A stretch of 64,000 nucleotides of DNA from a virus. The notes below the pieces were generated by a model. The model saw only the letters and a program-made list of their open reading frames with translations. It made no database searches and was not told the origin of the DNA. A program made the position numbers and the translations under genes. Shown here piece by piece: positions 1 to 64,000 of this stretch. Each line of letters opens with the position of its first letter. Positions within the stretch are counted from its first letter, which is position 1. Location of the stretch: IMG/VR virus record IMGVR_UViG_3300031695_000001; one strand, given 5' to 3'.

Positions 1-1
1 T

Positions 2-169
2 ATAACAAATGCCTTCATCACCTGCGTCAGTACTGCATACTAAGTCTTCAGGAAATGATTTTTCTAATTCGTTGTATACATTTTGTGGCAATGCATTGTC
101 AACAGCCACATAAGGATACGGAAACGATTCTACTGTTTTACAGTTTTGTATTACACTCAATTTGTTCAT
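2..169 (-). CDS. 5' part of a probable 2OG-Fe(II) oxygenase (runs off the window edge)
   Basis: Manual translation from ATG at 169: MNKLSVIQNCKTVESFPYPYVAVDNALPQNVYNELEKSFP... The PYP-x-V-x-DNALP segment is typical of the N-terminus of phage 2OG-Fe(II) oxygenases. GTAAATA box 5 nt upstream. Confidence 0.5.
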   Translation of the reverse strand, partial: MNKLSVIQNCKTVESFPYPYVAVDNALPQNVYNELEKSFPEDLVCSTDAGDEGICY

Positions 170-174
170 ACAAG

Positions 175-181
175 TATTTAC
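175..181 (-). promoter_or_regulatory. late promoter box GTAAATA (probably leaderless transcript)
   Basis: Variant of the recurrent ATAAATA box, 5 nt before the ATG at 169 and just after a terminator hairpin. Confidence 0.55.
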
Positions 182-188
182 TCAAAAG

Positions 189-210
189 AATAGGACCCGG
201 AGGTCCTATT
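189..210 (-). terminator. intrinsic terminator hairpin
   Basis: AATAGGACC-N4-GGTCCTATT perfect inverted repeat, followed by CTTTT on the minus strand, downstream of 231..1553. Confidence 0.7.
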
Positions 211-230
211 GAGTTTGTATCTTGTTAATG

Positions 231-1553
231 TTATCTAAAAGATATATTTCTAATTGCTTCTAAAGTAGCTTCGTGCTCTAACGTAGCTTCATCTTTTTGG
301 TCAAGCGTTGATTCATCGTTTTCGCTATTAATAATAGATAAAATTGTATGCTCGGAAGGTCCACGTCCATTACTCCAATCATCTACAACTTCATCTGCTA
401 TTTTTTGAATTTCGTTGTCTGCTATTGGAAATGTTATGTTTCGATCAGTGATTGCACTAACTACTTCATCATACCAAGACTCGATCGCGGCTTGATTATG
501 TTCGTCTGTGTCTTCATTAGCTTCGTCATGAACGTCGTCCCACATATCAGCCATTTCAGGATGTTTTCTTACAAATTCGTCTTTTCCCATTTCCTGTGCA
601 TCTTGATGTATGTCTGACATTGCACCTTCGTTTTCCATCTCTTGTGGAGCAGATACACCTGAAAGTTCTGCTAGCCTTGCAAGTTCAGCATTAGCTTCTT
701 TGCTTTTGCCTGTAATACTATAAGAAGTATCAGCTTCGTCAGTATCTTCTTCGTCATCATCATCACGCTGTGCAATCGCTTGGCTCATTGGCTCTTCTTT
801 ATTGCCATCATTGTCTAAGTCTGGAAAGTCTGGCTTTGGTGCATCTTTACCTGTCTTTTCAGCAAGTGCGGCATATAACTCATCTTTAATAGATTCAATT
901 TGTGCATCTAAATCATCTTCAGTTGCTTCGTAGCTTGATTCTGATTTTGGCATCCACCAGTCGCCGCCTTCATCATCACAATCGTGACTGCAATCTGATG
1001 TGGGCTTGTGCATTTCATCACCACAGTCTTTACATACCATTGTTTCATCCATGCCGCCTTCAACTGCTATTGGATTGTCGCCATCAGCTGCCGGTGCATA
1101 TTGACCTTTCTCACGGTTGATGCCGCCAGCTAAGTCACGTGTCATTGTTTGTGTATCAAAATACTGTTCATCTGGCTCAGTTGTTGAAGCACTAAATCCG
1201 CCGCTCATGTCTTCATCAGCTTCGTCATCCTTTGGATTCATTTGTGGCATATCATCCATTGGACTATCTGTTGGTCCGTCCATATCCATTGGTCCGTCCA
1301 TCGGCATCTTCATAATGCTAAGTGCTTTGTCCATTGGCATATGATCTGAGTGTGGCATATCCGTTGGGCTAACTACTTTAGCATCTGGAGTATTACCTGT
1401 TCTCATAATGTTTACAAGTTGTGCAACTTCGTCTGCATTATCGCCTGTCATTGAAATATTCATCGAAGCAGTTTCACCCAACGGGTTCGTTGTTTCGTTA
1501 ATTGTCTTAATGTCTTTATCTAACTCTGCTAATTTAGCTAATAAGTCTTTCAT
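231..1553 (-). CDS. acidic low-complexity protein, probable internal head / prohead-associated protein
   Basis: 440 aa, very D/E/M-rich. Contains the KPDFPDLDNDGNKEEPM EF-hand-like motif and a short Cys cassette. Confidence 0.5.
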   Translation of the reverse strand: MKDLLAKLAELDKDIKTINETTNPLGETASMNISMTGDNADEVAQLVNIMRTGNTPDAKVVSPTDMPHSDHMPMDKALSIMKMPMDGPMDMDGPTDSPMDDMPQMNPKDDEADEDMSGGFSASTTEPDEQYFDTQTMTRDLAGGINREKGQYAPAADGDNPIAVEGGMDETMVCKDCGDEMHKPTSDCSHDCDDEGGDWWMPKSESSYEATEDDLDAQIESIKDELYAALAEKTGKDAPKPDFPDLDNDGNKEEPMSQAIAQRDDDDEEDTDEADTSYSITGKSKEANAELARLAELSGVSAPQEMENEGAMSDIHQDAQEMGKDEFVRKHPEMADMWDDVHDEANEDTDEHNQAAIESWYDEVVSAITDRNITFPIADNEIQKIADEVVDDWSNGRGPSEHTILSIINSENDESTLDQKDEATLEHEATLEAIRNISFR

Positions 1554-1554
1554 G

Positions 1555-2118
1555 TTATACGCCTCCTACTGGGCTTTTAGTGTTTTCAGTATCACCTATA
1601 TCGGCACTTTCACCCTTAGGTGTTCCTGCTGTAGGATCAATTATACGCTCACTTCGAGCTGTTTCTAGTTCTTTAAGAAGGTCCATAACTCTGCTGTCTC
1701 CAACTTTGTCTTGGGCGCTTTCGCCTCCCATGTCTTCGGTTTCTAGTTTAGTTTCATAAGGTTCTTTTGTCTTAGAGTCTGATTGGTAATCTTCTCTAGG
1801 ATCATTCATGTTTCTTACTATAAAATACGCCTGATTGCATCCACAACTATCAGCAATATATTCTTGCAACACTTGTGATGTAGTAGGGTAGTTCATTTCT
1901 GCTTCCCAGTAAGTAACTTCCATATTTTGTAATTGTGGGAAATCTAACGGACGTTCCTGTATTGGTGTAGCTTTACCAGCACTCATGCTAATAAGTTCAA
2001 ACTTTTGTAAACATGTTTCCATGTCATCTTCGATTCCTTCTGGCAATGCACCTGCATAACCTATCTTGAACGAATAAGTCTTTTTAGACTCTAATAAAAT
2101 TTCTGTAAACGATCTCAT
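1555..2118 (-). CDS. hypothetical virion (head-associated) protein
   Basis: 187 aa. The N-terminal MRSFTEILLE resembles the T4-type capsid-targeting/processing leader (M-K-x-F-x-E-x-L-x-E). Own late box at 2137-2143. Confidence 0.5.
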   Translation of the reverse strand: MRSFTEILLESKKTYSFKIGYAGALPEGIEDDMETCLQKFELISMSAGKATPIQERPLDFPQLQNMEVTYWEAEMNYPTTSQVLQEYIADSCGCNQAYFIVRNMNDPREDYQSDSKTKEPYETKLETEDMGGESAQDKVGDSRVMDLLKELETARSERIIDPTAGTPKGESADIGDTENTKSPVGGV

Positions 2119-2135
2119 GATTAATTCCTTATAAA

Positions 2136-2633
2136 CTATTTATCCTCTGACATACCTTTTAGCTTCTCAATTAAGCTATTTCTGTCAGTGACGACATAAC
2201 CTGCACCGTTAACTATACCAGCTTGTGACTCCGGATTACCGTCTTTGTCTTGTTTTTCTTTTTTAAGTTGTAACTCGACTATTTTTAATTTGTTATTAAG
2301 TTTAGCTACTTTGGCATCTAAACTAGTTTTAAGCATGCCGCCTGCTACTTCAAATACTCTACCACTATAACGTGCTTCAACATTCATACCCAAATCCATT
2401 AATTCGTCATATGCTGTCATTGCTTTGTCTGCAATTTCGTTAAGCTCAATATCTGCCTTTTCGCCTAAACCTTTTACACTAGGCAATGCAGAAGATATTT
2501 TATCAAACTCGGCAATGTCGCGCTTAGTTTCTTTTTGATCAACTAGTGCAGTTTCGGCCTTTGTAGCTTTGCTTGCATTAATTATATCTTGCGAGTCAGG
2601 TAAGTTTAATAGTTCTTCAAGTTTTTTTGTCAT
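2136..2633 (-). CDS. conserved phage hypothetical protein (possible terminase small subunit-like)
   Basis: 165 aa, helical/coiled-coil. The C-terminal 'VVTDRNSLIEKLK' resembles gp16-like termini. Function is inferred only. CTAAATA box at 2660-2666. Confidence 0.4.
   Translation of the reverse strand: MTKKLEELLNLPDSQDIINASKATKAETALVDQKETKRDIAEFDKISSALPSVKGLGEKADIELNEIADKAMTAYDELMDLGMNVEARYSGRVFEVAGGMLKTSLDAKVAKLNNKLKIVELQLKKEKQDKDGNPESQAGIVNGAGYVVTDRNSLIEKLKGMSEDK
2137..2143 (-). promoter_or_regulatory. late promoter box ATAAATA
   Basis: GGATAAATAG overlapping the upstream gene's stop; AAGGA RBS then ATG at 2118. Confidence 0.6.
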
Positions 2634-2658
2634 TTTGTGTTTCCATTAACTGCTACTA

Positions 2659-3288
2659 TTATTTAGCAGAGTTAGGATCATTCAACCATTGTTCTTTGGT
2701 CATGTGTATATACCAAGCTCTGTACGGCTTTCCTAACCCTTCACCGCCTGGATTATACAAATAAGGAACTAACCAATCAGGGTAACCTTTACCTGAGCCT
2801 GCATTATTTGTTTTGATAAAGACTTTATCTACATACTGAAATACATCATTTAAGAAAAATATATAATCAAATTTTTCACCTGGCTCTAAAAACTCTTTAT
2901 CAAACTCTGTTCTACTAGCAATAAACAAATCATACTTGCCCGGAAAGTCCATAGGTTTGCCGTTGTAAATGTACAAGTGATGCCTTTTTAAATTAATTAA
3001 ATCACAACACTTTTTAAACATTGGACCTGTAACTTCTTCTTCAATATCAGTAGCTTCAACATGTATACCTTTTTGCATAAGCACATATGGTAACATTCCT
3101 ACCCCAGTGCCAATGTCAATTGCTGTTTTAACATCTGTTAGCATGCCAAATTCTTCAGCTTTTTTAACCATATATTCTTTCTCTGAGAAATGTCTATCCC
3201 ATTGTCTAACATACTTTGCACCTCTTACAAATTTACCAGTTTGCATTGCTATGTCTGTCATTTGTTCTTTATATTGTTCTAAATCCAT
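2659..3288 (-). CDS. class I SAM-dependent methyltransferase
   Basis: AIDIGTGVG motif I, VEATD motif II, KYDLFI post-motif. Start overlaps the gp4 stop (TAATG). Confidence 0.75.
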   Translation of the reverse strand: MDLEQYKEQMTDIAMQTGKFVRGAKYVRQWDRHFSEKEYMVKKAEEFGMLTDVKTAIDIGTGVGMLPYVLMQKGIHVEATDIEEEVTGPMFKKCCDLINLKRHHLYIYNGKPMDFPGKYDLFIASRTEFDKEFLEPGEKFDYIFFLNDVFQYVDKVFIKTNNAGSGKGYPDWLVPYLYNPGGEGLGKPYRAWYIHMTKEQWLNDPNSAK

Positions 3289-3722
3289 TATCTTTTTCCA
3301 TTATGATAGATATCGCCTTCGTTTAAAATACGAAATTGAATACCTTTTTGTTTACACCAAGCATACGCCGCTTCCCATTTTGCTTGGTTAACTATCCAGT
3401 GTGCTTGGTTGTGGGCGCTTTTGCCCACAAGGCTTTTGTGTGTTTGATTGGCTGGCTTTATTTCTATGAGTTCAACTTTTTGTTTACCTTTTTTATCACC
3501 GTAAGCAATAAAAAAGTCTGGTACGTATATTGTTTGCTTGCCAGTTAATGGGTTTCTATATGGAATTTTTATACTTTCACTTGCCCATTGTGTAATTGCA
3601 GGATTGCCGTCACAGAATTGCATGAAGGTATATTCCCAACTGCTTCTGTATATTGGAGCTTTGTTACCTACGAATTTTTCCGGATTCTTTAACGTATATC
3701 TACCCTGAGCAAACCGACCCAT
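3288..3722 (-). CDS. gp4: head completion protein (T4 gp4-like, TnsA-like nuclease fold)
   Basis: NPEKFVG, YRSSWE, WASE, YVPDFFI, EIKP, NQAKWEAA motifs. Confidence 0.85.
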   Translation of the reverse strand: MGRFAQGRYTLKNPEKFVGNKAPIYRSSWEYTFMQFCDGNPAITQWASESIKIPYRNPLTGKQTIYVPDFFIAYGDKKGKQKVELIEIKPANQTHKSLVGKSAHNQAHWIVNQAKWEAAYAWCKQKGIQFRILNEGDIYHNGKR

Positions 3723-3723
3723 A

Positions 3724-4086
3724 TTACACTACTATGTTTCTGTTTTCAGTCCTTGGCGTTTGAGTTGTAATCTTATAACCAAGTGTACTAACTTTTTGTC
3801 TATTGTGATTTAGTATTTCAGCAACAATTTGACTAATTGCAACATCTTCTAATCCAGTTAATGTATCAAGCAATGTCATTACATTTACATCGTCAACCTT
3901 TGCTTGTAGTAATAGTACAGTAGCAACACCAGTAGCACTTGCTATGTCAAACCCTCTTTTTTGAAAGAAGCCTACTACTGCGTCAACTTGGTTAGCAGGG
4001 TAACTAATAGACTCAGTAAAGTAATTGTTAAAGAATGCTTTAACTTCATTGCCGCTGTCTGTTGGTACTAAGTTTAATTCTGCCAT
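3724..4086 (-). CDS. hypothetical virion/baseplate protein
   Basis: 120 aa ORF tightly packed between the tube-like gene and gp4. Confidence 0.55.
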   Translation of the reverse strand: MAELNLVPTDSGNEVKAFFNNYFTESISYPANQVDAVVGFFQKRGFDIASATGVATVLLLQAKVDDVNVMTLLDTLTGLEDVAISQIVAEILNHNRQKVSTLGYKITTQTPRTENRNIVV

Positions 4087-5214
4087 TTATCTAGGTCCAT
4101 TGTTAATTTTTGCTTGTTCGACTTTAGTTGAATAGTTAGGAGAAGTAGTTTCAACACTGCCACCGCTTGTATCAGTTGTTGATGCAGTTGATGCAGTCTG
4201 TTTTGGAAACGTAGTATTTTTAAGACCACTAGCATTTTCTTTAGCAACACTTCCTAATGCACCTGTTAATATATTAAATCCTTCTTCTATTAATCCTTGT
4301 TTAGATAAACTTTTTGCATTTTTAAACGTATTAAATGTATTCAATGCAGAGCCAAGATTAAACGTGCCGCCTGCTAAGTCTCCTAATACACTACTTAGTC
4401 CATTGGCTACACCGCCTTGACCAAAAAGACTGCTAGTTCCGCCGCCTGCTACAGTTAATGGACTAGGTGTTTGGTCATAATGCTCTTGAGCAAAGCCTCT
4501 TGGAGAACCTTCTCCAGTAGCTCCTCTACTATAAAATATTGATTCGTATGCAACAGTCATTTGATTTTGTAGCGTAGTACTAGCGTCAGCTTGATCCATA
4601 CTGTCATGTTGAAAGCCAGTTATTATTGGATTAACTAAAGTAAATCCTGTATACTGATGTCTGGCCATTTGATAAATTGTAATTTTATTAAAGAACGGGT
4701 CAACTGAATCGTTGTCAAACCCGTAACGGTATTTGTGATCCTCTGCACCTTTGTATGTGTTTCTTGGTGAATAAGGTGCTGATACACCGTCTGCATAATG
4801 AGCGCCGTCTGCATAATAATATCTATAGTATGCTTCCATTAGCATTGTAGTAATGCCTAAGTTGTCATCATGGAATGTAATGTTTACTGGATCGTATTCT
4901 AAACTAGTTTGTAAATTCTTTTTACGATTGTACATGTTTTTAGTTACAGTGTTCATACTTACTTTTGGTAAGTCGACTGATTTAACTAATAAGTTTATTT
5001 CGTTTTTATGTCGTTGATCTAATTGTGGCAAATTTGCCGACGCAGTTGGACTTAGTTCTATTACAACATGGTAAAGGAACTTTGCCTTAGGTGCCAGCCT
5101 AAACGCATCATCAGTATACAGTCTAGCCGCATGCTGAAAGTCTGCCATGTCACCTTTTGGGTTAGTAGTGCCGCTTAATACGTTATCAAGAAACCCATTT
5201 AATATGTTTGCCAT
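4087..5214 (-). CDS. tail tube-like / tail tube initiator (gp48/gp54/gp19 superfamily) baseplate protein
   Basis: LVKSVDLPK...YDPVNITFHDD and a ...MTVAYE tube-fold pattern; G/S/T-rich C-terminus; AAGGAG RBS. Confidence 0.6.
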   Translation of the reverse strand: MANILNGFLDNVLSGTTNPKGDMADFQHAARLYTDDAFRLAPKAKFLYHVVIELSPTASANLPQLDQRHKNEINLLVKSVDLPKVSMNTVTKNMYNRKKNLQTSLEYDPVNITFHDDNLGITTMLMEAYYRYYYADGAHYADGVSAPYSPRNTYKGAEDHKYRYGFDNDSVDPFFNKITIYQMARHQYTGFTLVNPIITGFQHDSMDQADASTTLQNQMTVAYESIFYSRGATGEGSPRGFAQEHYDQTPSPLTVAGGGTSSLFGQGGVANGLSSVLGDLAGGTFNLGSALNTFNTFKNAKSLSKQGLIEEGFNILTGALGSVAKENASGLKNTTFPKQTASTASTTDTSGGSVETTSPNYSTKVEQAKINNGPR

Positions 5215-5231
5215 CGAACTCTCCTTACTAA

Positions 5232-5238
5232 TATTTAT
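5232..5238 (-). promoter_or_regulatory. late promoter box ATAAATA
   Basis: AGATAAATAT, 17 nt upstream of the ATG at 5214. Confidence 0.65.
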
Positions 5239-5262
5239 CTATAACATAAAGTACGCAGATTA

Positions 5263-6183
5263 TTAAAGTAAGTAATTTTGTTCCATCCAGTAAGATAACT
5301 TCTCAGCAAAAAGTTTACTGGATTCTGGTCCAGGATGCCCGCCATCTCTTGCAAGGTCTTCGGTCTTTAATCCTTCATTAGGATATAAATTTGGAGCATT
5401 AATTTTATCTAACGTATATAATGTTTCCATATCCCAAGATGCAAATACTATTCTTACCTTATTTGCCTTTGCGCTTTCTGTAATTATAGATACAGCATAT
5501 ATAAGATTCATTATAAACATGCTATTATCATATGTGGCATATATGCCTGTCCACTTCTTTTCCTGGCTTTTATTAAACTGAGGATTCTTCCAGGGTAGCA
5601 GTTGCAGATCCATCGCTCCATCTGATGAAATTTCAGCGCAATCTACTCTATGCAAACTTGGTAATAATATAACCGCATAATTTAAATTTAAAACTTGTTG
5701 TGTTGCTACAAACGTTCTGGCAATACGTAATACACTTGCACCGCCTATGCCAAAATTATACTTACACATGTTATAGTGTTTAGAAAGTAATGTAGTCCAG
5801 AGTTTTGACGATTCTACGCCTTCACCATACGTATTGCTACAACCATAAAATCCTATGTTTGGTCGTTTAGCTTTGTTTCTCCACACGTCCCTAAACCCAT
5901 ATTGATTTATAGTATACTGCCAGGGGTCCTTATCAAAGTTTGGTGCTTCTTGTTCGCGTATGTACGGATACTGCCAATTTAACGAATCTAGAGGAACACC
6001 ATGTCTATTTTTGATATCTGCTAAGAAATCTCCCCTAAAGTTTCCAAATTCTACTAATTCTGCTAGAGACTTAACATTATATGGTGATAGGTATCTTGGG
6101 TCTAGTTTTTCGTTAGTTATAGGACCGGGGTTTCGTTCCTTTAAATTGAGACTTTCTAAATCTGTTCTGATTGGATAATTCAT
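5263..6183 (-). CDS. SGNH/GDSL-like hydrolase or acyltransferase
   Basis: FYGCSNTYG block I, NFGIGGAS block II, C-terminal ARDGGHPG (DxxH). Confidence 0.65.
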   Translation of the reverse strand: MNYPIRTDLESLNLKERNPGPITNEKLDPRYLSPYNVKSLAELVEFGNFRGDFLADIKNRHGVPLDSLNWQYPYIREQEAPNFDKDPWQYTINQYGFRDVWRNKAKRPNIGFYGCSNTYGEGVESSKLWTTLLSKHYNMCKYNFGIGGASVLRIARTFVATQQVLNLNYAVILLPSLHRVDCAEISSDGAMDLQLLPWKNPQFNKSQEKKWTGIYATYDNSMFIMNLIYAVSIITESAKANKVRIVFASWDMETLYTLDKINAPNLYPNEGLKTEDLARDGGHPGPESSKLFAEKLSYWMEQNYLL

Positions 6184-6187
6184 ATAG

Positions 6188-6194
6188 TATTTAT
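6188..6194 (-). promoter_or_regulatory. late promoter box ATAAATA (leaderless transcript)
   Basis: ATAAATA-CTAT-ATG; no SD is possible inside the transcript. Confidence 0.6.
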
Positions 6195-6216
6195 TTTACT
6201 CAATAGTAGCAGAGAT

Positions 6217-6241
6217 AAAAAAAGGAACCGAAGCTCCTTTT
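6217..6241 (-). terminator. intrinsic terminator after tail tube gene
   Basis: Minus strand AAAAGGAGC-UUCG-GUUCCUUUUUUU: UUCG tetraloop plus U-tract. Confidence 0.85.
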
Positions 6242-6273
6242 AATAATAACAATATGGCACTTAGGTTATATTA

Positions 6274-6903
6274 CTAACCAATACCGCCACCGCCTGTAAC
6301 TAGACTATTAATAGTTCTACCTACTGCTGTTCCAATACCGCCACCTTGTGACTGTATTGCGTTATCGTAACGTATACTTAATGAAACTGTAACTGGCTCG
6401 TTAGCACTATATGCTAATGAGTTGTAGTTTGCATTTTGTATAAAGCAACCGTATAATTCAAAAGTGTCTAGTACGTTAGGAGTGTTTGCTCCGTTGCCGC
6501 CATCTAGTATTTCGATTCTAGTTACGAATTTGTAATCAATGCCACTTGCCGCACCTGATTGCTCAAAGAAGTCAAACTGCTTTTGTAGCTGTTCGCCAAC
6601 AAGTTTTTGTACATTGTTGTTTACGTCTTCGCGCAAGTTAAGTGTAATCGGATCCCATGCATGCTTACCTGCTAGGTATGCTCTACTGTTGTAAACTGGG
6701 ATTTCAATTTCCTCAAAGTTTACTACCGGACGTGTCACGTCAATTACTTGCTTTGTTAGTTCTGTTGTCGGTGTTGATACACCAAAGTTCTCAAGTGATA
6801 CCCTGAAACGATACTGTAACTTCGGCATCAACAAACCTTGTGTTGATGATGAAGTGTCACTCGCTAGTGGTACTGTAATTTTTGAGAGTGTTGAAATAGC
6901 CAT
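6274..6903 (-). CDS. gp19: tail tube protein
   Basis: MPKLQYRFRV, YLAGKHAWDPITLNLRED, FELYGCF, SIRYDNA. Directly follows the sheath gene. Start moved to ATG 6903 (AGGAG RBS, late box at 6924). Confidence 0.85.
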   Translation of the reverse strand: MAISTLSKITVPLASDTSSSTQGLLMPKLQYRFRVSLENFGVSTPTTELTKQVIDVTRPVVNFEEIEIPVYNSRAYLAGKHAWDPITLNLREDVNNNVQKLVGEQLQKQFDFFEQSGAASGIDYKFVTRIEILDGGNGANTPNVLDTFELYGCFIQNANYNSLAYSANEPVTVSLSIRYDNAIQSQGGGIGTAVGRTINSLVTGGGGIG

Positions 6904-6923
6904 ATTATAACTCCTGTTGCTAG

Positions 6924-6930
6924 TATTTAT
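6924..6930 (-). promoter_or_regulatory. late promoter box ATAAATA
   Basis: ATGATAAATACTA upstream of gp19. Confidence 0.7.
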
Positions 6931-6935
6931 CATTT

Positions 6936-6961
6936 AATGGAGGCTATTTCTAGCCCCCATT
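6936..6961 (-). terminator. hairpin after tail sheath gene (terminator or mRNA stabiliser)
   Basis: AAUGGGGGCUA-GAAA-UAGCCUCCAUU with GNRA loop; weak U-tract on the minus strand. Confidence 0.55.
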
Positions 6962-6971
6962 TTATTAGATG

Positions 6972-9900
6972 TTAAAGACCTGCAATTTCCCCTGTATTCT
7001 TAAGTCTAAGTGGAATAAAGATAAACTCCACAGCCTTAACTGGTTCAATTGCTATATCTAAGTATAGTTCGTTCTTGTCTATTCTGCTTGCTGTGTTGTT
7101 TGACTCATCACATACAACTAGATAGTCATATAACGCTCTTGATCCAACAAGTTCTAAGCACAAGCTCTCTGCGGCTTGTTTAATCTCATCTCTTGTTATC
7201 TTATCATTTGGTTCAAAGATATAAGGCTTAGCAAGTTTGTTAAGTTGACTTCTCATATAGATAACAAGTCTAGCAACGTTAATTCTATCTAATGAACTTG
7301 CATTTCTTGCACGAGTCTTCTGTCCAAATGCAACTAATCCAGCACCTGTAATAAACGTAATTGGGTTAACTTTAACACCATATAATGTGTCGCGTTGTCC
7401 TTCGTTTAGTGCTATTGAATTAAATTCGCCTTCTGAATCAATATAACCTGTTGCTGTTGCGTTAGTAATGCCGCCACGTCTTGTACCTGCTGGTGCAAAC
7501 CATGGATAGCTAACTTGGTCACTTAGTGCAAGAGTTCTTAGCATCATGTGACTTGGTGGAACAACAATGTTGTTACCAGCATTATCACTGCTAAAGCCCC
7601 ATGGATAATAAATGCCTAAGTATTCATCACTAGTTACAAGACCTTCTGCATTATCTTCAACTGCAAGGTTTACGTTAGTACCCCATTCGTTGACTGAAGT
7701 TGCATCTGGTGTTAGTTTTGGTGGACTATCTCCAAGTACAAACGCTGTAATTCCTCTATCGTAGTTTAATGTAACCATTTCACCAATTAGCTCTGGATAA
7801 CCTGGAGTAGCCATTACGTTAAAGATTCTTGATTCATCATCTCTAATTGCATCGTTACTGTTAAGCATTGCTTGTAGACTTTGGATAACAACTTTACGCT
7901 GTGCCGCTTGCCCGAAGCTTCCTTTGCCGTCTGCTTGGTTAGCTGATTCAGTAACCCAACGGTGTGTATAATAGCTTGTCATTGCTTCACTGCTATTAAA
8001 ACGTTTATTAAGTGCATTTGTATCAACACTGTTGCGTACAAACTTCTTAACGTTAAAGCCACTTCTACGTAAGTTAACTAACAACATACCTTTTGGATAT
8101 AGTGCTGGATCTGGAGCGTCTGCATCTAAGAAGTTATTTGTTAACAACTCAATGATAGTTCCAGCTACATTACTAGTAGCGCCTGTTAATCCCCAACGTG
8201 CATCTGCAAATAGTACACCGTCTTCAGTAGTTTGATCGGCTGCATCTAGTAATACCCACTTTGTAGTAGCACTACTATATTTGTAAATTGTTGGATAATT
8301 ATCTAAGTCTGCTGTTGAAACCCAAATGTCACCATTCTTAAGAGCTGTACCATCTGATTGGCCAGTAGCCGCTAGTGGTTCAGTTGCACTTACAATAGGT
8401 CCTGCTGGACTTGTTTGCTGTGCAGTACTTGCATCGTAAAACGGACTAGTTGCGTCTAAATAACCAACCCAAGTAGTACCATTGTGTACCATGATATCAA
8501 CTTCGTCAGTAATTGAACTATACCATAGTGTACCGTTTGCTGCCAACGCTGTTGGAGCTGTGGTGCTTGCAGTATATGTTAGTACTTGCCAATTTGAAGC
8601 AACAAACTCGTTTGCTGTATCGCCTGCTGGTGCAGTATACAAGTTAGTAGTTCCGCTGTTTGCATTTACATAAGCACTAAAGCCCATTTCTGCAAATGCC
8701 GCTCCGCTATGGTCTTTGAAACGAATTTCGCCGCCCTTGGAGTGGCTAATAACAACTCTATTTTGTGCGTCAACTGTAGCACTAACGTTAGTTAATCCTA
8801 CTGCGTTAATTGCGTTTGCAACTACTTCTGCGTCTGTTGCCGCACCAGTTGTTGTTCCACTTACTGCTGTTACGCTTTGTAACGCCGCATTGCCGACTAT
8901 TGTCTCTTGTATATTAATTGTAAAACTTGCTGACGACATTCCAGTGCTAATTATGCCACTAGTAATAGTTGTCGGACCAGTTGTTGATCTTTTGTAAATT
9001 TTAAAATCACCAGCTGTAACTGTTGCTTCAGCATCGTTTGCTTTAACATAAGTTTGTGTTAATGATAATCCAGAACCGCCTAGTGTCTTATCTAAGTTGA
9101 AAATTGCTTCATGGTTAGTTGCATAGATCGGAGCCGCGCTAGTATCCCATAGCTTAGTTCCGGCATTCCATACTTTAACTTTCCAGTTAGCACCTTTGTT
9201 AGGTTGTGTAGTTTTAATCCAAAGGCTTCCTGTTGGACGTGATGTAGTATCAGCTGTCTTGTACTCTGGTACGCTTGTATGAGGAGCAATAGTTAATGCC
9301 GGAGCATAATATGTTCCTGCGGCAAAACCAGCTGATGCCATAGCACCAGTTCCTGCGGCAAGTACAACGTTTGCACCTGTAGAGAAAATATGCACAACAC
9401 TATCAATAGATGCCGCTGTAACGCCACTAATTGAAGCTGTATTAATATCGCCTACTAACGAAGCACCAGTAGTGCCACTAGCAGTAACAGTAGTTGAGTT
9501 AATAATTATTGTTTGACCTACAACGATTGTTGGGTTAGCAGTACCCGCTACAGTAGCGTGACTTGCTTTCCATGCTGTGGATCCAGTCTGTACCCAAGTA
9601 CCTAAGTAGTTCTTGTAGTAAAGTTTGTTAAGTGTAGTTGTTGCAACAATAGCATAATCGCCAATTGCGCCAACTGAACCTTTTGGAGCTCCGCCTGTAA
9701 CTTTAGTAGCATCAGTAATAACTGTTGGTACTTTGTTAGTAAAGCTCTGTCCACCTGTTACAGAAGCAGCCGCTGAGTTCCATGCAAAAATACCAAATAT
9801 TGACATTGCTGTATCGAACCAGTATGTTCCTGCCGCAGGATATGCAGTAGGAGCAGTTGATGATGCTGCCAGTGCATCTAAGTCAATAGCCGCTCTAGTT

Positions 9901-10226
9901 ACATATGCTCTGTTACTTACACCTAATACACTGTAAGCCGCTTGCAAACCGTATTCGTTGATTTCGCCGCCGTGTATTGGATTGTTGTTAGTGTCTGTCT
10001 TGAAACTTGGTTCACCAAATGTTTCTACCAAATCACGCTGTGATGTGATCAAGTAAGGTTTACCTGCGTTAGCAAGCAATGTACCTGGTGCGGTACCTGT
10101 TCCTGCGCCGTTCTTTTTATCTTGGGCGGAGGCTATAAAAATCATTGGTACAGTGCCGGGTTCTGCAGGTGTATAGAACGATTCGTCTATTACCTTAACC
10201 TCAACACCTGGGGATGATAACGCCAT
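6972..10226 (-). CDS. gp18: contractile tail sheath protein
   Basis: N-terminal SPGVEVKVIDES; C-terminal PWFAPAGTRRG, NPI, GQKT, LDRINVARL, FEPND, VCDESNNT, IEPVKAVEFI motifs; 1084 aa. Confidence 0.95.
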   Translation of the reverse strand: MALSSPGVEVKVIDESFYTPAEPGTVPMIFIASAQDKKNGAGTGTAPGTLLANAGKPYLITSQRDLVETFGEPSFKTDTNNNPIHGGEINEYGLQAAYSVLGVSNRAYVTRAAIDLDALAASSTAPTAYPAAGTYWFDTAMSIFGIFAWNSAAASVTGGQSFTNKVPTVITDATKVTGGAPKGSVGAIGDYAIVATTTLNKLYYKNYLGTWVQTGSTAWKASHATVAGTANPTIVVGQTIIINSTTVTASGTTGASLVGDINTASISGVTAASIDSVVHIFSTGANVVLAAGTGAMASAGFAAGTYYAPALTIAPHTSVPEYKTADTTSRPTGSLWIKTTQPNKGANWKVKVWNAGTKLWDTSAAPIYATNHEAIFNLDKTLGGSGLSLTQTYVKANDAEATVTAGDFKIYKRSTTGPTTITSGIISTGMSSASFTINIQETIVGNAALQSVTAVSGTTTGAATDAEVVANAINAVGLTNVSATVDAQNRVVISHSKGGEIRFKDHSGAAFAEMGFSAYVNANSGTTNLYTAPAGDTANEFVASNWQVLTYTASTTAPTALAANGTLWYSSITDEVDIMVHNGTTWVGYLDATSPFYDASTAQQTSPAGPIVSATEPLAATGQSDGTALKNGDIWVSTADLDNYPTIYKYSSATTKWVLLDAADQTTEDGVLFADARWGLTGATSNVAGTIIELLTNNFLDADAPDPALYPKGMLLVNLRRSGFNVKKFVRNSVDTNALNKRFNSSEAMTSYYTHRWVTESANQADGKGSFGQAAQRKVVIQSLQAMLNSNDAIRDDESRIFNVMATPGYPELIGEMVTLNYDRGITAFVLGDSPPKLTPDATSVNEWGTNVNLAVEDNAEGLVTSDEYLGIYYPWGFSSDNAGNNIVVPPSHMMLRTLALSDQVSYPWFAPAGTRRGGITNATATGYIDSEGEFNSIALNEGQRDTLYGVKVNPITFITGAGLVAFGQKTRARNASSLDRINVARLVIYMRSQLNKLAKPYIFEPNDKITRDEIKQAAESLCLELVGSRALYDYLVVCDESNNTASRIDKNELYLDIAIEPVKAVEFIFIPLRLKNTGEIAGL

Positions 10227-10257
10227 TTCTGTTTCTCCTAATAAGTGTGTTCACTAT

Positions 10258-10265
10258 TATTTATA
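10258..10265 (-). promoter_or_regulatory. late promoter TATAAATA (exact T4 gp55 consensus)
   Basis: Exact octamer upstream of gp18; AGGAG RBS follows. Confidence 0.8.
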
Positions 10266-10321
10266 TGAATTTAGTAATAACACCATAAGATACACCGAAT
10301 AAAAGGGGCACAAAAGGTGAG

Positions 10322-10328
10322 GTAAATA
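10322..10328 (+). promoter_or_regulatory. late promoter box GTAAATA (leaderless transcript)
   Basis: GTAAATA-CAAT-ATG (10333). Confidence 0.5.
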
Positions 10329-10332
10329 CAAT

Positions 10333-10668
10333 ATGAGACCATTATGCATTTGTAGACAAAGACCTGCCGCTATAAATTACAAAAAAGGCAACAAAACGTA
10401 CTATCGTAAACATTGCGAAGTATGCTTACGCAACGGACCGCACCACGGAATTCCTAAATGGAAGCAAGCTGGATACACTAAAAAGACTCATTGTGAGAAG
10501 TGTAATTATACAAGCGCCCATACAGAACAATTTAATGTATTCCATATAGACGGAGATTTAAACAATTCGTCACATACTAATTTAAAAACAGTATGTGCGA
10601 ACTGTCAGAGAATTATACAGAAAGTTGGGAAGAAGTGGAAGCAAGGTGACTTGCTACCAGATTTTTAA
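10333..10668 (+). CDS. Zn-finger / HNH-like protein
   Basis: CxC, CxxC, CEKC, VFHIDGDLNN...NLKTVCANC HNH-type motif. Confidence 0.7.
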   Translation: MRPLCICRQRPAAINYKKGNKTYYRKHCEVCLRNGPHHGIPKWKQAGYTKKTHCEKCNYTSAHTEQFNVFHIDGDLNNSSHTNLKTVCANCQRIIQKVGKKWKQGDLLPDF

Positions 10669-11224
10669 GATAGTCCATAGTTTTGTCATTATCTATTATT
10701 GCGCTGTGGTCAATACTGCACCACATGTATTCTGACTGATGTACTTCTTTTGGTTCTACTCCTATGTCTTCATACATGCGCAACCATACTGGATCATCAC
10801 CTCGGCGTACTCTCCAAACATTTCCACCAAGTGCATTTATCATTTTACCTTCGTTAGGAAAACGTACATCTGGAATAACATAATTTTGTGTTGGATTTTG
10901 CATAATTTCTTGCTTTACCATGCTAACCCAAATACCATCAAAGAAACCTTTACGCATACAGTCAGTACCAAACTCTTGTAACACAAGCCTAGGCGTTATT
11001 TCTCTGCCAGTTTCTTTAGACCAAAAGTCATCTCGCTTTTCGCGCCAGTTTCTGCTTTCATCTGTTATACCCTCAAGTAACGCTCTATCCCAATCAAACA
11101 TTTCTGCAACTGCATCTTTAAGTTTGTCTGCAAATGATAGTTTTTTAAAGTTGTATTGCTCTACCAGTATATCACCAACAGTACCTTTACCGCCGCCAAT
11201 TAACCCACATATTCCGATAATCAT
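10613..11224 (-). CDS. gp1: deoxynucleoside monophosphate kinase
   Basis: IIGICGLIGGGKGT P-loop, SFADKLKD, TPRLVLQEFGTD, IPDVRFPNE, HQSE. Confidence 0.9.
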   Translation of the reverse strand: MIIGICGLIGGGKGTVGDILVEQYNFKKLSFADKLKDAVAEMFDWDRALLEGITDESRNWREKRDDFWSKETGREITPRLVLQEFGTDCMRKGFFDGIWVSMVKQEIMQNPTQNYVIPDVRFPNEGKMINALGGNVWRVRRGDDPVWLRMYEDIGVEPKEVHQSEYMWCSIDHSAIIDNDKTMDYLKNLVASHLASTSSQLSV

Positions 11225-11232
11225 TTTTTTTC

Positions 11233-11889
11233 CTATAAAGTTATTTGTTCTGAACCATATCCAATATTACCTTTAGCAAAACAGTTAAATGCAATGCCAT
11301 ATCTATCTTTTTTACTATCTAAGCGATCTACTTTATGCTGTAAGTGTGACGGAAATAATAGTATGTCTCCTGTTACAGGATTTGTTGTAAATTGTTTTAT
11401 ATTGTACTGGTTGTAGTTTTTCTTTTTATATGTTAATGGTACACTATTATGAAACAAGTTAGGATACATATATGCTTTTTCAAAAGTTATTGGAGCAGTT
11501 GTAGAATCTGCATCAATATAATATACTCCGCTAATCATTGATCCTGCGTGTCCGTGACTTACAATATCTGCACTGCCTGCTCCTGCATCAATTTTATTAA
11601 TCCAACTTGCTTGTATTTCAAAATTAATATGATCTTCAATGTCTAGTACTTCGTGAGCAAAATAATCAATAGATTGTTGTATTAATGCTTTAAGTTTTCT
11701 AAGTTTTTTATTGTGTAGTATATGCATGCCTTGTTTATGTTGAGGCAAATGATCGTCTGTTCCGTCGTGGCCTACTGCTTGTATAGGATATTGTAAGTTT
11801 TTAACCCAGGCCATAGTAATAACATCAAGAGGACCAATATTACTTTTAAATAACGGCACAGAAAATAAAGGTATTACTTCATGATTCAT
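11233..11889 (-). CDS. 2OG-Fe(II) oxygenase (TIGR02466-like)
   Basis: PLFSVP, SWIN, HGH...SGVYY, FPSHLQHKV, RYGIAFN. Confidence 0.8.
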   Translation of the reverse strand: MNHEVIPLFSVPLFKSNIGPLDVITMAWVKNLQYPIQAVGHDGTDDHLPQHKQGMHILHNKKLRKLKALIQQSIDYFAHEVLDIEDHINFEIQASWINKIDAGAGSADIVSHGHAGSMISGVYYIDADSTTAPITFEKAYMYPNLFHNSVPLTYKKKNYNQYNIKQFTTNPVTGDILLFPSHLQHKVDRLDSKKDRYGIAFNCFAKGNIGYGSEQITL

Positions 11890-12509
11890 AGATCTAGCCT
11901 AGAAGTTCCGCCGCCTAGTGTACCTCTAGCAAATAAATTAAATGCTAAACTGAATCGCTCACTGTGTGTTATATTTTGTGTTACCATATGCTCAACATGT
12001 GACGGAAAGATAATAAGATCGCCTGCTATTGGATTCAATGCAAATGTTTCTAAATTATATTGATTTGCAATTTCTGTTTTGTAATCAACATTTACAACAT
12101 CAGGAAATAAATTATGATACCCGTGTGCTTTCTTAAAGTATATTTCACCAGCATCTTTTTCATTTTGAATATAGTACACTCCACTTAACATTGCATTTGA
12201 ATGCCAGTGCATTGAATTATGTTCGCCAGGTTTATGTCTATTGATCCAACTGTTTTCTAAAATAAAGTCGAGATCATCGTGTATGCCTAATTCAGTATGT
12301 ACAAAAAAGTCACTGACTTCTTTTATCTTTGATTTAAGTTTTTTAAGTTTAGGCTCATTTAATATATACTTGTTAGCAGTATGATCATGATCAGTAGCTT
12401 CTTCAGGGAAGTGTTGATTTTTAATCCAAGCCATTGTAATGATATCAGGCTTGCCTATGTTTGTTTTGAATAGTGGAACAGACCACATTGGAGTTGTTAT
12501 ATATTGCAT
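11886..12509 (-). CDS. 2OG-Fe(II) oxygenase (TIGR02466-like), tandem paralogue
   Basis: SWIN, HWH...SGVYY, FPSHVEHMV, RFSLAFN. Confidence 0.8.
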   Translation of the reverse strand: MQYITTPMWSVPLFKTNIGKPDIITMAWIKNQHFPEEATDHDHTANKYILNEPKLKKLKSKIKEVSDFFVHTELGIHDDLDFILENSWINRHKPGEHNSMHWHSNAMLSGVYYIQNEKDAGEIYFKKAHGYHNLFPDVVNVDYKTEIANQYNLETFALNPIAGDLIIFPSHVEHMVTQNITHSERFSLAFNLFARGTLGGGTSRLDL

Positions 12510-12515
12510 TGTTAC

Positions 12516-12544
12516 ATTATATAACGATTCTTCTCCAATGTCAA
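12516..12544 (-). promoter_or_regulatory. sigma70-type promoter, perfect consensus
   Basis: Minus strand TTGACA (12544-12539), 17-nt spacer, TATAAT (12521-12516), 6 nt, then ATG (12509). Confidence 0.85.
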
Positions 12545-12557
12545 GTCTTTTTTTGAA

Positions 12558-13316
12558 TTAGCCTATAGTAAATCCGTAACCAGTACCGCCTGCCATTGCC
12601 ATTGATACTTCGTTCTCTAGTTTTTCCATTTCAGCTTGTGCTTCTGCTTTAAGAGTATCACCGTTAAGTTGTGACCCGCCTTGTGGTCCTGCAATCGTAG
12701 CAAACTTTGATCGAGCTTCACCTAACATGAATTTACATGTAGCAAGTGTATAACTTTTAATCCAATCAATTGCCATATAGTCCGAAAACAAAGATTCGTC
12801 CGGACGATAGTTGTAGCAGTACAACATTAATGTTTCTTCTGCTCTTGGACGTTGTAACATTGTTAGTTGCTTTGAAACACTGTTCCAATTGAACTCAATA
12901 AACGAACCAAACATTCTTCCTACTAGTTCTTGGTACTGACTAAACATATCGTATGTTGCTAGTCCTCCCATATTAGAACCAGAAAGCAAGTATGTATTTG
13001 TGTATGCTAAGTTAAACGGTTCAAATATACTGCCGCCATCTCCACCGCCACTTCTTGATCCTACACTTCTGCGGAATATTGTTCTTACTTCCATTACTTC
13101 GTTTGGAAGTGTGTATGTATTTTGATCTACGATAGTCGGCATAAACAAGTACGATTCTTCTGCAGAATGGTCACTTCTTTGACGATACCGAGTAAGTGCT
13201 TTTGTTAGTGCAGTTTCATAATGTACAGGGTCAAGTTCGACATCTACCATTCCGCCACCTAACATAGCATATACATAGTCAAAAATTTCTTGTTTCTTTG
13301 TAGTTGTGTTTGCCAT
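12558..13316 (-). CDS. gp13: neck protein / head-tail adaptor
   Basis: LGGGMVDVEL, WIKSYTLA...MLGEARSKF...GPQGG.QLNG..LK.EA pattern of T4 gp13-like proteins. Confidence 0.8.
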   Translation of the reverse strand: MANTTTKKQEIFDYVYAMLGGGMVDVELDPVHYETALTKALTRYRQRSDHSAEESYLFMPTIVDQNTYTLPNEVMEVRTIFRRSVGSRSGGGDGGSIFEPFNLAYTNTYLLSGSNMGGLATYDMFSQYQELVGRMFGSFIEFNWNSVSKQLTMLQRPRAEETLMLYCYNYRPDESLFSDYMAIDWIKSYTLATCKFMLGEARSKFATIAGPQGGSQLNGDTLKAEAQAEMEKLENEVSMAMAGGTGYGFTIG

Positions 13317-13336
13317 ATTTTAAATCTCTCCATTAG

Positions 13337-13357
13337 TATTTATCGTTACGATAAATA
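13337..13357. promoter_or_regulatory. palindromic bidirectional late promoter
   Basis: TATTTATCGT-T-ACGATAAATA: perfect 10-bp inverted repeat giving ATAAATA on both strands between divergent gp13 and gp14. Confidence 0.8.
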
Positions 13358-13380
13358 TGTATAATAATAGGAGAACCAAT

Positions 13381-14541
13381 TTGCCCAGATTGTCGTTATA
13401 CAAACCGGAAAAGGGCAAGGATTATACGTTTTTAGACAAACAGATCCTTGAAATGTTTACAATAGGCGGAACTGATGTATTTGTTCACAAGTATCTTGGT
13501 CCTAGCAATCCGTCAGCAACTGAAGCAACTGCTGATCAACCTACGTATGCAGGCGGAGTATCAGCCTCTAATATTCAAGATATGTTGTTTTTAGAAAATA
13601 GAGATAGAAAATACGATACTTCTATATACGAAATGCGCGGCATTTATAATATACAAGATATAGATTTTGATCTAAGTGCATTTGGTATGTTCTTGCAAAA
13701 TGACACAGTGTTTATGACAGTACATATTAATAGCAGTGTAAAGACACTTGGCAGAAAGCCAATGAACGGTGATGTAATCGAGTTGCCGCATTTAAAAGAT
13801 GAATATGCACTTGATAATAATACTATGGCACTTAAACGATTTTATGTTATAGATGATATTAACAGAGCCGCAGAAGGATTTAGCCCTACTTGGTATCCGC
13901 ACTTATATAGATTAAAATTAAAATCGTTAGTAGACAGTCAAGAATTCAAAGAGGTATTAAATTTACCTGCAGAAGAAGGTTCTGATACTACACTACGAGA
14001 TTTACTTTCAACATACGAAACAGAAATGCAAATTAACAATGCAGTAGTTGCTCAAGCAGAATCAGATGCCGCAAAGAGCGGATTTGATATTAGTCATTAT
14101 TATACGTTAGCTACTAACGCAGACGGAAGTGTTGCATTGCAAACAGCCGATGAAACAGATTTAGATGCAAGTAACATTAGCCTAAGCGCAGATGAAATTG
14201 CTGATAGACCAAACAGAGCCGGTTATCAAGGATACTTGCTAGGTACAGGAGCATCACCAAATGGCGCGGCGTTTGGCCAAGGTATTGGATTCCCTGCAAC
14301 TAGGGAAGACGGTGACTACTTTTTAAGGACAGATATGAGCCCAAAACGTTTATTTAAATATGATGGTACTAGGTGGCTTAAAGTACAAGACGATGTTCGT
14401 GTTACACTATCTAATACATCTACTCGTAATACACAAAAAGGTACATTTGTTAATAACACAGCTACTAGTCAGATAGCTGGAGAAACAGTAACAGAGCGTC
14501 AAGGCTTATCGAAAGCACTTAGACCAAAGGCGGATAATTAA
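13381..14541 (+). CDS. gp14: neck protein / head closure
   Basis: IQDMLFLENRDRKY, DFDLSAFG, GRKPMNGDVIELPH motifs. Likely TTG start at 13381 after the AGGAG RBS. Confidence 0.7.
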   Translation: MPRLSLYKPEKGKDYTFLDKQILEMFTIGGTDVFVHKYLGPSNPSATEATADQPTYAGGVSASNIQDMLFLENRDRKYDTSIYEMRGIYNIQDIDFDLSAFGMFLQNDTVFMTVHINSSVKTLGRKPMNGDVIELPHLKDEYALDNNTMALKRFYVIDDINRAAEGFSPTWYPHLYRLKLKSLVDSQEFKEVLNLPAEEGSDTTLRDLLSTYETEMQINNAVVAQAESDAAKSGFDISHYYTLATNADGSVALQTADETDLDASNISLSADEIADRPNRAGYQGYLLGTGASPNGAAFGQGIGFPATREDGDYFLRTDMSPKRLFKYDGTRWLKVQDDVRVTLSNTSTRNTQKGTFVNNTATSQIAGETVTERQGLSKALRPKADN

Positions 14542-15983
14542 TGTCTCAACACTTTTATGACGGACAAGTAAGACGATACATTACACAACTAGTAAGGATG
14601 ATGAGCAATTTTGCTTATAAAGACGGTGCAGGTGCAGAAGTAGTTGTTCCTGTCATGTATGGTGACTTAACTAGACAAGTAGCAAGTATTATCAAAGGTA
14701 ACTCAGAAAATAAAATACCTAGTGCTCCTAGAATGGCTGTATATATTACAGCATTAGCAATTGACAGAGATCGCACAAGTGATTCGAGTTATGTGAGCAA
14801 AGTTAATGTTAGAGAAAAAGCATATGACGAATCTGGGAAGGAATATTTAAATTACGAAGGTAAGAATTATACGGTTGAACGACTAATGCCAACACCGTAT
14901 ACACTTACAGTTAATGTGGATATATGGACAACGAATACTGATCAAAAGTTACAGTTACTTGAACAAATTTTAATGTTGTTTAACCCAAGTTTAGAAATAC
15001 AAACAACAGACAACTACATTGACTGGACTAGTTTAACAACTGTTACACTAGATAATGTAAACTTTAGTTCTAGAACAGTTCCAGTTGGTGTTGACGACTC
15101 AATTGATGTTGCTACATTAACCTTTGTAACTCCAATATGGATCTCACCTCCAGTTAAAGTTAAACGACTAGGTGTAATTACAAATATTATTACAAGCATG
15201 TTTGACGAAGCACAAGGAACTGTTGAACTAGGATTAACAGTTCCAGAACTTAATGCGTTTGATGACGCTAGTGTTGCTGGTGCGCTTGATAAGAACGGTG
15301 GCAGAACTGTGCAAACAACTAATAATTCAATAACACAAACAACTAACTATATGGGTTATGATGCATATGTAGACGGTAGTATTGTAAAATTATTAGATAA
15401 AGGAACAATTGGACAAACTAGTTGGAGGAATGTACTAGACTCGCATCCGGGATCATACCAGGCGGGTATTAGTAGAATTTATCTTAATAAACTAGATACT
15501 GATACAGCAATTACAGGCACATTTGCGTTAAATTCAATAGACGATACACAACTAGTTGTGAATTGGGATACTGATTCATTCCCAGCTAACACTGTAATTG
15601 ACAGTAGCAACAGATCATTAGGTGCGTTAACATCTATTGATTATATTATTGACCCAACTAAAACATTCCCAGCTACTAAAGCACAAGGAACTAGAGTACT
15701 ACTACTTGGAGCAATAGGCGATGCATCTAATACTGACGGAGCCGATGCTTGGAAGAACACAAATAATACAGACTTAGTTGCTAGTGAAAACGATATTATC
15801 GAATGGAGCGGAAGTGTATGGAGCATAGTATTTGATGCATCGGCTACAGTTAACGCAACTACAGTAACATATACTACTAACCTAAATACTGGCATACAGT
15901 ACAGATGGAACGGCGAAGATTGGTTACTTAGCGTCGAAGGACAGTATCCACAAGGAACATGGAGAGTTGCACTCAACGGATAA
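14541..15983 (+). CDS. gp15: tail sheath stabiliser / tail terminator with C-terminal extension
   Basis: HFYDGQVRRY, VPVMYGD, PRMA, MPTPY.L, Q.LEQIL..FNP, TLTF..PIWISPP motifs. Confidence 0.8.
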   Translation: MSQHFYDGQVRRYITQLVRMMSNFAYKDGAGAEVVVPVMYGDLTRQVASIIKGNSENKIPSAPRMAVYITALAIDRDRTSDSSYVSKVNVREKAYDESGKEYLNYEGKNYTVERLMPTPYTLTVNVDIWTTNTDQKLQLLEQILMLFNPSLEIQTTDNYIDWTSLTTVTLDNVNFSSRTVPVGVDDSIDVATLTFVTPIWISPPVKVKRLGVITNIITSMFDEAQGTVELGLTVPELNAFDDASVAGALDKNGGRTVQTTNNSITQTTNYMGYDAYVDGSIVKLLDKGTIGQTSWRNVLDSHPGSYQAGISRIYLNKLDTDTAITGTFALNSIDDTQLVVNWDTDSFPANTVIDSSNRSLGALTSIDYIIDPTKTFPATKAQGTRVLLLGAIGDASNTDGADAWKNTNNTDLVASENDIIEWSGSVWSIVFDASATVNATTVTYTTNLNTGIQYRWNGEDWLLSVEGQYPQGTWRVALNG

Positions 15984-15991
15984 CTATTTTT

Positions 15992-16432
15992 ATGAAAGAA
16001 ATAGTCTGTAGTGGAGCCTTATTTTATAGTTTAACAACAAAAAGATTTCTCTTTTTGCATCGAGCTAGTGGCAAACATAATAAATTATGGGGATTAGTTG
16101 GCGGTACTAACGAAGGGGCAGAAACTCCTTGGGAAGGTCTTCAGCGAGAAATTACTGAAGAAATCGGCGAGCTTCCTCCTATTACTAAAACTATGCCGTT
16201 AGAAACATTTGTATCTACTGATAGTAAGTTTTCCTTTCATACATATCTATGTGTAATTAAGGAGGAATTTATACCTAAACTTAATACAGAACATGACGGC
16301 TATGCTTGGGTAAGTTTTAGTAAATGGCCTAAGCCATTGCACCACGGATTGCGCAACACCCTTCAAAGTAAAATTAGTCTAAACAAGCTAGAAACTGTAT
16401 TTAAAGTTATTGATTTACTTGACAAATCTTAA
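15992..16432 (+). CDS. NUDIX hydrolase
   Basis: GGTNEGAETPWEGLQREITEEIG Nudix box; likely start at ATG 15992. Confidence 0.85.
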   Translation: MKEIVCSGALFYSLTTKRFLFLHRASGKHNKLWGLVGGTNEGAETPWEGLQREITEEIGELPPITKTMPLETFVSTDSKFSFHTYLCVIKEEFIPKLNTEHDGYAWVSFSKWPKPLHHGLRNTLQSKISLNKLETVFKVIDLLDKS

Positions 16433-16447
16433 CTAACCAAGTATAAT
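16419..16447 (+). promoter_or_regulatory. sigma70-type promoter, perfect consensus
   Basis: TTGACA (16419-16424), 17-nt spacer, TATAAT (16442-16447), 6 nt, then ATG (16454). Confidence 0.85.
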
Positions 16448-16453
16448 AACACT

Positions 16454-17605
16454 ATGAAAGTATTAGTTCTCGGCGATGTAATAATCGACAAATATATCTA
16501 TGGCACTTCAGAACGTTTAAGTCCTGAGGCTCCTGTACCAATTGTTAAATACCAAAAAGAAGTTTGGACAATTGGAGGTGCTGGACTTGTTTACGAAAAC
16601 TTGAAAAGCCTAGGAGTTGATGTAACACTATTTAAAACTGAACAACCTAGTAGCATTAAAACTAGAGTAATTTGCGATGGTCATTATGTTACACGCATTG
16701 ACGATGATAAACATGCAGACAGTGCCGCAGTATTAGATGCTGTACAAGCAACTGATTTTACAAAATACGACTATGTTATATTAAGTGATTATAATAAAGG
16801 TGTACTAGATGAGTCACTTAATATAATTGAACACTTAAATGCATTTGGTTGTAAAGTAATTGTAGATCCTAAGGAACATGCAAATCATTATATCAATGCC
16901 TGGCTAATAAAACCTAACTATAGTGAGTTTACTAAGTTTGGATTTATAAGCTGGCAAGGTAATATTATTACAACCAACGCTGGTGGCAATGTTGTTGCTA
17001 CAATAGATAATACAGATTACGATATTCCAGTCGAAGCTGTAGAAGTATCAGATGTTACAGGTGCAGGAGATTGTTTTTTGGCCGCATTTGTATACGGATT
17101 AACAAAGCAATACAATCATAAGCAGTGTTTAGAACTTGCTGTTAGAGGTTCTAGAGAAGCAGTTAAGCACGTAGGCACATACACACTTACAGTAACCGAT
17201 ATCGAAGATACTATTGTGTTTACTAATGGCGTATTTGATATATTACACATTGGGCACTTAAAGCTTCTTAGCCATGCCAAAACACTAGGTAATCGCTTAG
17301 TAGTGGGCATTAACAGCGATTCCAGTGTTAAGCGATTAAAAGGTGATTTAAGACCCATTAACGATGAAAGCACCCGCAAGGAAAGCCTGTTAATGCTTGG
17401 TTTTGTAGACGAGGTAATAGTGTTTGAAGAAGACACTCCGTTGGAAACAATAACCATCTTAGAGCCAAATATTATAGTAAAGGGTGGAGACTATATTCCA
17501 GCTACAGTAGTAGGAAATCATCTTGCTACAGTTGTTATTTTTCCTACAGTTGAAGGACATAGCACAACAAAGATAATTAATTATAAAGAGGAGAACACAC
17601 TATGA
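16454..17605 (+). CDS. hldE: bifunctional heptose-7-phosphate kinase / heptose-1-phosphate adenylyltransferase
   Basis: GDVIIDKY..G...RLSPEAPVP, SDYNKG, DVTGAGD (PfkB domain), then TNGVFDILHIGH, GINSDSSVKRLKG..RPIN, KGGDY, STT. Confidence 0.92.
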   Translation: MKVLVLGDVIIDKYIYGTSERLSPEAPVPIVKYQKEVWTIGGAGLVYENLKSLGVDVTLFKTEQPSSIKTRVICDGHYVTRIDDDKHADSAAVLDAVQATDFTKYDYVILSDYNKGVLDESLNIIEHLNAFGCKVIVDPKEHANHYINAWLIKPNYSEFTKFGFISWQGNIITTNAGGNVVATIDNTDYDIPVEAVEVSDVTGAGDCFLAAFVYGLTKQYNHKQCLELAVRGSREAVKHVGTYTLTVTDIEDTIVFTNGVFDILHIGHLKLLSHAKTLGNRLVVGINSDSSVKRLKGDLRPINDESTRKESLLMLGFVDEVIVFEEDTPLETITILEPNIIVKGGDYIPATVVGNHLATVVIFPTVEGHSTTKIINYKEENTL

Positions 17606-18393
17606 AATTTATAGCGGCAATGGATCACAGCGGCGGATCAACAGGCAGTGTACTAGAACGTTACGAACAAGAGTATACAGAAGAAAACAAAATGGACCTT
17701 GTCCATCAAATGCGATTGCGAATGATTAACTCGCCATTATTTAACGGTGAATATATTTGGGCGGCAATACTTTATACAGATACTATCGAACGTGGAATCA
17801 CAGAACTACTTAGAAACAAAGGTATTGAAAGCTATGTTAAAATTGATAGCGGATGCGAAGCTGATGGAACACTAAAGGCATTTAACGTTGAAGCTATGAT
17901 CGAGTTTGCTCACGAAAATGATTGCACTGGTACTAAGATGCGTAGCATTGTTAAGACTACAGACAGCATTGACCCAATATTAAAACAACAGTTTGAAATT
18001 GCGCAGACAATTGTTAACAACGGCCTAACTCCAATCGTTGAGCCAGAAGTTCCAATTGATCTTAAAGAAAAACGAGATATTGAGATACAGCTTCGACATG
18101 CAATGGAAGATTACTTAGACAACTTTAATGGACAAGTTATTTTAAAACTTACTATACCTGACGAAGCAAATTTATACCAAGCATTATCACAGCACAAAAA
18201 TGTTAAAAAGCTAGTCGGACTCAGTGGCGGTTATACAACTTCGGAAGCAGTTTCTAAACTTAGTCAACAATTAGATATGAGTGCAAGTTTTAGTAGAGCA
18301 TTAAGCGAAGGGCTGTTTGCACATCAACACCCATCCGAATTTGATAAAAAGATCTCTACAAACATTAAGAGGATCGAAGGAGCTAGTTCGTGA
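17602..18393 (+). CDS. fda: class I fructose-bisphosphate aldolase (bacterial type)
   Basis: FIAAMDHSGGST, KIDSG, GTKMRS, PIVEPEV, ILKLTIP (Schiff-base Lys), LSGGY, ASFSRALSEGL. Confidence 0.85.
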   Translation: MKFIAAMDHSGGSTGSVLERYEQEYTEENKMDLVHQMRLRMINSPLFNGEYIWAAILYTDTIERGITELLRNKGIESYVKIDSGCEADGTLKAFNVEAMIEFAHENDCTGTKMRSIVKTTDSIDPILKQQFEIAQTIVNNGLTPIVEPEVPIDLKEKRDIEIQLRHAMEDYLDNFNGQVILKLTIPDEANLYQALSQHKNVKKLVGLSGGYTTSEAVSKLSQQLDMSASFSRALSEGLFAHQHPSEFDKKISTNIKRIEGASS

Positions 18394-18653
18394 ATATTAC
18401 GCAAGCGCCGCGTCCTACTTATATACCTAATGAAACTATTAGACCAAGTGTACCGAAAGAAGATGTACATTGTGTGGACGAAAGACGGCAACAAGTAGTA
18501 TCACAAGTTAAAGTAGTACAAGAACTGTACAGTGAGAAAGCAAATAGAATTTTAGAAGAATCACGCAAAGCACAAGTACTAAGCTACGAAGCTAATGGCA
18601 AGCGTAGATTAGAAACAATACAACAAGGCACTATATTGGACGTAAAAGTATGA
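18390..18653 (+). CDS. hypothetical protein
   Basis: 87 aa, GTG start with GGAG RBS, overlapping both neighbours (GTGA/ATGA coupling). Confidence 0.55.
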   Translation: MNITQAPRPTYIPNETIRPSVPKEDVHCVDERRQQVVSQVKVVQELYSEKANRILEESRKAQVLSYEANGKRRLETIQQGTILDVKV

Positions 18654-19477
18654 AAATTTTAGTTACTGGAAGTGATGGATTTATTGGTCAAAATCTTGTT
18701 ACACACTTAATGAGTGAAGGACACGGTGTTGCCGAATACGAGTATGTAGAAAACACTGTTCCTGACTGTAGTCAGTTTGATAGAGTTATACATATGGGTG
18801 CAATTAGCAGTACTACCGAAACTGATGTTGAAAAGGTAATGAAGCAAAATTTAGACTTTAGCACTAAGCTATTGCAAGTTTGCGACATGCAAGGTGTTGA
18901 TTTAATTTATGCATCTAGTGCCAGTGTATATGGACCTACTACACATTTTACAGAAGATGGCCCGTTGCTACCGCAATCTCCATATGCTTGGAGCAAATAC
19001 TTATTTGATCGCGATGTGCAAAAATTAGATTGGAGTGAATACCAATGTAAAATACAAGGGTTGCGTTTCTTTAACGTTTACGGCGAACATGAGGATCATA
19101 AAGGTTTTCAAATGAGCGTATTTCATAAGTTTAAAGAGCAAGCAATTAGCACAGGCAAAGTTAATCCATTTGCAGGTAGTGATGATATATGTAGAGACTT
19201 TATATACGTAGGCGACATTTGTAAAATTATTTCAAAATTGTTAGTCACTGACGAAAGCGGAATATGGAATGTAGGCATGGGCAAAGCAACTAGCTTCGGT
19301 AGTGTTGCTAAATGTATTGCTGACAAATATAATGCTACTATAGAAGAAATACCAATACCTGATAGTGTAAAGAATCAGTATCAGTCGTTTACAAAAAGTA
19401 ACAACGATAAATTATTAAACACAATAGGTGAATTTAAATTCACTACACCATTTGAATGGATTGAGGAGAATAAATAA
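18650..19477 (+). CDS. hldD: ADP-L-glycero-D-manno-heptose 6-epimerase
   Basis: VTGSDGFIGQNL, HMGAISSTTE, YASSASVYG, YAWSK, LRFFNVYG..E.HKG, RDFIYV, YQSFT. Confidence 0.88.
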   Translation: MKILVTGSDGFIGQNLVTHLMSEGHGVAEYEYVENTVPDCSQFDRVIHMGAISSTTETDVEKVMKQNLDFSTKLLQVCDMQGVDLIYASSASVYGPTTHFTEDGPLLPQSPYAWSKYLFDRDVQKLDWSEYQCKIQGLRFFNVYGEHEDHKGFQMSVFHKFKEQAISTGKVNPFAGSDDICRDFIYVGDICKIISKLLVTDESGIWNVGMGKATSFGSVAKCIADKYNATIEEIPIPDSVKNQYQSFTKSNNDKLLNTIGEFKFTTPFEWIEENK

Positions 19478-19896
19478 TGGCTGAACAACCTACAAGACTA
19501 GAAGGCAAAGTAGACAAAGGCTGGGGATACGAAATTATCTGGGCAACCAATGACAAGTATTGTGGTAAAATTATGGTCTTTGAAAAGAAGGGCAATAAAT
19601 TTAGTATGCACTTTCATCGAGAAAAAGATGAAACATGGTTTGTAAATGAAGGAAGTTTTGCTGTTAGGTGGTTAGATACTAAGACAGCTACACTGTTTAC
19701 ACATACACTGACTCAGGGAATGACTTGGCACAATCCTCCGTTACGCCCACATCAGTTAGAAGCATTAGAAGATGGAAGTAGTGTTACTGAAGTTAGTACA
19801 GCGGACAGTGTTGAAGACAATTATAGAATTATTCCTGGAGATAGTCAAGCTGGAATGCACGAGCAACTTAAAGAAGAAAGTGTATCTGATGAGTAG
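19477..19896 (+). CDS. cupin-fold sugar isomerase-like protein
   Basis: KGWGYE.IW, FSMHFHREKDETW, PH.LEA, EVST....EDNYR. Confidence 0.7.
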   Translation: MAEQPTRLEGKVDKGWGYEIIWATNDKYCGKIMVFEKKGNKFSMHFHREKDETWFVNEGSFAVRWLDTKTATLFTHTLTQGMTWHNPPLRPHQLEALEDGSSVTEVSTADSVEDNYRIIPGDSQAGMHEQLKEESVSDE

Positions 19897-20533
19897 TCCG
19901 TCGATTGTATGGAGCAACGATGTTGACATTGATGCTTTAAAAGAGTTTCATCATCCTGATTATATTGCACCTAAGTGTGTAGTTGGACTAGATAGAGATG
20001 GTGTTATAAACGTAAATAATGACGACTATGTTTCTAGAGTTTCTGACTGGGAATTTGAAGAAGGCAGTCTAGATGCAATTGTTCGTATACGCAAACACGG
20101 TCATAAAATTGTAATACTTACAAACCAAGGTGGTATTGAAAGGGGATTGTATACTGAACAAGATGTAGAAAAAGTACACGCCCACATGTTTTCAGAACTC
20201 GGCAAAGCAGGGTGTCCTAGCATAGACGGGTTGTATTATAGTGCTAGTAGCCACAAAACAAATATGTATGCAAAGCCCAATGTTGGGATGTTTAAGCGAT
20301 GTGAAAAAGAAGTAAAACATATAAAATTTTCAAAGGGCTACTATGCTGGAGACAGTATTAGAGATTTAAAAGCCGCTATGAAAGTTGGTGCTAAACCTGT
20401 TCTTATTCGTACTGGACACGGCAAGGATACTGAAGAGCTTGTAAACAAACGATTTTCATACAAGCAAATTAAAAAAGCAATGATAGTATTTGATAATCTT
20501 GCAGCCTTTGCTGATTGGTTAGAAACAAAATGA
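19889..20533 (+). CDS. gmhB: D-glycero-D-manno-heptose-1,7-bisphosphate phosphatase (HAD)
   Basis: LDRDGVIN, TNQGGI, KPNVGMF, GDSIRDLKAA, LIRTGHG; likely start at ATG 19889. Confidence 0.85.
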   Translation: MSSPSIVWSNDVDIDALKEFHHPDYIAPKCVVGLDRDGVINVNNDDYVSRVSDWEFEEGSLDAIVRIRKHGHKIVILTNQGGIERGLYTEQDVEKVHAHMFSELGKAGCPSIDGLYYSASSHKTNMYAKPNVGMFKRCEKEVKHIKFSKGYYAGDSIRDLKAAMKVGAKPVLIRTGHGKDTEELVNKRFSYKQIKKAMIVFDNLAAFADWLETK

Positions 20534-21060
20534 TAATTGTTCGAGATGATTTAATTCCTCAACAACTTCAGGATCATCTCGAACTATTAGTATTTGGTGC
20601 TGAAGATATTCATGCATTGCTACCACTAACATGTAAACAGGAAACAACAGCAAACGACGGAATTAATCCGTTACCGACTAGTTTTCAGCATGTATTAAAA
20701 AGCAGTACTAAGCTAACTGACTATTACGGTACCTTTAGTAAAATACCTCAACTTGTACTAGATAAACTAGAAGTTCGTTGGGTCGATATAATACAAGCAA
20801 GATTGTTTATTACAGTTCCGCATAAAACTAAACTGCCTCACTATAAGCCGCACACAGATAGAAACGAAGATCATTTAGCACTAATATATTATGTAAATGA
20901 TTCAGACGGTGACACTGTGTTTTTTGAAAATGACAAAATAGTTAAAAGAGTATCACCTAAAAAAGGTCGAGTCATAGTGTTTGACGGAAGTCATTTGCAT
21001 GCCGGCGGCTTTCCAACCGACATACCACGCTGTATTGTAAACTACAACATACACGCTTAG
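20530..21060 (+). CDS. 2OG-Fe(II) oxygenase
   Basis: PHTD, IYYVNDSDGDT, PKKGR..FDG..LHA, RCIVNYN. Confidence 0.8.
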   Translation: MIIVRDDLIPQQLQDHLELLVFGAEDIHALLPLTCKQETTANDGINPLPTSFQHVLKSSTKLTDYYGTFSKIPQLVLDKLEVRWVDIIQARLFITVPHKTKLPHYKPHTDRNEDHLALIYYVNDSDGDTVFFENDKIVKRVSPKKGRVIVFDGSHLHAGGFPTDIPRCIVNYNIHA

Positions 21061-24000
21061 GCCTGCGCTTCGCCCCATCTAAGAATAATATTTGTCAACA
21101 CGTCTGAACCAGCAGTTTTGTATATGTTAATAGCTAAAACATCTGGACCATTTGGGAATGTACCTCTACCACCTAATGTAGTATTTGTAAGTTCCTTCAA
21201 ACTTGTAAGATCTAATGACGCTCTTTCATTTGGTGTTGCAATAAACGATAGTACAGTTTCGCCTGGTTGGGCAAATGGTGGTTGAACAAACTGTAATATA
21301 ATAGTACCACTACCACCTGGGAACGTGCCAACCATTGCATTATTAAACGTTAGTTCGTAATAAGCAGTTCCAGCAAAGTTTAATGATACAATGTTGTTAA
21401 CCAATGTACCTGAGGGGAACGTTGGATTAGTTGTATTGCCCGATATAGCAGTACCGTTAGCACCGCCTGATGCTTCCCAACTTGCCGCTGATACTAGCGC
21501 ACTGTTAGTATTTGAAACTGCTCCACCTTTTGTTAATGTTACATGGTTTGAACTGTTTGCACTGATTGACCCTGATGTCCGTCTACTTAATCTAAAGTAA
21601 CCATAACTGCCGGAGGAAGCAATGTATGCATCTTGTACTGTTGTGTTAGATTGAATGTTAGTTCCAGATATTGGTACACCAATAACAGATTCAGTTTCGT
21701 ATGTTCCAAATGTAGCTCTAAAATCAACAGCATTAATATACAAGTACTGACTATTATTACCTGTATTATATATTCCACTGTCTAATACCGCAGTAATTGG
21801 AGTAAGTGCATTAAGTGTAGTTTCTGTCGCTGCCGCACCAGTTGACCATGTAATACCAGCACCAGACGCAATCTGTGCAAAGCTAGGTTGTCCACCTTGT
21901 GCAAGTCCTGATAATCCTGTCCAGTTAACCAGTGACGGGTTAGTTGGATAGTTTTGTGGGTTAAGTACCCCTTCAACAACAATGCCGCCTGTGCTAGTTT
22001 CTGAAGTAATTTCTAGTCCTGTTAGTAATAGCTGTGCTCTGTTTAGTAGTTCTCTTTCACCCAAGTCACCTACAATAGCGTTTGACACACTAGGTGCTAG
22101 TCTAATCATAAATGCTGTTTGTCTTGTTGTACTAACAGTAATAGCTTGTTCAGCGTATGAGAAAATATAACCACGATCTTCATCAAAGCCGCCGTCTGTT
22201 ATAAATGCACTACCCCAGTGACTAATTAACGGTGTTGTTGTATTACTAACTAACACAACTCCAACACTTGCGGCATGTACTGCTGCCGGACCAGCGGTGT
22301 ACGTTCTTGCCGCACCTGCTTGGAAGTTTGTTAAGCCTGCCGCTCTAGTGCAGCCTGTTAGTGTATTATTTGATTCGGTTCTGCCAGTATAAGTTATAAG
22401 CTCGTTGTTAATAAACAATGTACCTGCGTTTGGAAAGAAGTCTACATCGTCTAAATTTAGTGTTGTATCAGCAATAGCTACTGCTGTTCTTAATTTACCC
22501 ATTGCACCTTCGTTAGTAACTTCATAACGCACAGGTAAGTTACCTGATCTCATAAATGCTTCTGTGTTAATGTTTGAGTTACGCATTCTGTGAGCATACA
22601 CAAAGTTACCATCTGCTCCACGTACCATAAAGTCAATAAAACCAGCACCGTACCATGAATATTCAATTCCGATCATTTGCATCTTTGATATTTCTAATGC
22701 ATAACCACTTGGGCCAGTTCCGTCCATTCTGTCTAGATTAAAGTCAGCTTGTCTAACTTTCTTATCACTTACTAAACAAACTTTTGCACCTAGTGCAGTG
22801 TTTACTCCGCGATAGTCCGGAGTAACGTTAATTTCTGTTTGGCTATTAACATGCGAAACAACATGCGTCATTCCTCTAATAACAATTCTGTCACCAGTTT
22901 TTAATTGATCTTGGAAGCGGGTGTTTAACCCAGTTACTACGTTTGTATCTGGTGCAATAGTTGCAGTACCAGCAGTTTGCTTAGTTGAAGTACGCTGATT
23001 AACTAATAAGTTAGTACCATCATACTCCCAATAAATTCCGTTTTGGTCATCAAACACACCTGAGCGTACTGTAGCACCGTGCCATTGCTTAGTTGAAACT
23101 TGTGCATTAAAACTTAATGTTGCCGTAGTTGCGCCTAATCTTAAATTTGCTGTAACTTCAAATGTACGTTCATCTATAATATCATTAACTGTATATGTAC
23201 TATTATATCCTGCTGTAGTAATACCAATAATATTAACTATGCCGCCAATTTGTAGTCCGTGATCGTTATCGTCACATGTTACAGTAATAGTCGATCCTGT
23301 TTCTAATCCAGACGATGTACATGAACGTAGATCGTAACTTGGAGCAAATAACGCACCAGTTGTATACATAATACCCTTACCTGATTGGTAACGAATATAC
23401 TTTTTACTTTGACGTATTGCTTGTGCGCCATGTTGTGGTCCACCTGTGCCTAATTGCACACCACCGTCATATGGTCTGTGAATAAAGAAGCTGTCTGGTC
23501 TCGGATACACAGTAGCGTTAACAATATTAGTAGCATCTGTAACAATTGCACCAACTGCACGAGCTGTGTAGTCTAACGAGCTTTTAGTTGGAATTGCTAT
23601 AGCTAAGAATGATCCAGCCGCTAAGTTGTGATTATTTGAATTATTATCACTTGATACTGTTGTAATAAATGTATCACCTGGTACTAGTCCATGTGGGCTA
23701 TCAAACGTAATTCTCATAGTAGCTAGTGCTTCGAACGTAATATTTGCAAGTAAAGCTAATTGTGCTGTTACTGCCGCATCGATTGTTATAGTTGAATACA
23801 ATGCTAAATCATCTCCAGCATATGCATCGCCCAAAGCTGTGTATGTTACAACTGAACCAGAACTATCAATACTCGCAACTGATATTGTAATATCATGTAC
23901 TGTAGGAGATCCGCCTAGACTTCCACCTCCAATTAATAATCTATTACCAACCGCATACCCATTACCAGGGTTGCCACCGCTAATAGTATATGTACCTATT

Positions 24001-27000
24001 GAACTGTCAGCACTTGTACCGTCTCTTAGGATGTTAAAGTTTGCGCCGTTACCTGATAGTGCGGCAGAGTTTACAACTACACCAGTAAAGCTCGCATCAC
24101 CAGATGTACCAGTACCTGAACTAGATACTGCTGTAATAGCTCCTGTGCCGCTGACTGCTGTTACTGTAATAGTAGCATCGTTAGCTGGCGTAGCACCTGC
24201 AAGCAAGTTACCAACTATAGTAAACTTTTGGTTTGCAACAAAGCCGCTACCGCCGCCACCAACACTGACAGTATATGCTTGACTTGCTAATGCAACGTTA
24301 AATGTTGCTCCTGAACCTAGTAACGGAGATGATGTTGCTCCTGCTTGTGCTCCTGCGTTGTTTGCCGCACCAGAAACAGTTGCAGTAGTTATTGCTCCAG
24401 AGCCGTCAACAGCGGTTATTGTAACTGTAGCATCGTTTGCTGTTGTAGCACCGCCTAAGTTTGTACCTAATATTGTTAATGTTTCGTTTGCTACATAGTT
24501 TGTGCCAACACCGTTTAATACAATAGAATATGTTGCACCTGTGCGAGTTACATCAAAAGTTGCAGCCGAACCACTACCGCCAGTTGCCGCAACACCAGTA
24601 TAACTAGCTGTAGCATCTGGTGCAGTACCTGTGATAGTTGTACCTGTTATGTATCCGCCAGCGCCTATACTAGTAACTAGTATAATCATGTCGTTAGTAC
24701 CAAAGACGCCGCCAGTAAATTGATTACCTACAATTTGTAATCTGTCATTTACAACATATCCACTAGTGCCGCGCAATGCTGTACCTGCCGCTGAGAATGT
24801 TAATAGCGGTCCTACAGTAAGTGTTGAGTCATTATCAACATCTGTTACAGTTAACACTATGTCGTTAGTAGGTGTCGCTCCTCCTAGAGATGTACCTGGA
24901 ATTGTTATAGTTTGGTTAGGAGCAAATTCGTCTCCAGCACCAACTAATGTTACTGAATACGCTACTCCGCTTACTGCTACATTAAATGTTGCACCTGCAC
25001 CAGTTAAATTTTGTCCACTACTAATATTAGCATATAGTGTAGAGTCAACTGCTGTACCAGTTGCTGTTTGTGTAAGTATTTCACCGCCGGTATCAACAGT
25101 ATTAATAGTTATTGTACAATCATTGGCTGGACTTGTTCCGCCTAGTGCAGTACCAGCTATAGTAAGAGTATTGTTTTCAGCATATCCCGACCCTATATTT
25201 TGTATTGTTGCAGAATATACAGTGCCGTCAGCATTTATATTAAGTTGCGCACCTACACCGCTCGAACCTGTTGTAAATGCAGGGTTTGTGTATGCATTCT
25301 GTGCATTGGCTGCTGTACCTGTAACACTGTATGATGTCGGATAGCCAACTGAGTTGGCCGCTGTAATTGTTATCTCTGCATCATTTAGTGGACTTGATCC
25401 ACCTAAGTTTGTTCCAGCAATTTTAATTACATCATATACTGCATAGCCTGTTACGCCAACTTCGTTAACATCAATGACTGCTGAATAAGAGTTGTTTGTT
25501 GCTGTTAGGTTCCATTGCGCACCTGTACCTGCTCCGCCTGATGTTGTACCAGTTACACTAGTAAATGTTGGTTCTACTAATGCTCCGCTATATGCGTTAC
25601 CTGCAAATGTTACGTCCCATATGCCGCCAGCACCATTGCCGTGTAAGTACGTTGCCGCAGGAGAATTAAAGGTGCCTGTACCTGCAAAGGCTGCACCAGT
25701 TACAGCCAACGCTAATACTTCGCCGCCGGTGTCTACGTTAGTAACATTAAAAGACGCATCGTTAGCAGGACTTTCTCCGCCTAATGCATCTCCTAAAACT
25801 TGTAACTGATCGCCAACTTGATAGTTTGTTCCTGATATAAAAATATCATCAACAGTGTAGCTGCCGCCGGATCTACTAATACCTAATATTAATCCCTGGC
25901 CTAGTGATACAATATTTGTTGCACCAACGTTGTTATATTGTACGTAGTTACCTTTAAACTCTTTTGTAATTGCATCATTAAATGTAACAGTTAATCCTGA
26001 AATACTGTTAACGATCATAGCTTGACCGTCACCTCTGTTAGCACCTTGTCCTGCGGCAATTCCAGTTACACTTTGTACAACAATTTCAGTTGCGCCTTGT
26101 GCAGTGTCTGCTGTCATCACTGGGGTTACAATAATGCCGCCTGTACCGACTTTACCAGTTACCTGAGTACCAGTACTAATACCAGCTCCTGTCATAGGAG
26201 AACCAATCTCTGGTGCCGCTCCGACTGTTACATTAAACGGAATTACATCTTCGCCTATAGGCACAGTAAGTGCTGGTTGAATAGTACCACTACTACCATT
26301 ACTTTGAACAACAACGTTTGGAGATTCGCCAATTGACGCTCCTGTATAAAATCCTGCTTTACGCAACTGTGTTGATTCTACTTGTATATCAATTGTGCCG
26401 CCGTCGCCAACTTTAGCTTTTGCGTAGTATGTAAATGTAGTTTGTGAAGGAACTTCAGTAAGAATAAATGCGCCTTCGGCTCTAGCAACTCCAACAACAC
26501 TTTGATTAAGTCCTTTAACTGTAATTGCATCGCCTGCAATAAATCCGTGTGCGCCAACTGTAGTAATTGTAATAAGTGATGCACCCACTCCGCCGGTACC
26601 TGCTGAACTATCTGTTCTTACTAAAGTAGTATCAGTTTCTGTACCTGGAATTTCGTACACACTTGGATAGCCGCGCATTGTAGCAATAGCACTCCACTTA
26701 GTAGGCTGTAGTCCGTACTCAAAGTCAGCGTCTAACATACTTACAGGAGGAGCAATACGCATACGCTCAATTGCGTCTGTACCAAATTCGTACGGTCTTA
26801 CTATAAGCTCGTCTGTGTCAATAAATATTTGTAGCTCGTCTGTAGATAATGCTGTTGCTGTAGAAAAGTTTAGTTGTAACTTAGTAACTGCGTCAGTTAC
26901 TTGTAAGTATTTTTTAAAGTCTTCGTCTGCATAAAACTGTTCGCCTGATGTTCCAACATATCCGCGGAACGTTTCTGTGAAGCCGCCTTTAAGTGTTTCG

Positions 27001-28502
27001 TTAAAGGTATATATTACTTCGTTAGCCGAAGTGTTTGTAACTAGTAGTATGTCTGAGCTATCATAGTTACCAATAAACTTAACATACCCAACACCAGTGT
27101 CTACAAATGTTGGTATTGCTGTTAATCCTGTTGTAATTGTATTAACAACAATACTAACTAATTCGTCAATTCGTGTAGTTGCTGTTGAGCCTTCGTATAC
27201 TTTTGTAGCATCAGTAACTTGAGCAACAAGTCCTAATTTAGCGTAAGTTATTTCTGGTAAAACATAATCAGTAATTAAGTCACCAATAAATGCATGTGTG
27301 TCAATTTCTGGAACTCTGTTACCGTCAACTTGTGCTGTTTCTCCATCCCAATATTTTTTAGCATATGTAATAGTCTTACTATTACCGCCATAACGTAAAT
27401 CGTACAAGTATGAAGTTAAAATATATCCTAAGTCTCTTTCGCACTTTGCTTGATTGTATGTGTATGTAGATACCCAACACACTGCGGCAACTATTGCTGT
27501 TTTGTTAGTGTTAATAGCCGCGTGTGCCGTTTGTATAGTTGCACTTGCCCAAGTTACGGCAGGCAAAGTTTTAGTTATTGCATCTAATGAAGTAGCGCCG
27601 CTTTCAAGAACATCTGCAAATATATCAATAAATCCACTACAAAGCACTGCTTCAGTAGTTGTTGCATTAGTTCCACTAGTAACCTGTGTCGTTGTGTTGC
27701 CTGACGAAGCTGTAACTGTTTCGCCCTTTACAACTTTTGTAATGACTGTTTGCAAATGTCTATAAGCCGCAACTACCTGTGTTTGATGTGTGCCGCTTAA
27801 TACAACTGCAAGACTTGCTGCCGAGTTAGTAAACAGTTTAGCTAAATTATAACTTCCGCTATTTCCGCCATTTAATATATCATATACAACTGCTTCAATA
27901 GCATATCTTACGTCACATGATCCTGCTGAAACGCCGTTTGCTTGCGTTGTATCGTACGAAGCGTAATTTAAGTTAGTCCATGCAATAATTTCGTTTCTTA
28001 AAAAGTCTCTATTTGCTATAATCTTATCTTTGGCTGCAATATTAACGGCAGTAGCATCTGTCGGATTAGTATAAGTTGGGGTTGTGGCGGCTGTGATGCC
28101 ATTCTGTGAAATATCATTTACTTCAACAAAGAATGCATTTGATCTTGATACTGCTGTCGAGTCTGCGGCTACGCCTGTAAGTGCCGCAACTGCTAACTTT
28201 GCTCTAGTAATTGTTCTAAAAACTGTATTAGACAAATCTAAACTATTAGCTTGTGCGATTCCTAAAAAGTATGCGTTATAGGTTGTCCCTAAAGCTACAT
28301 CAAATGCAACTCCGTCAATCATGTACCCTATATCTCGTTGGCACTTTACAGAGTCAACAACTTCTTTGTTAAGATATGCAACACTCTCCGAAAGCAAAAA
28401 TGCTTTGTTTGCATTAAGCAATGAGTATGCGTTAGGAAATAGGTTATCTGAATATCCCATTCCCGGTTTAAATTTGTAATTATTTATTCTCTTTTTTGCC
28501 AC
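21057..28502 (-). CDS. giant virion structural protein (tail fibre/baseplate-associated), 2481 aa
   Basis: N-terminal KCxRDxGY helical repeats, central G/T-rich repeats, C-terminal lectin-like region (RYQSGKG, YSWYGAG, MRSGNLPVRYEV). GTG start. Confidence 0.7.
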   Translation of the reverse strand: MAKKRINNYKFKPGMGYSDNLFPNAYSLLNANKAFLLSESVAYLNKEVVDSVKCQRDIGYMIDGVAFDVALGTTYNAYFLGIAQANSLDLSNTVFRTITRAKLAVAALTGVAADSTAVSRSNAFFVEVNDISQNGITAATTPTYTNPTDATAVNIAAKDKIIANRDFLRNEIIAWTNLNYASYDTTQANGVSAGSCDVRYAIEAVVYDILNGGNSGSYNLAKLFTNSAASLAVVLSGTHQTQVVAAYRHLQTVITKVVKGETVTASSGNTTTQVTSGTNATTTEAVLCSGFIDIFADVLESGATSLDAITKTLPAVTWASATIQTAHAAINTNKTAIVAAVCWVSTYTYNQAKCERDLGYILTSYLYDLRYGGNSKTITYAKKYWDGETAQVDGNRVPEIDTHAFIGDLITDYVLPEITYAKLGLVAQVTDATKVYEGSTATTRIDELVSIVVNTITTGLTAIPTFVDTGVGYVKFIGNYDSSDILLVTNTSANEVIYTFNETLKGGFTETFRGYVGTSGEQFYADEDFKKYLQVTDAVTKLQLNFSTATALSTDELQIFIDTDELIVRPYEFGTDAIERMRIAPPVSMLDADFEYGLQPTKWSAIATMRGYPSVYEIPGTETDTTLVRTDSSAGTGGVGASLITITTVGAHGFIAGDAITVKGLNQSVVGVARAEGAFILTEVPSQTTFTYYAKAKVGDGGTIDIQVESTQLRKAGFYTGASIGESPNVVVQSNGSSGTIQPALTVPIGEDVIPFNVTVGAAPEIGSPMTGAGISTGTQVTGKVGTGGIIVTPVMTADTAQGATEIVVQSVTGIAAGQGANRGDGQAMIVNSISGLTVTFNDAITKEFKGNYVQYNNVGATNIVSLGQGLILGISRSGGSYTVDDIFISGTNYQVGDQLQVLGDALGGESPANDASFNVTNVDTGGEVLALAVTGAAFAGTGTFNSPAATYLHGNGAGGIWDVTFAGNAYSGALVEPTFTSVTGTTSGGAGTGAQWNLTATNNSYSAVIDVNEVGVTGYAVYDVIKIAGTNLGGSSPLNDAEITITAANSVGYPTSYSVTGTAANAQNAYTNPAFTTGSSGVGAQLNINADGTVYSATIQNIGSGYAENNTLTIAGTALGGTSPANDCTITINTVDTGGEILTQTATGTAVDSTLYANISSGQNLTGAGATFNVAVSGVAYSVTLVGAGDEFAPNQTITIPGTSLGGATPTNDIVLTVTDVDNDSTLTVGPLLTFSAAGTALRGTSGYVVNDRLQIVGNQFTGGVFGTNDMIILVTSIGAGGYITGTTITGTAPDATASYTGVAATGGSGSAATFDVTRTGATYSIVLNGVGTNYVANETLTILGTNLGGATTANDATVTITAVDGSGAITTATVSGAANNAGAQAGATSSPLLGSGATFNVALASQAYTVSVGGGGSGFVANQKFTIVGNLLAGATPANDATITVTAVSGTGAITAVSSSGTGTSGDASFTGVVVNSAALSGNGANFNILRDGTSADSSIGTYTISGGNPGNGYAVGNRLLIGGGSLGGSPTVHDITISVASIDSSGSVVTYTALGDAYAGDDLALYSTITIDAAVTAQLALLANITFEALATMRITFDSPHGLVPGDTFITTVSSDNNSNNHNLAAGSFLAIAIPTKSSLDYTARAVGAIVTDATNIVNATVYPRPDSFFIHRPYDGGVQLGTGGPQHGAQAIRQSKKYIRYQSGKGIMYTTGALFAPSYDLRSCTSSGLETGSTITVTCDDNDHGLQIGGIVNIIGITTAGYNSTYTVNDIIDERTFEVTANLRLGATTATLSFNAQVSTKQWHGATVRSGVFDDQNGIYWEYDGTNLLVNQRTSTKQTAGTATIAPDTNVVTGLNTRFQDQLKTGDRIVIRGMTHVVSHVNSQTEINVTPDYRGVNTALGAKVCLVSDKKVRQADFNLDRMDGTGPSGYALEISKMQMIGIEYSWYGAGFIDFMVRGADGNFVYAHRMRNSNINTEAFMRSGNLPVRYEVTNEGAMGKLRTAVAIADTTLNLDDVDFFPNAGTLFINNELITYTGRTESNNTLTGCTRAAGLTNFQAGAARTYTAGPAAVHAASVGVVLVSNTTTPLISHWGSAFITDGGFDEDRGYIFSYAEQAITVSTTRQTAFMIRLAPSVSNAIVGDLGERELLNRAQLLLTGLEITSETSTGGIVVEGVLNPQNYPTNPSLVNWTGLSGLAQGGQPSFAQIASGAGITWSTGAAATETTLNALTPITAVLDSGIYNTGNNSQYLYINAVDFRATFGTYETESVIGVPISGTNIQSNTTVQDAYIASSGSYGYFRLSRRTSGSISANSSNHVTLTKGGAVSNTNSALVSAASWEASGGANGTAISGNTTNPTFPSGTLVNNIVSLNFAGTAYYELTFNNAMVGTFPGGSGTIILQFVQPPFAQPGETVLSFIATPNERASLDLTSLKELTNTTLGGRGTFPNGPDVLAINIYKTAGSDVLTNIILRWGEAQA
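23830..25870 (-). repeat. 8 degenerate protein repeats (G-x-x-LGG-x-[ST]P-x-ND-x-T-I-T-V) in the 2481-aa protein
   Basis: GDALGGESPAND, GTNLGGSSPLND, GTALGGTSPAND, GTSLGGATPTND, GNQFTGGVFGTND, GTNLGGATTAND, GNLLAGATPAND, GGSLGGSPTVHD. Confidence 0.8.
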
Positions 28503-28505
28503 GTT

Positions 28506-29465
28506 CTAAATTCCTAGTGCGATTGCAAGCGATGTTGCCGTTGAGTCTACATACTTTTTATTACTTATGTCAGTATTGCCTGTAGGATCACTCGTTACGG
28601 TAGCTGTAGTAAAAGCCGCTGTTGACGGAGTCGTTGCACCTATTGTGGTGCCGTTGATTGTTGTTGCTGTTACTGGAACTGTTGATCCAGTCGGTCCTAC
28701 AATACCAATTTGTGTACTGCCGATAATTACTTCTATTTTATTGCCTGCGTCTAAGACAATATTTGTTCCTGCTTTAAATTCAGCAACACCTAATCCATTT
28801 GCGTTAATACCTGTTGCTGTTATTGTTCCGCCAACAAACATATCTTTAGCTACACTTGCGCCGCCTGCTACAACTAAACTACCTATGCCAATGCCAGTTG
28901 AGTCAGTTGTTGCATTTACTGCTAATGATTGTATTGCTGTTGATCCAGTTACAATTAAGCTACTAAAACTACCAGTGCCTGTTACTACCGGATCAACTAC
29001 TGTAATAGTGCCCTTTGGTGTACCGTCTGCATCACCGTAATATAGTGTAGATGGCGCATCTGCTGGAACTGAGACAACAAGTTTGCCTGTTGTCTTTCCT
29101 TGAGCAGATGCTCCTGTTGTTATAGTATTATCAGTTGCAGTGTGTGCTATTCCTACATTGTATAATGTTGTACCATCTGTGTTTATTAAGTTAAATGTTA
29201 TAGATGATAATGTTAGCGTAAACGAATACGAAGTTCCTCTTGTAAATTCTATACTAGGATTATCTGTTGCCGCTACTGTAAAATCATCACTAGCTAATCT
29301 AAAATTACTAGAAACTTCAGTAGCCGAGTAATCACCTGACGTACTAGATGCGCCTCCGCCAACATATTGCAACGAAGTAACAACAACGTTACCTGCGTTG
29401 TCAACAGTAAACCCTGGACTTTTATATCCAAACTCTGATTCAAATTGACGGTATTCTATAGCCAC
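28506..29465 (-). CDS. virion structural protein (fibre-like)
   Basis: G/T/S-rich, degenerate cupredoxin-like segment (RGTSYSF...APSTLYY), NKKYVD motif, C-terminal LAIALG. Late box at 29488-29494. Confidence 0.6.
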   Translation of the reverse strand: MAIEYRQFESEFGYKSPGFTVDNAGNVVVTSLQYVGGGASSTSGDYSATEVSSNFRLASDDFTVAATDNPSIEFTRGTSYSFTLTLSSITFNLINTDGTTLYNVGIAHTATDNTITTGASAQGKTTGKLVVSVPADAPSTLYYGDADGTPKGTITVVDPVVTGTGSFSSLIVTGSTAIQSLAVNATTDSTGIGIGSLVVAGGASVAKDMFVGGTITATGINANGLGVAEFKAGTNIVLDAGNKIEVIIGSTQIGIVGPTGSTVPVTATTINGTTIGATTPSTAAFTTATVTSDPTGNTDISNKKYVDSTATSLAIALGI

Positions 29466-29504
29466 TTAACATGTCTCCAATTTAATATATTTATCCACTT
29501 ATGG

Positions 29505-29894
29505 TTATGCGTGGCTACGGAAATATGTAGCTGAAAAGAATGCCTTTGCACCTTTGTCAGCGGCTGTTTTAGGGTTTAATATAAGTTGAACATACGAGTT
29601 TGTAACGCTTGTTGTAACGCTAACTATATCGCGTGTTGTACTTGCTCTTCCGTATACTACTACTGATGCGGTATCCGGCGATGCTGTTAGTAATACCTTA
29701 ATTACTTCTTTAACATCTTTGCCGTTTTCAACGTTAATAGTGTATTCAGCAGAGGAAAAATCTCCCATATGCCATTCATCAATAACCAGGTCGCTTTGGA
29801 CTTCTTTCCACATACCTTCGTATGAAAAGTTTATTCCACCCTTCAATAAGATTGTGCTTCGAAGTCCTTTTTTTAGAAATTTAGTTAAATCCAT
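29505..29894 (-). CDS. small virion structural protein
   Basis: 129 aa, FSSAEYTI...VYG beta-rich pattern. Late box at 29919-29925. Confidence 0.55.
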   Translation of the reverse strand: MDLTKFLKKGLRSTILLKGGINFSYEGMWKEVQSDLVIDEWHMGDFSSAEYTINVENGKDVKEVIKVLLTASPDTASVVVYGRASTTRDIVSVTTSVTNSYVQLILNPKTAADKGAKAFFSATYFRSHA

Positions 29895-29927
29895 TATAGT
29901 ATCCTAATATCTACAATGTATTTATCG

Positions 29928-31739
29928 CTATTCCTTATTGGCAACAGTTACAAGTTTACCAAATTCTGGCAAATATAAGTATTCTATATCACTTTGCTTT
30001 AATGTCCAAATTGCATCTTCTATAGTTTCAACAAGTGGTTCACCGCCTAAGTTAAAGCTAGTGTTGAATATTATCGAACACCCTGTCTTTTCTTTAAACG
30101 CCTTAATTAAACTATAATAGTTTGGATTTTGTTCTTCAGTTACTGTTTGTATTCTGCAAGTTCCGTCAACATGTATAATACTAGGTATCTTTTCTGCAAT
30201 GCCTGGTTGGCAGTTAACAGCATACATCATATGCGGACTATCTTCCATGCCACGTAGATCAAACCATTCGTGTACGTCTTCTGCTAGAATAGAGCCTGCA
30301 AATGGACGGAAGTATTCTCGGTGCTTAACATCATTAACATAGTCTTTGCCGTCTTCAAATGTAGGATCAAATAACACGCTTCTATTACCTAATGCACGTG
30401 GCCCGTTTTCACTTCTTCCTTGGAACAATGTAACAATATTTTTCTTAGTTAACAGATCAACAATATCTTCGTTAGTTGCGTCGGTAATAGTTACACCGTC
30501 TACTGTAGTCTTATCAATAATATCTTTTTCAGTATAGTTATTGTTAGGACCTAAGTACAACGATTGTGTTTGTACAACTTTTGAATCTTCTTCTAAGCCG
30601 TACCAAAACATCATTGCCGCGCCCATTGCTGTACCTGCATCATTACTTACTGGTTCAACATATACTTCAATGCCTTCGTCTTTAAGTGCTTCTAAATAAT
30701 GATAATTAGCAACACAGTTTAATCCGTAGCCGCCGCTTATTACTACTTTCTTTTTACCAGTCAGTTCAACAGCATTTCTAATTAAATTTGTAACTTGATC
30801 TTGTGTTTGTGTCTGACACGCATATGCCATATCACGTCTGCTATCTAACAACGTTAAGTCGTCTTTAGTTTCCATTTGATTAACTTCATTTAAGAAGTCG
30901 TATATTCCACTGTTTACAATAGCACCATTTGGGTAATTAGGAACAATTACATTTCTGTTTGATAGTGGGTAAATTGACTCTTCGTCAAACAACTTAGGTA
31001 TAGCATCGTTAGGCTTACCATATGGAAATAATCCCATAGTTTTTCCAGCTTCTATTCCGCTCCATCCACAGTATTGTGTAACTGCTTCGTATACTTTAAC
31101 AATACCTGCTCTGTCACTTACTATTGCATCGTGCATCCCACCGTTTTCACCAAACATGTCTGACGGCATTTTTGTTAAGCCGCCCGGGATTGGTTCTCTA
31201 GTTCCGTATACTTTAAATTTAGTATTAAATTCTGCAGGGTAATCGCAGTCAATAATGCTTTCTACTTCCCAGCTCATCACTTGCTCGTTGTTAATACTTA
31301 ATGGTATAAATGTGCCTGCTCCGTCGACGATTACACTTACTGCGCTATCAAACCCGCTTCTGTAAAATCCACACGCCGAATGTAGTTTGTGGTGCATAAA
31401 TGCTAAGTCAATAACCTGAGGATGTTCGTAAGATGTTGAATTTGATTTTTGATCAATTAATCCCAATTTACGTGCTAACCCGGTATACATATCATCTCCG
31501 CTGTAGTCAATTTTGCCAGCAGTTTCTTTTAACGGTTGAGTATGTGCAACTACTAAGTAGTCAATTTTATCAGTATAATCTAAAATTTTAACCATACTTG
31601 CAAATGGCCCGCCATCATACTTTTGCCTAGACAACCGTTCTTCTTCAATAGAAAATACAACTTCGCCGTCTTTAAGTAAACATACACCACTGTTGTGGCC
31701 TCTTGCTATTCCCGCGATCCAAATTGGTTTCTTGCTCAT
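29928..31739 (-). CDS. carbamoyltransferase (NodU/CmcH/TobZ family)
   Basis: GHNSGVCL, EEERLSRQKYD, HHKLH, VDGAG, GKTMGL.PYG, SGGYGLNCVAN, DAGTAMGAA, GRSENGPRALGNRS, KHREYFRPFA, HVDGTCRIQTV, NTSFNLGGEPLV. Confidence 0.92.
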   Translation of the reverse strand: MSKKPIWIAGIARGHNSGVCLLKDGEVVFSIEEERLSRQKYDGGPFASMVKILDYTDKIDYLVVAHTQPLKETAGKIDYSGDDMYTGLARKLGLIDQKSNSTSYEHPQVIDLAFMHHKLHSACGFYRSGFDSAVSVIVDGAGTFIPLSINNEQVMSWEVESIIDCDYPAEFNTKFKVYGTREPIPGGLTKMPSDMFGENGGMHDAIVSDRAGIVKVYEAVTQYCGWSGIEAGKTMGLFPYGKPNDAIPKLFDEESIYPLSNRNVIVPNYPNGAIVNSGIYDFLNEVNQMETKDDLTLLDSRRDMAYACQTQTQDQVTNLIRNAVELTGKKKVVISGGYGLNCVANYHYLEALKDEGIEVYVEPVSNDAGTAMGAAMMFWYGLEEDSKVVQTQSLYLGPNNNYTEKDIIDKTTVDGVTITDATNEDIVDLLTKKNIVTLFQGRSENGPRALGNRSVLFDPTFEDGKDYVNDVKHREYFRPFAGSILAEDVHEWFDLRGMEDSPHMMYAVNCQPGIAEKIPSIIHVDGTCRIQTVTEEQNPNYYSLIKAFKEKTGCSIIFNTSFNLGGEPLVETIEDAIWTLKQSDIEYLYLPEFGKLVTVANKE

Positions 31740-32603
31740 TTAAAATCCTCTGTATCTGTTACCTTGCCACTCGGGCAAGTTATTATATATTGTTTCACAA
31801 AATAAATTAAAATCTCTGTGAGTCTCTTTATACATTGTGTTAACTTTATCTATCCAAATTTCTGTTTGTTTGCTTAGATCCTGGCTATTTTTAAGTTTTG
31901 GTTTAACTTGTGTTAGTAAATATTCTGCATGTTGATTTATGCTAGGATGTCTGTCAGTAACAAACACTCCGTTGTCATTAAACTTAAAATGACTAAGTTT
32001 GCTATTCCACGCTGTAGTACCTACTGGAGCAATCCAGTTGTCGTCTGCATTTATTAAATCTTTGTATATAGATAATTCAGGAATATCTTTCCATATGTTA
32101 CTAGTAGTACCTACTTCGCCCATTCCTGCGTCTGGATAGTCTGAGTTCATTTTTTCAATTTCGCCCATGCTAGTCATAAACCAATTACATTGTAAACTTT
32201 TTAAAAACCCTTGGGCTAATAAAATATTATTCAGCATATGCAGTGTGTAACTAGTCTCGTCCCAAAATGTTTTAATCCAAGTATCATTGTACGTTTTAGC
32301 ATTAATATAATTAAATATACTTCCGCAAGTTTTCCAACCTACTCCGTGACTACATCCTTCTCGACGATTGTCAGTAGTATGATAATCGTTTCGCAAATGA
32401 CTAGTCCATTGTACAATTACAGTATCGGTTGACGTGAGGTGTTGTCTTGCATGTAGTTCGGTTAGGCGTTCGCATATTGCACGATTGCCTAACCCTGGAT
32501 ATCCCCAGTTTTCGTATGTGTCGTATTCAGTTCCTAGCATGTCAGCCCAAGTTGGCCAAGCATAATTACTAAAACTGCATCCTAATACGAATAGTCGAGA
32601 CAT
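31740..32603 (-). CDS. SGNH-like hydrolase/acyltransferase
   Basis: LFVLGCSFS...WPTWAD, NWGYPGLGN, VQWT, C-terminal DRHPS. Confidence 0.6.
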   Translation of the reverse strand: MSRLFVLGCSFSNYAWPTWADMLGTEYDTYENWGYPGLGNRAICERLTELHARQHLTSTDTVIVQWTSHLRNDYHTTDNRREGCSHGVGWKTCGSIFNYINAKTYNDTWIKTFWDETSYTLHMLNNILLAQGFLKSLQCNWFMTSMGEIEKMNSDYPDAGMGEVGTTSNIWKDIPELSIYKDLINADDNWIAPVGTTAWNSKLSHFKFNDNGVFVTDRHPSINQHAEYLLTQVKPKLKNSQDLSKQTEIWIDKVNTMYKETHRDFNLFCETIYNNLPEWQGNRYRGF

Positions 32604-33673
32604 TACTTAGAGCTTTTAATATTAAGTTCAGCGTCGACTACGTCTGCTATGTTTTCAAATACTGCGTCAACAGTATCATCATCTATAACTTTAGGCAGTT
32701 GTCCTGCACCTACTTCTGGCTCTTCATCATGCCCAGTGTGTACAAGCGTACCATTAACAACACCAACCACATAATCAACAATATTACTATCCATTGACAT
32801 TAAACTTTCGTTATGTCGATTAGTTGACTCTTCTTGGGTAATACGAATAGGATCATATATCCTGTCAGATTCGCCTAGGTCTAATACGTTAAAGTTTTCA
32901 GCGTCTGGATATGACACATTTATTGGGAAAGTAGATCCATGTATTGCTGTAGTAGTTGTACCTACACAATACGATAAGTGTTGTCCTACACTATCGCATC
33001 CTAAGAAGTGATCAGCGTATTTAATCATTGATGCCCATTGTCTTATATTCAACCCTTCGGGCATAGCTATTTCATTTTTTAAGCCTTCACCTTTAAGGTC
33101 AATTTTAAGTTCACTCATCATAACAATAGCATAATCCTTTTCTAGTTTTTTGAGCATAGTCTTTAGATCTTTAAACTCAAAACTTCTAGCAGTGTGATCA
33201 ACCGGTGTGTCGTCGATAATTTCAATACCACGGCCAAACGGCTGTATTACTAATAGCTTATCTTTTTTGATTTTTTCTTTAACTTCGTTGACTAACTTAC
33301 GGCCCACAAGTAGTTCTTCTTTACTAAGTTTCATTGTAGGTCTAGGTAGCTCACGTACACCTTTGCCATTTAGTTCAATGTCAAACGCTTGTGCTAAACT
33401 ACACTTTTGATTATAGTATTCCCAAACCCTGTACGGCTCTGGATATGATACATCTCTGTTTTTTAGAACATCTTTAAATAAGTTTTTATGCCAAGGATCA
33501 TATGCCCTAGCATCTAATGTTGGATGTCCTTTAAACATGTCTGTGCCACCTTCGCACACGATGACAAATTCAGTATCACCTGACTCTTGTTCGTATAATT
33601 CTAATGCGGGTATGGAACACAGCATTCTACCTGCGCCGCCATTTAAAAAAAATGCTTTTGATCTTGTTGTCAT
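32603..33673 (-). CDS. GT-B glycosyltransferase, GT9 (ADP-heptosyltransferase)-like
   Basis: N-terminal FLNGGAGRMLCSIPAL, VIQPFG, C-terminal IKYADHFLGCDSVGQHL (GT9 DS-x-x-x-H motif), HGST. Confidence 0.7.
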   Translation of the reverse strand: MTTRSKAFFLNGGAGRMLCSIPALELYEQESGDTEFVIVCEGGTDMFKGHPTLDARAYDPWHKNLFKDVLKNRDVSYPEPYRVWEYYNQKCSLAQAFDIELNGKGVRELPRPTMKLSKEELLVGRKLVNEVKEKIKKDKLLVIQPFGRGIEIIDDTPVDHTARSFEFKDLKTMLKKLEKDYAIVMMSELKIDLKGEGLKNEIAMPEGLNIRQWASMIKYADHFLGCDSVGQHLSYCVGTTTTAIHGSTFPINVSYPDAENFNVLDLGESDRIYDPIRITQEESTNRHNESLMSMDSNIVDYVVGVVNGTLVHTGHDEEPEVGAGQLPKVIDDDTVDAVFENIADVVDAELNIKSSK

Positions 33674-33691
33674 TTTACTCTCTTACTCCAT

Positions 33692-33747
33692 AAAAAAAGA
33701 CTGGGTCTACTAGTATATATCAACCACATACTAGTGACCCAGTCTTT
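33692..33747 (-). terminator. long intrinsic terminator hairpin with embedded promoter-like box
   Basis: AAAGACUGGGUC-ACUAGUAU-N11-AUACUAGU-A-GACCCAGUCUUUUUUU: about 20-bp stem plus U7. Confidence 0.8.
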
Positions 33748-33773
33748 ACTGGATTGAGAGAAACTTCTTTAGT

Positions 33774-34469
33774 TTATTCTTGGTCTGGCATCTCAAAGTA
33801 AGGAAGTACTGCACTTGGAAATGGTATTTTCCAATGATTAATTCCTGCATATCTTACATCTGCAACAACTACTTTAAGCCAAGCAGTATAATCAACTAAT
33901 GTTTGACGATCTTCTGCTGTCAAGACATTGTTAGCTTCGTCCAATAATGCACCATCAATAGTAGCTGCCTGTCGGCGTGCCCCGGCAATCACTGACGCTC
34001 TATCGTTAACGTGTGTTCTAAACGTAGGTCCTGACCAGCCGTCACCGACTATGTCATTTAGTAACGATTCGCCCCAGTGTAAGTGGGCAAGCATGCCAGA
34101 TGTACCTTCGTATTGATGAGTCCACGTCCATTCGTTGCCGTCAGCATCTTCAATATTTTCTTCGTAATCTGCTATATCTGCATGCGTATATTCATGTGTA
34201 ACATATGCACAGCGCATTGCGTTGGCAGCACTAGAATGTGCATCTACTGTACAATAAAGATAGTCGTCTTGTTCAAAATATGATTCATCAAGACTTCGAT
34301 CATCAGCTTTGTCGCCACGTCCGGCTTCTCTGCATTGAAAGTCATCTTTATCAATTTGCATTAAGACATATCTAGGTCCTGTATAAGTACATTCAAAAGA
34401 CAAGCCGGATTCGGTTGTCGTATAGTATGGTTGGTCTGGTAAATTTACCGTAAATGTTTGGTTAGCCAT
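33774..34469 (-). CDS. hypothetical acidic protein, possible tail-fibre assembly chaperone
   Basis: Follows the Cys-rich pair. The C-terminal 'L.DY..WLK...HWKIPFP' resembles Tfa-like chaperone ends. Late box at 34492-34498. Confidence 0.45.
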   Translation of the reverse strand: MANQTFTVNLPDQPYYTTTESGLSFECTYTGPRYVLMQIDKDDFQCREAGRGDKADDRSLDESYFEQDDYLYCTVDAHSSAANAMRCAYVTHEYTHADIADYEENIEDADGNEWTWTHQYEGTSGMLAHLHWGESLLNDIVGDGWSGPTFRTHVNDRASVIAGARRQAATIDGALLDEANNVLTAEDRQTLVDYTAWLKVVVADVRYAGINHWKIPFPSAVLPYFEMPDQE

Positions 34470-34497
34470 TTTTGTTTCTCTCCGTTTTAATTATTTA

Positions 34498-35457
34498 TTA
34501 AGTTGCCACAAATCTAATTTTGATTATGGAATCTCCGCCAGCCCAACCGTTATCTCTAACGCCTGAACAAGGCATAGCTGGTGCGCCACCATGACCGTGT
34601 GGTACATACATTGTACAACCTAACGTATCATAACAACCGCAATGTCTTACTCCGTTCCAACAGTTAGTCCATGGTGACCCTTGTGTTGGCATTCTGCTCA
34701 TTGAGTTTAGTGCTTGTAAGTAACCTGAAAATCCCATGCCTGACCAGTTTGACATACCGTTGTCACTTTCTTGTGCATATGAAAAGACTCCGCCGCCTTC
34801 ACTATGGTATCCTGGCGGAATAGCTACGTGATGCGATGTACTACAGTTACAGTTTGGATAACAATGCCAGTAAGTAGTACAACTAATATTGCCCATTTTC
34901 TGAACATCGCCGCCGTATGCACATGCACACCAAGCACTCGGACAGTGGTTACATATTAATCCACAGTAACTACCGTACTGAGTAGAGCAAAACCCGTTTG
35001 CACTCATACAACACCAACGTGCTGTACTTGTTGAACAAAAACTAGTTCCTGATCTACCGCCTTCTGCACATATACAACCGCTTGTGCCGTTGCCATTCCA
35101 ACATAACATTCCTGCTTCTGAACAACCTCTGTTACATATTTGGCTTGCATTCCTGCAACTCTTTCCTGCATGCATACATATCCAACAGCCTGCTGCCATA
35201 GTTAAATTATTTTTCTTAACATACGCTCCAGAATTTCCTGGTAGCGTTGCTGAACAACAGCACATTCTAGATCCGCTGCCACCTGCTCCGATAACTTCTA
35301 CGTCAACAGTGCCTGCCGCTGGTGCAATCCAGCAATGACACCCACCTTGTGTAGTGTATTCAACTACTGTTGAAAACGCAAACATTTTTCCTGGTTCTAG
35401 GTTATCTTCAAGTGCCGGTGGTGACCGAGTTTGTAATATTGATGCTAATGTTGCCAT
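34498..35457 (-). CDS. Cys/Gly-rich virion protein, paralogue A
   Basis: EVIGAGGSG glycine-rich fibre-domain motif, MCCC, about 31 Cys in 319 aa (hand count), GG..IIKIRF end. Confidence 0.75.
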   Translation of the reverse strand: MATLASILQTRSPPALEDNLEPGKMFAFSTVVEYTTQGGCHCWIAPAAGTVDVEVIGAGGSGSRMCCCSATLPGNSGAYVKKNNLTMAAGCWICMHAGKSCRNASQICNRGCSEAGMLCWNGNGTSGCICAEGGRSGTSFCSTSTARWCCMSANGFCSTQYGSYCGLICNHCPSAWCACAYGGDVQKMGNISCTTYWHCYPNCNCSTSHHVAIPPGYHSEGGGVFSYAQESDNGMSNWSGMGFSGYLQALNSMSRMPTQGSPWTNCWNGVRHCGCYDTLGCTMYVPHGHGGAPAMPCSGVRDNGWAGGDSIIKIRFVAT

Positions 35458-35465
35458 TGTGTCTC

Positions 35466-36422
35466 CTAACTCTCTATAAACTTAATTCTAATTGCGCCCA
35501 TACCACCTCGATGAGCGTGGTCTCTAACACCCGGACAAGGAAATGGTCCGTGACCTCCTACACCGTATGGTACATTACTTTGACAACCGTTTGAGTTATA
35601 GCAACCGCAACTGTTGTCACTTGTGTAACATGCTTTCCATGGTATACCTGAACCTGGTGTTTTGCCTGCGCCTGCTAACATAGCAACTGTTTGTCCATAA
35701 CCCATGCCGCTCCACTTGGATGCTGACGTATCGTTTGAATTTGCAAATCCAACAACGCCTCCGCACACAGCTATCATTCCTGGGGGGAATGCAACATATG
35801 ATCTAGTTTGACATATACACGCCGGATAACAACCCGTAAACGCCATACAACTTATGTTTCCGCATATATTAACATCGCCGCCATACGCAATTGCGTCATG
35901 CTGGCCGCTACACTGATTACATATCATACCGCACTGTGGTCCTATGTTTGTTCCACAAAAACCGCCTGCAAGGAAACAGCAATACATTGATGGGGTTGTT
36001 GAACAATAACTAACGCCGCCTTTGCCGCCTCTAGCGCACATGCAGCCGTTTGTCGAAGTACTAGTCCAACACACTGTTGAAGGTTCTGAACAACCTCTAA
36101 AACATAGTGCATCGGAGTTTCCGCAAGCAAATCCCGTACATCCCCACATAAACTGACTTGTTGTCATGTTTATTACTTTCTTAGCATATGATCCCGAGTT
36201 GCCTGGAATACCTCCACCACAACAACACATCTTTGCTCCACTGCCGCCTGCACCCCAAACTTCTATGGTTGCAACGCCAGTTGCCGTAGGACACCAGCAC
36301 CAACACTTACATGCTTTGGTGTAAGTATTGCCTTCTGCAAAGCTATATATTCTACCAGTCTCGAGGTTTTGCTCGCTTCCGCTTGGAACTTTAGCTTTTA
36401 ATAATGTTTCTAATGATGCCAT
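35466..36422 (-). CDS. Cys/Gly-rich virion protein, paralogue B
   Basis: EVWGAGGSG, MCCC, about 32 Cys in 318 aa, GGMGAIRIKF end. Confidence 0.75.
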   Translation of the reverse strand: MASLETLLKAKVPSGSEQNLETGRIYSFAEGNTYTKACKCWCWCPTATGVATIEVWGAGGSGAKMCCCGGGIPGNSGSYAKKVINMTTSQFMWGCTGFACGNSDALCFRGCSEPSTVCWTSTSTNGCMCARGGKGGVSYCSTTPSMYCCFLAGGFCGTNIGPQCGMICNQCSGQHDAIAYGGDVNICGNISCMAFTGCYPACICQTRSYVAFPPGMIAVCGGVVGFANSNDTSASKWSGMGYGQTVAMLAGAGKTPGSGIPWKACYTSDNSCGCYNSNGCQSNVPYGVGGHGPFPCPGVRDHAHRGGMGAIRIKFIES

Positions 36423-36450
36423 ACTTATTTTCCTTTGTAATAACTTCTAC

Positions 36451-36783
36451 TTAAACTGCGCCAATGATCCAACCGTATGTGCTGCCACTATACGTTAGTG
36501 TAACAATTGCTCCTGCTACGTCAATAATTAAGTCTTCAGTAGCTCCGTTAATTTTAGCACTATTTCGGCCTATTGTTATAGAATTACTGCTTGCATTACC
36601 TGCAATATCCAATACCTGTATTGAGTCGCCAGTAAGTACTGTTGCAACTGCTGGCAATGTAATAGTGAATGCACTACTAGCAACGTTTGCCAGTATTCTG
36701 TCGTTTACTACAGCACTGTATGTAGTACTAACTTCTCTGTTAGTAACTCCAGCTGTACCAATTGTTGTAATATATCTTCCCAT
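36451..36783 (-). CDS. small tail-fibre-associated protein (T4 gp34-repeat-like domain)
   Basis: AFTITLP...GDSIQVLD..G....NSITIGRN..KING...DL...LTY....GW pattern. Confidence 0.6.
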   Translation of the reverse strand: MGRYITTIGTAGVTNREVSTTYSAVVNDRILANVASSAFTITLPAVATVLTGDSIQVLDIAGNASSNSITIGRNSAKINGATEDLIIDVAGAIVTLTYSGSTYGWIIGAV

Positions 36784-36807
36784 GGTTGTTTTCCTTTATC
36801 CTTTAAA

Positions 36808-37128
36808 TTACGCTGTTGAGGTCTCAATGCCCATGCACACTGCTGATGCGTTTGCCGCACTACAATATGCTACTATATTTTGTGTAGCCGCTAATACTAT
36901 ACCAGTTCGTTCTAGTACACCCTTAGCAAGTATTTCTACATCATACTCAATGTATTCAGCGTTCGTTGGTGTGCCGGATGCTGAAACTGCTATGCGCATT
37001 GTTACGGCTTGGTTGCCTCTGTTAACGATATTTAAACTTGCAATAGTGTATGTGTCTGCCGGAGCAGTATATACCGTTGTATTCGTTGCCGCACTCATAT
37101 CGTTTGCGCCTAATCTTCCTGTTGCCAT
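36808..37128 (-). CDS. small virion adaptor-like protein (family with 48216..48545 and 59621..59959)
   Basis: 106 aa all-beta; TTVYTAP, NIVN, IVL motifs. Confidence 0.6.
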   Translation of the reverse strand: MATGRLGANDMSAATNTTVYTAPADTYTIASLNIVNRGNQAVTMRIAVSASGTPTNAEYIEYDVEILAKGVLERTGIVLAATQNIVAYCSAANASAVCMGIETSTA

Positions 37129-37140
37129 TCTTTTTTCTCC

Positions 37141-40100
37141 TTAGTTCAGTAAGAACATTTGTAGTGCTACTGGCGCACCTGCTATTCCGCCTTTGAAGTT
37201 CACTACATTATTTATGTTAATTGAGCCTCCACTGGTCGTAGATATTTGATTTCCTGTAATTTCAATTACACCTGCTGTTACACTGTTTACGTTTAGTGTA
37301 GCAACACCACCACCTATTTGTGATGTAATGTAAGTTTTAATTGCTTTTTGTGTTGGAACAATACTGTCACTATCTGCACTAAATGTACCATCTGTGCTAA
37401 ACTCACTAATAACAGCTCCGTTGCCACCTAATGCAACACTACCTAATTGCAATTCATTAAGTCCGGATATATTAAACGCTTCAACGTTTAGTGTAGCAAT
37501 ACCAGTTGCCTGTTCAACGTTAAACAAGCCACCAACTCTAAAGTTACCATCTTGGTCAGTACTTGTGTAAAACACTCGTCCTCCACCAAAGTTGTTTGTT
37601 TCAACTGCTGGATCTGGAACTGAGCTAGGATCGTTTGGATAGTTAGTATTAGTAAAGTTACCTGTACCAATGTCTAAGAAGTCATGACCAGTTAAACGTA
37701 CCTGGCTAAATCTTCTACGTATTGTAATTGCATCATCATGCGGTGGACGTTCTGATGCTAATATTGTTGGACTTATTTGTAGTAACGCACTATATGGTCC
37801 GTTGCCTACTAAGCCTGTAACAGCAACTAACTTATACCAGGTATTAGCTCTACTTGCAAATTCTACGTTTGACCCTTTTTGTGGACTAGCTGTTAACCCA
37901 TCAACTCGTATTTTAGTACCAGTTTGTTTAATATCAGCGTAACCATCTCCGTTAACTGTTCCGGTAGCAGTGATGTAACCTGTACCTCTATTAGAGAATG
38001 TAGGTTGTGTAAGTACTGCGTTGCCAACTCGAACAGTATGTGCCATTTCAATTGTATTGTTAGGATCAACTAGTGTCATAACTGGCGGACTTGCAATACT
38101 GTAGCCGCTTCCAGGATTAATAATTCTAACTTCAATAACCTTTTCATCTGATACTCTTGCTCTTCCTCGTGCTCGAGTACCGCTTGCTGGCGCCGCAAAT
38201 ACTACTCTAGGTGATATTATATATGCAGTAGTTGAATCTAGTGAGCTTACTATTCCTGTACCAATTGCATGATCCCAGCCAGCCGCACCGTTTGAATCTT
38301 TAAACACAGTTGCTACCTTAGATCCTGAATTATATACACCAATAACTCCATATTGTCCTGCACCTAATCCACTAGTAATGTAAATTGACATTCCATTATA
38401 TGCACCTGTTGCGTTAACATCAGTAGCCGCTAAACTAATTTGTGTTGCGTTACCTGCTTGTGCGTTACTTGCAACTTCTTTATATCCGTCACCGCCGTAT
38501 GTTGCACTGTCTGAATCAATTTGTATTTCATACACGCCGCCGTTAACAACGTTAGTAGCACTAACTGCCGCGCCAAAACCGTCGCCTGCAAATGCCCAAC
38601 GTGTTGCCGCGCCAATTGTTGCTACATCAAATGTACAAACTGCCGCTCCGCCGCCGCCTACTAAGTTATCAGCAACAGTAATAGTGTCGTTTTCTGCATG
38701 ACCAGTACCACCTTTAACTACTGTTACTGCATACGTGCCATTTGCTTCAACTTGAATACTAAATTCTTGTCCAGTACCACTGCCAGCTGATGAGCCAACA
38801 ATGCCGTGATATGTTCCTTTAGTACGCGATGCATCTGCACCACTTACTGTGTCAACTGTTAATAATGAACTTGTTTGTTGTGTAGTGTAACCTAAACCAG
38901 CATTTAAATATTCAACTTGTAATATTTGGTTTGCTCCGTCAGTAAATACTGCCGCAACTTGTGCTTCAAGTTGTTGGTTATCAACTTTACCAAGAATTGG
39001 TACTTCTGTACTGTCAATGCCTTCTGCAACTGATCCAAAATCTCCGTAGGAGTTGTTACCGTTTGTAGCACGAACTTTACCGCCTGATTCTGCAAGATAA
39101 CCAATATGACAATAGTATGTAAACACAGATACAAGTTCTGCTCTACCTAAGTTATTAACCCAAAAGCCAATACCGTCACTTAAAATTTGTGTAAAGTCGT
39201 TTGCAACAATCGAATCGTTGCCGCCATTGTGTATTGCTCCGTCTACTTTTAGTCCAATACATGCTGTACCAAAGTTCGATACGTTTTGTACATATGGAGA
39301 TTTTGTAGTGATCCAACCACGAGTATCATCTGGTCCCCAACCTGGATCAAGACTTACAAATGCTCCTGCACTTGGACGTCTAGTTCCGTATGAATTGGCA
39401 CTACCTAATGCTCCTGACAATCCACTTAATGAACAGTTTCTTAGTCCACTACCGTTACGCATGTAGAACATATCTTCTAAATTGTTATTCGAAAGCGCAT
39501 TTAAGTAATAACGTCCTGCCATAAACACTTCATAGTTTGAACCAAATATTAAGTCTATTTTAACTGCATCAATATATCTGTTGACATCTCGCGCACAAGC
39601 TGTTATAGTATAATTGTAGTTTGCATATGTAGCCGAAATATAAGCATGAACTTCTGCAATCATATATGCTCTGTTTTGCTCAAGTATTTCTACAGCATAT
39701 GTAAATCCTGTAGTTGCATTTGGAATAAGTTGTCCTCTATATTGAGGTACTGTACTATCACCAGATGCTCCGTTTGCACCAAAGTCAATATAATCTGCAA
39801 GCTCTGTAAACAAGTTAGAAGCATATGCGCCTGCTGCCGATGAACCTGCTGGGCGTGTTACTACTTGTGTTACACTATTACCAGTTGACTCAGTAACGTT
39901 ACCGTTTGTTATAATTGTTGATGCTATTGCCGCAAGTCGTGTTATTGCCGCAATACTCTTTGGAACATCCTCTGATGCTGTTGCTGTAGCTGCCGGACTA
40001 ATTTTAGTTGAACGTAATTCGTCTCCTACAATCGCTGTATCTTCAGGAACCCTAATAGGAAGGAATTCATAAAACTGTCCTGTTTTAACAAATACTGTTT

Positions 40101-42531
40101 TGTTAGCCTTTTGTGCTATTGGAACACTGTTAGTGTTACCAGCTTTAATACATGCTGTTGCTAAACCAAGTAAGTGTCTAGCAGTTGGAAGTACGCCAGG
40201 TCCTGTAACTGCGTTTTCATCTGATCTAACCCATAAGTGTGCTGTTACATTACTTGATACTCCTACGTTAACTGTAATAGTAGTTGACGTTATTGCAGTA
40301 ATTACCCTAAATGTTCCTGATGCTGGATCAGTTGTTCTAGGATAAAGATGTTCAGTAGCATGGCTATCTTGAGCACAAGTAAATGTTAATGAATTTTCAG
40401 CAATACTAACAGTTCCGCCTACTTTAAACGGATGCACTCCGATAGTAAGTACTAGTACGCCCGAAGCTGGAGCATAAGTTGACGCAGTTGGTTTATACAT
40501 TGCACTTTGTGAAGTTGCAAGTGTTGCTGGTGTTAATTGCGTAATTGGTGTACTTACACTGTTTAATCCTTGATAGTTTAATGCTGGAGCAGTTTTTTCC
40601 ATTACATGAGATACAAGTAATTTAAGATAATTAATTGCCGCTATTGTTTGGTTTTCTTGTCCTGCTACTTGGCTCGTTGCACCTACAAAATATGCTAATG
40701 CGGCTAACCTAGATCTAACGTTTCCACCGTGACTAATATCCCATATAATTGCATCAATTAGCTGTCCAGTGTCTCGACGACATGTTTCTTTAGTATATGT
40801 AAAGCCACTAGTAAACGGTGCTCTATTATTTGAAACACCATGATCGATCCATTCAACAACCTCAGCTTGCATAAATGCTCTGTTTTGTGCTAACAGTTGT
40901 CTATCGTCTGCGTTAAATGCACCCTTTTCAATTTGTTCACATGCAAATCTTACAGTCTTAAATGGTCTGTCCATTGTAATACCGTAACTAGGTGCGTCAC
41001 CGTCGACACCTTTGTTGTAATCACAATAGTAAACATGATTAACAAATCCAAAGTATGTCCATTCTGGAGCCGTTGCATCGTCATTAACTTTTAATACTTG
41101 TCCAACTTTGCCAATTGGCAATCTTGCTGGACCTGATCCACCGTAATAAAGCAAATCGCCTGCTGTGGTTAAGTTGCCTGATTCTGCACCACCTGATAAG
41201 AAGTTCCAATATGTGCCCGGACCGTCATTTGCAGGATCATTAACACCTGTGTTTGAAGTGTGTGCTAGTATACAAATGTATGCGTTTACGCTTTGCGTTA
41301 CAACATCACCTGCATCATACAATGTAGAGTTAGTAAATGCCGATTTCCATGCCGCACCTTCGTTTAATCTGTCCCAATATGTTGAGTTTGGAGGACGTTG
41401 TCCATTCGAGTTTTTTGTAGCTAGATATGTATAGCCACCTAAACGTACTACGTCACCTGTTCTATAATCCTGCGAACTACTATCGTCTCCATAGTCTCCA
41501 ACTAAGTTAAATCCAGTTACAAACACTGCCCAATCTGAGGCTTGTTCTGCTGGCTTTTTCTCTATGTTATTAGTTTTAGCAATATATGTATAGCCGCCGT
41601 ATGTTACAATGTCACCTGGCTGATACTCTGAGTATGGTCCCCAAGTGTCTTCGAACTCTAAACCTGCAACAAATATTGCCCATTTAGATTCATCTAATCT
41701 TAAATTTGGTGCAGTTGCATTTGAAGTGTGATGAGTAGTACAAATCCATGTACCGCCTGAATCTTTTACAACATCGTTAATTTTGTAGCGTTTAGCATTT
41801 GCCCACTCGCCTAAGTATTCAATACCTTTATGAAAGTAATCCCATTTTGCTTGGTCAGCTTCAAGACCTCCAGCAACAGTGGCTGCTGATGTGTGTCCAG
41901 TTTTTGCTCTATAAACTTGACCGCCATATCTAGCTAAGTCGCCTACTCGATAACGTGTGCTAACTTGCCACACATCTTTCCAGTCTTGACCATCGCTCAT
42001 CATATCCCAGTTAGCTTGGTTTAATTCTAAGCCTGATGTAGTATTAGGAGCACTTACGTGATATACTGTACAAATATAAATTCTAGATCCATACTTAACA
42101 ATGTCGTTAACTTTGTAACGATAGTTTATTGCCCAGTCAGCTTTGTAATCAAATCCTTCCGAAAATAGATCCCATTTAGCTGAAGAACTGTCATCACCTA
42201 ACGTAGCTTCAAGACCACCTATAAGATCATCGTCGGAAATATGTCCAGTATTACAAATATACAGTAAAGATCCATATTTTACAACATCGTTAATTTTATA
42301 AACTGTTTGTACAGTCCATTCGCCTTTCCATGTTTGACCATCGGAAAATTGTTGCCACTTTGGTGTTGCATTATTTAGATCTAACATAAAATCTGTTTGA
42401 GCAATGTGCCCGACTACACATATGAACGTCTTACCGCCATATCTTACTACATCGTCTTTATAGTAAGTGGTAGAAGAAGTCCATTCGTCTTTCCAAATAA
42501 ACCTAATTCTACCTAATTTAAACTCTGCCAT
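37141..42531 (-). CDS. giant tail fibre/spike-like protein, 1796 aa
   Basis: N-terminal W-x4-Y-x2-[GN]D-x-V-x-YGG repeats (CBM5/12-like), CxRD repeats, beta-helix-like core (GDELRS, SPYVQN, NDFTQ), C-terminal GHDFLDIG...STDQDGNFRVG. Late box at 42556-42562. Confidence 0.75.
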   Translation of the reverse strand: MAEFKLGRIRFIWKDEWTSSTTYYKDDVVRYGGKTFICVVGHIAQTDFMLDLNNATPKWQQFSDGQTWKGEWTVQTVYKINDVVKYGSLLYICNTGHISDDDLIGGLEATLGDDSSSAKWDLFSEGFDYKADWAINYRYKVNDIVKYGSRIYICTVYHVSAPNTTSGLELNQANWDMMSDGQDWKDVWQVSTRYRVGDLARYGGQVYRAKTGHTSAATVAGGLEADQAKWDYFHKGIEYLGEWANAKRYKINDVVKDSGGTWICTTHHTSNATAPNLRLDESKWAIFVAGLEFEDTWGPYSEYQPGDIVTYGGYTYIAKTNNIEKKPAEQASDWAVFVTGFNLVGDYGDDSSSQDYRTGDVVRLGGYTYLATKNSNGQRPPNSTYWDRLNEGAAWKSAFTNSTLYDAGDVVTQSVNAYICILAHTSNTGVNDPANDGPGTYWNFLSGGAESGNLTTAGDLLYYGGSGPARLPIGKVGQVLKVNDDATAPEWTYFGFVNHVYYCDYNKGVDGDAPSYGITMDRPFKTVRFACEQIEKGAFNADDRQLLAQNRAFMQAEVVEWIDHGVSNNRAPFTSGFTYTKETCRRDTGQLIDAIIWDISHGGNVRSRLAALAYFVGATSQVAGQENQTIAAINYLKLLVSHVMEKTAPALNYQGLNSVSTPITQLTPATLATSQSAMYKPTASTYAPASGVLVLTIGVHPFKVGGTVSIAENSLTFTCAQDSHATEHLYPRTTDPASGTFRVITAITSTTITVNVGVSSNVTAHLWVRSDENAVTGPGVLPTARHLLGLATACIKAGNTNSVPIAQKANKTVFVKTGQFYEFLPIRVPEDTAIVGDELRSTKISPAATATASEDVPKSIAAITRLAAIASTIITNGNVTESTGNSVTQVVTRPAGSSAAGAYASNLFTELADYIDFGANGASGDSTVPQYRGQLIPNATTGFTYAVEILEQNRAYMIAEVHAYISATYANYNYTITACARDVNRYIDAVKIDLIFGSNYEVFMAGRYYLNALSNNNLEDMFYMRNGSGLRNCSLSGLSGALGSANSYGTRRPSAGAFVSLDPGWGPDDTRGWITTKSPYVQNVSNFGTACIGLKVDGAIHNGGNDSIVANDFTQILSDGIGFWVNNLGRAELVSVFTYYCHIGYLAESGGKVRATNGNNSYGDFGSVAEGIDSTEVPILGKVDNQQLEAQVAAVFTDGANQILQVEYLNAGLGYTTQQTSSLLTVDTVSGADASRTKGTYHGIVGSSAGSGTGQEFSIQVEANGTYAVTVVKGGTGHAENDTITVADNLVGGGGAAVCTFDVATIGAATRWAFAGDGFGAAVSATNVVNGGVYEIQIDSDSATYGGDGYKEVASNAQAGNATQISLAATDVNATGAYNGMSIYITSGLGAGQYGVIGVYNSGSKVATVFKDSNGAAGWDHAIGTGIVSSLDSTTAYIISPRVVFAAPASGTRARGRARVSDEKVIEVRIINPGSGYSIASPPVMTLVDPNNTIEMAHTVRVGNAVLTQPTFSNRGTGYITATGTVNGDGYADIKQTGTKIRVDGLTASPQKGSNVEFASRANTWYKLVAVTGLVGNGPYSALLQISPTILASERPPHDDAITIRRRFSQVRLTGHDFLDIGTGNFTNTNYPNDPSSVPDPAVETNNFGGGRVFYTSTDQDGNFRVGGLFNVEQATGIATLNVEAFNISGLNELQLGSVALGGNGAVISEFSTDGTFSADSDSIVPTQKAIKTYITSQIGGGVATLNVNSVTAGVIEITGNQISTTSGGSININNVVNFKGGIAGAPVALQMFLLN

Positions 42532-42603
42532 GGGTCACTCCAATGTTATTATTAGTATTTATCAAAACCCTAAACTCCTCAACTATTCTTAATTTTGTTT
42601 GCA

Positions 42604-45600
42604 TTAGAATGCCCCTCCTGCAAAGAACGCATGTGCTAACAATGTACCAGCAATACCGTGTGCTACTCCAGGATTTGTTGGATCACCTTGTATATTAACC
42701 GTTGCTAAAATGTTAATTGCTCCATTTAGCGGAGTAAAGATTTCATTTCCTCGAAAGCTAATATTACCTGCGTTTAATCTGTTAACAGCTACGTCTGAGC
42801 CACCACTTGAAATACGTGACTTAACATATATACCAATTGCTTTTTGTGTTGGTACTATGTTATTAGAGTTTGCTGTGAATGTACCGTCTGTACTAAATTC
42901 TCTAACAACTGCTCCTGTGCCTCCAAGCACAACACCGCCTAGGCTTAGTTCTGATAATCCGCTTAGATCAAAGAAACTTGCATTGATTGATATTGTACCA
43001 GTCGACTGTTCAACTTCAAATAACTCACCAACTCTAAAGTTACCATCTTGGTCAGTACTTGTATAAAATACTCGTCCACCATAATATTGTAATACTTCGT
43101 TATATTGTTGTGGTTCGTTTGTTGCATCAAATCCAAATGTATATAATCCAGGATATGCTGTATCTCCAAAGTTACCAGAACCAATATCTAAGAAATCGTG
43201 TCCAGTAAGTCTAATTTGGCTATAGTTTTCTCGTAGTGTAACAGACGTACCGTGGACTGGAGATTCTGCTCTACCAAATGCTGGGCTAACTTGGAATGTT
43301 GCTTTAAAGACAGGAGCAGTTCCTGAATTTGATACTGTTTTAACAACATAATAAGTAACTCCGTCAATGCCGCCAATAGCAATGTTATCACCTGGTCCGG
43401 GTAACTTTGTTAAATTTTCAACTGTTAGCGTATCTGTTATTTGCAAAATGTCAGCAAAGCCGTCGCCGGCAGTAATTTTAGCCGTTGCACTAAAGTATCC
43501 CGTGCCTCTATTTGTATAAGATGGCCATCCAAGTACTCCGTTATTAACACTAACACTAGTTGTAACGTCTAATGTAGCTTGTGGATCAAATACTGTAATT
43601 GTCGGAGGACTTGCTTCGTTATAATAACTTCCTGGGTTGCTTATAATGAAGGTACCGATCCTGTTACTACCAACAATTGCAATTGCTTCTGCTTTTGCTC
43701 CAGTAACAATTCTTGTCGCGTCGTTTGAACCTACTGATACTCCAACCCACACGCCGTTGTTGGCTGCAATGCCGGTCCAGTCTTGCGCTGCCAGTGTTAT
43801 TTTACTTGTCCAAGTAAATCCATCTCTACTAAGTGCTACTATATCAGATAACGGATTAAGTGATACAAACAGTCCTTGGTTGTAAGAAAGATCTCTCCAT
43901 TTTCCTGTTTCCATACTACCTGCATGCCAAGTTATCCCGTCTAAACTAACGGCTGTTGGGCATGCTGTACTATCGTCCTTTTCGCTTATAGCAACAAATC
44001 TGTCATTGCCGTAAATTACTTTATTCCATTCTTGACTTGATGGTAGTGCAACTTCTGTCCAACTGGCTGCGTCATCACTACTATACATTGCTTTGTTGCC
44101 GCCACCTTGTATAATTACAAACTTACCTGCACCGTACGCACAACTTGCCCAATCAGCAGTTACGCCTACATCAACACTAGACCAAGCTGTGCCATTGTTA
44201 GTTGATTTTGCAATAGTCGTTCCGCCTGTACTGTCAGAAGTTCTAGCTACTGCAATTTTAACTTGTGATCCAGTTTCTGTACTTCCTACTACATCAGACC
44301 AATCTAATGAAGTTGGCAATGTAGTGGCTGTCCAAGATGTTCCGTCTGTAGAATAAGCCGAAGCACTTCCGCCTTCTGCAACAGCTACATAGTAACCGTT
44401 GCTAAAAGTAACAGCTGACCAATCTGCTGTTGAGGGCATAGTTGTGCCGGACCAAGATGATCCATCTGCTGATAATCCAGCAGTAGTTGACCCTTTTGCA
44501 ACAGCTACATATCCATTAGTGCCGTAAGTAATAGCTGACCAATTAGCTACACCAGGTAGTGTAATTGTACTACTTACATACGTTGGTTCCGGTATATCTA
44601 CTCTTGGTTCAATCACATAATATGTACTATTATCAAATGCAACTTCGTTGGGCATTCCTGTAACATGTTCCCAACCAGGTTCGCCGTTTGATTCTTTTTC
44701 AACTATGACTTGTTTTATATCCGATCTAAACGTTTTAATTTTAGCGTATTGTCCGGTTCCTGTGCCCGACGAAATTCTTACTCGCATACCTTGGTATTTT
44801 GCAGGTGTTCCTGTATCTGCACCTGATAGTATAATTTCAGTAGCAGTACCCGACTGTGCTTTGTTCAATACATATTGATAGTTCGCTCCGCCTATAAAGT
44901 TAGAGTCTTCTTCAGATGCAAATATTTCATTAATACCGCCACTTCTAAACTCAGTGTATTTTGGATCGGCTCCTGTACCAACACTAGTTAGTGCCACAAG
45001 TGCGCTAGTATAATCTTGTCCGGCATTAGAATAACCAAACCCACCTATTGTATTTTGGTTGTTGTACACATTATAAATTTGTGCTTCGTTTGCTCTATTA
45101 TTTACTGTTGCTGTTGCTGGAGTTTCGCCAATATTAAACCCTTCAGCAACTGATCCGTACAACCCGTAAGAGTTGTTACCATTCAATGCTCGAATTTTGC
45201 CGCCAGCAGTAGCTAAGTATCCAATATGACAGTAGTATGTAAACACAGATACAAGCTCTGATCTACCATCAGCATTAACCCAGTATCCAATACCATCACT
45301 TAAAATTTGTGTAAAGTCGTTTGCAACCATTGACTTGTTGCCGCCGCCGTGTAAGTTTCCGTCAATTTTCATACCTACACACCCTGTACCAAATGTTGAT
45401 ACGTTTTGTACATATGGAGATTTATTAGTGATCCAAGCATATGAATCACTAGGGCCACTTGCAGGATCTAATGAAACATATGCTCCACCATTTGGGCGTC
45501 TTGTTAAGTTATCATTAGTAGCGCCTAACGTACCGAGCTTACCAGACAATGTCATATTGCGTAATCCAGTACCGTTGTGCATGTAAAACATATCAGTTGC

Positions 45601-47463
45601 TTCATAACCAGCCGCTGGTTGTACTGTTACACTTCTTAATTCGTCACCAACAATAGCAACATCTGCCGGAACAATAATTGGCAATACTTCTTGATATATT
45701 CCTGTTGCTATGAATATAGTTGCAGGTGCTCTAGCTGCCGTATCACCTCTGATATATTGACATGCATAATTTAAAGATGCATACGGAGTATCTGCACTGC
45801 CGCCAAACCCTACTGCATCTGTACCCTCCATTGAAACGTAATAAACCTTTACTGTTTGGTTTAACCCTTCCCATTTAACTGTAGCATCTTCGGCTACTTT
45901 AACTACTTGTCCCTTTACACCTATAGTAAGGTTTGTAGGAGCAACTGTGCTGCCATCATAAGAAGTATTAAATGTTCGTATATCACCTCGATACCTTAAT
46001 GCATTATTTGATGCCGATGTTGAACTACCAAAGTATATACTCCAATACTCAAATGCTCCAGTTTCTGTGTCAGTGTCAAAAATTGGTCTTGCTTCAAATA
46101 TATTACTGTAATGTGTTTTCTTACAAATATACGAAACACTCTGGTCTAGAACAACGTCGCCAGGATAGTATTGCAAATACGTACTATCAGATGCATCATC
46201 TACAGTCTGATAACCACCGTATTCTCTCCATTCACCCTGCCACATTATTCCAGTTTTAAGTAGTAACCATTTTGTTATTCCTTCTACAGGAGGATCACTT
46301 TCTGCATCGCCTGGCTCTATTAATTGAGCCGCTGTAATATTAACTCTAGCTTCGTACAAGTATCCGTTTTTGCGTACTACACTACCCGAAACATAAGTTT
46401 TGGTTATGTCCCAATCGCCTTTCAACTTGTAGCCTCTAGTTAATAATTCCCATTCACCTGCGTCTTGTGCTACTCCATATTCGTTAGGCAAAATGTTTGT
46501 AACAATTTGTAATGCAGTATACGAGTATCCGCCGTATGTTACAATATCACCTGGTTGGTATACTGTAGTACTAAGCCATTCAGTTTCGTATCCAAGTCCA
46601 GGTATCCATAGATCCCAATCATTAGCTAGATCAAACACATCAGTTCCGGACATTCCGCGCTTTGCTTTATACAAACTAGATCCGTATTTTACAATGTCAT
46701 TAGTTTTGTGGTATAACCCGCTCCATTCGCCTTTGTATTCAATTCCTTCAACAATTAGTTCCCATTTAGCCGCTGACGAATCTAAACCTAAATCAGTTCC
46801 AATTCCTTCTTGTATTCCGTCATTACTAGTATGACCAATTGTACATCTATAAACGTTGCCACCGTAACGTACTATATCATCTTTAATATATCTAGTTCCA
46901 ACAGCCCAGTTATCTTTCCAATAATCACTTCTTTGTAAAGTTGACCAGTTGCCTTGATTATATTCTAATCCGTTGTTTGTAGTATTTGATTGATGATTAG
47001 TTATACATAAGTACACAATGCCGTTATATCGCACTACATCATTCTTTTTGTATTCAGTATATGCACTCCATACGTTTAACCAGTTATAGCCTTTAGCAAA
47101 CGGAGCCCACTTTGCTTGATCAGTTTCTAATCCCAATGCCACACTTGACGCACTAGAATGACTATCAATACAATTGTAAAGTATTCCTCTATATTTTACT
47201 AAGTCGTTTACTTTATAAAATGTCGAAGGTAACCAGTTGCCTTTCCAGTCAGTGCCGTCGACTACTTGCTCCCATTTAGGAGTAGATTCGCCTGCAACAA
47301 GGAAGTCTAAGTCACTGTTAAAGTCTGCTGATGCAGTATGACTAACTAACGAAACAAAAGTCTTACCACCATATGAAACCATATCGTCTTTAATGTACGC
47401 TGTGGCTCCAGCCCAAGGACCTTTCCAATTGTAACGTATTCTATCAATTCTAAATTCTGCCAT
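42604..47463 (-). CDS. giant tail fibre/spike-like protein, 1619 aa (paralogue of 37141..42531)
   Basis: Same N-terminal Trp repeats, core and C-terminal motifs, plus an inserted S-x-DG-x-[ST]W beta-propeller-like repeat region (~43720-44570). Late box at 47492-47498. Confidence 0.75.
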   Translation of the reverse strand: MAEFRIDRIRYNWKGPWAGATAYIKDDMVSYGGKTFVSLVSHTASADFNSDLDFLVAGESTPKWEQVVDGTDWKGNWLPSTFYKVNDLVKYRGILYNCIDSHSSASSVALGLETDQAKWAPFAKGYNWLNVWSAYTEYKKNDVVRYNGIVYLCITNHQSNTTNNGLEYNQGNWSTLQRSDYWKDNWAVGTRYIKDDIVRYGGNVYRCTIGHTSNDGIQEGIGTDLGLDSSAAKWELIVEGIEYKGEWSGLYHKTNDIVKYGSSLYKAKRGMSGTDVFDLANDWDLWIPGLGYETEWLSTTVYQPGDIVTYGGYSYTALQIVTNILPNEYGVAQDAGEWELLTRGYKLKGDWDITKTYVSGSVVRKNGYLYEARVNITAAQLIEPGDAESDPPVEGITKWLLLKTGIMWQGEWREYGGYQTVDDASDSTYLQYYPGDVVLDQSVSYICKKTHYSNIFEARPIFDTDTETGAFEYWSIYFGSSTSASNNALRYRGDIRTFNTSYDGSTVAPTNLTIGVKGQVVKVAEDATVKWEGLNQTVKVYYVSMEGTDAVGFGGSADTPYASLNYACQYIRGDTAARAPATIFIATGIYQEVLPIIVPADVAIVGDELRSVTVQPAAGYEATDMFYMHNGTGLRNMTLSGKLGTLGATNDNLTRRPNGGAYVSLDPASGPSDSYAWITNKSPYVQNVSTFGTGCVGMKIDGNLHGGGNKSMVANDFTQILSDGIGYWVNADGRSELVSVFTYYCHIGYLATAGGKIRALNGNNSYGLYGSVAEGFNIGETPATATVNNRANEAQIYNVYNNQNTIGGFGYSNAGQDYTSALVALTSVGTGADPKYTEFRSGGINEIFASEEDSNFIGGANYQYVLNKAQSGTATEIILSGADTGTPAKYQGMRVRISSGTGTGQYAKIKTFRSDIKQVIVEKESNGEPGWEHVTGMPNEVAFDNSTYYVIEPRVDIPEPTYVSSTITLPGVANWSAITYGTNGYVAVAKGSTTAGLSADGSSWSGTTMPSTADWSAVTFSNGYYVAVAEGGSASAYSTDGTSWTATTLPTSLDWSDVVGSTETGSQVKIAVARTSDSTGGTTIAKSTNNGTAWSSVDVGVTADWASCAYGAGKFVIIQGGGNKAMYSSDDAASWTEVALPSSQEWNKVIYGNDRFVAISEKDDSTACPTAVSLDGITWHAGSMETGKWRDLSYNQGLFVSLNPLSDIVALSRDGFTWTSKITLAAQDWTGIAANNGVWVGVSVGSNDATRIVTGAKAEAIAIVGSNRIGTFIISNPGSYYNEASPPTITVFDPQATLDVTTSVSVNNGVLGWPSYTNRGTGYFSATAKITAGDGFADILQITDTLTVENLTKLPGPGDNIAIGGIDGVTYYVVKTVSNSGTAPVFKATFQVSPAFGRAESPVHGTSVTLRENYSQIRLTGHDFLDIGSGNFGDTAYPGLYTFGFDATNEPQQYNEVLQYYGGRVFYTSTDQDGNFRVGELFEVEQSTGTISINASFFDLSGLSELSLGGVVLGGTGAVVREFSTDGTFTANSNNIVPTQKAIGIYVKSRISSGGSDVAVNRLNAGNISFRGNEIFTPLNGAINILATVNIQGDPTNPGVAHGIAGTLLAHAFFAGGAF

Positions 47464-47480
47464 TTTCTTGTCCTAATTCT

Positions 47481-48206
47481 TTAAGTAAGTGTATTTATTT
47501 GGCCGCCCATGCCACTATGATTTACACAATAATAATATAGTGTTGGTGCGTTTACAGGTATTTGTATCTTAACATATGCGCCTTGTACACCTGCTACACC
47601 TAGCTTTGTAACTCCAGTAGTATATTCTACGCCACCGCCCCATGTTCCGTTTGGTGTTATTGAAAATCTAATTGGATGTGTATTGTTACTAACGTTAGCT
47701 TGTCCAAATGTATATGTTTGTCCTTCAAATAAGTTTAGTGTAGGTGTAAGTATATCATTAAGGTAGTATCTATTTCCAGTACCATATCCTGTTGTGCCAG
47801 TTGCAACAGTAACTTTAAAGTGGGTTGGATTGTACGCACTGTTGCCGTCTGTACTTACCCCGGTAGGATACGTGTACGGTCTATTAATTCTTACAACTAG
47901 TTCGCCTTCATCGTTAATATAATAAAACAAATGTCTGTCATCCCAGCGCAGTTGTTCGTATGTTAAGTTTTCATAAACATAGTCATGGTTCTGATCACGT
48001 CCTTCAAAAAAGTCAACGCCTTGTTCAAAGTCACTGTAATTTTTTGTGGGGTCGCCTGGTTTATTAACTTGTATCGATGCATCTGGATCCATTTGATCAA
48101 CTTTTGTAAAAAACAATTCGCCGTCGTCGGTCCTGCGCAGTCCATAAAAGAATCTACCATCTAGTCCATCTAAAACATTTTCTTGATTATTTCCAAAATA
48201 TGCCAT
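47481..48206 (-). CDS. virion protein with C-terminal cupredoxin-like domain
   Basis: PTLNLFEGQTYTF...NNTHP...APTLYYYCVNHSGMGG. Confidence 0.65.
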   Translation of the reverse strand: MAYFGNNQENVLDGLDGRFFYGLRRTDDGELFFTKVDQMDPDASIQVNKPGDPTKNYSDFEQGVDFFEGRDQNHDYVYENLTYEQLRWDDRHLFYYINDEGELVVRINRPYTYPTGVSTDGNSAYNPTHFKVTVATGTTGYGTGNRYYLNDILTPTLNLFEGQTYTFGQANVSNNTHPIRFSITPNGTWGGGVEYTTGVTKLGVAGVQGAYVKIQIPVNAPTLYYYCVNHSGMGGQINTLT

Positions 48207-48215
48207 GTTTTACTC

Positions 48216-48545
48216 CTATACTATGTCTACGTAACTGATAATAGCATCACAGCTATCAGCTAAATTACTTTGTACTAACAATGAATTATTTGCTGGAATA
48301 ATTAATTTCTCTCCACCAAGCATTCCTTTAAAGCTACTATTCGGAGCTACCATTACATCTTTCATAAAGTAACCTTCTACGCTTGTATCGTCCTTAACAT
48401 AAATGTTAACGTTAATAGCAAACTCAGTTATATTTGCAATATTGATTCCTAATACAGTAGCGTTAGTTGATCCGTCACTTGCAAACACTTCAATCTTTTG
48501 TGTTCCTATATCTTTAATAATTTTGTTTCTAAAATATGTTGCCAT
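48216..48545 (-). CDS. small virion adaptor-like protein
   Basis: 109 aa; TVLGINIAN, GGEKLII, SYVDI. Confidence 0.6.
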   Translation of the reverse strand: MATYFRNKIIKDIGTQKIEVFASDGSTNATVLGINIANITEFAINVNIYVKDDTSVEGYFMKDVMVAPNSSFKGMLGGEKLIIPANNSLLVQSNLADSCDAIISYVDIV

Positions 48546-48549
48546 TTTT

Positions 48550-51500
48550 TTATCCTAACGCTAATACGTATTCTAATGCCAGCGACTCTGCATCACCAAA
48601 ACTTATGCCGCCGCTTGAGCCTGCAACGGATACCCAGTTAGTTCCGTTATATAATTCTACTCTAGCCGCTTGTGTGTTATATCTAGTCATTCCTAATTCA
48701 GAGCCACTTGGTGCTGGACGAGTGGCATCTGTGCCTACCGGAATAACTATTCCTTTTGTTCCTCCAAACTTAAAATATCCACTGCCTGTGTTCTCAAAAA
48801 CAGTATTAGAATTAGAAACTGTATTTTTAATAATATTGTTTTTAATACTAAAGTTATCTATTACAACACTACCAGTGCCGTTAGCAAGTAAGTTTAAGTC
48901 TGTGTTAGTACTTATCGTTGTGATAGTACTGCTGTCAATTTCTATATCTGCAACTTCTAACTTGTTTGTAACAAACTTAGTTGCTTCTAAACTAGCAGTT
49001 AGTGTGCCTGCATTATAAAATCTAATAATATTGTCATTTGCACCAGGAGTATTTTCCGCTGTTATCTTAGTGTCGCCGTCTTGGTCTTCAAGTTTTGTAC
49101 TTAACTCTACCCAGCTACCGTTATACCCTTCAAACTTATTAGTAGTAGTGTTGTATCGTGTCATGCCTGTTACAGGACTAGCGTTCCGTTGGGCTGTTGT
49201 ACCTTTTGGAAGTAGCATACTATCAGTACTGTTAACTTGCAGTATACCTGATGCTGGAGTTAATACCATATCTCCATCTGTGCTTAACACGTTTGTATTG
49301 AAACTAAAGTTTCCAGTAACAACACTACCGCTGCCGTTTGCACGTAGTTCTAAATCACTGTTACTTGTGGTAGTAGTAATAAAGTTATCATCAATTAGTA
49401 TATCACCAGTTGTAAAGCTGTTTGCTGTAATCTTGCCTGTGCTATCTAATTGGGTAAGTGTAACTGTTCCGTTAACTGTAAGATCTTTTGTAATAACAAC
49501 ATTGTTAGTCGGAACTAAAATAGTACCAGTGCCATTTGCACGTAGTTCTAAATTACTGTTTGATGCAGTAGTAGTAATAAAGTTATCATCGATTCTTATG
49601 TCTTCAAAGTCAGCAATTCCTGTTACAGACAATATTCCAGTTATGGTTGCATTGTTTGCATTAAACCCACTAGTTGATTGTACATTTGCAAAGTTAGTTG
49701 TTCCGTTAATCTGTAAGTTGTTTGTAATAACAACATTGTCATTAGGAATAACAACACGGCCTGTGCCATTTGCTTTAAGTTCTAAATCACTGTTAGATAA
49801 TGTAGTAGTAATAATGTTGTCGTTAATTTGAATATCTTCAAAATCAATCTGACCGTTAATTGTCATAGTGTCATTTACTACAATGTTTCCAGTAGTAATA
49901 TTTTCAGCAGTTACTGAGTCTAATACAGTATTACCACTTACTGTTAAATTGTTATCGATTACAACATTACTTGATGCTACTCTAACAACTCCAGTACCTG
50001 CCGCTTCTAGTTCTAAATCACTATTAGTATCAGTTGTTCTTAACAAGTTTCCTGTAATTTGTATATTTTCAAAAAACGCTTGTCCTAAAATAGACGTTGT
50101 ACCGCTTACATTTAAGTTACCTGTAATAGTTGCAGTTTCACTAACGTTTAAGTTCCGTGGAGTAAATGCTCCTAATACATTTAAATTTTGTTCAATAACA
50201 AGATTGTTACTTGGCAACCTAATAACACCGGTGCCATTTGCTCTAAGTTCTAAATCACTATTAGTATCTGTTGTGCTAATGATGTTATCGTCAATTTGTA
50301 TGTTTTCAAATTGGAACGCTCCATTAACTGTTAGTGTATTAACGTTTAAACTATTTGCACTAATATTTCCGCTTGCTGTAAGACTAGCAAGAGTAGTTGT
50401 TCCTGCAACACTAATGTTTCCTGTAACTGCTAAATTGCTACTAGGAATAGTAACATCACCTGTACCAGACGTACCTAGTTCTAAATCACTATTAGTATCA
50501 GTTGTGCTAATTGTATTATTTTGAATGTTAATATTTTCAAAACTTGCTTGGCCTGCAATAGTTACTCCGCCGGACACATTTAAGTCTCCTGTTACAGTAG
50601 TTACTCCTGATGTTTGGATTATGTTGCCAGCTACTTGTAAATCATTTTGCGCAACTACGTTTCCAGCAAATGTTGCAGTGGAATCAAACTGTGTTGTTCC
50701 GCTAACTGTAAAGTTGTTACTAGGTATTGAAACTGTTCCAGTGCCGTTTGCACTTAATTCTAAATCACTATTACTATCACTAGTGCGAATTCTGTTTCCA
50801 GTAATATTAATATTATCTAAGTCTAATTCATTTGCATAAATCTGATTCCAACGTTTAGTTACTGATCCTAAGTTATAAGTTGCAGTTATATTTGGTGTTA
50901 CATTACTATCTATGTCACCAGTAAATTGAATACTGTCTGTGTCAGCATCGCCAATCGTAATATCACCGCCGATAGTAACGTTTCCTGTTACGTCTAAGTT
51001 TCCAGTTATGCTAGTGTTGTCAGCAAGTATTATACTCCCTGATACACTTGATATTGTCATGTCTGTTGTAAGAGTTTTTATTGTACTGCCCTGGATTCTA
51101 AAGTCTCCAGTTTCAATTTTAGTACCATCAATAAATGTAGTATCACTACCTGTTTGGAACGTTAATCCATTAGTAGTAATAACTTCTAAGTTCGCTGTGT
51201 TAAATTGCACTTGCCCAGTTTCCTGGTCAACAAAGAATGCATCGCCAACTCTAAAGTCACCTCTATGGTCAACACTAGTAAAATGCACTTTAGCTGAGTT
51301 AGCTTCAACAACTTCATTTGCTTGTACAACTGTTGAATTATCATTATCAACTGCTTTGCCGTTACCTATGTATGCAAAGTTTTGCCCAACTAGGTATATT
51401 TTTACACCTGGGCCGTCACCGTATGCTCCGTGTGTACCATATACGTTTGCGCTACCAATTGCTCTAAGTTCGCCGCCAAAGTCAGATACATCAAACAAGT

Positions 51501-53679
51501 CGATAAAGTTAGCAGTTGCTCCTCCACTAAATTCTATATTTTGTGCAATTTTAACATCTTCTTCAAACTTAACAGCCGCATTCACTCCGTCGAAGTGTGA
51601 TAAGAACTTTGTTTCTGCGTCACCAATAAGTGCGGCACTAGCAACAGTAAATCCTGCATCTGATGAGTATCTTGAACTTTTGCTAATTCTAACATCGTCA
51701 ATGTATCCACCTACTGCTGTTTCGCCAGCAAAGGTTGCACCTATTCTTACAGGCTTACTTGTTCCATAATTATTGTTGTCGAGTATTGCAGTACCAATCT
51801 TAGTACCGTCTAAGTATAATTTAGTTGTGTTCGCCAGTCTACTTACAGCAATATGATGCCATGTATTTGCAGATAATGTTCCGCCTGTAATTCGCGTTAC
51901 GTCTGCTACATTAAATTTAAGTGTAGTACCGTCAACCAATAATGTTGGAGTAATGTCTGATACTAGTCCTGCACGTAAATCAAATACTGTTTGTATTCCA
52001 CTTACTGCACTCAATCTAATAAAACATTCTAATGTAAAGTCGCCTGTACCAAATCCAAAGTCGTCATTGGCGCTCATACTTATATAGTCACCAGTTCCGT
52101 CTAATAGTAAACTAGCACTACCAAACTTCTTTTGTGCGGTACTTAGCTGTGCATTACCAACTGCACTTTGATTCTTTGCTTGGCGTGTTGTAACCTCAGA
52201 TACGCCTGCAAGTTTTCCAGCTATATAAAACTTACCGTCTGCGTCTTTACTAGCAATTGTTCCTGTACCTAGTACACTACTTCCGTCGATACTTTTTAAA
52301 GTAAACGTTTCGGCTGCCGCAAATGATCCTGTTAATCCGTTTACTCTTATTGCAGTTCTACCTGCATTTTTTAAGCCTGCTGATCCATCAACTGCATATA
52401 ATCCTTTTGAAGCAAAGTAAGTAAACGAGTTTAACCATTCAACTCGTGTTCCGTTAGTTATTGAAAGTCCGTTAACACCCGGAGTAATAAATGTTACTGC
52501 ATGAAATAAACAGCCTGCTTCTTTACTAGTTGCGTGTGCTACTTGTCCGTCTAAGTATGCTCCGCAACCTGCATCTCCTTGATCAAATCCTCTAGGATCG
52601 CCTGAGCTAACAACTGACCCTGCTGTTATTACACTTACATTTCTAATATAAGGGCTTCTAGAAGTTACTGTAATATTAGTTGCAAATTTAAATGCGTAAC
52701 CTTCGTTTGCGCCGCTATTGAAAAAGAAGTCTTTAACAGTTAAATCTTCAACAGTAACTTCGCCATTGAGTAAAAATGCATCATTGTTATTAGTGCCCAC
52801 TGTAGGTGTAATATTAACAGTACGCATACTGTGGCCTTTAACAGTTACACCTGCTGGAATAGTCATAGGAAATACTTCTACATAATCTCCTGGATATATA
52901 TGAATTGTATCACCGGCTGTTGCAAGTGTTAATGCCTTTGTTATTGTAAGTACCGGGTTGTTTTGATGCAGACCTGCGTTTGAATCATTGCCACCCTTTG
53001 CTACATAATAAATGTTATCGTGTGTTAATCCTAAATTAACATTTCCAACATTTAATGTAGTTGAATTGATATTAGTAGCAGTAACCGTAGTTGCCCAAAC
53101 GTTATCCCACCGCTTTGCTGTGCTACCTAAATTGTATGTGTTGTTTGCATCTGGAATAACATCACTAGCTATTTCAGCGTTAATAGTAATGTTATCAGTA
53201 TTTGCATCACCTAATGTAATGTTGCCGTTTGCTGTAATATTACCAGTTGCATGTAAGTTACCAGTTACATTTGTGTTAGCTAATAGCTCAATGGTTCCTG
53301 TGCCGTTTGCATCAATTTCTAAATTAGCATTAGACTCGTTTGTAGAAATAGTATTTCCTACAAGAGTCATCGAATCAATAGTTAATCTGTTTTGATATAT
53401 AACTTCGTCAGCAGTACCTAATAATAAGTTGCCGTTAGGGTTAGTAATTGAATTGCCGCTGAGTTGAATTGTACCAACTGTTAGTGTTCCGGATGCCCTT
53501 AGATTAGTAGCGTTAAGTGTTCCTGCTACGTCTAAATCATATTGAGGAGTTGCTGTGTTAACACCAATGCGACTGTTGTTAACATCTAGATATAATAAGT
53601 CCGTCTCAAATGCTAAGTCTACCCCGTTTCGAACGAGATTTGACTTTAAGAGCGGACCGGATATGCGACCTACAGCCAT
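48550..53679 (-). CDS. giant tail fibre-like protein with beta-helix, LamG/concanavalin-like domain and repeats, 1709 aa
   Basis: MAVGRISG start, YYVAKGGND, SPYIRN core, LamG motif (KFGSASL..DGTGDY...GDFTLE...WHHIAVSR...YIDDVRIS, ~51590-52150), SNSDLEL.ANGTG repeats, PxGTTAQR...RYNT tail. Confidence 0.75.
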   Translation of the reverse strand: MAVGRISGPLLKSNLVRNGVDLAFETDLLYLDVNNSRIGVNTATPQYDLDVAGTLNATNLRASGTLTVGTIQLSGNSITNPNGNLLLGTADEVIYQNRLTIDSMTLVGNTISTNESNANLEIDANGTGTIELLANTNVTGNLHATGNITANGNITLGDANTDNITINAEIASDVIPDANNTYNLGSTAKRWDNVWATTVTATNINSTTLNVGNVNLGLTHDNIYYVAKGGNDSNAGLHQNNPVLTITKALTLATAGDTIHIYPGDYVEVFPMTIPAGVTVKGHSMRTVNITPTVGTNNNDAFLLNGEVTVEDLTVKDFFFNSGANEGYAFKFATNITVTSRSPYIRNVSVITAGSVVSSGDPRGFDQGDAGCGAYLDGQVAHATSKEAGCLFHAVTFITPGVNGLSITNGTRVEWLNSFTYFASKGLYAVDGSAGLKNAGRTAIRVNGLTGSFAAAETFTLKSIDGSSVLGTGTIASKDADGKFYIAGKLAGVSEVTTRQAKNQSAVGNAQLSTAQKKFGSASLLLDGTGDYISMSANDDFGFGTGDFTLECFIRLSAVSGIQTVFDLRAGLVSDITPTLLVDGTTLKFNVADVTRITGGTLSANTWHHIAVSRLANTTKLYLDGTKIGTAILDNNNYGTSKPVRIGATFAGETAVGGYIDDVRISKSSRYSSDAGFTVASAALIGDAETKFLSHFDGVNAAVKFEEDVKIAQNIEFSGGATANFIDLFDVSDFGGELRAIGSANVYGTHGAYGDGPGVKIYLVGQNFAYIGNGKAVDNDNSTVVQANEVVEANSAKVHFTSVDHRGDFRVGDAFFVDQETGQVQFNTANLEVITTNGLTFQTGSDTTFIDGTKIETGDFRIQGSTIKTLTTDMTISSVSGSIILADNTSITGNLDVTGNVTIGGDITIGDADTDSIQFTGDIDSNVTPNITATYNLGSVTKRWNQIYANELDLDNINITGNRIRTSDSNSDLELSANGTGTVSIPSNNFTVSGTTQFDSTATFAGNVVAQNDLQVAGNIIQTSGVTTVTGDLNVSGGVTIAGQASFENINIQNNTISTTDTNSDLELGTSGTGDVTIPSSNLAVTGNISVAGTTTLASLTASGNISANSLNVNTLTVNGAFQFENIQIDDNIISTTDTNSDLELRANGTGVIRLPSNNLVIEQNLNVLGAFTPRNLNVSETATITGNLNVSGTTSILGQAFFENIQITGNLLRTTDTNSDLELEAAGTGVVRVASSNVVIDNNLTVSGNTVLDSVTAENITTGNIVVNDTMTINGQIDFEDIQINDNIITTTLSNSDLELKANGTGRVVIPNDNVVITNNLQINGTTNFANVQSTSGFNANNATITGILSVTGIADFEDIRIDDNFITTTASNSNLELRANGTGTILVPTNNVVITKDLTVNGTVTLTQLDSTGKITANSFTTGDILIDDNFITTTTSNSDLELRANGSGSVVTGNFSFNTNVLSTDGDMVLTPASGILQVNSTDSMLLPKGTTAQRNASPVTGMTRYNTTTNKFEGYNGSWVELSTKLEDQDGDTKITAENTPGANDNIIRFYNAGTLTASLEATKFVTNKLEVADIEIDSSTITTISTNTDLNLLANGTGSVVIDNFSIKNNIIKNTVSNSNTVFENTGSGYFKFGGTKGIVIPVGTDATRPAPSGSELGMTRYNTQAARVELYNGTNWVSVAGSSGGISFGDAESLALEYVLALG
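49320..50810 (-). repeat. 7 tandem ~65-95 aa repeats (I-x-T-T-x-[ST]NSDLEL-x-ANGTG)
   Basis: Visible in DNA as recurring TTCTAAATCACT(A/G)TTA near 49348, 49780, 50011, 50248, 50479 and 50758, with a variant near 49547. Confidence 0.85.
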
Positions 53680-53787
53680 CTTAACTCCTTAATACGGGGA
53701 TCCTGTCCCTCTAGCCACCTTACGTTGCGGGCTAACCACAGTCTGATAACAACGATACATTTTAGGTCATATCTTTGTTATATAATG
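53680..53787 (-). ncRNA. candidate structured 5' leader (cis-regulatory RNA)
   Basis: ~105-nt leader after the ATAAATA box at 53788-53794. Two stems: AUAACAA..GAUAU/GUAUC..UUGUUAU and UUAGCC/GGCUAG. GC-rich relative to its surroundings. Confidence 0.4.
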
Positions 53788-53816
53788 TATTTATGTGATT
53801 GTAGAATTTGTGGCTA

Positions 53817-56800
53817 CTAGCCAAATATGATAGTGTAAGTGTTTAACAAATCTTCCATATCACTTAATGATGCCGCACCGCCGCTTCCAACGGCTGTTGT
53901 CCAGGACACACCGGTAAACACTTCTAAGTAAGAAAGCTCAGTATTATATCGAGTATGTCCTCGTTCTGGTGATGGTTCTCTTTGAGCTGATGTACCAGAC
54001 GGAAATACCATTCCTTTGTTATCTGTAAATTTTGCATAGCCAGTCCCAGAGGCGTTATCAAAAGTAACTGCACCGCCATTATCAGCAATAAATTTATTAT
54101 CCTGAGCATGAAAGTCTCCAAACGTAACTCTAGCATGTCTAGCATCTAGTGTAAGATTTGTGTCTGTTCCAGTAACAGTAATATTGTTGTCTGATAGGGT
54201 TATTCCACTAAGTTCAACTTTGTTAAATTCAGTTTTATTATTACTAGTAAATTTAGAAACAATTGATCCGTTTACTTTAAAATTTAAGTCATTGCTAATA
54301 CCAAGTGTTGATAGTTCTATTCCTGTGTTAAGGTCATCTGACAATAATGCACTACTCAATACCCGACTAGTAGTTGGTCCGTATCCTACTACTTGATTTA
54401 CACTAGTGTTATATCTAATCGAACCAATTGTTTGTGATGCATTTTCTTGTGCAGTTGTACCCTTTGGAACTATCATTGACCCTGTTGTATTAATAGTTAG
54501 TACATCAGCTGGATCTAATTGTAAGTTGCCACTTGTGTTTGTAAAAACATTAGTTCCAAACGTTAGTCCATTATAATCAACAGTTCCGGTGCCATTTGCA
54601 TTAAGTTCTAAGTTGCTGTTACTAACCGTTGTTTCTATAAAGTTATCATTAATTTGTATGTTGCCAAGTACTTCAAGTGATCCTAAATCTACATCATTTT
54701 GTATATTAATGTTTGCCGCATATAGCTTGCCTGTTACTGTAATTCCGTTAGTTATCTCAACGTCTTCGTGCATTCTAACAGTGCCAGTACCGCTTGCACG
54801 TAACTCTAAATTAACATCGGTTGCTGTAGTTTTAATCGTGTTGCCACTTATTCTTACGTTATCAATTTGTACTGGAATTCCTGCACTACTTGTATTCAAA
54901 CTAGATACTGTAAGATTTACAGTATCAAAATCATTTGCAACAGATACAACACCAATAGTAGTTACACCATTAACAGTTAATCCGTTTTCAATAGTAACGT
55001 TGTCATTAAAGTTAACTACGCCAGTACCGTTTGCTCTAAGTTCTAAATTGGCATTTGAATCTTTTGTACTAATTACATTACCGCTTAAAGATATGCCTTC
55101 AAATATACTGCTACCAACACCTGTAATCCCAGTAGCAGTTATATTATTTGCAGTAAGTGTATTAGTTACTGTAGTCGATTGTAATGAAGTTTCTTTAGTT
55201 GTTGTTAAGTTATTACTAACAATAAAGTTTTCTTTAATCTTTACATTGCCTGTTCCAGTACCGCTTAATGTAAGATCACTGTTGCTTGAAGTTGTAGAAA
55301 TCTTGTTGCCACTAAGCATAATATCTTCAAATATAATTTGCTTATTTGTCGAGTTTAATGTTTGTACTATTAAGTTGTTAGCGCCTAAATTGTTTGTTGA
55401 TGTTGTAGCAACATTACTAGTTGTTGGTGTTATTACATCGCCTGCTAGTTCGACGTTATTTTTAAATCTAACACTGCCAGTTCCAGATGCCCTAAGCTCT
55501 AAGTCACTATTACTAGTAGTAGTTGATATCATGTTATCAGCAATAGCTACATTTTCTATAACAGCATCACCTGTGAGTGTAATGTTTTGTGAAAGGAATT
55601 CCTCTGCAATAACTGCATCGAGACCAGATACGTTTACTAAACTAAAACTAGCAACAGGTGCTATTAAGTCTCGGCCTAATACTAAATCTGCTAATACTCT
55701 AACTGTACCAGTGCCTGCTGGAACAATTTGTAAATTAGAACTAGCCGAAGTGCCTTGTAAAACATTTCCAGTAAATGACACATTATCAATTGCAACAAAT
55801 CCTTGTGCAGTTAATGTAGGTGCTGTTGTTGCTAGTAACGTTGCATTATTACTTGTAATATTATTAGCAACAGATACGTTACCAGTTACTCCGGCAGTAC
55901 TTGAAAATGTGTTTGTTGCTCCGGTAGTTTGAGTAAAGGTATTATAAAATCTAGCAGGTCCTACAATAGATACCGTGCCACTACCTGCGGCTTCTAGCTC
56001 TAATCCTGCGTTTGATAACGTAGTGGAAATACTATTTCCTGTTAGGTCAATAGTAGTAAGTACTGCATTGTGCCCTGTTACTTTATCCCAGCGTTTAGCA
56101 CTGCTACCAATTGTATAACTGTTTAAATTAGGAATTAAATTACCTTCAATGTCTGCATTAAAGTCAATCGTATCAGTGTCTGCATTTCCTAGTCTAATTA
56201 GTGTGCCGCCTAGTGTAACATTACCTGTTACGTTTAAATTGCCCTGCGCTATAGTATTACTAGTAAACGCAATATCGTCTGCATTTGCATCTAATTTTAA
56301 AGTGCCTACAATTGATTCCATTGTAGATCCTGAGAATCTAATAAAATCTGTTTCTACTTTTTCGCCTCTTAAACTAACAGATTGTCCGCCTGTCGATACT
56401 GATAATTTCTCAACACCACTAAAGTCAAAGTTAGTAGAATCAATTACAGTTTCTCCTGTCTCCTGATTTACTATTAAAGCAGATCCTACTCGATAAGTGC
56501 CGTCTTGGTCCATTGACGTAAATAATATATTAGCACTATTTAATTCAGTAACTTCGTTTGCAGGTACAACTAATGTCTTATCGTTACTTGTATCTTTGCC
56601 AGTACCAATATATCCAAAGTTATGATTTACTAAGTAGATTAAATTACTTGCGCCGTCAGCTTCGATACCTTTAGTGCCGTATACATTTGCACTACCAATA
56701 CATCGTATTTCTGCGCCAAACTTTACACCTTGTCCTGCTTGCCCAGTAGACCCTTGTTCAGCTTTAATTCCAATTGATGCAAAGTAAGCAAACGAATTTA

Positions 56801-58061
56801 ACCATTCAATCCTTACACCGTTTCTTGCTGTTAATCCTTGTTGTCCTGGAGTAATAAATGTTGCCGCATGGAATAACATACCTGCTTCTTTAGATACTGT
56901 TGTAACACTTGCTCCGTCAACTAACGCTCCGCGTCCTGCATCTCCTTGATCAAACCCTCTAGGATCTCCTGCACTTGTTACACTACCTTTAGTAATAACT
57001 GTACAGTTTCTAATATAAGGACTTCGTGATGTTACTACAGAACTTGCTTTATATCTAAATCCATAACCAGTATCAGCACCACTATTATAATAGAAGTCTT
57101 TAACAGTTAAGTTTTCAATAGTCACTTCACCGTTAACTAAAAATGCATCATTAGACTCAGTTGCTCCAGTTGGTGTAATAATAACATTGCGCATATCTTG
57201 TCCAGTTATTGTTACATTTACTGGTACAGTTAAAGGAAACGTTTCTACATAAGTTCCTGGAGATATGTGTATAGTATCGCCCGAGGATACTAATGTTAAT
57301 GCCTTTGTTAATGTTAATACAGGATCTAATTGATGGTCGCCTGTAAATGTGTTGTTACCATTTTTAGCAACATAGTATATATTACCTTGTCTGTTAGTAA
57401 TGTTAACACCGTTAACTATTGCTGTAGTTCCGGTAATATCAGTTGCTGTTACATCGTCTGCCCAAACGTTTGCCCAGCGTCTACTAGTACTGCCTAAATT
57501 ATATGTTGCTGTTACATCTGGAATAACATCACTTACAAGCTCTCCTGTAAATGTTAAATCGTCATCGCCGTCGTTACCAATTGTAATTGATCCGTCTGAA
57601 GTTATAGTTCCACTAGCTTGAATATTACCAGTAACATTTGTGTTTGTTAGAAACTCAATAGTTCCAGAAGCGTTTGGATCAAATTCTATACTTGCGTTAC
57701 TTAGGTAACTGTATATTTTGTTGTCGCGAAGTAATAGTTGATCAGTGCCTATACCAGTTGCAACTACTCCAGTACTCCCTGAAAGTGTTATTGCTCCGCT
57801 TAATGCTGTAAATCCTGTAGGTCTAAATTGTAAGTTTCCAATAGCAACAGTAGTTTGTGACCGTAAGTTTGTAGCACTTGCTGTGCCAGTAATAGATAAA
57901 TCTTGTGACGGGGCAGTTGTGTTGACACCAATTTTGTTATTAACTACGTCAAGTTTAAGAACAGGAGTACTAGCACTTAAATTTCTAAAATCTAAGTTAA
58001 CATTTTGTCTTAGAAGATCGTCCTCTAAGACTTGCCCGCTTATTCTTCCTAATTGACTCAT
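53817..58061 (-). CDS. giant tail fibre-like protein, 1414 aa (paralogue of 48550..53679, lacks LamG)
   Basis: MSQLGRISG start, YYVAKNGN, SPYIRN, GDPRGFDQGDAG shared core, SN..LEL.A.GTG repeats (~54580-56050), PxGTxAQ..RYNT tail. CTAAATA box at 58084-58090. Confidence 0.75.
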   Translation of the reverse strand: MSQLGRISGQVLEDDLLRQNVNLDFRNLSASTPVLKLDVVNNKIGVNTTAPSQDLSITGTASATNLRSQTTVAIGNLQFRPTGFTALSGAITLSGSTGVVATGIGTDQLLLRDNKIYSYLSNASIEFDPNASGTIEFLTNTNVTGNIQASGTITSDGSITIGNDGDDDLTFTGELVSDVIPDVTATYNLGSTSRRWANVWADDVTATDITGTTAIVNGVNITNRQGNIYYVAKNGNNTFTGDHQLDPVLTLTKALTLVSSGDTIHISPGTYVETFPLTVPVNVTITGQDMRNVIITPTGATESNDAFLVNGEVTIENLTVKDFYYNSGADTGYGFRYKASSVVTSRSPYIRNCTVITKGSVTSAGDPRGFDQGDAGRGALVDGASVTTVSKEAGMLFHAATFITPGQQGLTARNGVRIEWLNSFAYFASIGIKAEQGSTGQAGQGVKFGAEIRCIGSANVYGTKGIEADGASNLIYLVNHNFGYIGTGKDTSNDKTLVVPANEVTELNSANILFTSMDQDGTYRVGSALIVNQETGETVIDSTNFDFSGVEKLSVSTGGQSVSLRGEKVETDFIRFSGSTMESIVGTLKLDANADDIAFTSNTIAQGNLNVTGNVTLGGTLIRLGNADTDTIDFNADIEGNLIPNLNSYTIGSSAKRWDKVTGHNAVLTTIDLTGNSISTTLSNAGLELEAAGSGTVSIVGPARFYNTFTQTTGATNTFSSTAGVTGNVSVANNITSNNATLLATTAPTLTAQGFVAIDNVSFTGNVLQGTSASSNLQIVPAGTGTVRVLADLVLGRDLIAPVASFSLVNVSGLDAVIAEEFLSQNITLTGDAVIENVAIADNMISTTTSNSDLELRASGTGSVRFKNNVELAGDVITPTTSNVATTSTNNLGANNLIVQTLNSTNKQIIFEDIMLSGNKISTTSSNSDLTLSGTGTGNVKIKENFIVSNNLTTTKETSLQSTTVTNTLTANNITATGITGVGSSIFEGISLSGNVISTKDSNANLELRANGTGVVNFNDNVTIENGLTVNGVTTIGVVSVANDFDTVNLTVSSLNTSSAGIPVQIDNVRISGNTIKTTATDVNLELRASGTGTVRMHEDVEITNGITVTGKLYAANINIQNDVDLGSLEVLGNIQINDNFIETTVSNSNLELNANGTGTVDYNGLTFGTNVFTNTSGNLQLDPADVLTINTTGSMIVPKGTTAQENASQTIGSIRYNTSVNQVVGYGPTTSRVLSSALLSDDLNTGIELSTLGISNDLNFKVNGSIVSKFTSNNKTEFNKVELSGITLSDNNITVTGTDTNLTLDARHARVTFGDFHAQDNKFIADNGGAVTFDNASGTGYAKFTDNKGMVFPSGTSAQREPSPERGHTRYNTELSYLEVFTGVSWTTAVGSGGAASLSDMEDLLNTYTIIFG

Positions 58062-58094
58062 ATCTATCCCTTACTTGTTACAGTATTTAGTCGT

Positions 58095-58119
58095 AAAAAA
58101 AGGCACACTCGGTGCCTTT
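58095..58119 (-). terminator. intrinsic terminator
   Basis: AAAGGCAC-N5-GUGCCUUUUUUU. Confidence 0.8.
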
Positions 58120-58144
58120 CATTATATACATTTAAATGTATTTT

Positions 58145-59098
58145 TTAGTTTTCGACATACTTAATACGTGCCGCGCCGTTACCGCCTCGGTGTCCACTAT
58201 CTCTAACTCCTGGACACGGTATGGCTGCTGGGCCGCCTGCACCGTAAGGAACATACTGGGTACAACCGTTCATCTGGTAGCAACCACATGATCTGTTACC
58301 CATCCAACACGAACCGTGATACACGCCCTTGTCTGGATTTTTGCTCATTGCATTGAGTGCATTTACATACTGGTGAATTCCTTGTCCTGACCAGTTAGAG
58401 TAAGGATTGTCTGTTTCGATAGCGTATGTTACAGTTCCGCCTTCTTTAGAAAACATGTTTGCTGGTAGTGCCGCATGGTAATAGAACATACATAAACAAG
58501 TGACATAACAGCCTAAGAAACTTGCACAACTAATACGTCCACAGCAATTAACATCGCCGTTGTACGCACACGCAATGTGTCCGCCATCGTACATACATAC
58601 TAGACCGCAGTTTGGACCTGTGTTTGTCGCGCAATATCCGTTAGCACGTAAGCAACAATACAGTGATGGTGTTGTTGAGCAAAAAGAAGTTCCGCTTCTG
58701 CCGCCTTGCGCACACAAACAACCGTTTGTACTTGAGCTAAACCAACACATTGCTGAGTTTGAACTACATCCTCTGTTACAAAGACCGTCTGCATTACCGC
58801 ACGATTTACCAAGACAGCCGCATGTATAATTTCCGCTTGTTACGTTGAATGATTTATTAGTATAAGCTCCTGCGTTGCCTGGTAAGCCTCCGCCACAGCA
58901 ACACATCTTGCTGCCACTACCGCCTGCTCCCCAAAGCTCTGCTAATACTGTTCCGTTTCCTGGAGCAATCCAACAATAACCGTTGCACAAGCAAGTATAC
59001 ATCTGCCCATTGTCAAACGACCATATTTTACCTTTTTCTAGGTTGACTTCAGCGGCACTGAAGTTCTTGCTACCTAGTAATGTCTTTAACGATGCCAT
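58145..59098 (-). CDS. Cys/Gly-rich virion protein, paralogue C
   Basis: ELWGAGGSG, MCCC, about 32 Cys in 317 aa, GGNGAARIKY end. Late box at 59118-59124, AAGGAG RBS. Confidence 0.75.
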   Translation of the reverse strand: MASLKTLLGSKNFSAAEVNLEKGKIWSFDNGQMYTCLCNGYCWIAPGNGTVLAELWGAGGSGSKMCCCGGGLPGNAGAYTNKSFNVTSGNYTCGCLGKSCGNADGLCNRGCSSNSAMCWFSSSTNGCLCAQGGRSGTSFCSTTPSLYCCLRANGYCATNTGPNCGLVCMYDGGHIACAYNGDVNCCGRISCASFLGCYVTCLCMFYYHAALPANMFSKEGGTVTYAIETDNPYSNWSGQGIHQYVNALNAMSKNPDKGVYHGSCWMGNRSCGCYQMNGCTQYVPYGAGGPAAIPCPGVRDSGHRGGNGAARIKYVEN

Positions 59099-59116
59099 GC
59101 ACGTATCTCCTTACAA

Positions 59117-59617
59117 TTATTTATCAAAGTTATGAATCACAGTGATTGGCTTACCTGCCGGGGGCGCCGATGAAAATCTAATATACCAACCTGCGGCTTT
59201 CCCAGCTGGGTTTTGAATTAGTGAATAGTTTGTTCCTGAAATTTGAAATACTGACTCAACTAACACTAGCACGTTTTGTGCGGCAGTCGGAACAGGACTA
59301 TCAATATCTCCATTAGCTAACGGACCAAAGTCTAGTTCACTTGCATCGCCTACGCCTAAATTCTGTTGTACAATATTTACAGGTTCTTGTCTTTTTAATC
59401 TTGCCCAAGTACCGTCTGCATAGGATTCATGGGCTTCGGTTTCTGTATTATATCTAATCATTCCATTAGCTGGAAATAGCGGTCGACTTGCAGTATTGCC
59501 CATTGGTACAACTACTGCTTGTTCACCACCTAGTTGAACAACTTGATTGATATCATACCTAATACCTTTAGCTTTGATATTTCGTACGCTAGTACTTTGT
59601 GCTTTGATTAATCTCAT
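59117..59617 (-). CDS. virion structural protein
   Basis: VPMGNTASRP...GMIRYNT domain shared with the giant fibres; VLVESVFQ...F..APP.GK (baseplate-wedge-like repeat). Confidence 0.6.
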   Translation of the reverse strand: MRLIKAQSTSVRNIKAKGIRYDINQVVQLGGEQAVVVPMGNTASRPLFPANGMIRYNTETEAHESYADGTWARLKRQEPVNIVQQNLGVGDASELDFGPLANGDIDSPVPTAAQNVLVLVESVFQISGTNYSLIQNPAGKAAGWYIRFSSAPPAGKPITVIHNFDK

Positions 59618-59620
59618 TTT

Positions 59621-59959
59621 TTACACTTCCAAGAAGCTTACTGTTGCGCTTAAATTAGTAGGTGATTGTGATATACATACAATCTTGTCACCTGCATCTA
59701 ATACAATTTTTTCACTATCAAACGTAAACGTTTCGCCTGCTGGTAATGTAAGATCGTTAATAACCATATTAACAGCGCCTTTAGCCGCGCCACTTGCTAT
59801 AAAGTGCATGTCAAACATTGTTTCACCATGCTCTAAGTGTAGCGGGTTAGTTGCGTCAGTGTTACATACCATTATTGTTAGCACTGCATATTGTTTTCCT
59901 GCTGGAACTAACAATATGTTTGTGTCTGTACTTGCTATTAGTGTGCTTGCTATTGCCAT
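59621..59959 (-). CDS. small virion adaptor-like protein
   Basis: 112 aa; AVLTIMVCN, EKIVL..GD, SFLEV. Confidence 0.6.
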   Translation of the reverse strand: MAIASTLIASTDTNILLVPAGKQYAVLTIMVCNTDATNPLHLEHGETMFDMHFIASGAAKGAVNMVINDLTLPAGETFTFDSEKIVLDAGDKIVCISQSPTNLSATVSFLEV

Positions 59960-59971
59960 TATGTTTCCTTT

Positions 59972-60931
59972 TTAAAACAACATGCTCAACAAAAGAGCAT
60001 TCTGTCTACTTATTATTTCGCCTGATTTTGAAGCACTGTGTTTGAAAAACAATCCAGTACCTCCTGCCGCAGGTGCTTTTACGTATACTTTAAGTCCGTC
60101 AAGTGGACTAGCTGGATCTGATCCTTGCAGTGTTAATGTAAAGTTGTCGTTAACTATAACTCCACCAGTTCCTTGTGATTCTAAAATTAAATCAGTATCT
60201 GACGCAGTAGTTGATAAAATATTATCTTGGAATCTAAAATCTTCAAATTCAACTCTGTTTCCAAAAATTTGTCCCTTGTTAGTATTATCTATCTGGAAGC
60301 TAACTACACTAGGTGCACCACTTACTTCTGTATCTCTAACTTCTACAAACGACTTACTTGCCGAGCCTTCCTCAATTCTTCTTTGAAAAGTACTTGTAAG
60401 TTGTGTTACAATAGTATCATCGACATATTTCTTGTTTGGAATATCATCGTCGTCGGTAATTTGTGTTTCGTAGTTGTTTGTACCAGTAACACTAATAACA
60501 CCTGTGCCGGAGTTAATAAGATATAAATCTCCTCCGCCTGTTGATACACTATTAATACGCAAGCCTTGTAGTGTACCTGACGCATTAACTAATGTAAAGC
60601 CGCCAGTTATAGTTGTAGCACTAATTGGATCAGCCCAAGTAATAGTTTCATCAAACACAATCTTTGCATCAGAGTAACTACCCCTGTCTATCTGTATTCC
60701 TGATTGATTAAGTGTAATACCTGTACCTGATTCACCATCATTAAGTGTAATAATATTATCTTTTAAGTTCAGATCACTTGAACTAACTTGTGTGGTTCCT
60801 CCTAAGACTACTAAGTTTCCTGTGACAGTTGTAATACCAGAGTTTAAGCCAGTGTCTAGTGTAATGTTACCACCAGATTGTACTTTAACTTTATAGTCAC
60901 TATTTGGAAGAGCTAAAATTTTAGAAGACAT
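59972..60931 (-). CDS. virion structural / fibre-like protein
   Basis: GNLVVLG, DNIITLN, GIQIDRG, IPNKKYVD, DLILESQGTG motifs; hydrophobic C-terminus. Confidence 0.6.
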   Translation of the reverse strand: MSSKILALPNSDYKVKVQSGGNITLDTGLNSGITTVTGNLVVLGGTTQVSSSDLNLKDNIITLNDGESGTGITLNQSGIQIDRGSYSDAKIVFDETITWADPISATTITGGFTLVNASGTLQGLRINSVSTGGGDLYLINSGTGVISVTGTNNYETQITDDDDIPNKKYVDDTIVTQLTSTFQRRIEEGSASKSFVEVRDTEVSGAPSVVSFQIDNTNKGQIFGNRVEFEDFRFQDNILSTTASDTDLILESQGTGGVIVNDNFTLTLQGSDPASPLDGLKVYVKAPAAGGTGLFFKHSASKSGEIISRQNALLLSMLF

Positions 60932-60953
60932 ATATAATTCCTATTGCAGATAT

Positions 60954-60975
60954 ATGGGGGAAGTTACTCCCCCAT
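60954..60975 (-). terminator. GC-rich hairpin after 60983..61387
   Basis: ATGGGGGA-N6-TCCCCCAT inverted repeat. Confidence 0.6.
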
Positions 60976-60982
60976 TTTACTT

Positions 60983-61387
60983 TTACGATGTTATCGGTGT
61001 AACTCTCATAACTGATGTAGTTGAGTCGTTTTCAATAACCCAAGTATGTCGGTTGTTTGAATAGTCTCTAACTGATCTGTTGTAAAGTTTAGCAATTCTA
61101 ATTGTACCGCCTGCCGCATCTTGTGAGTTGATTGACATTTCATTAGCGCCTAAAGCACCGTCTACTTTGTCAACTAGTGTACAAATGCCTACATTACCTG
61201 TACCTGTGCCTCCGACTGAAGTTTTAGTACCGGTTTTTAAATCGTTAACTAAAAACTTGTTTACTGATCGTTGTGCAATAATAAATCCTACTGCTGATTC
61301 TCCATTACCAGCTACTTGACAGTTAATAGTAATGTTTGTACCATCGGCTAAAGCGCCAAAGTATCTTTTGTTTAGTGGACGTCCCAT
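60983..61387 (-). CDS. hypothetical virion protein downstream of MCP (possible capsid decoration)
   Basis: 134 aa, MGRPLNKRYFG start; own late box (61478-61484) and AGGAG RBS. Confidence 0.55.
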   Translation of the reverse strand: MGRPLNKRYFGALADGTNITINCQVAGNGESAVGFIIAQRSVNKFLVNDLKTGTKTSVGGTGTGNVGICTLVDKVDGALGANEMSINSQDAAGGTIRIAKLYNRSVRDYSNNRHTWVIENDSTTSVMRVTPITS

Positions 61388-61477
61388 TTTTTTCTCCTAA
61401 TAAGTTACGTTCTAAGTAATACGCAGTGGGTCAGTTCTGCATAAGTCTATATAGTATAGCACGATTTGTGACACAAG
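61388..61477 (-). ncRNA. candidate structured 5' leader
   Basis: Stems CUAUA/UAUAG, UAUGCAG-N10-CUGCGUA and UUAC/GUAA between the late box and the RBS. Confidence 0.35.
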
Positions 61478-61515
61478 TATTTATCATTAAAAGAAGCTAA
61501 CGGAAATTAAGTCAT

Positions 61516-61545
61516 AAAAAAACAGAGCCCGTAGGCCCTGTTTTT
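61516..61545 (-). terminator. intrinsic terminator after MCP (possibly bidirectional)
   Basis: AAAAACAGGGCC-UACG-GGCUCUGUUUUUUU: UNCG loop with A/U tracts on both sides. Confidence 0.88.
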
Positions 61546-61561
61546 ATTTTTAAAGCAAAGT

Positions 61562-62734
61562 TTAGCTAAAGCTAACGTTTGCAGATGTTATAGCAACATT
61601 CGCTAAGTAATCAGCGGCATTACCCAATGAAGATGCTGTGTTTGATAACTCAACATATCCATAACGAGTCATAAAGCTCACTACTGGTTCGAATGTAGAT
61701 GGATCCATTACAACACCACTTGACATCAACGGGATGTATGGGCAGTAAAATGCTGGAGCATCTGATTCACTATTACCTTTGTAACCAACAAGCGCCATAG
61801 CGTTATCGGCTGCGTAAGTATCTACATATACACGCATTGCATTGTTCAATGTACCAACAAACTTAGTGTTTGTAGGTGCTTCAAACGTGCCTTCCGTAGT
61901 ACGTGCAAAAGCACTTGTAGTAGCAGACTGTAGGATTGTTAGTGCAAAAGGACTAACAACACAATAGTTACCTGCGCCACGACGTGTACGCTGAGCAATC
62001 AAGTTAGCCGCTCTGTTGATCTGAACTGCCAATGCGGCATGCTCGTCACCAACGAAAGTTGCTGTACCTGAAACGGCTTGTTGGTTGTACGTTTGTACAG
62101 CCGTGCCACTCAATGAACGCAATGAAGCAATAACTTCCTGGTCAATCTCAGCAGTAATCTCTTGTGCAAGAGCTGCCATGATTTCAGCTTCGACATCAAT
62201 GCCGTGCTGTGCTTGTGCATCCTGAGCTGATTCAAAAGTCCAACGAGCACTTAACTTACGTGTTTTCGCTTCAACTGTTTGCTTCAAGATCTGAATGCTA
62301 AGTTTGTTACCAGCAGTACCTTCTGCTAAACTTGTTCCTTTTGCTTTACCAGCATCGGAACCAGCTTCGTCACCTGAATAACCAACAGCAATTTTGAATG
62401 GGCTTAAAGCCTCTTCGCCACTTGTTGCATCATCAGCTGTATCACTGTAACGTACTCTTAATGTGTGGATTTGTCCCACAGGACCGGTCATCGGTTGTAC
62501 ACCAACTAGCTCATTTGCTATTACTGTTGGCATAACACGTCTGATAACTGGTAAAATAACTCTGTTAAGAGTTGCGACATTACCGGCAGTAGTCGAACCA
62601 GCGGCTGATGTTTCAGACAAATACTTGCGAGTATTTTCTAAAGTTGCTGACATTACAGATTTTTTAGTTCCTGAAAGGCCTTCCATCAATGCTGTTTTCG
62701 TCTCTTGCCAGCGACTTTCTAGTAATTCTGACAT
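61562..62734 (-). CDS. gp23: major capsid protein (T4 gp23-like)
   Basis: LPVIRRVMP..IA.ELVGVQPMTGP.GQI, VEAKTRKLSARWT.E.AQD, EI.AEID.E, TRRGAGN, YCPYIPL, FMTRYG. Confidence 0.95.
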   Translation of the reverse strand: MSELLESRWQETKTALMEGLSGTKKSVMSATLENTRKYLSETSAAGSTTAGNVATLNRVILPVIRRVMPTVIANELVGVQPMTGPVGQIHTLRVRYSDTADDATSGEEALSPFKIAVGYSGDEAGSDAGKAKGTSLAEGTAGNKLSIQILKQTVEAKTRKLSARWTFESAQDAQAQHGIDVEAEIMAALAQEITAEIDQEVIASLRSLSGTAVQTYNQQAVSGTATFVGDEHAALAVQINRAANLIAQRTRRGAGNYCVVSPFALTILQSATTSAFARTTEGTFEAPTNTKFVGTLNNAMRVYVDTYAADNAMALVGYKGNSESDAPAFYCPYIPLMSSGVVMDPSTFEPVVSFMTRYGYVELSNTASSLGNAADYLANVAITSANVSFS

Positions 62735-62746
62735 AATTATATCTCC

Positions 62747-63841
62747 TTAATTTAATCCAGCTAAACGACGAATATCGATGACATTCTCGTCTTGCTTTTG
62801 TCTACTAACGTTAGTTTCTTGTTTGTTGCCTGTTATTGCTTTGCCTTCTGTTAGGTTCGCCTTCTTCTTCGCTGGACTATTACCCTCAATAACTGTTGGT
62901 AAATACTTGTTAAACGCTGACTTTAATTTCAGTGTTTGAACAGATTCCAGTAAGTCTGTCATTATTTCACGCTGTGCTACACTTAACGGTGCAACCAATT
63001 CGTTCATAACTTTTGCTCGTTGTACTGACTCATTAATCATTTTAATTTCAACAGTCTTTGCTTCTGCAAGTACTGTAGTCTTATCAACGATAGTCTTCGC
63101 TTCTGATAGTTGACGATTTTTAGTATCGATAACTTTCATTAACTTTGCTGTTTCACTCTTCTCATTCAAGTAGCTTCCTGCATACTCGGATGCGAATGAT
63201 TCAAACAGCTTACGACCGAAGTCATTCTGTCTTGCAATTTCAATATCTTCTTTAAGTGTAGTAATTTCTTTATTCAAGTTCTTACTTACTGTTTCAGATA
63301 CTAATTTTGCACTCTTTTCAATAAAGTTAGCTTTAACTTTCTTGAAGTGTGTCTTAGCTTCACGTACTAAACGTACTTTCGTTTCAGCTAGGTCTTGTTT
63401 ATCCTCGTAAAATTCGTGGATTTCTTTAGCAAGAGCGTCTACAATAAAACTTTCTAACTGTCCAAACTTGTTAGACATAGTTTTTTGTTCTTCGTGTAGT
63501 TCAGATACTTCTTTTCCTAACTGTTGCACTACAAAACCTTTTAATAGGTCTGCGTTTTCACGCATTGCTACACCGTATTTTGCTTTAGCTTCAGCTAGTT
63601 GTTTGCGGTCATCTGCAAACTCAGAAATTTCTGCTTGAAGTCGCTCACTAAGCATCGAATCAATGGACTCAACCATTTGACCCTTGTCATGCTCATATTT
63701 TTTAGCAAATTCTTCACGAAGTTCAGCAGTTACCTGCATCTTGTTCGCTTTAATTTTGCCTTCCCAAGCTTCTTCAATTTGCGCTCTGATATCTTCAGAA
63801 ACGACATCGTTTTCAAAGAGTGTTTTCAGTGCATCTATCAT
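62747..63841 (-). CDS. gp22: prohead core scaffold protein
   Basis: Coiled-coil, E/K-rich, located between protease and MCP. Start at ATG 63841 (AGGAG RBS). Confidence 0.8.
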   Translation of the reverse strand: MIDALKTLFENDVVSEDIRAQIEEAWEGKIKANKMQVTAELREEFAKKYEHDKGQMVESIDSMLSERLQAEISEFADDRKQLAEAKAKYGVAMRENADLLKGFVVQQLGKEVSELHEEQKTMSNKFGQLESFIVDALAKEIHEFYEDKQDLAETKVRLVREAKTHFKKVKANFIEKSAKLVSETVSKNLNKEITTLKEDIEIARQNDFGRKLFESFASEYAGSYLNEKSETAKLMKVIDTKNRQLSEAKTIVDKTTVLAEAKTVEIKMINESVQRAKVMNELVAPLSVAQREIMTDLLESVQTLKLKSAFNKYLPTVIEGNSPAKKKANLTEGKAITGNKQETNVSRQKQDENVIDIRRLAGLN

Positions 63842-63855
63842 ACTATTCTCCTGTT

Positions 63856-63999
63856 TCATTGGAGTTTGCTAATAATATTTATTAGCGATTCCTTAAGATA
63901 CTTTTGTGCCTTTGGGTCGTGTCTTGTTGCCTGTGCCAATTCATATGCCTGGTGCCCGCCTCGAGCATTCATTAAGTGTTCGTAAATTGCTGTCGGATA
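63856..63999 (-). CDS. gp21: prohead protease, C-terminal part (enters from the window edge)
   Basis: Manual translation YPTAIYEHLMNARGGHQAYELAQATRHDPKAQKYLKESLINIISKLQ*. Its position upstream of the scaffold and the YP..IYE motif match gp21-like C-termini. Confidence 0.65.
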   Translation of the reverse strand, partial: YPTAIYEHLMNARGGHQAYELAQATRHDPKAQKYLKESLINIISKLQ

Positions 64000-64000
64000 T

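Follow-up and report, generated by a model that had tools for sequence, protein, structure and literature searches.

Predicted ADP-heptose genes and GT9-like, SGNH and carbamoyltransferase genes amid the tail-fibre genes of an uncultured jumbo marine phage

Why should a phage carry genes for an activated heptose and, among its tail-fibre genes, enzymes that could transfer and modify a sugar? The question is raised by a stretch of 64,000 nucleotides (the window) from an uncultured jumbo marine phage (IMG/VR record IMGVR_UViG_3300031695_000001), in which we predict ADP-heptose genes together with GT9-like, SGNH and carbamoyl-adding enzymes amid tail-fibre genes. A sequence-only reading had proposed that the phage installs a carbamoylated or acylated heptose, most plausibly on its own tail proteins and alternatively on host LPS or DNA. 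Our analysis points tentatively, with a confidence that stays somewhat short of even, to a single two-part glycan system carried by the phage, whose likeliest acceptor would be the phage's own fibre-tip proteins.

Predicted heptose supply module

The first part occupies 16454-21060, where hldE, hldD, gmhB, a cupin and an aldolase had been proposed and where all of them were found:

16419..16447, + strand: perfect sigma-70-type promoter (TTGACA, 17 nt, TATAAT; 12/12 match), ending 6 nt 5' of the hldE ATG
16454..17605, + strand: fused HldE-like heptose-7-P kinase and heptose-1-P adenylyltransferase (AT), 383 aa (NF008454, E 2e-78)
17602..18393, + strand: class-I fructose/sedoheptulose-bisphosphate aldolase-like protein, 263 aa (PRK05377, E 1.3e-71, below cut-off)
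18390..18653, + strand: 87-aa ORF with no family match
18650..19477, + strand: HldD-like ADP-heptose 6-epimerase, SDR, 275 aa (TIGR02197, E 1.6e-70; Pfam Epimerase, E 4e-34)
19477..19896, + strand: metal-binding cupin (invariant H45, H47, E52, H92)
19772..20533, + strand: GmhB-like heptose-1,7-bisphosphate 7-phosphatase, HAD-IIIA (NF006506, E 4.9e-40)
20515..21060, + strand: 2OG-Fe(II) oxygenase, prolyl-hydroxylase-like (PF13640, E 5e-8; FlmC-family, E 1.5e-9)

The HldE-like protein has both domains (Pfam PfkB and CTP_transf_like, with additional matches to TIGR02198 and TIGR02199). All NCBIfam scores of the supply proteins fell below the curated equivalog cut-offs (238 vs 275 for the epimerase with TIGR02197), so that they are divergent members of these families. 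In the GmhB-like product, the NF006506 domain begins at residue 70, and codon 40 is an ATG that overlaps the stop of the cupin gene; the true start is probably this ATG, at 19889. The promoter suggests early expression of the operon by the host polymerase. The aldolase-like gene, whose product had no PHROG match, was shared with the closest relatives alone (G001 and G002). The NUDIX gene at 15959-16432 is a phage backbone gene and not a member of the cassette. The 87-aa ORF, missing from the equivalent position in G001, is unrelated to the T4-GC306 "phosphoheptose isomerase". The part of the oxygenase in the system is uncertain; similar oxygenases also border the cassette in P-SSM2 and S-SSM7.

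No gmhA was found. The best PDB profile match of the cupin was D-lyxose isomerase 2Y0O (E 1.3e-6), with L-ribose and D-lyxose/mannose isomerases next; all 14 of 14 orthologues touched Pfam Lyx_isomer, and the cupin accompanied the kinase and AT in the cassettes examined in detail. This conserved metal-binding protein, most similar to D-lyxose/mannose isomerases, probably stands in for GmhA as the sedoheptulose-7-P ketol-isomerase. From these identities we infer a pathway to ADP-glycero-manno-heptose encoded by the early-type operon, in which the aldolase would supply sedoheptulose phosphate, the cupin would convert sedoheptulose-7-P to heptose-7-P, HldE would phosphorylate C1, GmhB would remove the 7-phosphate, HldE would then adenylylate the product and HldD would epimerise C6.

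Predicted transfer and tailoring operon

The second part lies on the opposite strand, at 33673-29928:

33692..33747, - strand: strong hairpin of terminator type with a U7 run after it, separating p231 and the GT9-like gene
32603..33673, - strand: GT9-fold heptosyltransferase-like enzyme, 356 aa, with Arg16 for the catalytic Asp (fold match)
31740..32603, - strand: SGNH/GDSL-fold esterase or acyltransferase, 287 aa, cytoplasmic (fold match)
29928..31739, - strand: NodU/CmcH/TobZ-type O-carbamoyltransferase (CT), 603 aa (Carbam_trans_C, E 7e-59; Carbam_trans_N, E 5e-26)
29505..29894, - strand: conserved 129-aa protein (p129), downstream of CT on the same strand in 55 loci

Fold or profile comparisons bore out the GT9-like, SGNH and NodU/CmcH assignments made earlier, and the genes are indeed tightly packed, with position 32603 common to two of them and 31739 and 31740 abutting. 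The GT9-like and SGNH proteins of the window had no Pfam match above threshold, the former scoring under the NCBIfam cut-offs as well, and PF01075 was matched by 24 of the 53 GT9-like family members. Nevertheless, the top PDB matches of the GT9-like model were all GT9 enzymes (3TOV, TibC, WaaF and WaaC; Foldseek E 2e-9 to 1e-7), and profile matches to WaaF and WaaC were obtained (E 1e-4 by hhalign against E. coli WaaC). Its donor motif D227-S228..H232 aligned with D261-T262..H266 of WaaC. However, the position of the catalytic Asp13 of WaaC is held by the near-invariant Arg16, kept in at least 90% of the members, so that the acceptor chemistry would be non-canonical; a GT9-like protein lacking this Asp might even not be an active transferase. 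The SGNH model (pLDDT 84.6) had only SGNH/GDSL esterases among its top Foldseek matches, and its invariant residues were S10, G37/G39, N40, N101 and H219-P220. Both CT domains exceeded the Pfam cut-offs, and CT also matched phrog_1601 (E 1e-168) and was 63.7% identical to the S-SSM7 enzyme. No signal peptide or membrane segment was found in any of the three proteins, which are predicted to be soluble and cytoplasmic. According to the reading that we prefer, the phage-specific GT9-like enzyme, encoded within a late tail-fibre gene block, would transfer the heptose, the NodU-type enzyme would O-carbamoylate it and, in this lineage only, the SGNH enzyme would add or remove an acyl group.

Fibre genes and candidate acceptors

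The genes around the operon, and a distant paralogue, are the following:

58145..59098, - strand: 317-aa protein, third of the Cys-rich paralogues, within a second fibre cluster (tblastn match; 52% identical to protein B)
37141..42531, - strand: 1796-aa tail fibre protein at the head of the block (E 7e-206 with phrog_9851 tail fiber protein)
36451..37128, - strand: two small tail-fibre-like proteins, 110 and 106 aa (p110 and p106; PHROG tail and tail-fibre matches)
35466..36422, - strand: Cys-rich glycine-rich-domain protein B, 318 aa, 32 Cys (atlas neighbours, Gly_rich_2 viral clusters)
34498..35457, - strand: Cys-rich glycine-rich-domain protein A, 319 aa, 31 Cys (phrog_4205)
33774..34469, - strand: conserved acidic 231-aa protein (p231), between the Cys-rich genes and the GT9-like gene (phrog_9740, E 2e-7)
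28506..29465, - strand: Ser/Thr/Gly-rich fibre-like protein, 319 aa, 27.6% Ser+Thr, with no family match
21057..28502, - strand: giant virion structural/fibre protein, 2481 aa, between the two modules (phrog_5838 virion structural, E 1.6e-238)

The giant protein also had a short-tail-fibre match; of 85 scanned loci, 65 retain it, and p110 and p106 were conserved upstream in 64-65 loci. Cysteine makes up about 10% of the Cys-rich proteins, and Pfam PF21722 (Gly_rich_2) was matched by 5 of 11 members of their family (best E 4e-10). These cysteine-rich fibre proteins of the phage itself are a candidate target for decoration, and the paralogues encoded just upstream would be the foremost acceptors; if so, a host-recognition surface would be decorated with carbamoyl-heptose. 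The fibre-gene setting, on which the choice of a virion target had been based, was confirmed, but it is a weak argument alone, as the heptose cassettes of P-TIM68 and S-T4 sit near hli genes. Similarly, the Cys-rich pair and p231 do lie upstream of the operon, but with a strong terminator-like hairpin between p231 and the GT9-like gene (-37.6 kcal/mol, z -7.2; equally stable shuffles, 0/200). This separation counts against fibre decoration. As to p231, described before as a putative chaperone, it is conserved upstream of GT9 on the same strand in 54 loci, but a structural or chaperone role is unproven.

Phages modifying their own virions have a precedent in mycobacteriophages, whose glycosyltransferases, reportedly in work by Freeman et al. 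in 2023, glycosylate virion proteins; the concept is the same, but to our knowledge a dedicated pathway to a sugar nucleotide, like the one proposed here, is lacking in those phages, which also differ in enzyme families, sugars and phage group. Closer in enzyme type are TibC and AAH, which heptosylate the adhesins TibA and AIDA-I in the cytoplasm with ADP-heptose and are encoded beside their substrates (PDB 4RAP; PMC4358343). The phage enzyme is likewise a GT9-type GT-B, with TibC among its top structural matches, but it lacks the N-terminal beta-barrel and the four-Cys iron finger of TibC and has Arg at the catalytic Asp110. Moreover, the candidate phage substrates are Cys/Gly-rich, whereas those of TibC/AAH are Ser-rich beta-helix repeats.

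Coupling of the modules across genomes

Comparison with relatives, which had been proposed as a check, showed that the supply, transfer and tailoring genes are coupled to one another and also to Cys-rich fibre-like proteins. GT9 and CT were adjacent on the same strand in 82 of 82 scored related loci (median gap, 44 nt), with SGNH exactly between them in all 17 loci carrying it, and HldE-type genes were present in every relative at least 76% complete (G005, G010 and G016). One strand of the complete genome G010 carries, in this order, fibre, p106, p110, three Cys-rich, p231, GT9, CT, p129, giant fibre, AT, kinase, cupin and epimerase genes; in a complete 364-kb relative the whole set is a single block between tail-fibre genes. 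In S-CAM1, S-SSM7 and P-SSM2, GT9, CT and the heptose cassette are contiguous and flanked by fibre genes. This corresponds to the cyanomyovirus set T4-GC 302-308 (PSSM2_307-313, SSSM7_120-133 and SXBG_00216-222 in P-SSM2, S-SSM7 and S-CAM1), which has orthologous GT9-like, CT, adenylyltransferase, kinase, cupin and epimerase genes between tail-fibre genes. Its carriers are Kyanoviridae, whereas the window has the backbone of a jumbo PA5oct/Atu_ph07-like myovirus, splits the modules onto opposite strands, has a fused xenologue as kinase/AT, adds GmhB, the class-I aldolase and SGNH, and lacks T4-GC306. The window and G010 were 66% identical in GT9, 70% in CT and 71% in the cupin, but only 35% in the kinase and 45% in the AT (44% and 50%, respectively, between G010 and S-CAM1); the lineage of the window replaced its kinase/AT genes and retained GT9, CT and the cupin.

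The GT9-like family comprised 529 representative clusters in 1.84e9 proteins. A survey of 185,579 species genomes gave only 10 loci, every one from a MAG, and the taxa were scattered; the clade is phage-restricted. In 50,697 phage records, no cultured species was found with Cys-rich proteins of this family but without this GT9, and P-TIM68 and S-T4, which have the heptose cassette, lacked both. Two giant virion genes flank a further member of the GT9-like family in Vibrio phage D505 (hhalign E 3.5e-34). Joint inheritance of a single block, within a plastic part of the genome, could however account for the synteny and the co-occurrence without any enzyme-substrate relation.

It is also conceivable, if improbable, that there are two systems, the heptose operon being an auxiliary metabolic island and the GT9-like enzyme and CT using another donor or target while co-travelling with fibre genes. 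In the window, some 9 kb separates the modules, which lie on opposite strands and have different promoter types; the cassette occurs without this GT9 in P-TIM68, S-T4 and Sf-CH5/8, and most of the 145 phage records with CT homologues lack this GT9. Against this, kinase and AT were present in all cultured cyanophage species carrying this GT9, both modules in all near-complete relatives, and the genes are contiguous in several lineages; the supply was kept up through gene replacement, and the heptose-binding motif is conserved. Vibrio phages, none of which was among the HldE matches, carry GT9 without the pathway, and their hosts are expected to make ADP-heptose.

Other acceptors and products

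Remodelling of the host envelope is an unlikely reading, though the foremost of the alternatives. On the cytoplasmic side of the membrane, heptose from the phage-made ADP-heptose would be added to a host glycan linked to lipid, be it LPS core, O-antigen or another surface polymer, and then carbamoylated, altering the infected cell surface, e.g. against superinfection or the sticking of progeny to debris. The nearest characterised enzymes by structure and sequence are indeed the LPS heptosyltransferases WaaF and WaaC, and part of the heptose set (T4-GC 304, 305, 307 and 308) was listed in 2010 among cyanophage "LPS genes" (PMC3037559). Carbamoyl-heptose is known from the Pseudomonas LPS inner core, where WapO (PA5005), a putative carbamoyltransferase, gives 7-O-carbamoyl-heptose (PMC8005017); the pairing of WaaC/WaaF with the same kind of carbamoyltransferase and the predicted product are as in the phage. 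In P-TIM68 and S-T4, the cassette lies within polysaccharide-type clusters near hli genes, away from structural genes and with unrelated glycosyltransferases, so that phage heptose use is not confined to fibres. Nonetheless, the Pseudomonas acceptor is Kdo2-lipid A or heptose, and cyanobacterial LPS lacks both Kdo and heptose (PMC4390846), which, with the loss of the WaaC Asp, weakens the canonical inner-core version of the host-LPS alternative. Since psbA was not found in complete relatives of the jumbo phage, this argument from the host holds only for the cyanophage carriers. Furthermore, the family lacks the cellular homologues that LPS genes of host origin typically have, and the enzymes have no evident membrane-association signal. 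The strict linkage of the genes, seen in three phage lineages unrelated to one another, is with fibre genes and Cys-rich proteins, not with core-OS genes.

Hypermodification of phage DNA, with heptose on a modified base as glucose on hmC in T4, seems very remote. T4-type phages glycosylate DNA with GT-B enzymes, and the phage backbone is distantly T4-like. However, a ThyA-like hydroxymethylase was not found in the record of the window or in complete relatives, so that there is no obvious hydroxymethyl acceptor, which weakens DNA as a target; the genes sit among fibre and not DNA-metabolism genes, and no DNA glucosyltransferase ranked above GT9 in the fold comparison.

Quite improbable too is a soluble product, i.e., a natural-product-like carbamoylated heptoside acting on the host or competitors. 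NodU/TobZ/CmcH enzymes typically tailor small molecules, and the S-SSM7 cluster holds a tryptophan halogenase, a methyltransferase, a second CT and oxygenases. Scaffold-forming enzymes were, however, absent from the window, the minimal conserved set comprises only supply, GT9 and CT, and its invariant partners are fibre proteins and not biosynthetic genes.

Supply module and phage backbone

The sequence-only reading had placed an ADP-heptose cluster (hldE, hldD, gmhB, cupin and aldolase) at 16454-21060. Profile searches bear out HldE, the aldolase, HldD and GmhB, with scores below the cut-offs, and the module contains the following genes:

16454-21060, plus strand: supply module
Within 16454-21060, plus strand: fused HldE (NF008454, E 2e-78)
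17602-18393, plus strand: class-I aldolase-like protein (PRK05377, E 1e-71)
Supply module, plus strand: 87-aa ORF without family match
Supply module, plus strand: HldD-like SDR (TIGR02197, E 1.6e-70)
Supply module, plus strand: cupin
Supply module, plus strand: GmhB (NF006506, E 5e-40)
Supply module, plus strand: prolyl-hydroxylase-type 2OG oxygenase

HldE, GmhB and HldD matched equivalog models (E 2e-78, 5e-40 and 1.6e-70, respectively) and, since every NCBIfam score in the module fell under its curated equivalog cut-off, the supply proteins are divergent members. A sigma-70-type promoter (12/12 match) ends 6 nt upstream of the hldE ATG, and the true start of GmhB is probably 19889, overlapping the cupin stop. 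GmhB was absent from the cassettes of the Kyanoviridae and of G010, a complete related record of 364 kb. The homology search with HldE retrieved one large metagenomic family and gave no pointer to the origin of this gene. The aldolase, which would feed sedoheptulose phosphate, was found only in the closest relatives of the window (G001 and G002) and belongs to no PHROG family. An auxiliary metabolic gene that has so far gone unreported may lie here (17602-18393).

The source contig of the window is 122 kb long, with an estimated completeness of 35% (IMG/VR), and complete related records measure 353-364 kb. The genes preceding the module are these:

10613-12509, minus strand: two 2OG-Fe(II) oxygenases (phrog_81) together with a dNMP kinase, behind the promoter at 12516-12544
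12516-12544, minus strand: second sigma-70-type promoter (12/12), beside the neck genes
12558-13316, minus strand: gp13 neck gene, divergent in orientation from gp14-gp15
13357-14541, plus strand: gp14-like neck gene
14541-15983, plus strand: gp15 neck gene

The nearest relatives of gp15 were not Kyanoviridae but jumbo myoviruses, among them Sinorhizobium phage Phosso, Pseudomonas phage PA5oct and Agrobacterium phage Atu_ph07, and no psbA was found in the window's record or in its complete relatives. A NUDIX gene (15959-16432) was rejected as a member of the cassette; because PA5oct-type phages likewise carry NUDIX right after gp15, we regard it as a backbone gene. The T4 late-promoter core TATAAATA occurs once in the 64 kb (10258-10265, minus strand), as compared to 8.8 copies expected from shuffled sequences. 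Late promoters of this phage probably have another motif. A megablast search of the entire region against phages gave no match. The block carrying the fibre, GT9-like and carbamoyltransferase genes was 40-64% identical to its Kyanoviridae counterparts, despite the jumbo, non-Kyanoviridae backbone. Such identity on a backbone related to PA5oct, Atu_ph07 and Phosso implies, as far as sequence comparison goes, that the block was exchanged between phage families.

The transfer and tailoring enzymes

33673-29928, minus strand: transfer/tailoring module (GT9-like transferase, SGNH protein, carbamoyltransferase)
32603-33673, minus strand: GT9-like transferase, 356 aa

The AlphaFold model of the 356-aa protein (pTM 0.78) has a GT-B two-Rossmann fold nearest to solved GT9 enzymes, and the Foldseek matches listed down to rank 27 were all GT9 (3TOV, TibC, WaaF and WaaC; E 2e-9 to 7e-7). 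Taken individually, the window protein scored below threshold against PF01075 (13 bits; cut-off 22) and TIGR02201 (18.9 bits; cut-off 170), and 24 of the 53 members of its family matched PF01075 at E<=0.01. The 53-member family profile reached WaaF (E 0.008) and WaaC, and hhalign aligned residues 4-251 with residues 1-288 of E. coli WaaC (E 1e-4). A narrower family profile (A1) gave only chance matches in the PDB; the WaaF and WaaC matches came from the broader one (A4). Model, family profile, hhalign and the PF01075 matches of the members thus place the protein in the GT9 superfamily. The ADP-heptose-binding motif D-[ST]-G-x-x-H is kept in the C-terminal domain, where D227 and H232 are invariant, S228 is near-invariant and the three residues align with D261, T262 and H266 of WaaC. 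In contrast, the catalytic base (WaaC Asp13, at the start of helix 1) is not kept: both HMMER and hhalign alignments place Arg16 there, a residue conserved in at least 90% of the 53 diverse members. ADP-heptose is the putative donor, which the genomic coupling to HldE-type genes supports only indirectly.

The phage enzyme differs from TibC, a protein heptosyltransferase of the BAHT family, in which the catalytic Asp110 occupies the position equivalent to WaaC Asp13. TibC and AAH have an N-terminal beta-barrel, a thumb made of a beta-hairpin as well as a four-Cys iron finger (PMC4358343). The beta-barrel and the iron finger are absent from the phage protein, whose model begins with strand 1 at residue 6, followed by a G-G-A-G-R loop, and which has five Cys in total, none of them clustered at the C-terminus.

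The GT9-like family is a small one restricted to phages; a search of 1.84 billion proteins gave 529 representative clusters. Scanning 185,579 species genomes with the narrow profile A1 yielded only 10 loci. These were without exception in MAGs, from scattered taxa, and the contigs are probably mis-binned phage sequences. Two of these loci (L092 and L096, on contigs of 335 and 153 kb) come from a MAG labelled Neomarinimicrobiota and two others (L090 and L093) from MAGs labelled Methanobacteriota, and all four look like binned phage contigs.

The 603-aa carbamoyltransferase exceeded the cut-offs of both PF02543 (92 bits; cut-off 24) and PF16861 (199 bits; cut-off 27), and it has both the Kae1-like N-terminal and the YrdC-like C-terminal domains of a full NodU/CmcH carbamoyltransferase. 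For the 287-aa SGNH protein, the top Foldseek matches were all SGNH esterases, and the conserved blocks hold the invariant residues S10 (G-C-S), G37/G39, N40/N101 and H219-P220, the last preceded by an acidic residue at -2. It had no match in Pfam, its profile had none among PDB sequences, and tblastn found no homologue in cultured phages. The fold confirms it as a predicted SGNH-fold hydrolase or acyl transferase. All three names proposed from the sequence alone have thus held: the GT9-like transferase by its fold (Foldseek, profile and hhalign), with the window sequence itself under the Pfam and NCBIfam cut-offs; the SGNH protein by its fold and conserved Ser, Gly, Asn and His, with no Pfam match; and the NodU/CmcH carbamoyltransferase by two Pfam domains above cut-off. 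No signal peptide or membrane segment was found in any of the three.

Coupling of supply, transfer and tailoring genes

The co-occurrence and synteny of these genes were examined in the 10-kb flanks on 80 viral contigs that carry GT9 relatives and in cultured phages. The carbamoyltransferase gene lay downstream of the GT9-like gene, on the same strand, in all 82 scored loci (median gap 44 nt), and the SGNH gene, wherever present (17 loci), was exactly between them. Upstream, on the same strand, Cys-rich proteins, a fibre gene and proteins of 231, 110 and 106 aa were found in 54-69 loci. Since 10-kb flanks fall short of HldE where a giant gene intervenes, whole records were also searched, and the kinase and adenylyltransferase were present in all relatives with a completeness of 76% or more. 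The complete G010 shows on one strand, in this order, fibre, 106-aa and 110-aa proteins, three Cys-rich proteins, 231-aa protein, GT9-like transferase, carbamoyltransferase, a 129-aa protein, giant fibre, adenylyltransferase, kinase, cupin and epimerase. In S-CAM1, S-SSM7 and P-SSM2, cyanophages with the T4-GC 302-308 "LPS gene" set, the GT9-like, carbamoyltransferase and heptose genes are contiguous between fibre genes. In S-SSM7, the stretch separating the carbamoyltransferase from the heptose genes (L002:14258-17402) also contains another carbamoyltransferase, denV, a tryptophan halogenase and a small methyltransferase.

Between the window and G010, the GT9-like transferase, carbamoyltransferase and cupin are 66-71% identical and thus co-inherited. 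The kinase and adenylyltransferase of G010 are 44% and 50% identical to those of S-CAM1, versus 35% and 45% to those of the window. This pattern fits a swap of the supply enzymes in the lineage of the window that may have left the rest in place, and such a replacement argues for selection acting on the pathway as a whole. We believe it very probable that the supply, transfer and tailoring genes make up one system, as the sequence-only reading had proposed.

The converse, that supply and transfer modules are unlinked, we hold improbable in view of the relatives at least 76% complete and the three cyanophages. A GT9-like homologue is present in about 31 Vibrio phage records, and no Vibrio phage was among the HldE matches, as would be anticipated were ADP-heptose provided by the Vibrio host. 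One of them, the 78-kb phage D505, represents an independent lineage and encodes a 245-aa member that keeps the Arg (L100:9001-9738; hhalign E 3.5e-34), flanked by virion genes for 2109 and 1756 aa.

Cys-rich proteins and the acceptor

34498-35457, minus strand: Cys-rich protein A
35466-36422, minus strand: Cys-rich protein B
58145-59098: third Cys-rich paralogue

Proteins A and B contain 31 and 32 Cys, respectively, in about 318 aa. Gly_rich_2 of Pfam was matched by 5 of 11 family members (best E 4e-10), in agreement with the atlas neighbours, and the family profile found no solved relative among PDB sequences. By tblastn, the window's copy was too divergent to match any phage at the database E-value, and Kyanoviridae copies were used as queries in its place. 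Among 50,697 phage records, the family was confined to S-CAM1, S-CAM3, S-SSM7/6a, Sf-FS3, P-SSM2, P-SSM5 and single-cell fragments, and every phage species carrying it also has the Arg-type GT9-like gene. P-TIM68 and S-T4 possess the heptose cassette, among other glycosyltransferases and near hli genes, but neither the GT9-like nor the Cys-rich proteins.

As judged from these sequences, Cys-rich fibre proteins are tied, across unrelated lineages, to a heptosyltransferase-like family confined to phages, to a carbamoyltransferase and to a putatively self-contained ADP-heptose supply. We found no description of the linkage between the GT9-like, carbamoyltransferase and Cys-rich genes in the literature. 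To our knowledge, no function has been demonstrated for the cyanomyovirus "LPS genes" since the first genomes were published. Their functionality was still not known in 2010 (PMC3037559). The window adds the module on a jumbo, non-Kyanoviridae backbone, a swapped supply cassette with a separate promoter, an SGNH gene inserted between those of the transferase and the carbamoyltransferase, and the comparison with Vibrio phages.

We tentatively take the virion fibre proteins to be the acceptor. This is favoured by the fibre linkage in three unrelated phage lineages, the strict co-occurrence of Cys-rich and GT9-like proteins, the restriction of the GT9-like family to phages, its non-canonical catalytic residue, the predicted cytoplasmic location of the enzymes, and the absence of canonical heptosyltransferase acceptors from cyanophage hosts (PMC4390846). 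Against it, co-inheritance of a block does not prove an enzyme-substrate relation, heptose cassettes serve other transferases elsewhere, and a terminator-like hairpin of very high stability (-37.6 kcal/mol, z -7.2) separates the gene for the 231-aa protein from the GT9-like gene; this hairpin could equally be an attenuator lowering enzyme expression relative to the structural genes. Modification of the host envelope by the heptose system seems unlikely, and a soluble product highly improbable. The DNA acceptor that the sequence-only reading had kept as an alternative is weakened, as no ThyA-like hydroxymethylase gene was found in the window's record or its complete relatives, and we give it hardly any weight.

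If virions are heptosylated, this would represent a new layer of host-range determination in viruses that rank among the most abundant of the ocean, a new GT9 chemistry without the canonical base and also a non-orthologous replacement of GmhA. A bolder and improbable extension of virion decoration is that the Arg-for-Asp GT9-like enzymes are a new class of protein glycosyltransferase, which would place heptose on an unusual nucleophile of the Cys-rich fibre tip, followed by O-carbamoylation, to give a hitherto unknown post-translational modification of the virion. The nucleophile might be a cysteine thiolate (S-heptosylation) or, alternatively, a residue hydroxylated by the neighbouring 2OG oxygenase, and the modification, if real, would tune host recognition in abundant marine phages.

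The GmhA step and the cupin

No SIS_2 match indicative of an SIS-type GmhA was obtained in the 122-kb record or in the complete relatives G010 and G016. The T4-GC306 "phosphoheptose isomerase" of cyanophages has no counterpart in the window; the 87-aa ORF was considered for it and rejected, as it is not the same protein. Since the T4-GC306 genes themselves, of about 110 aa (L001:14762-15085, L003:14903-15247 and L002:19459-19794), had no Pfam SIS match, their annotation in cyanophage records looks unsupported.

The cupin is found alongside the kinase and the adenylyltransferase in those cassettes that were studied in detail, and its His-His-Glu-His metal site is invariant. Against the PDB, the top match of its profile was the D-lyxose isomerase 2Y0O (E 1.3e-6); next came L-ribose and D-lyxose/mannose isomerases, and generic cupins (oxalate decarboxylase and quercetinase) scored too. 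All 14 orthologues matched PF07385 (Lyx_isomer), every one below cut-off (best E 0.003), and the atlas neighbours agreed with the similarity to lyxose/mannose isomerases. Because lyxose and mannose isomerases yield the same manno configuration, we propose with moderate confidence that the predicted cupin performs the GmhA step. An RmlC-type epimerase was rejected as the first-choice role, given the invariant metal ligands.
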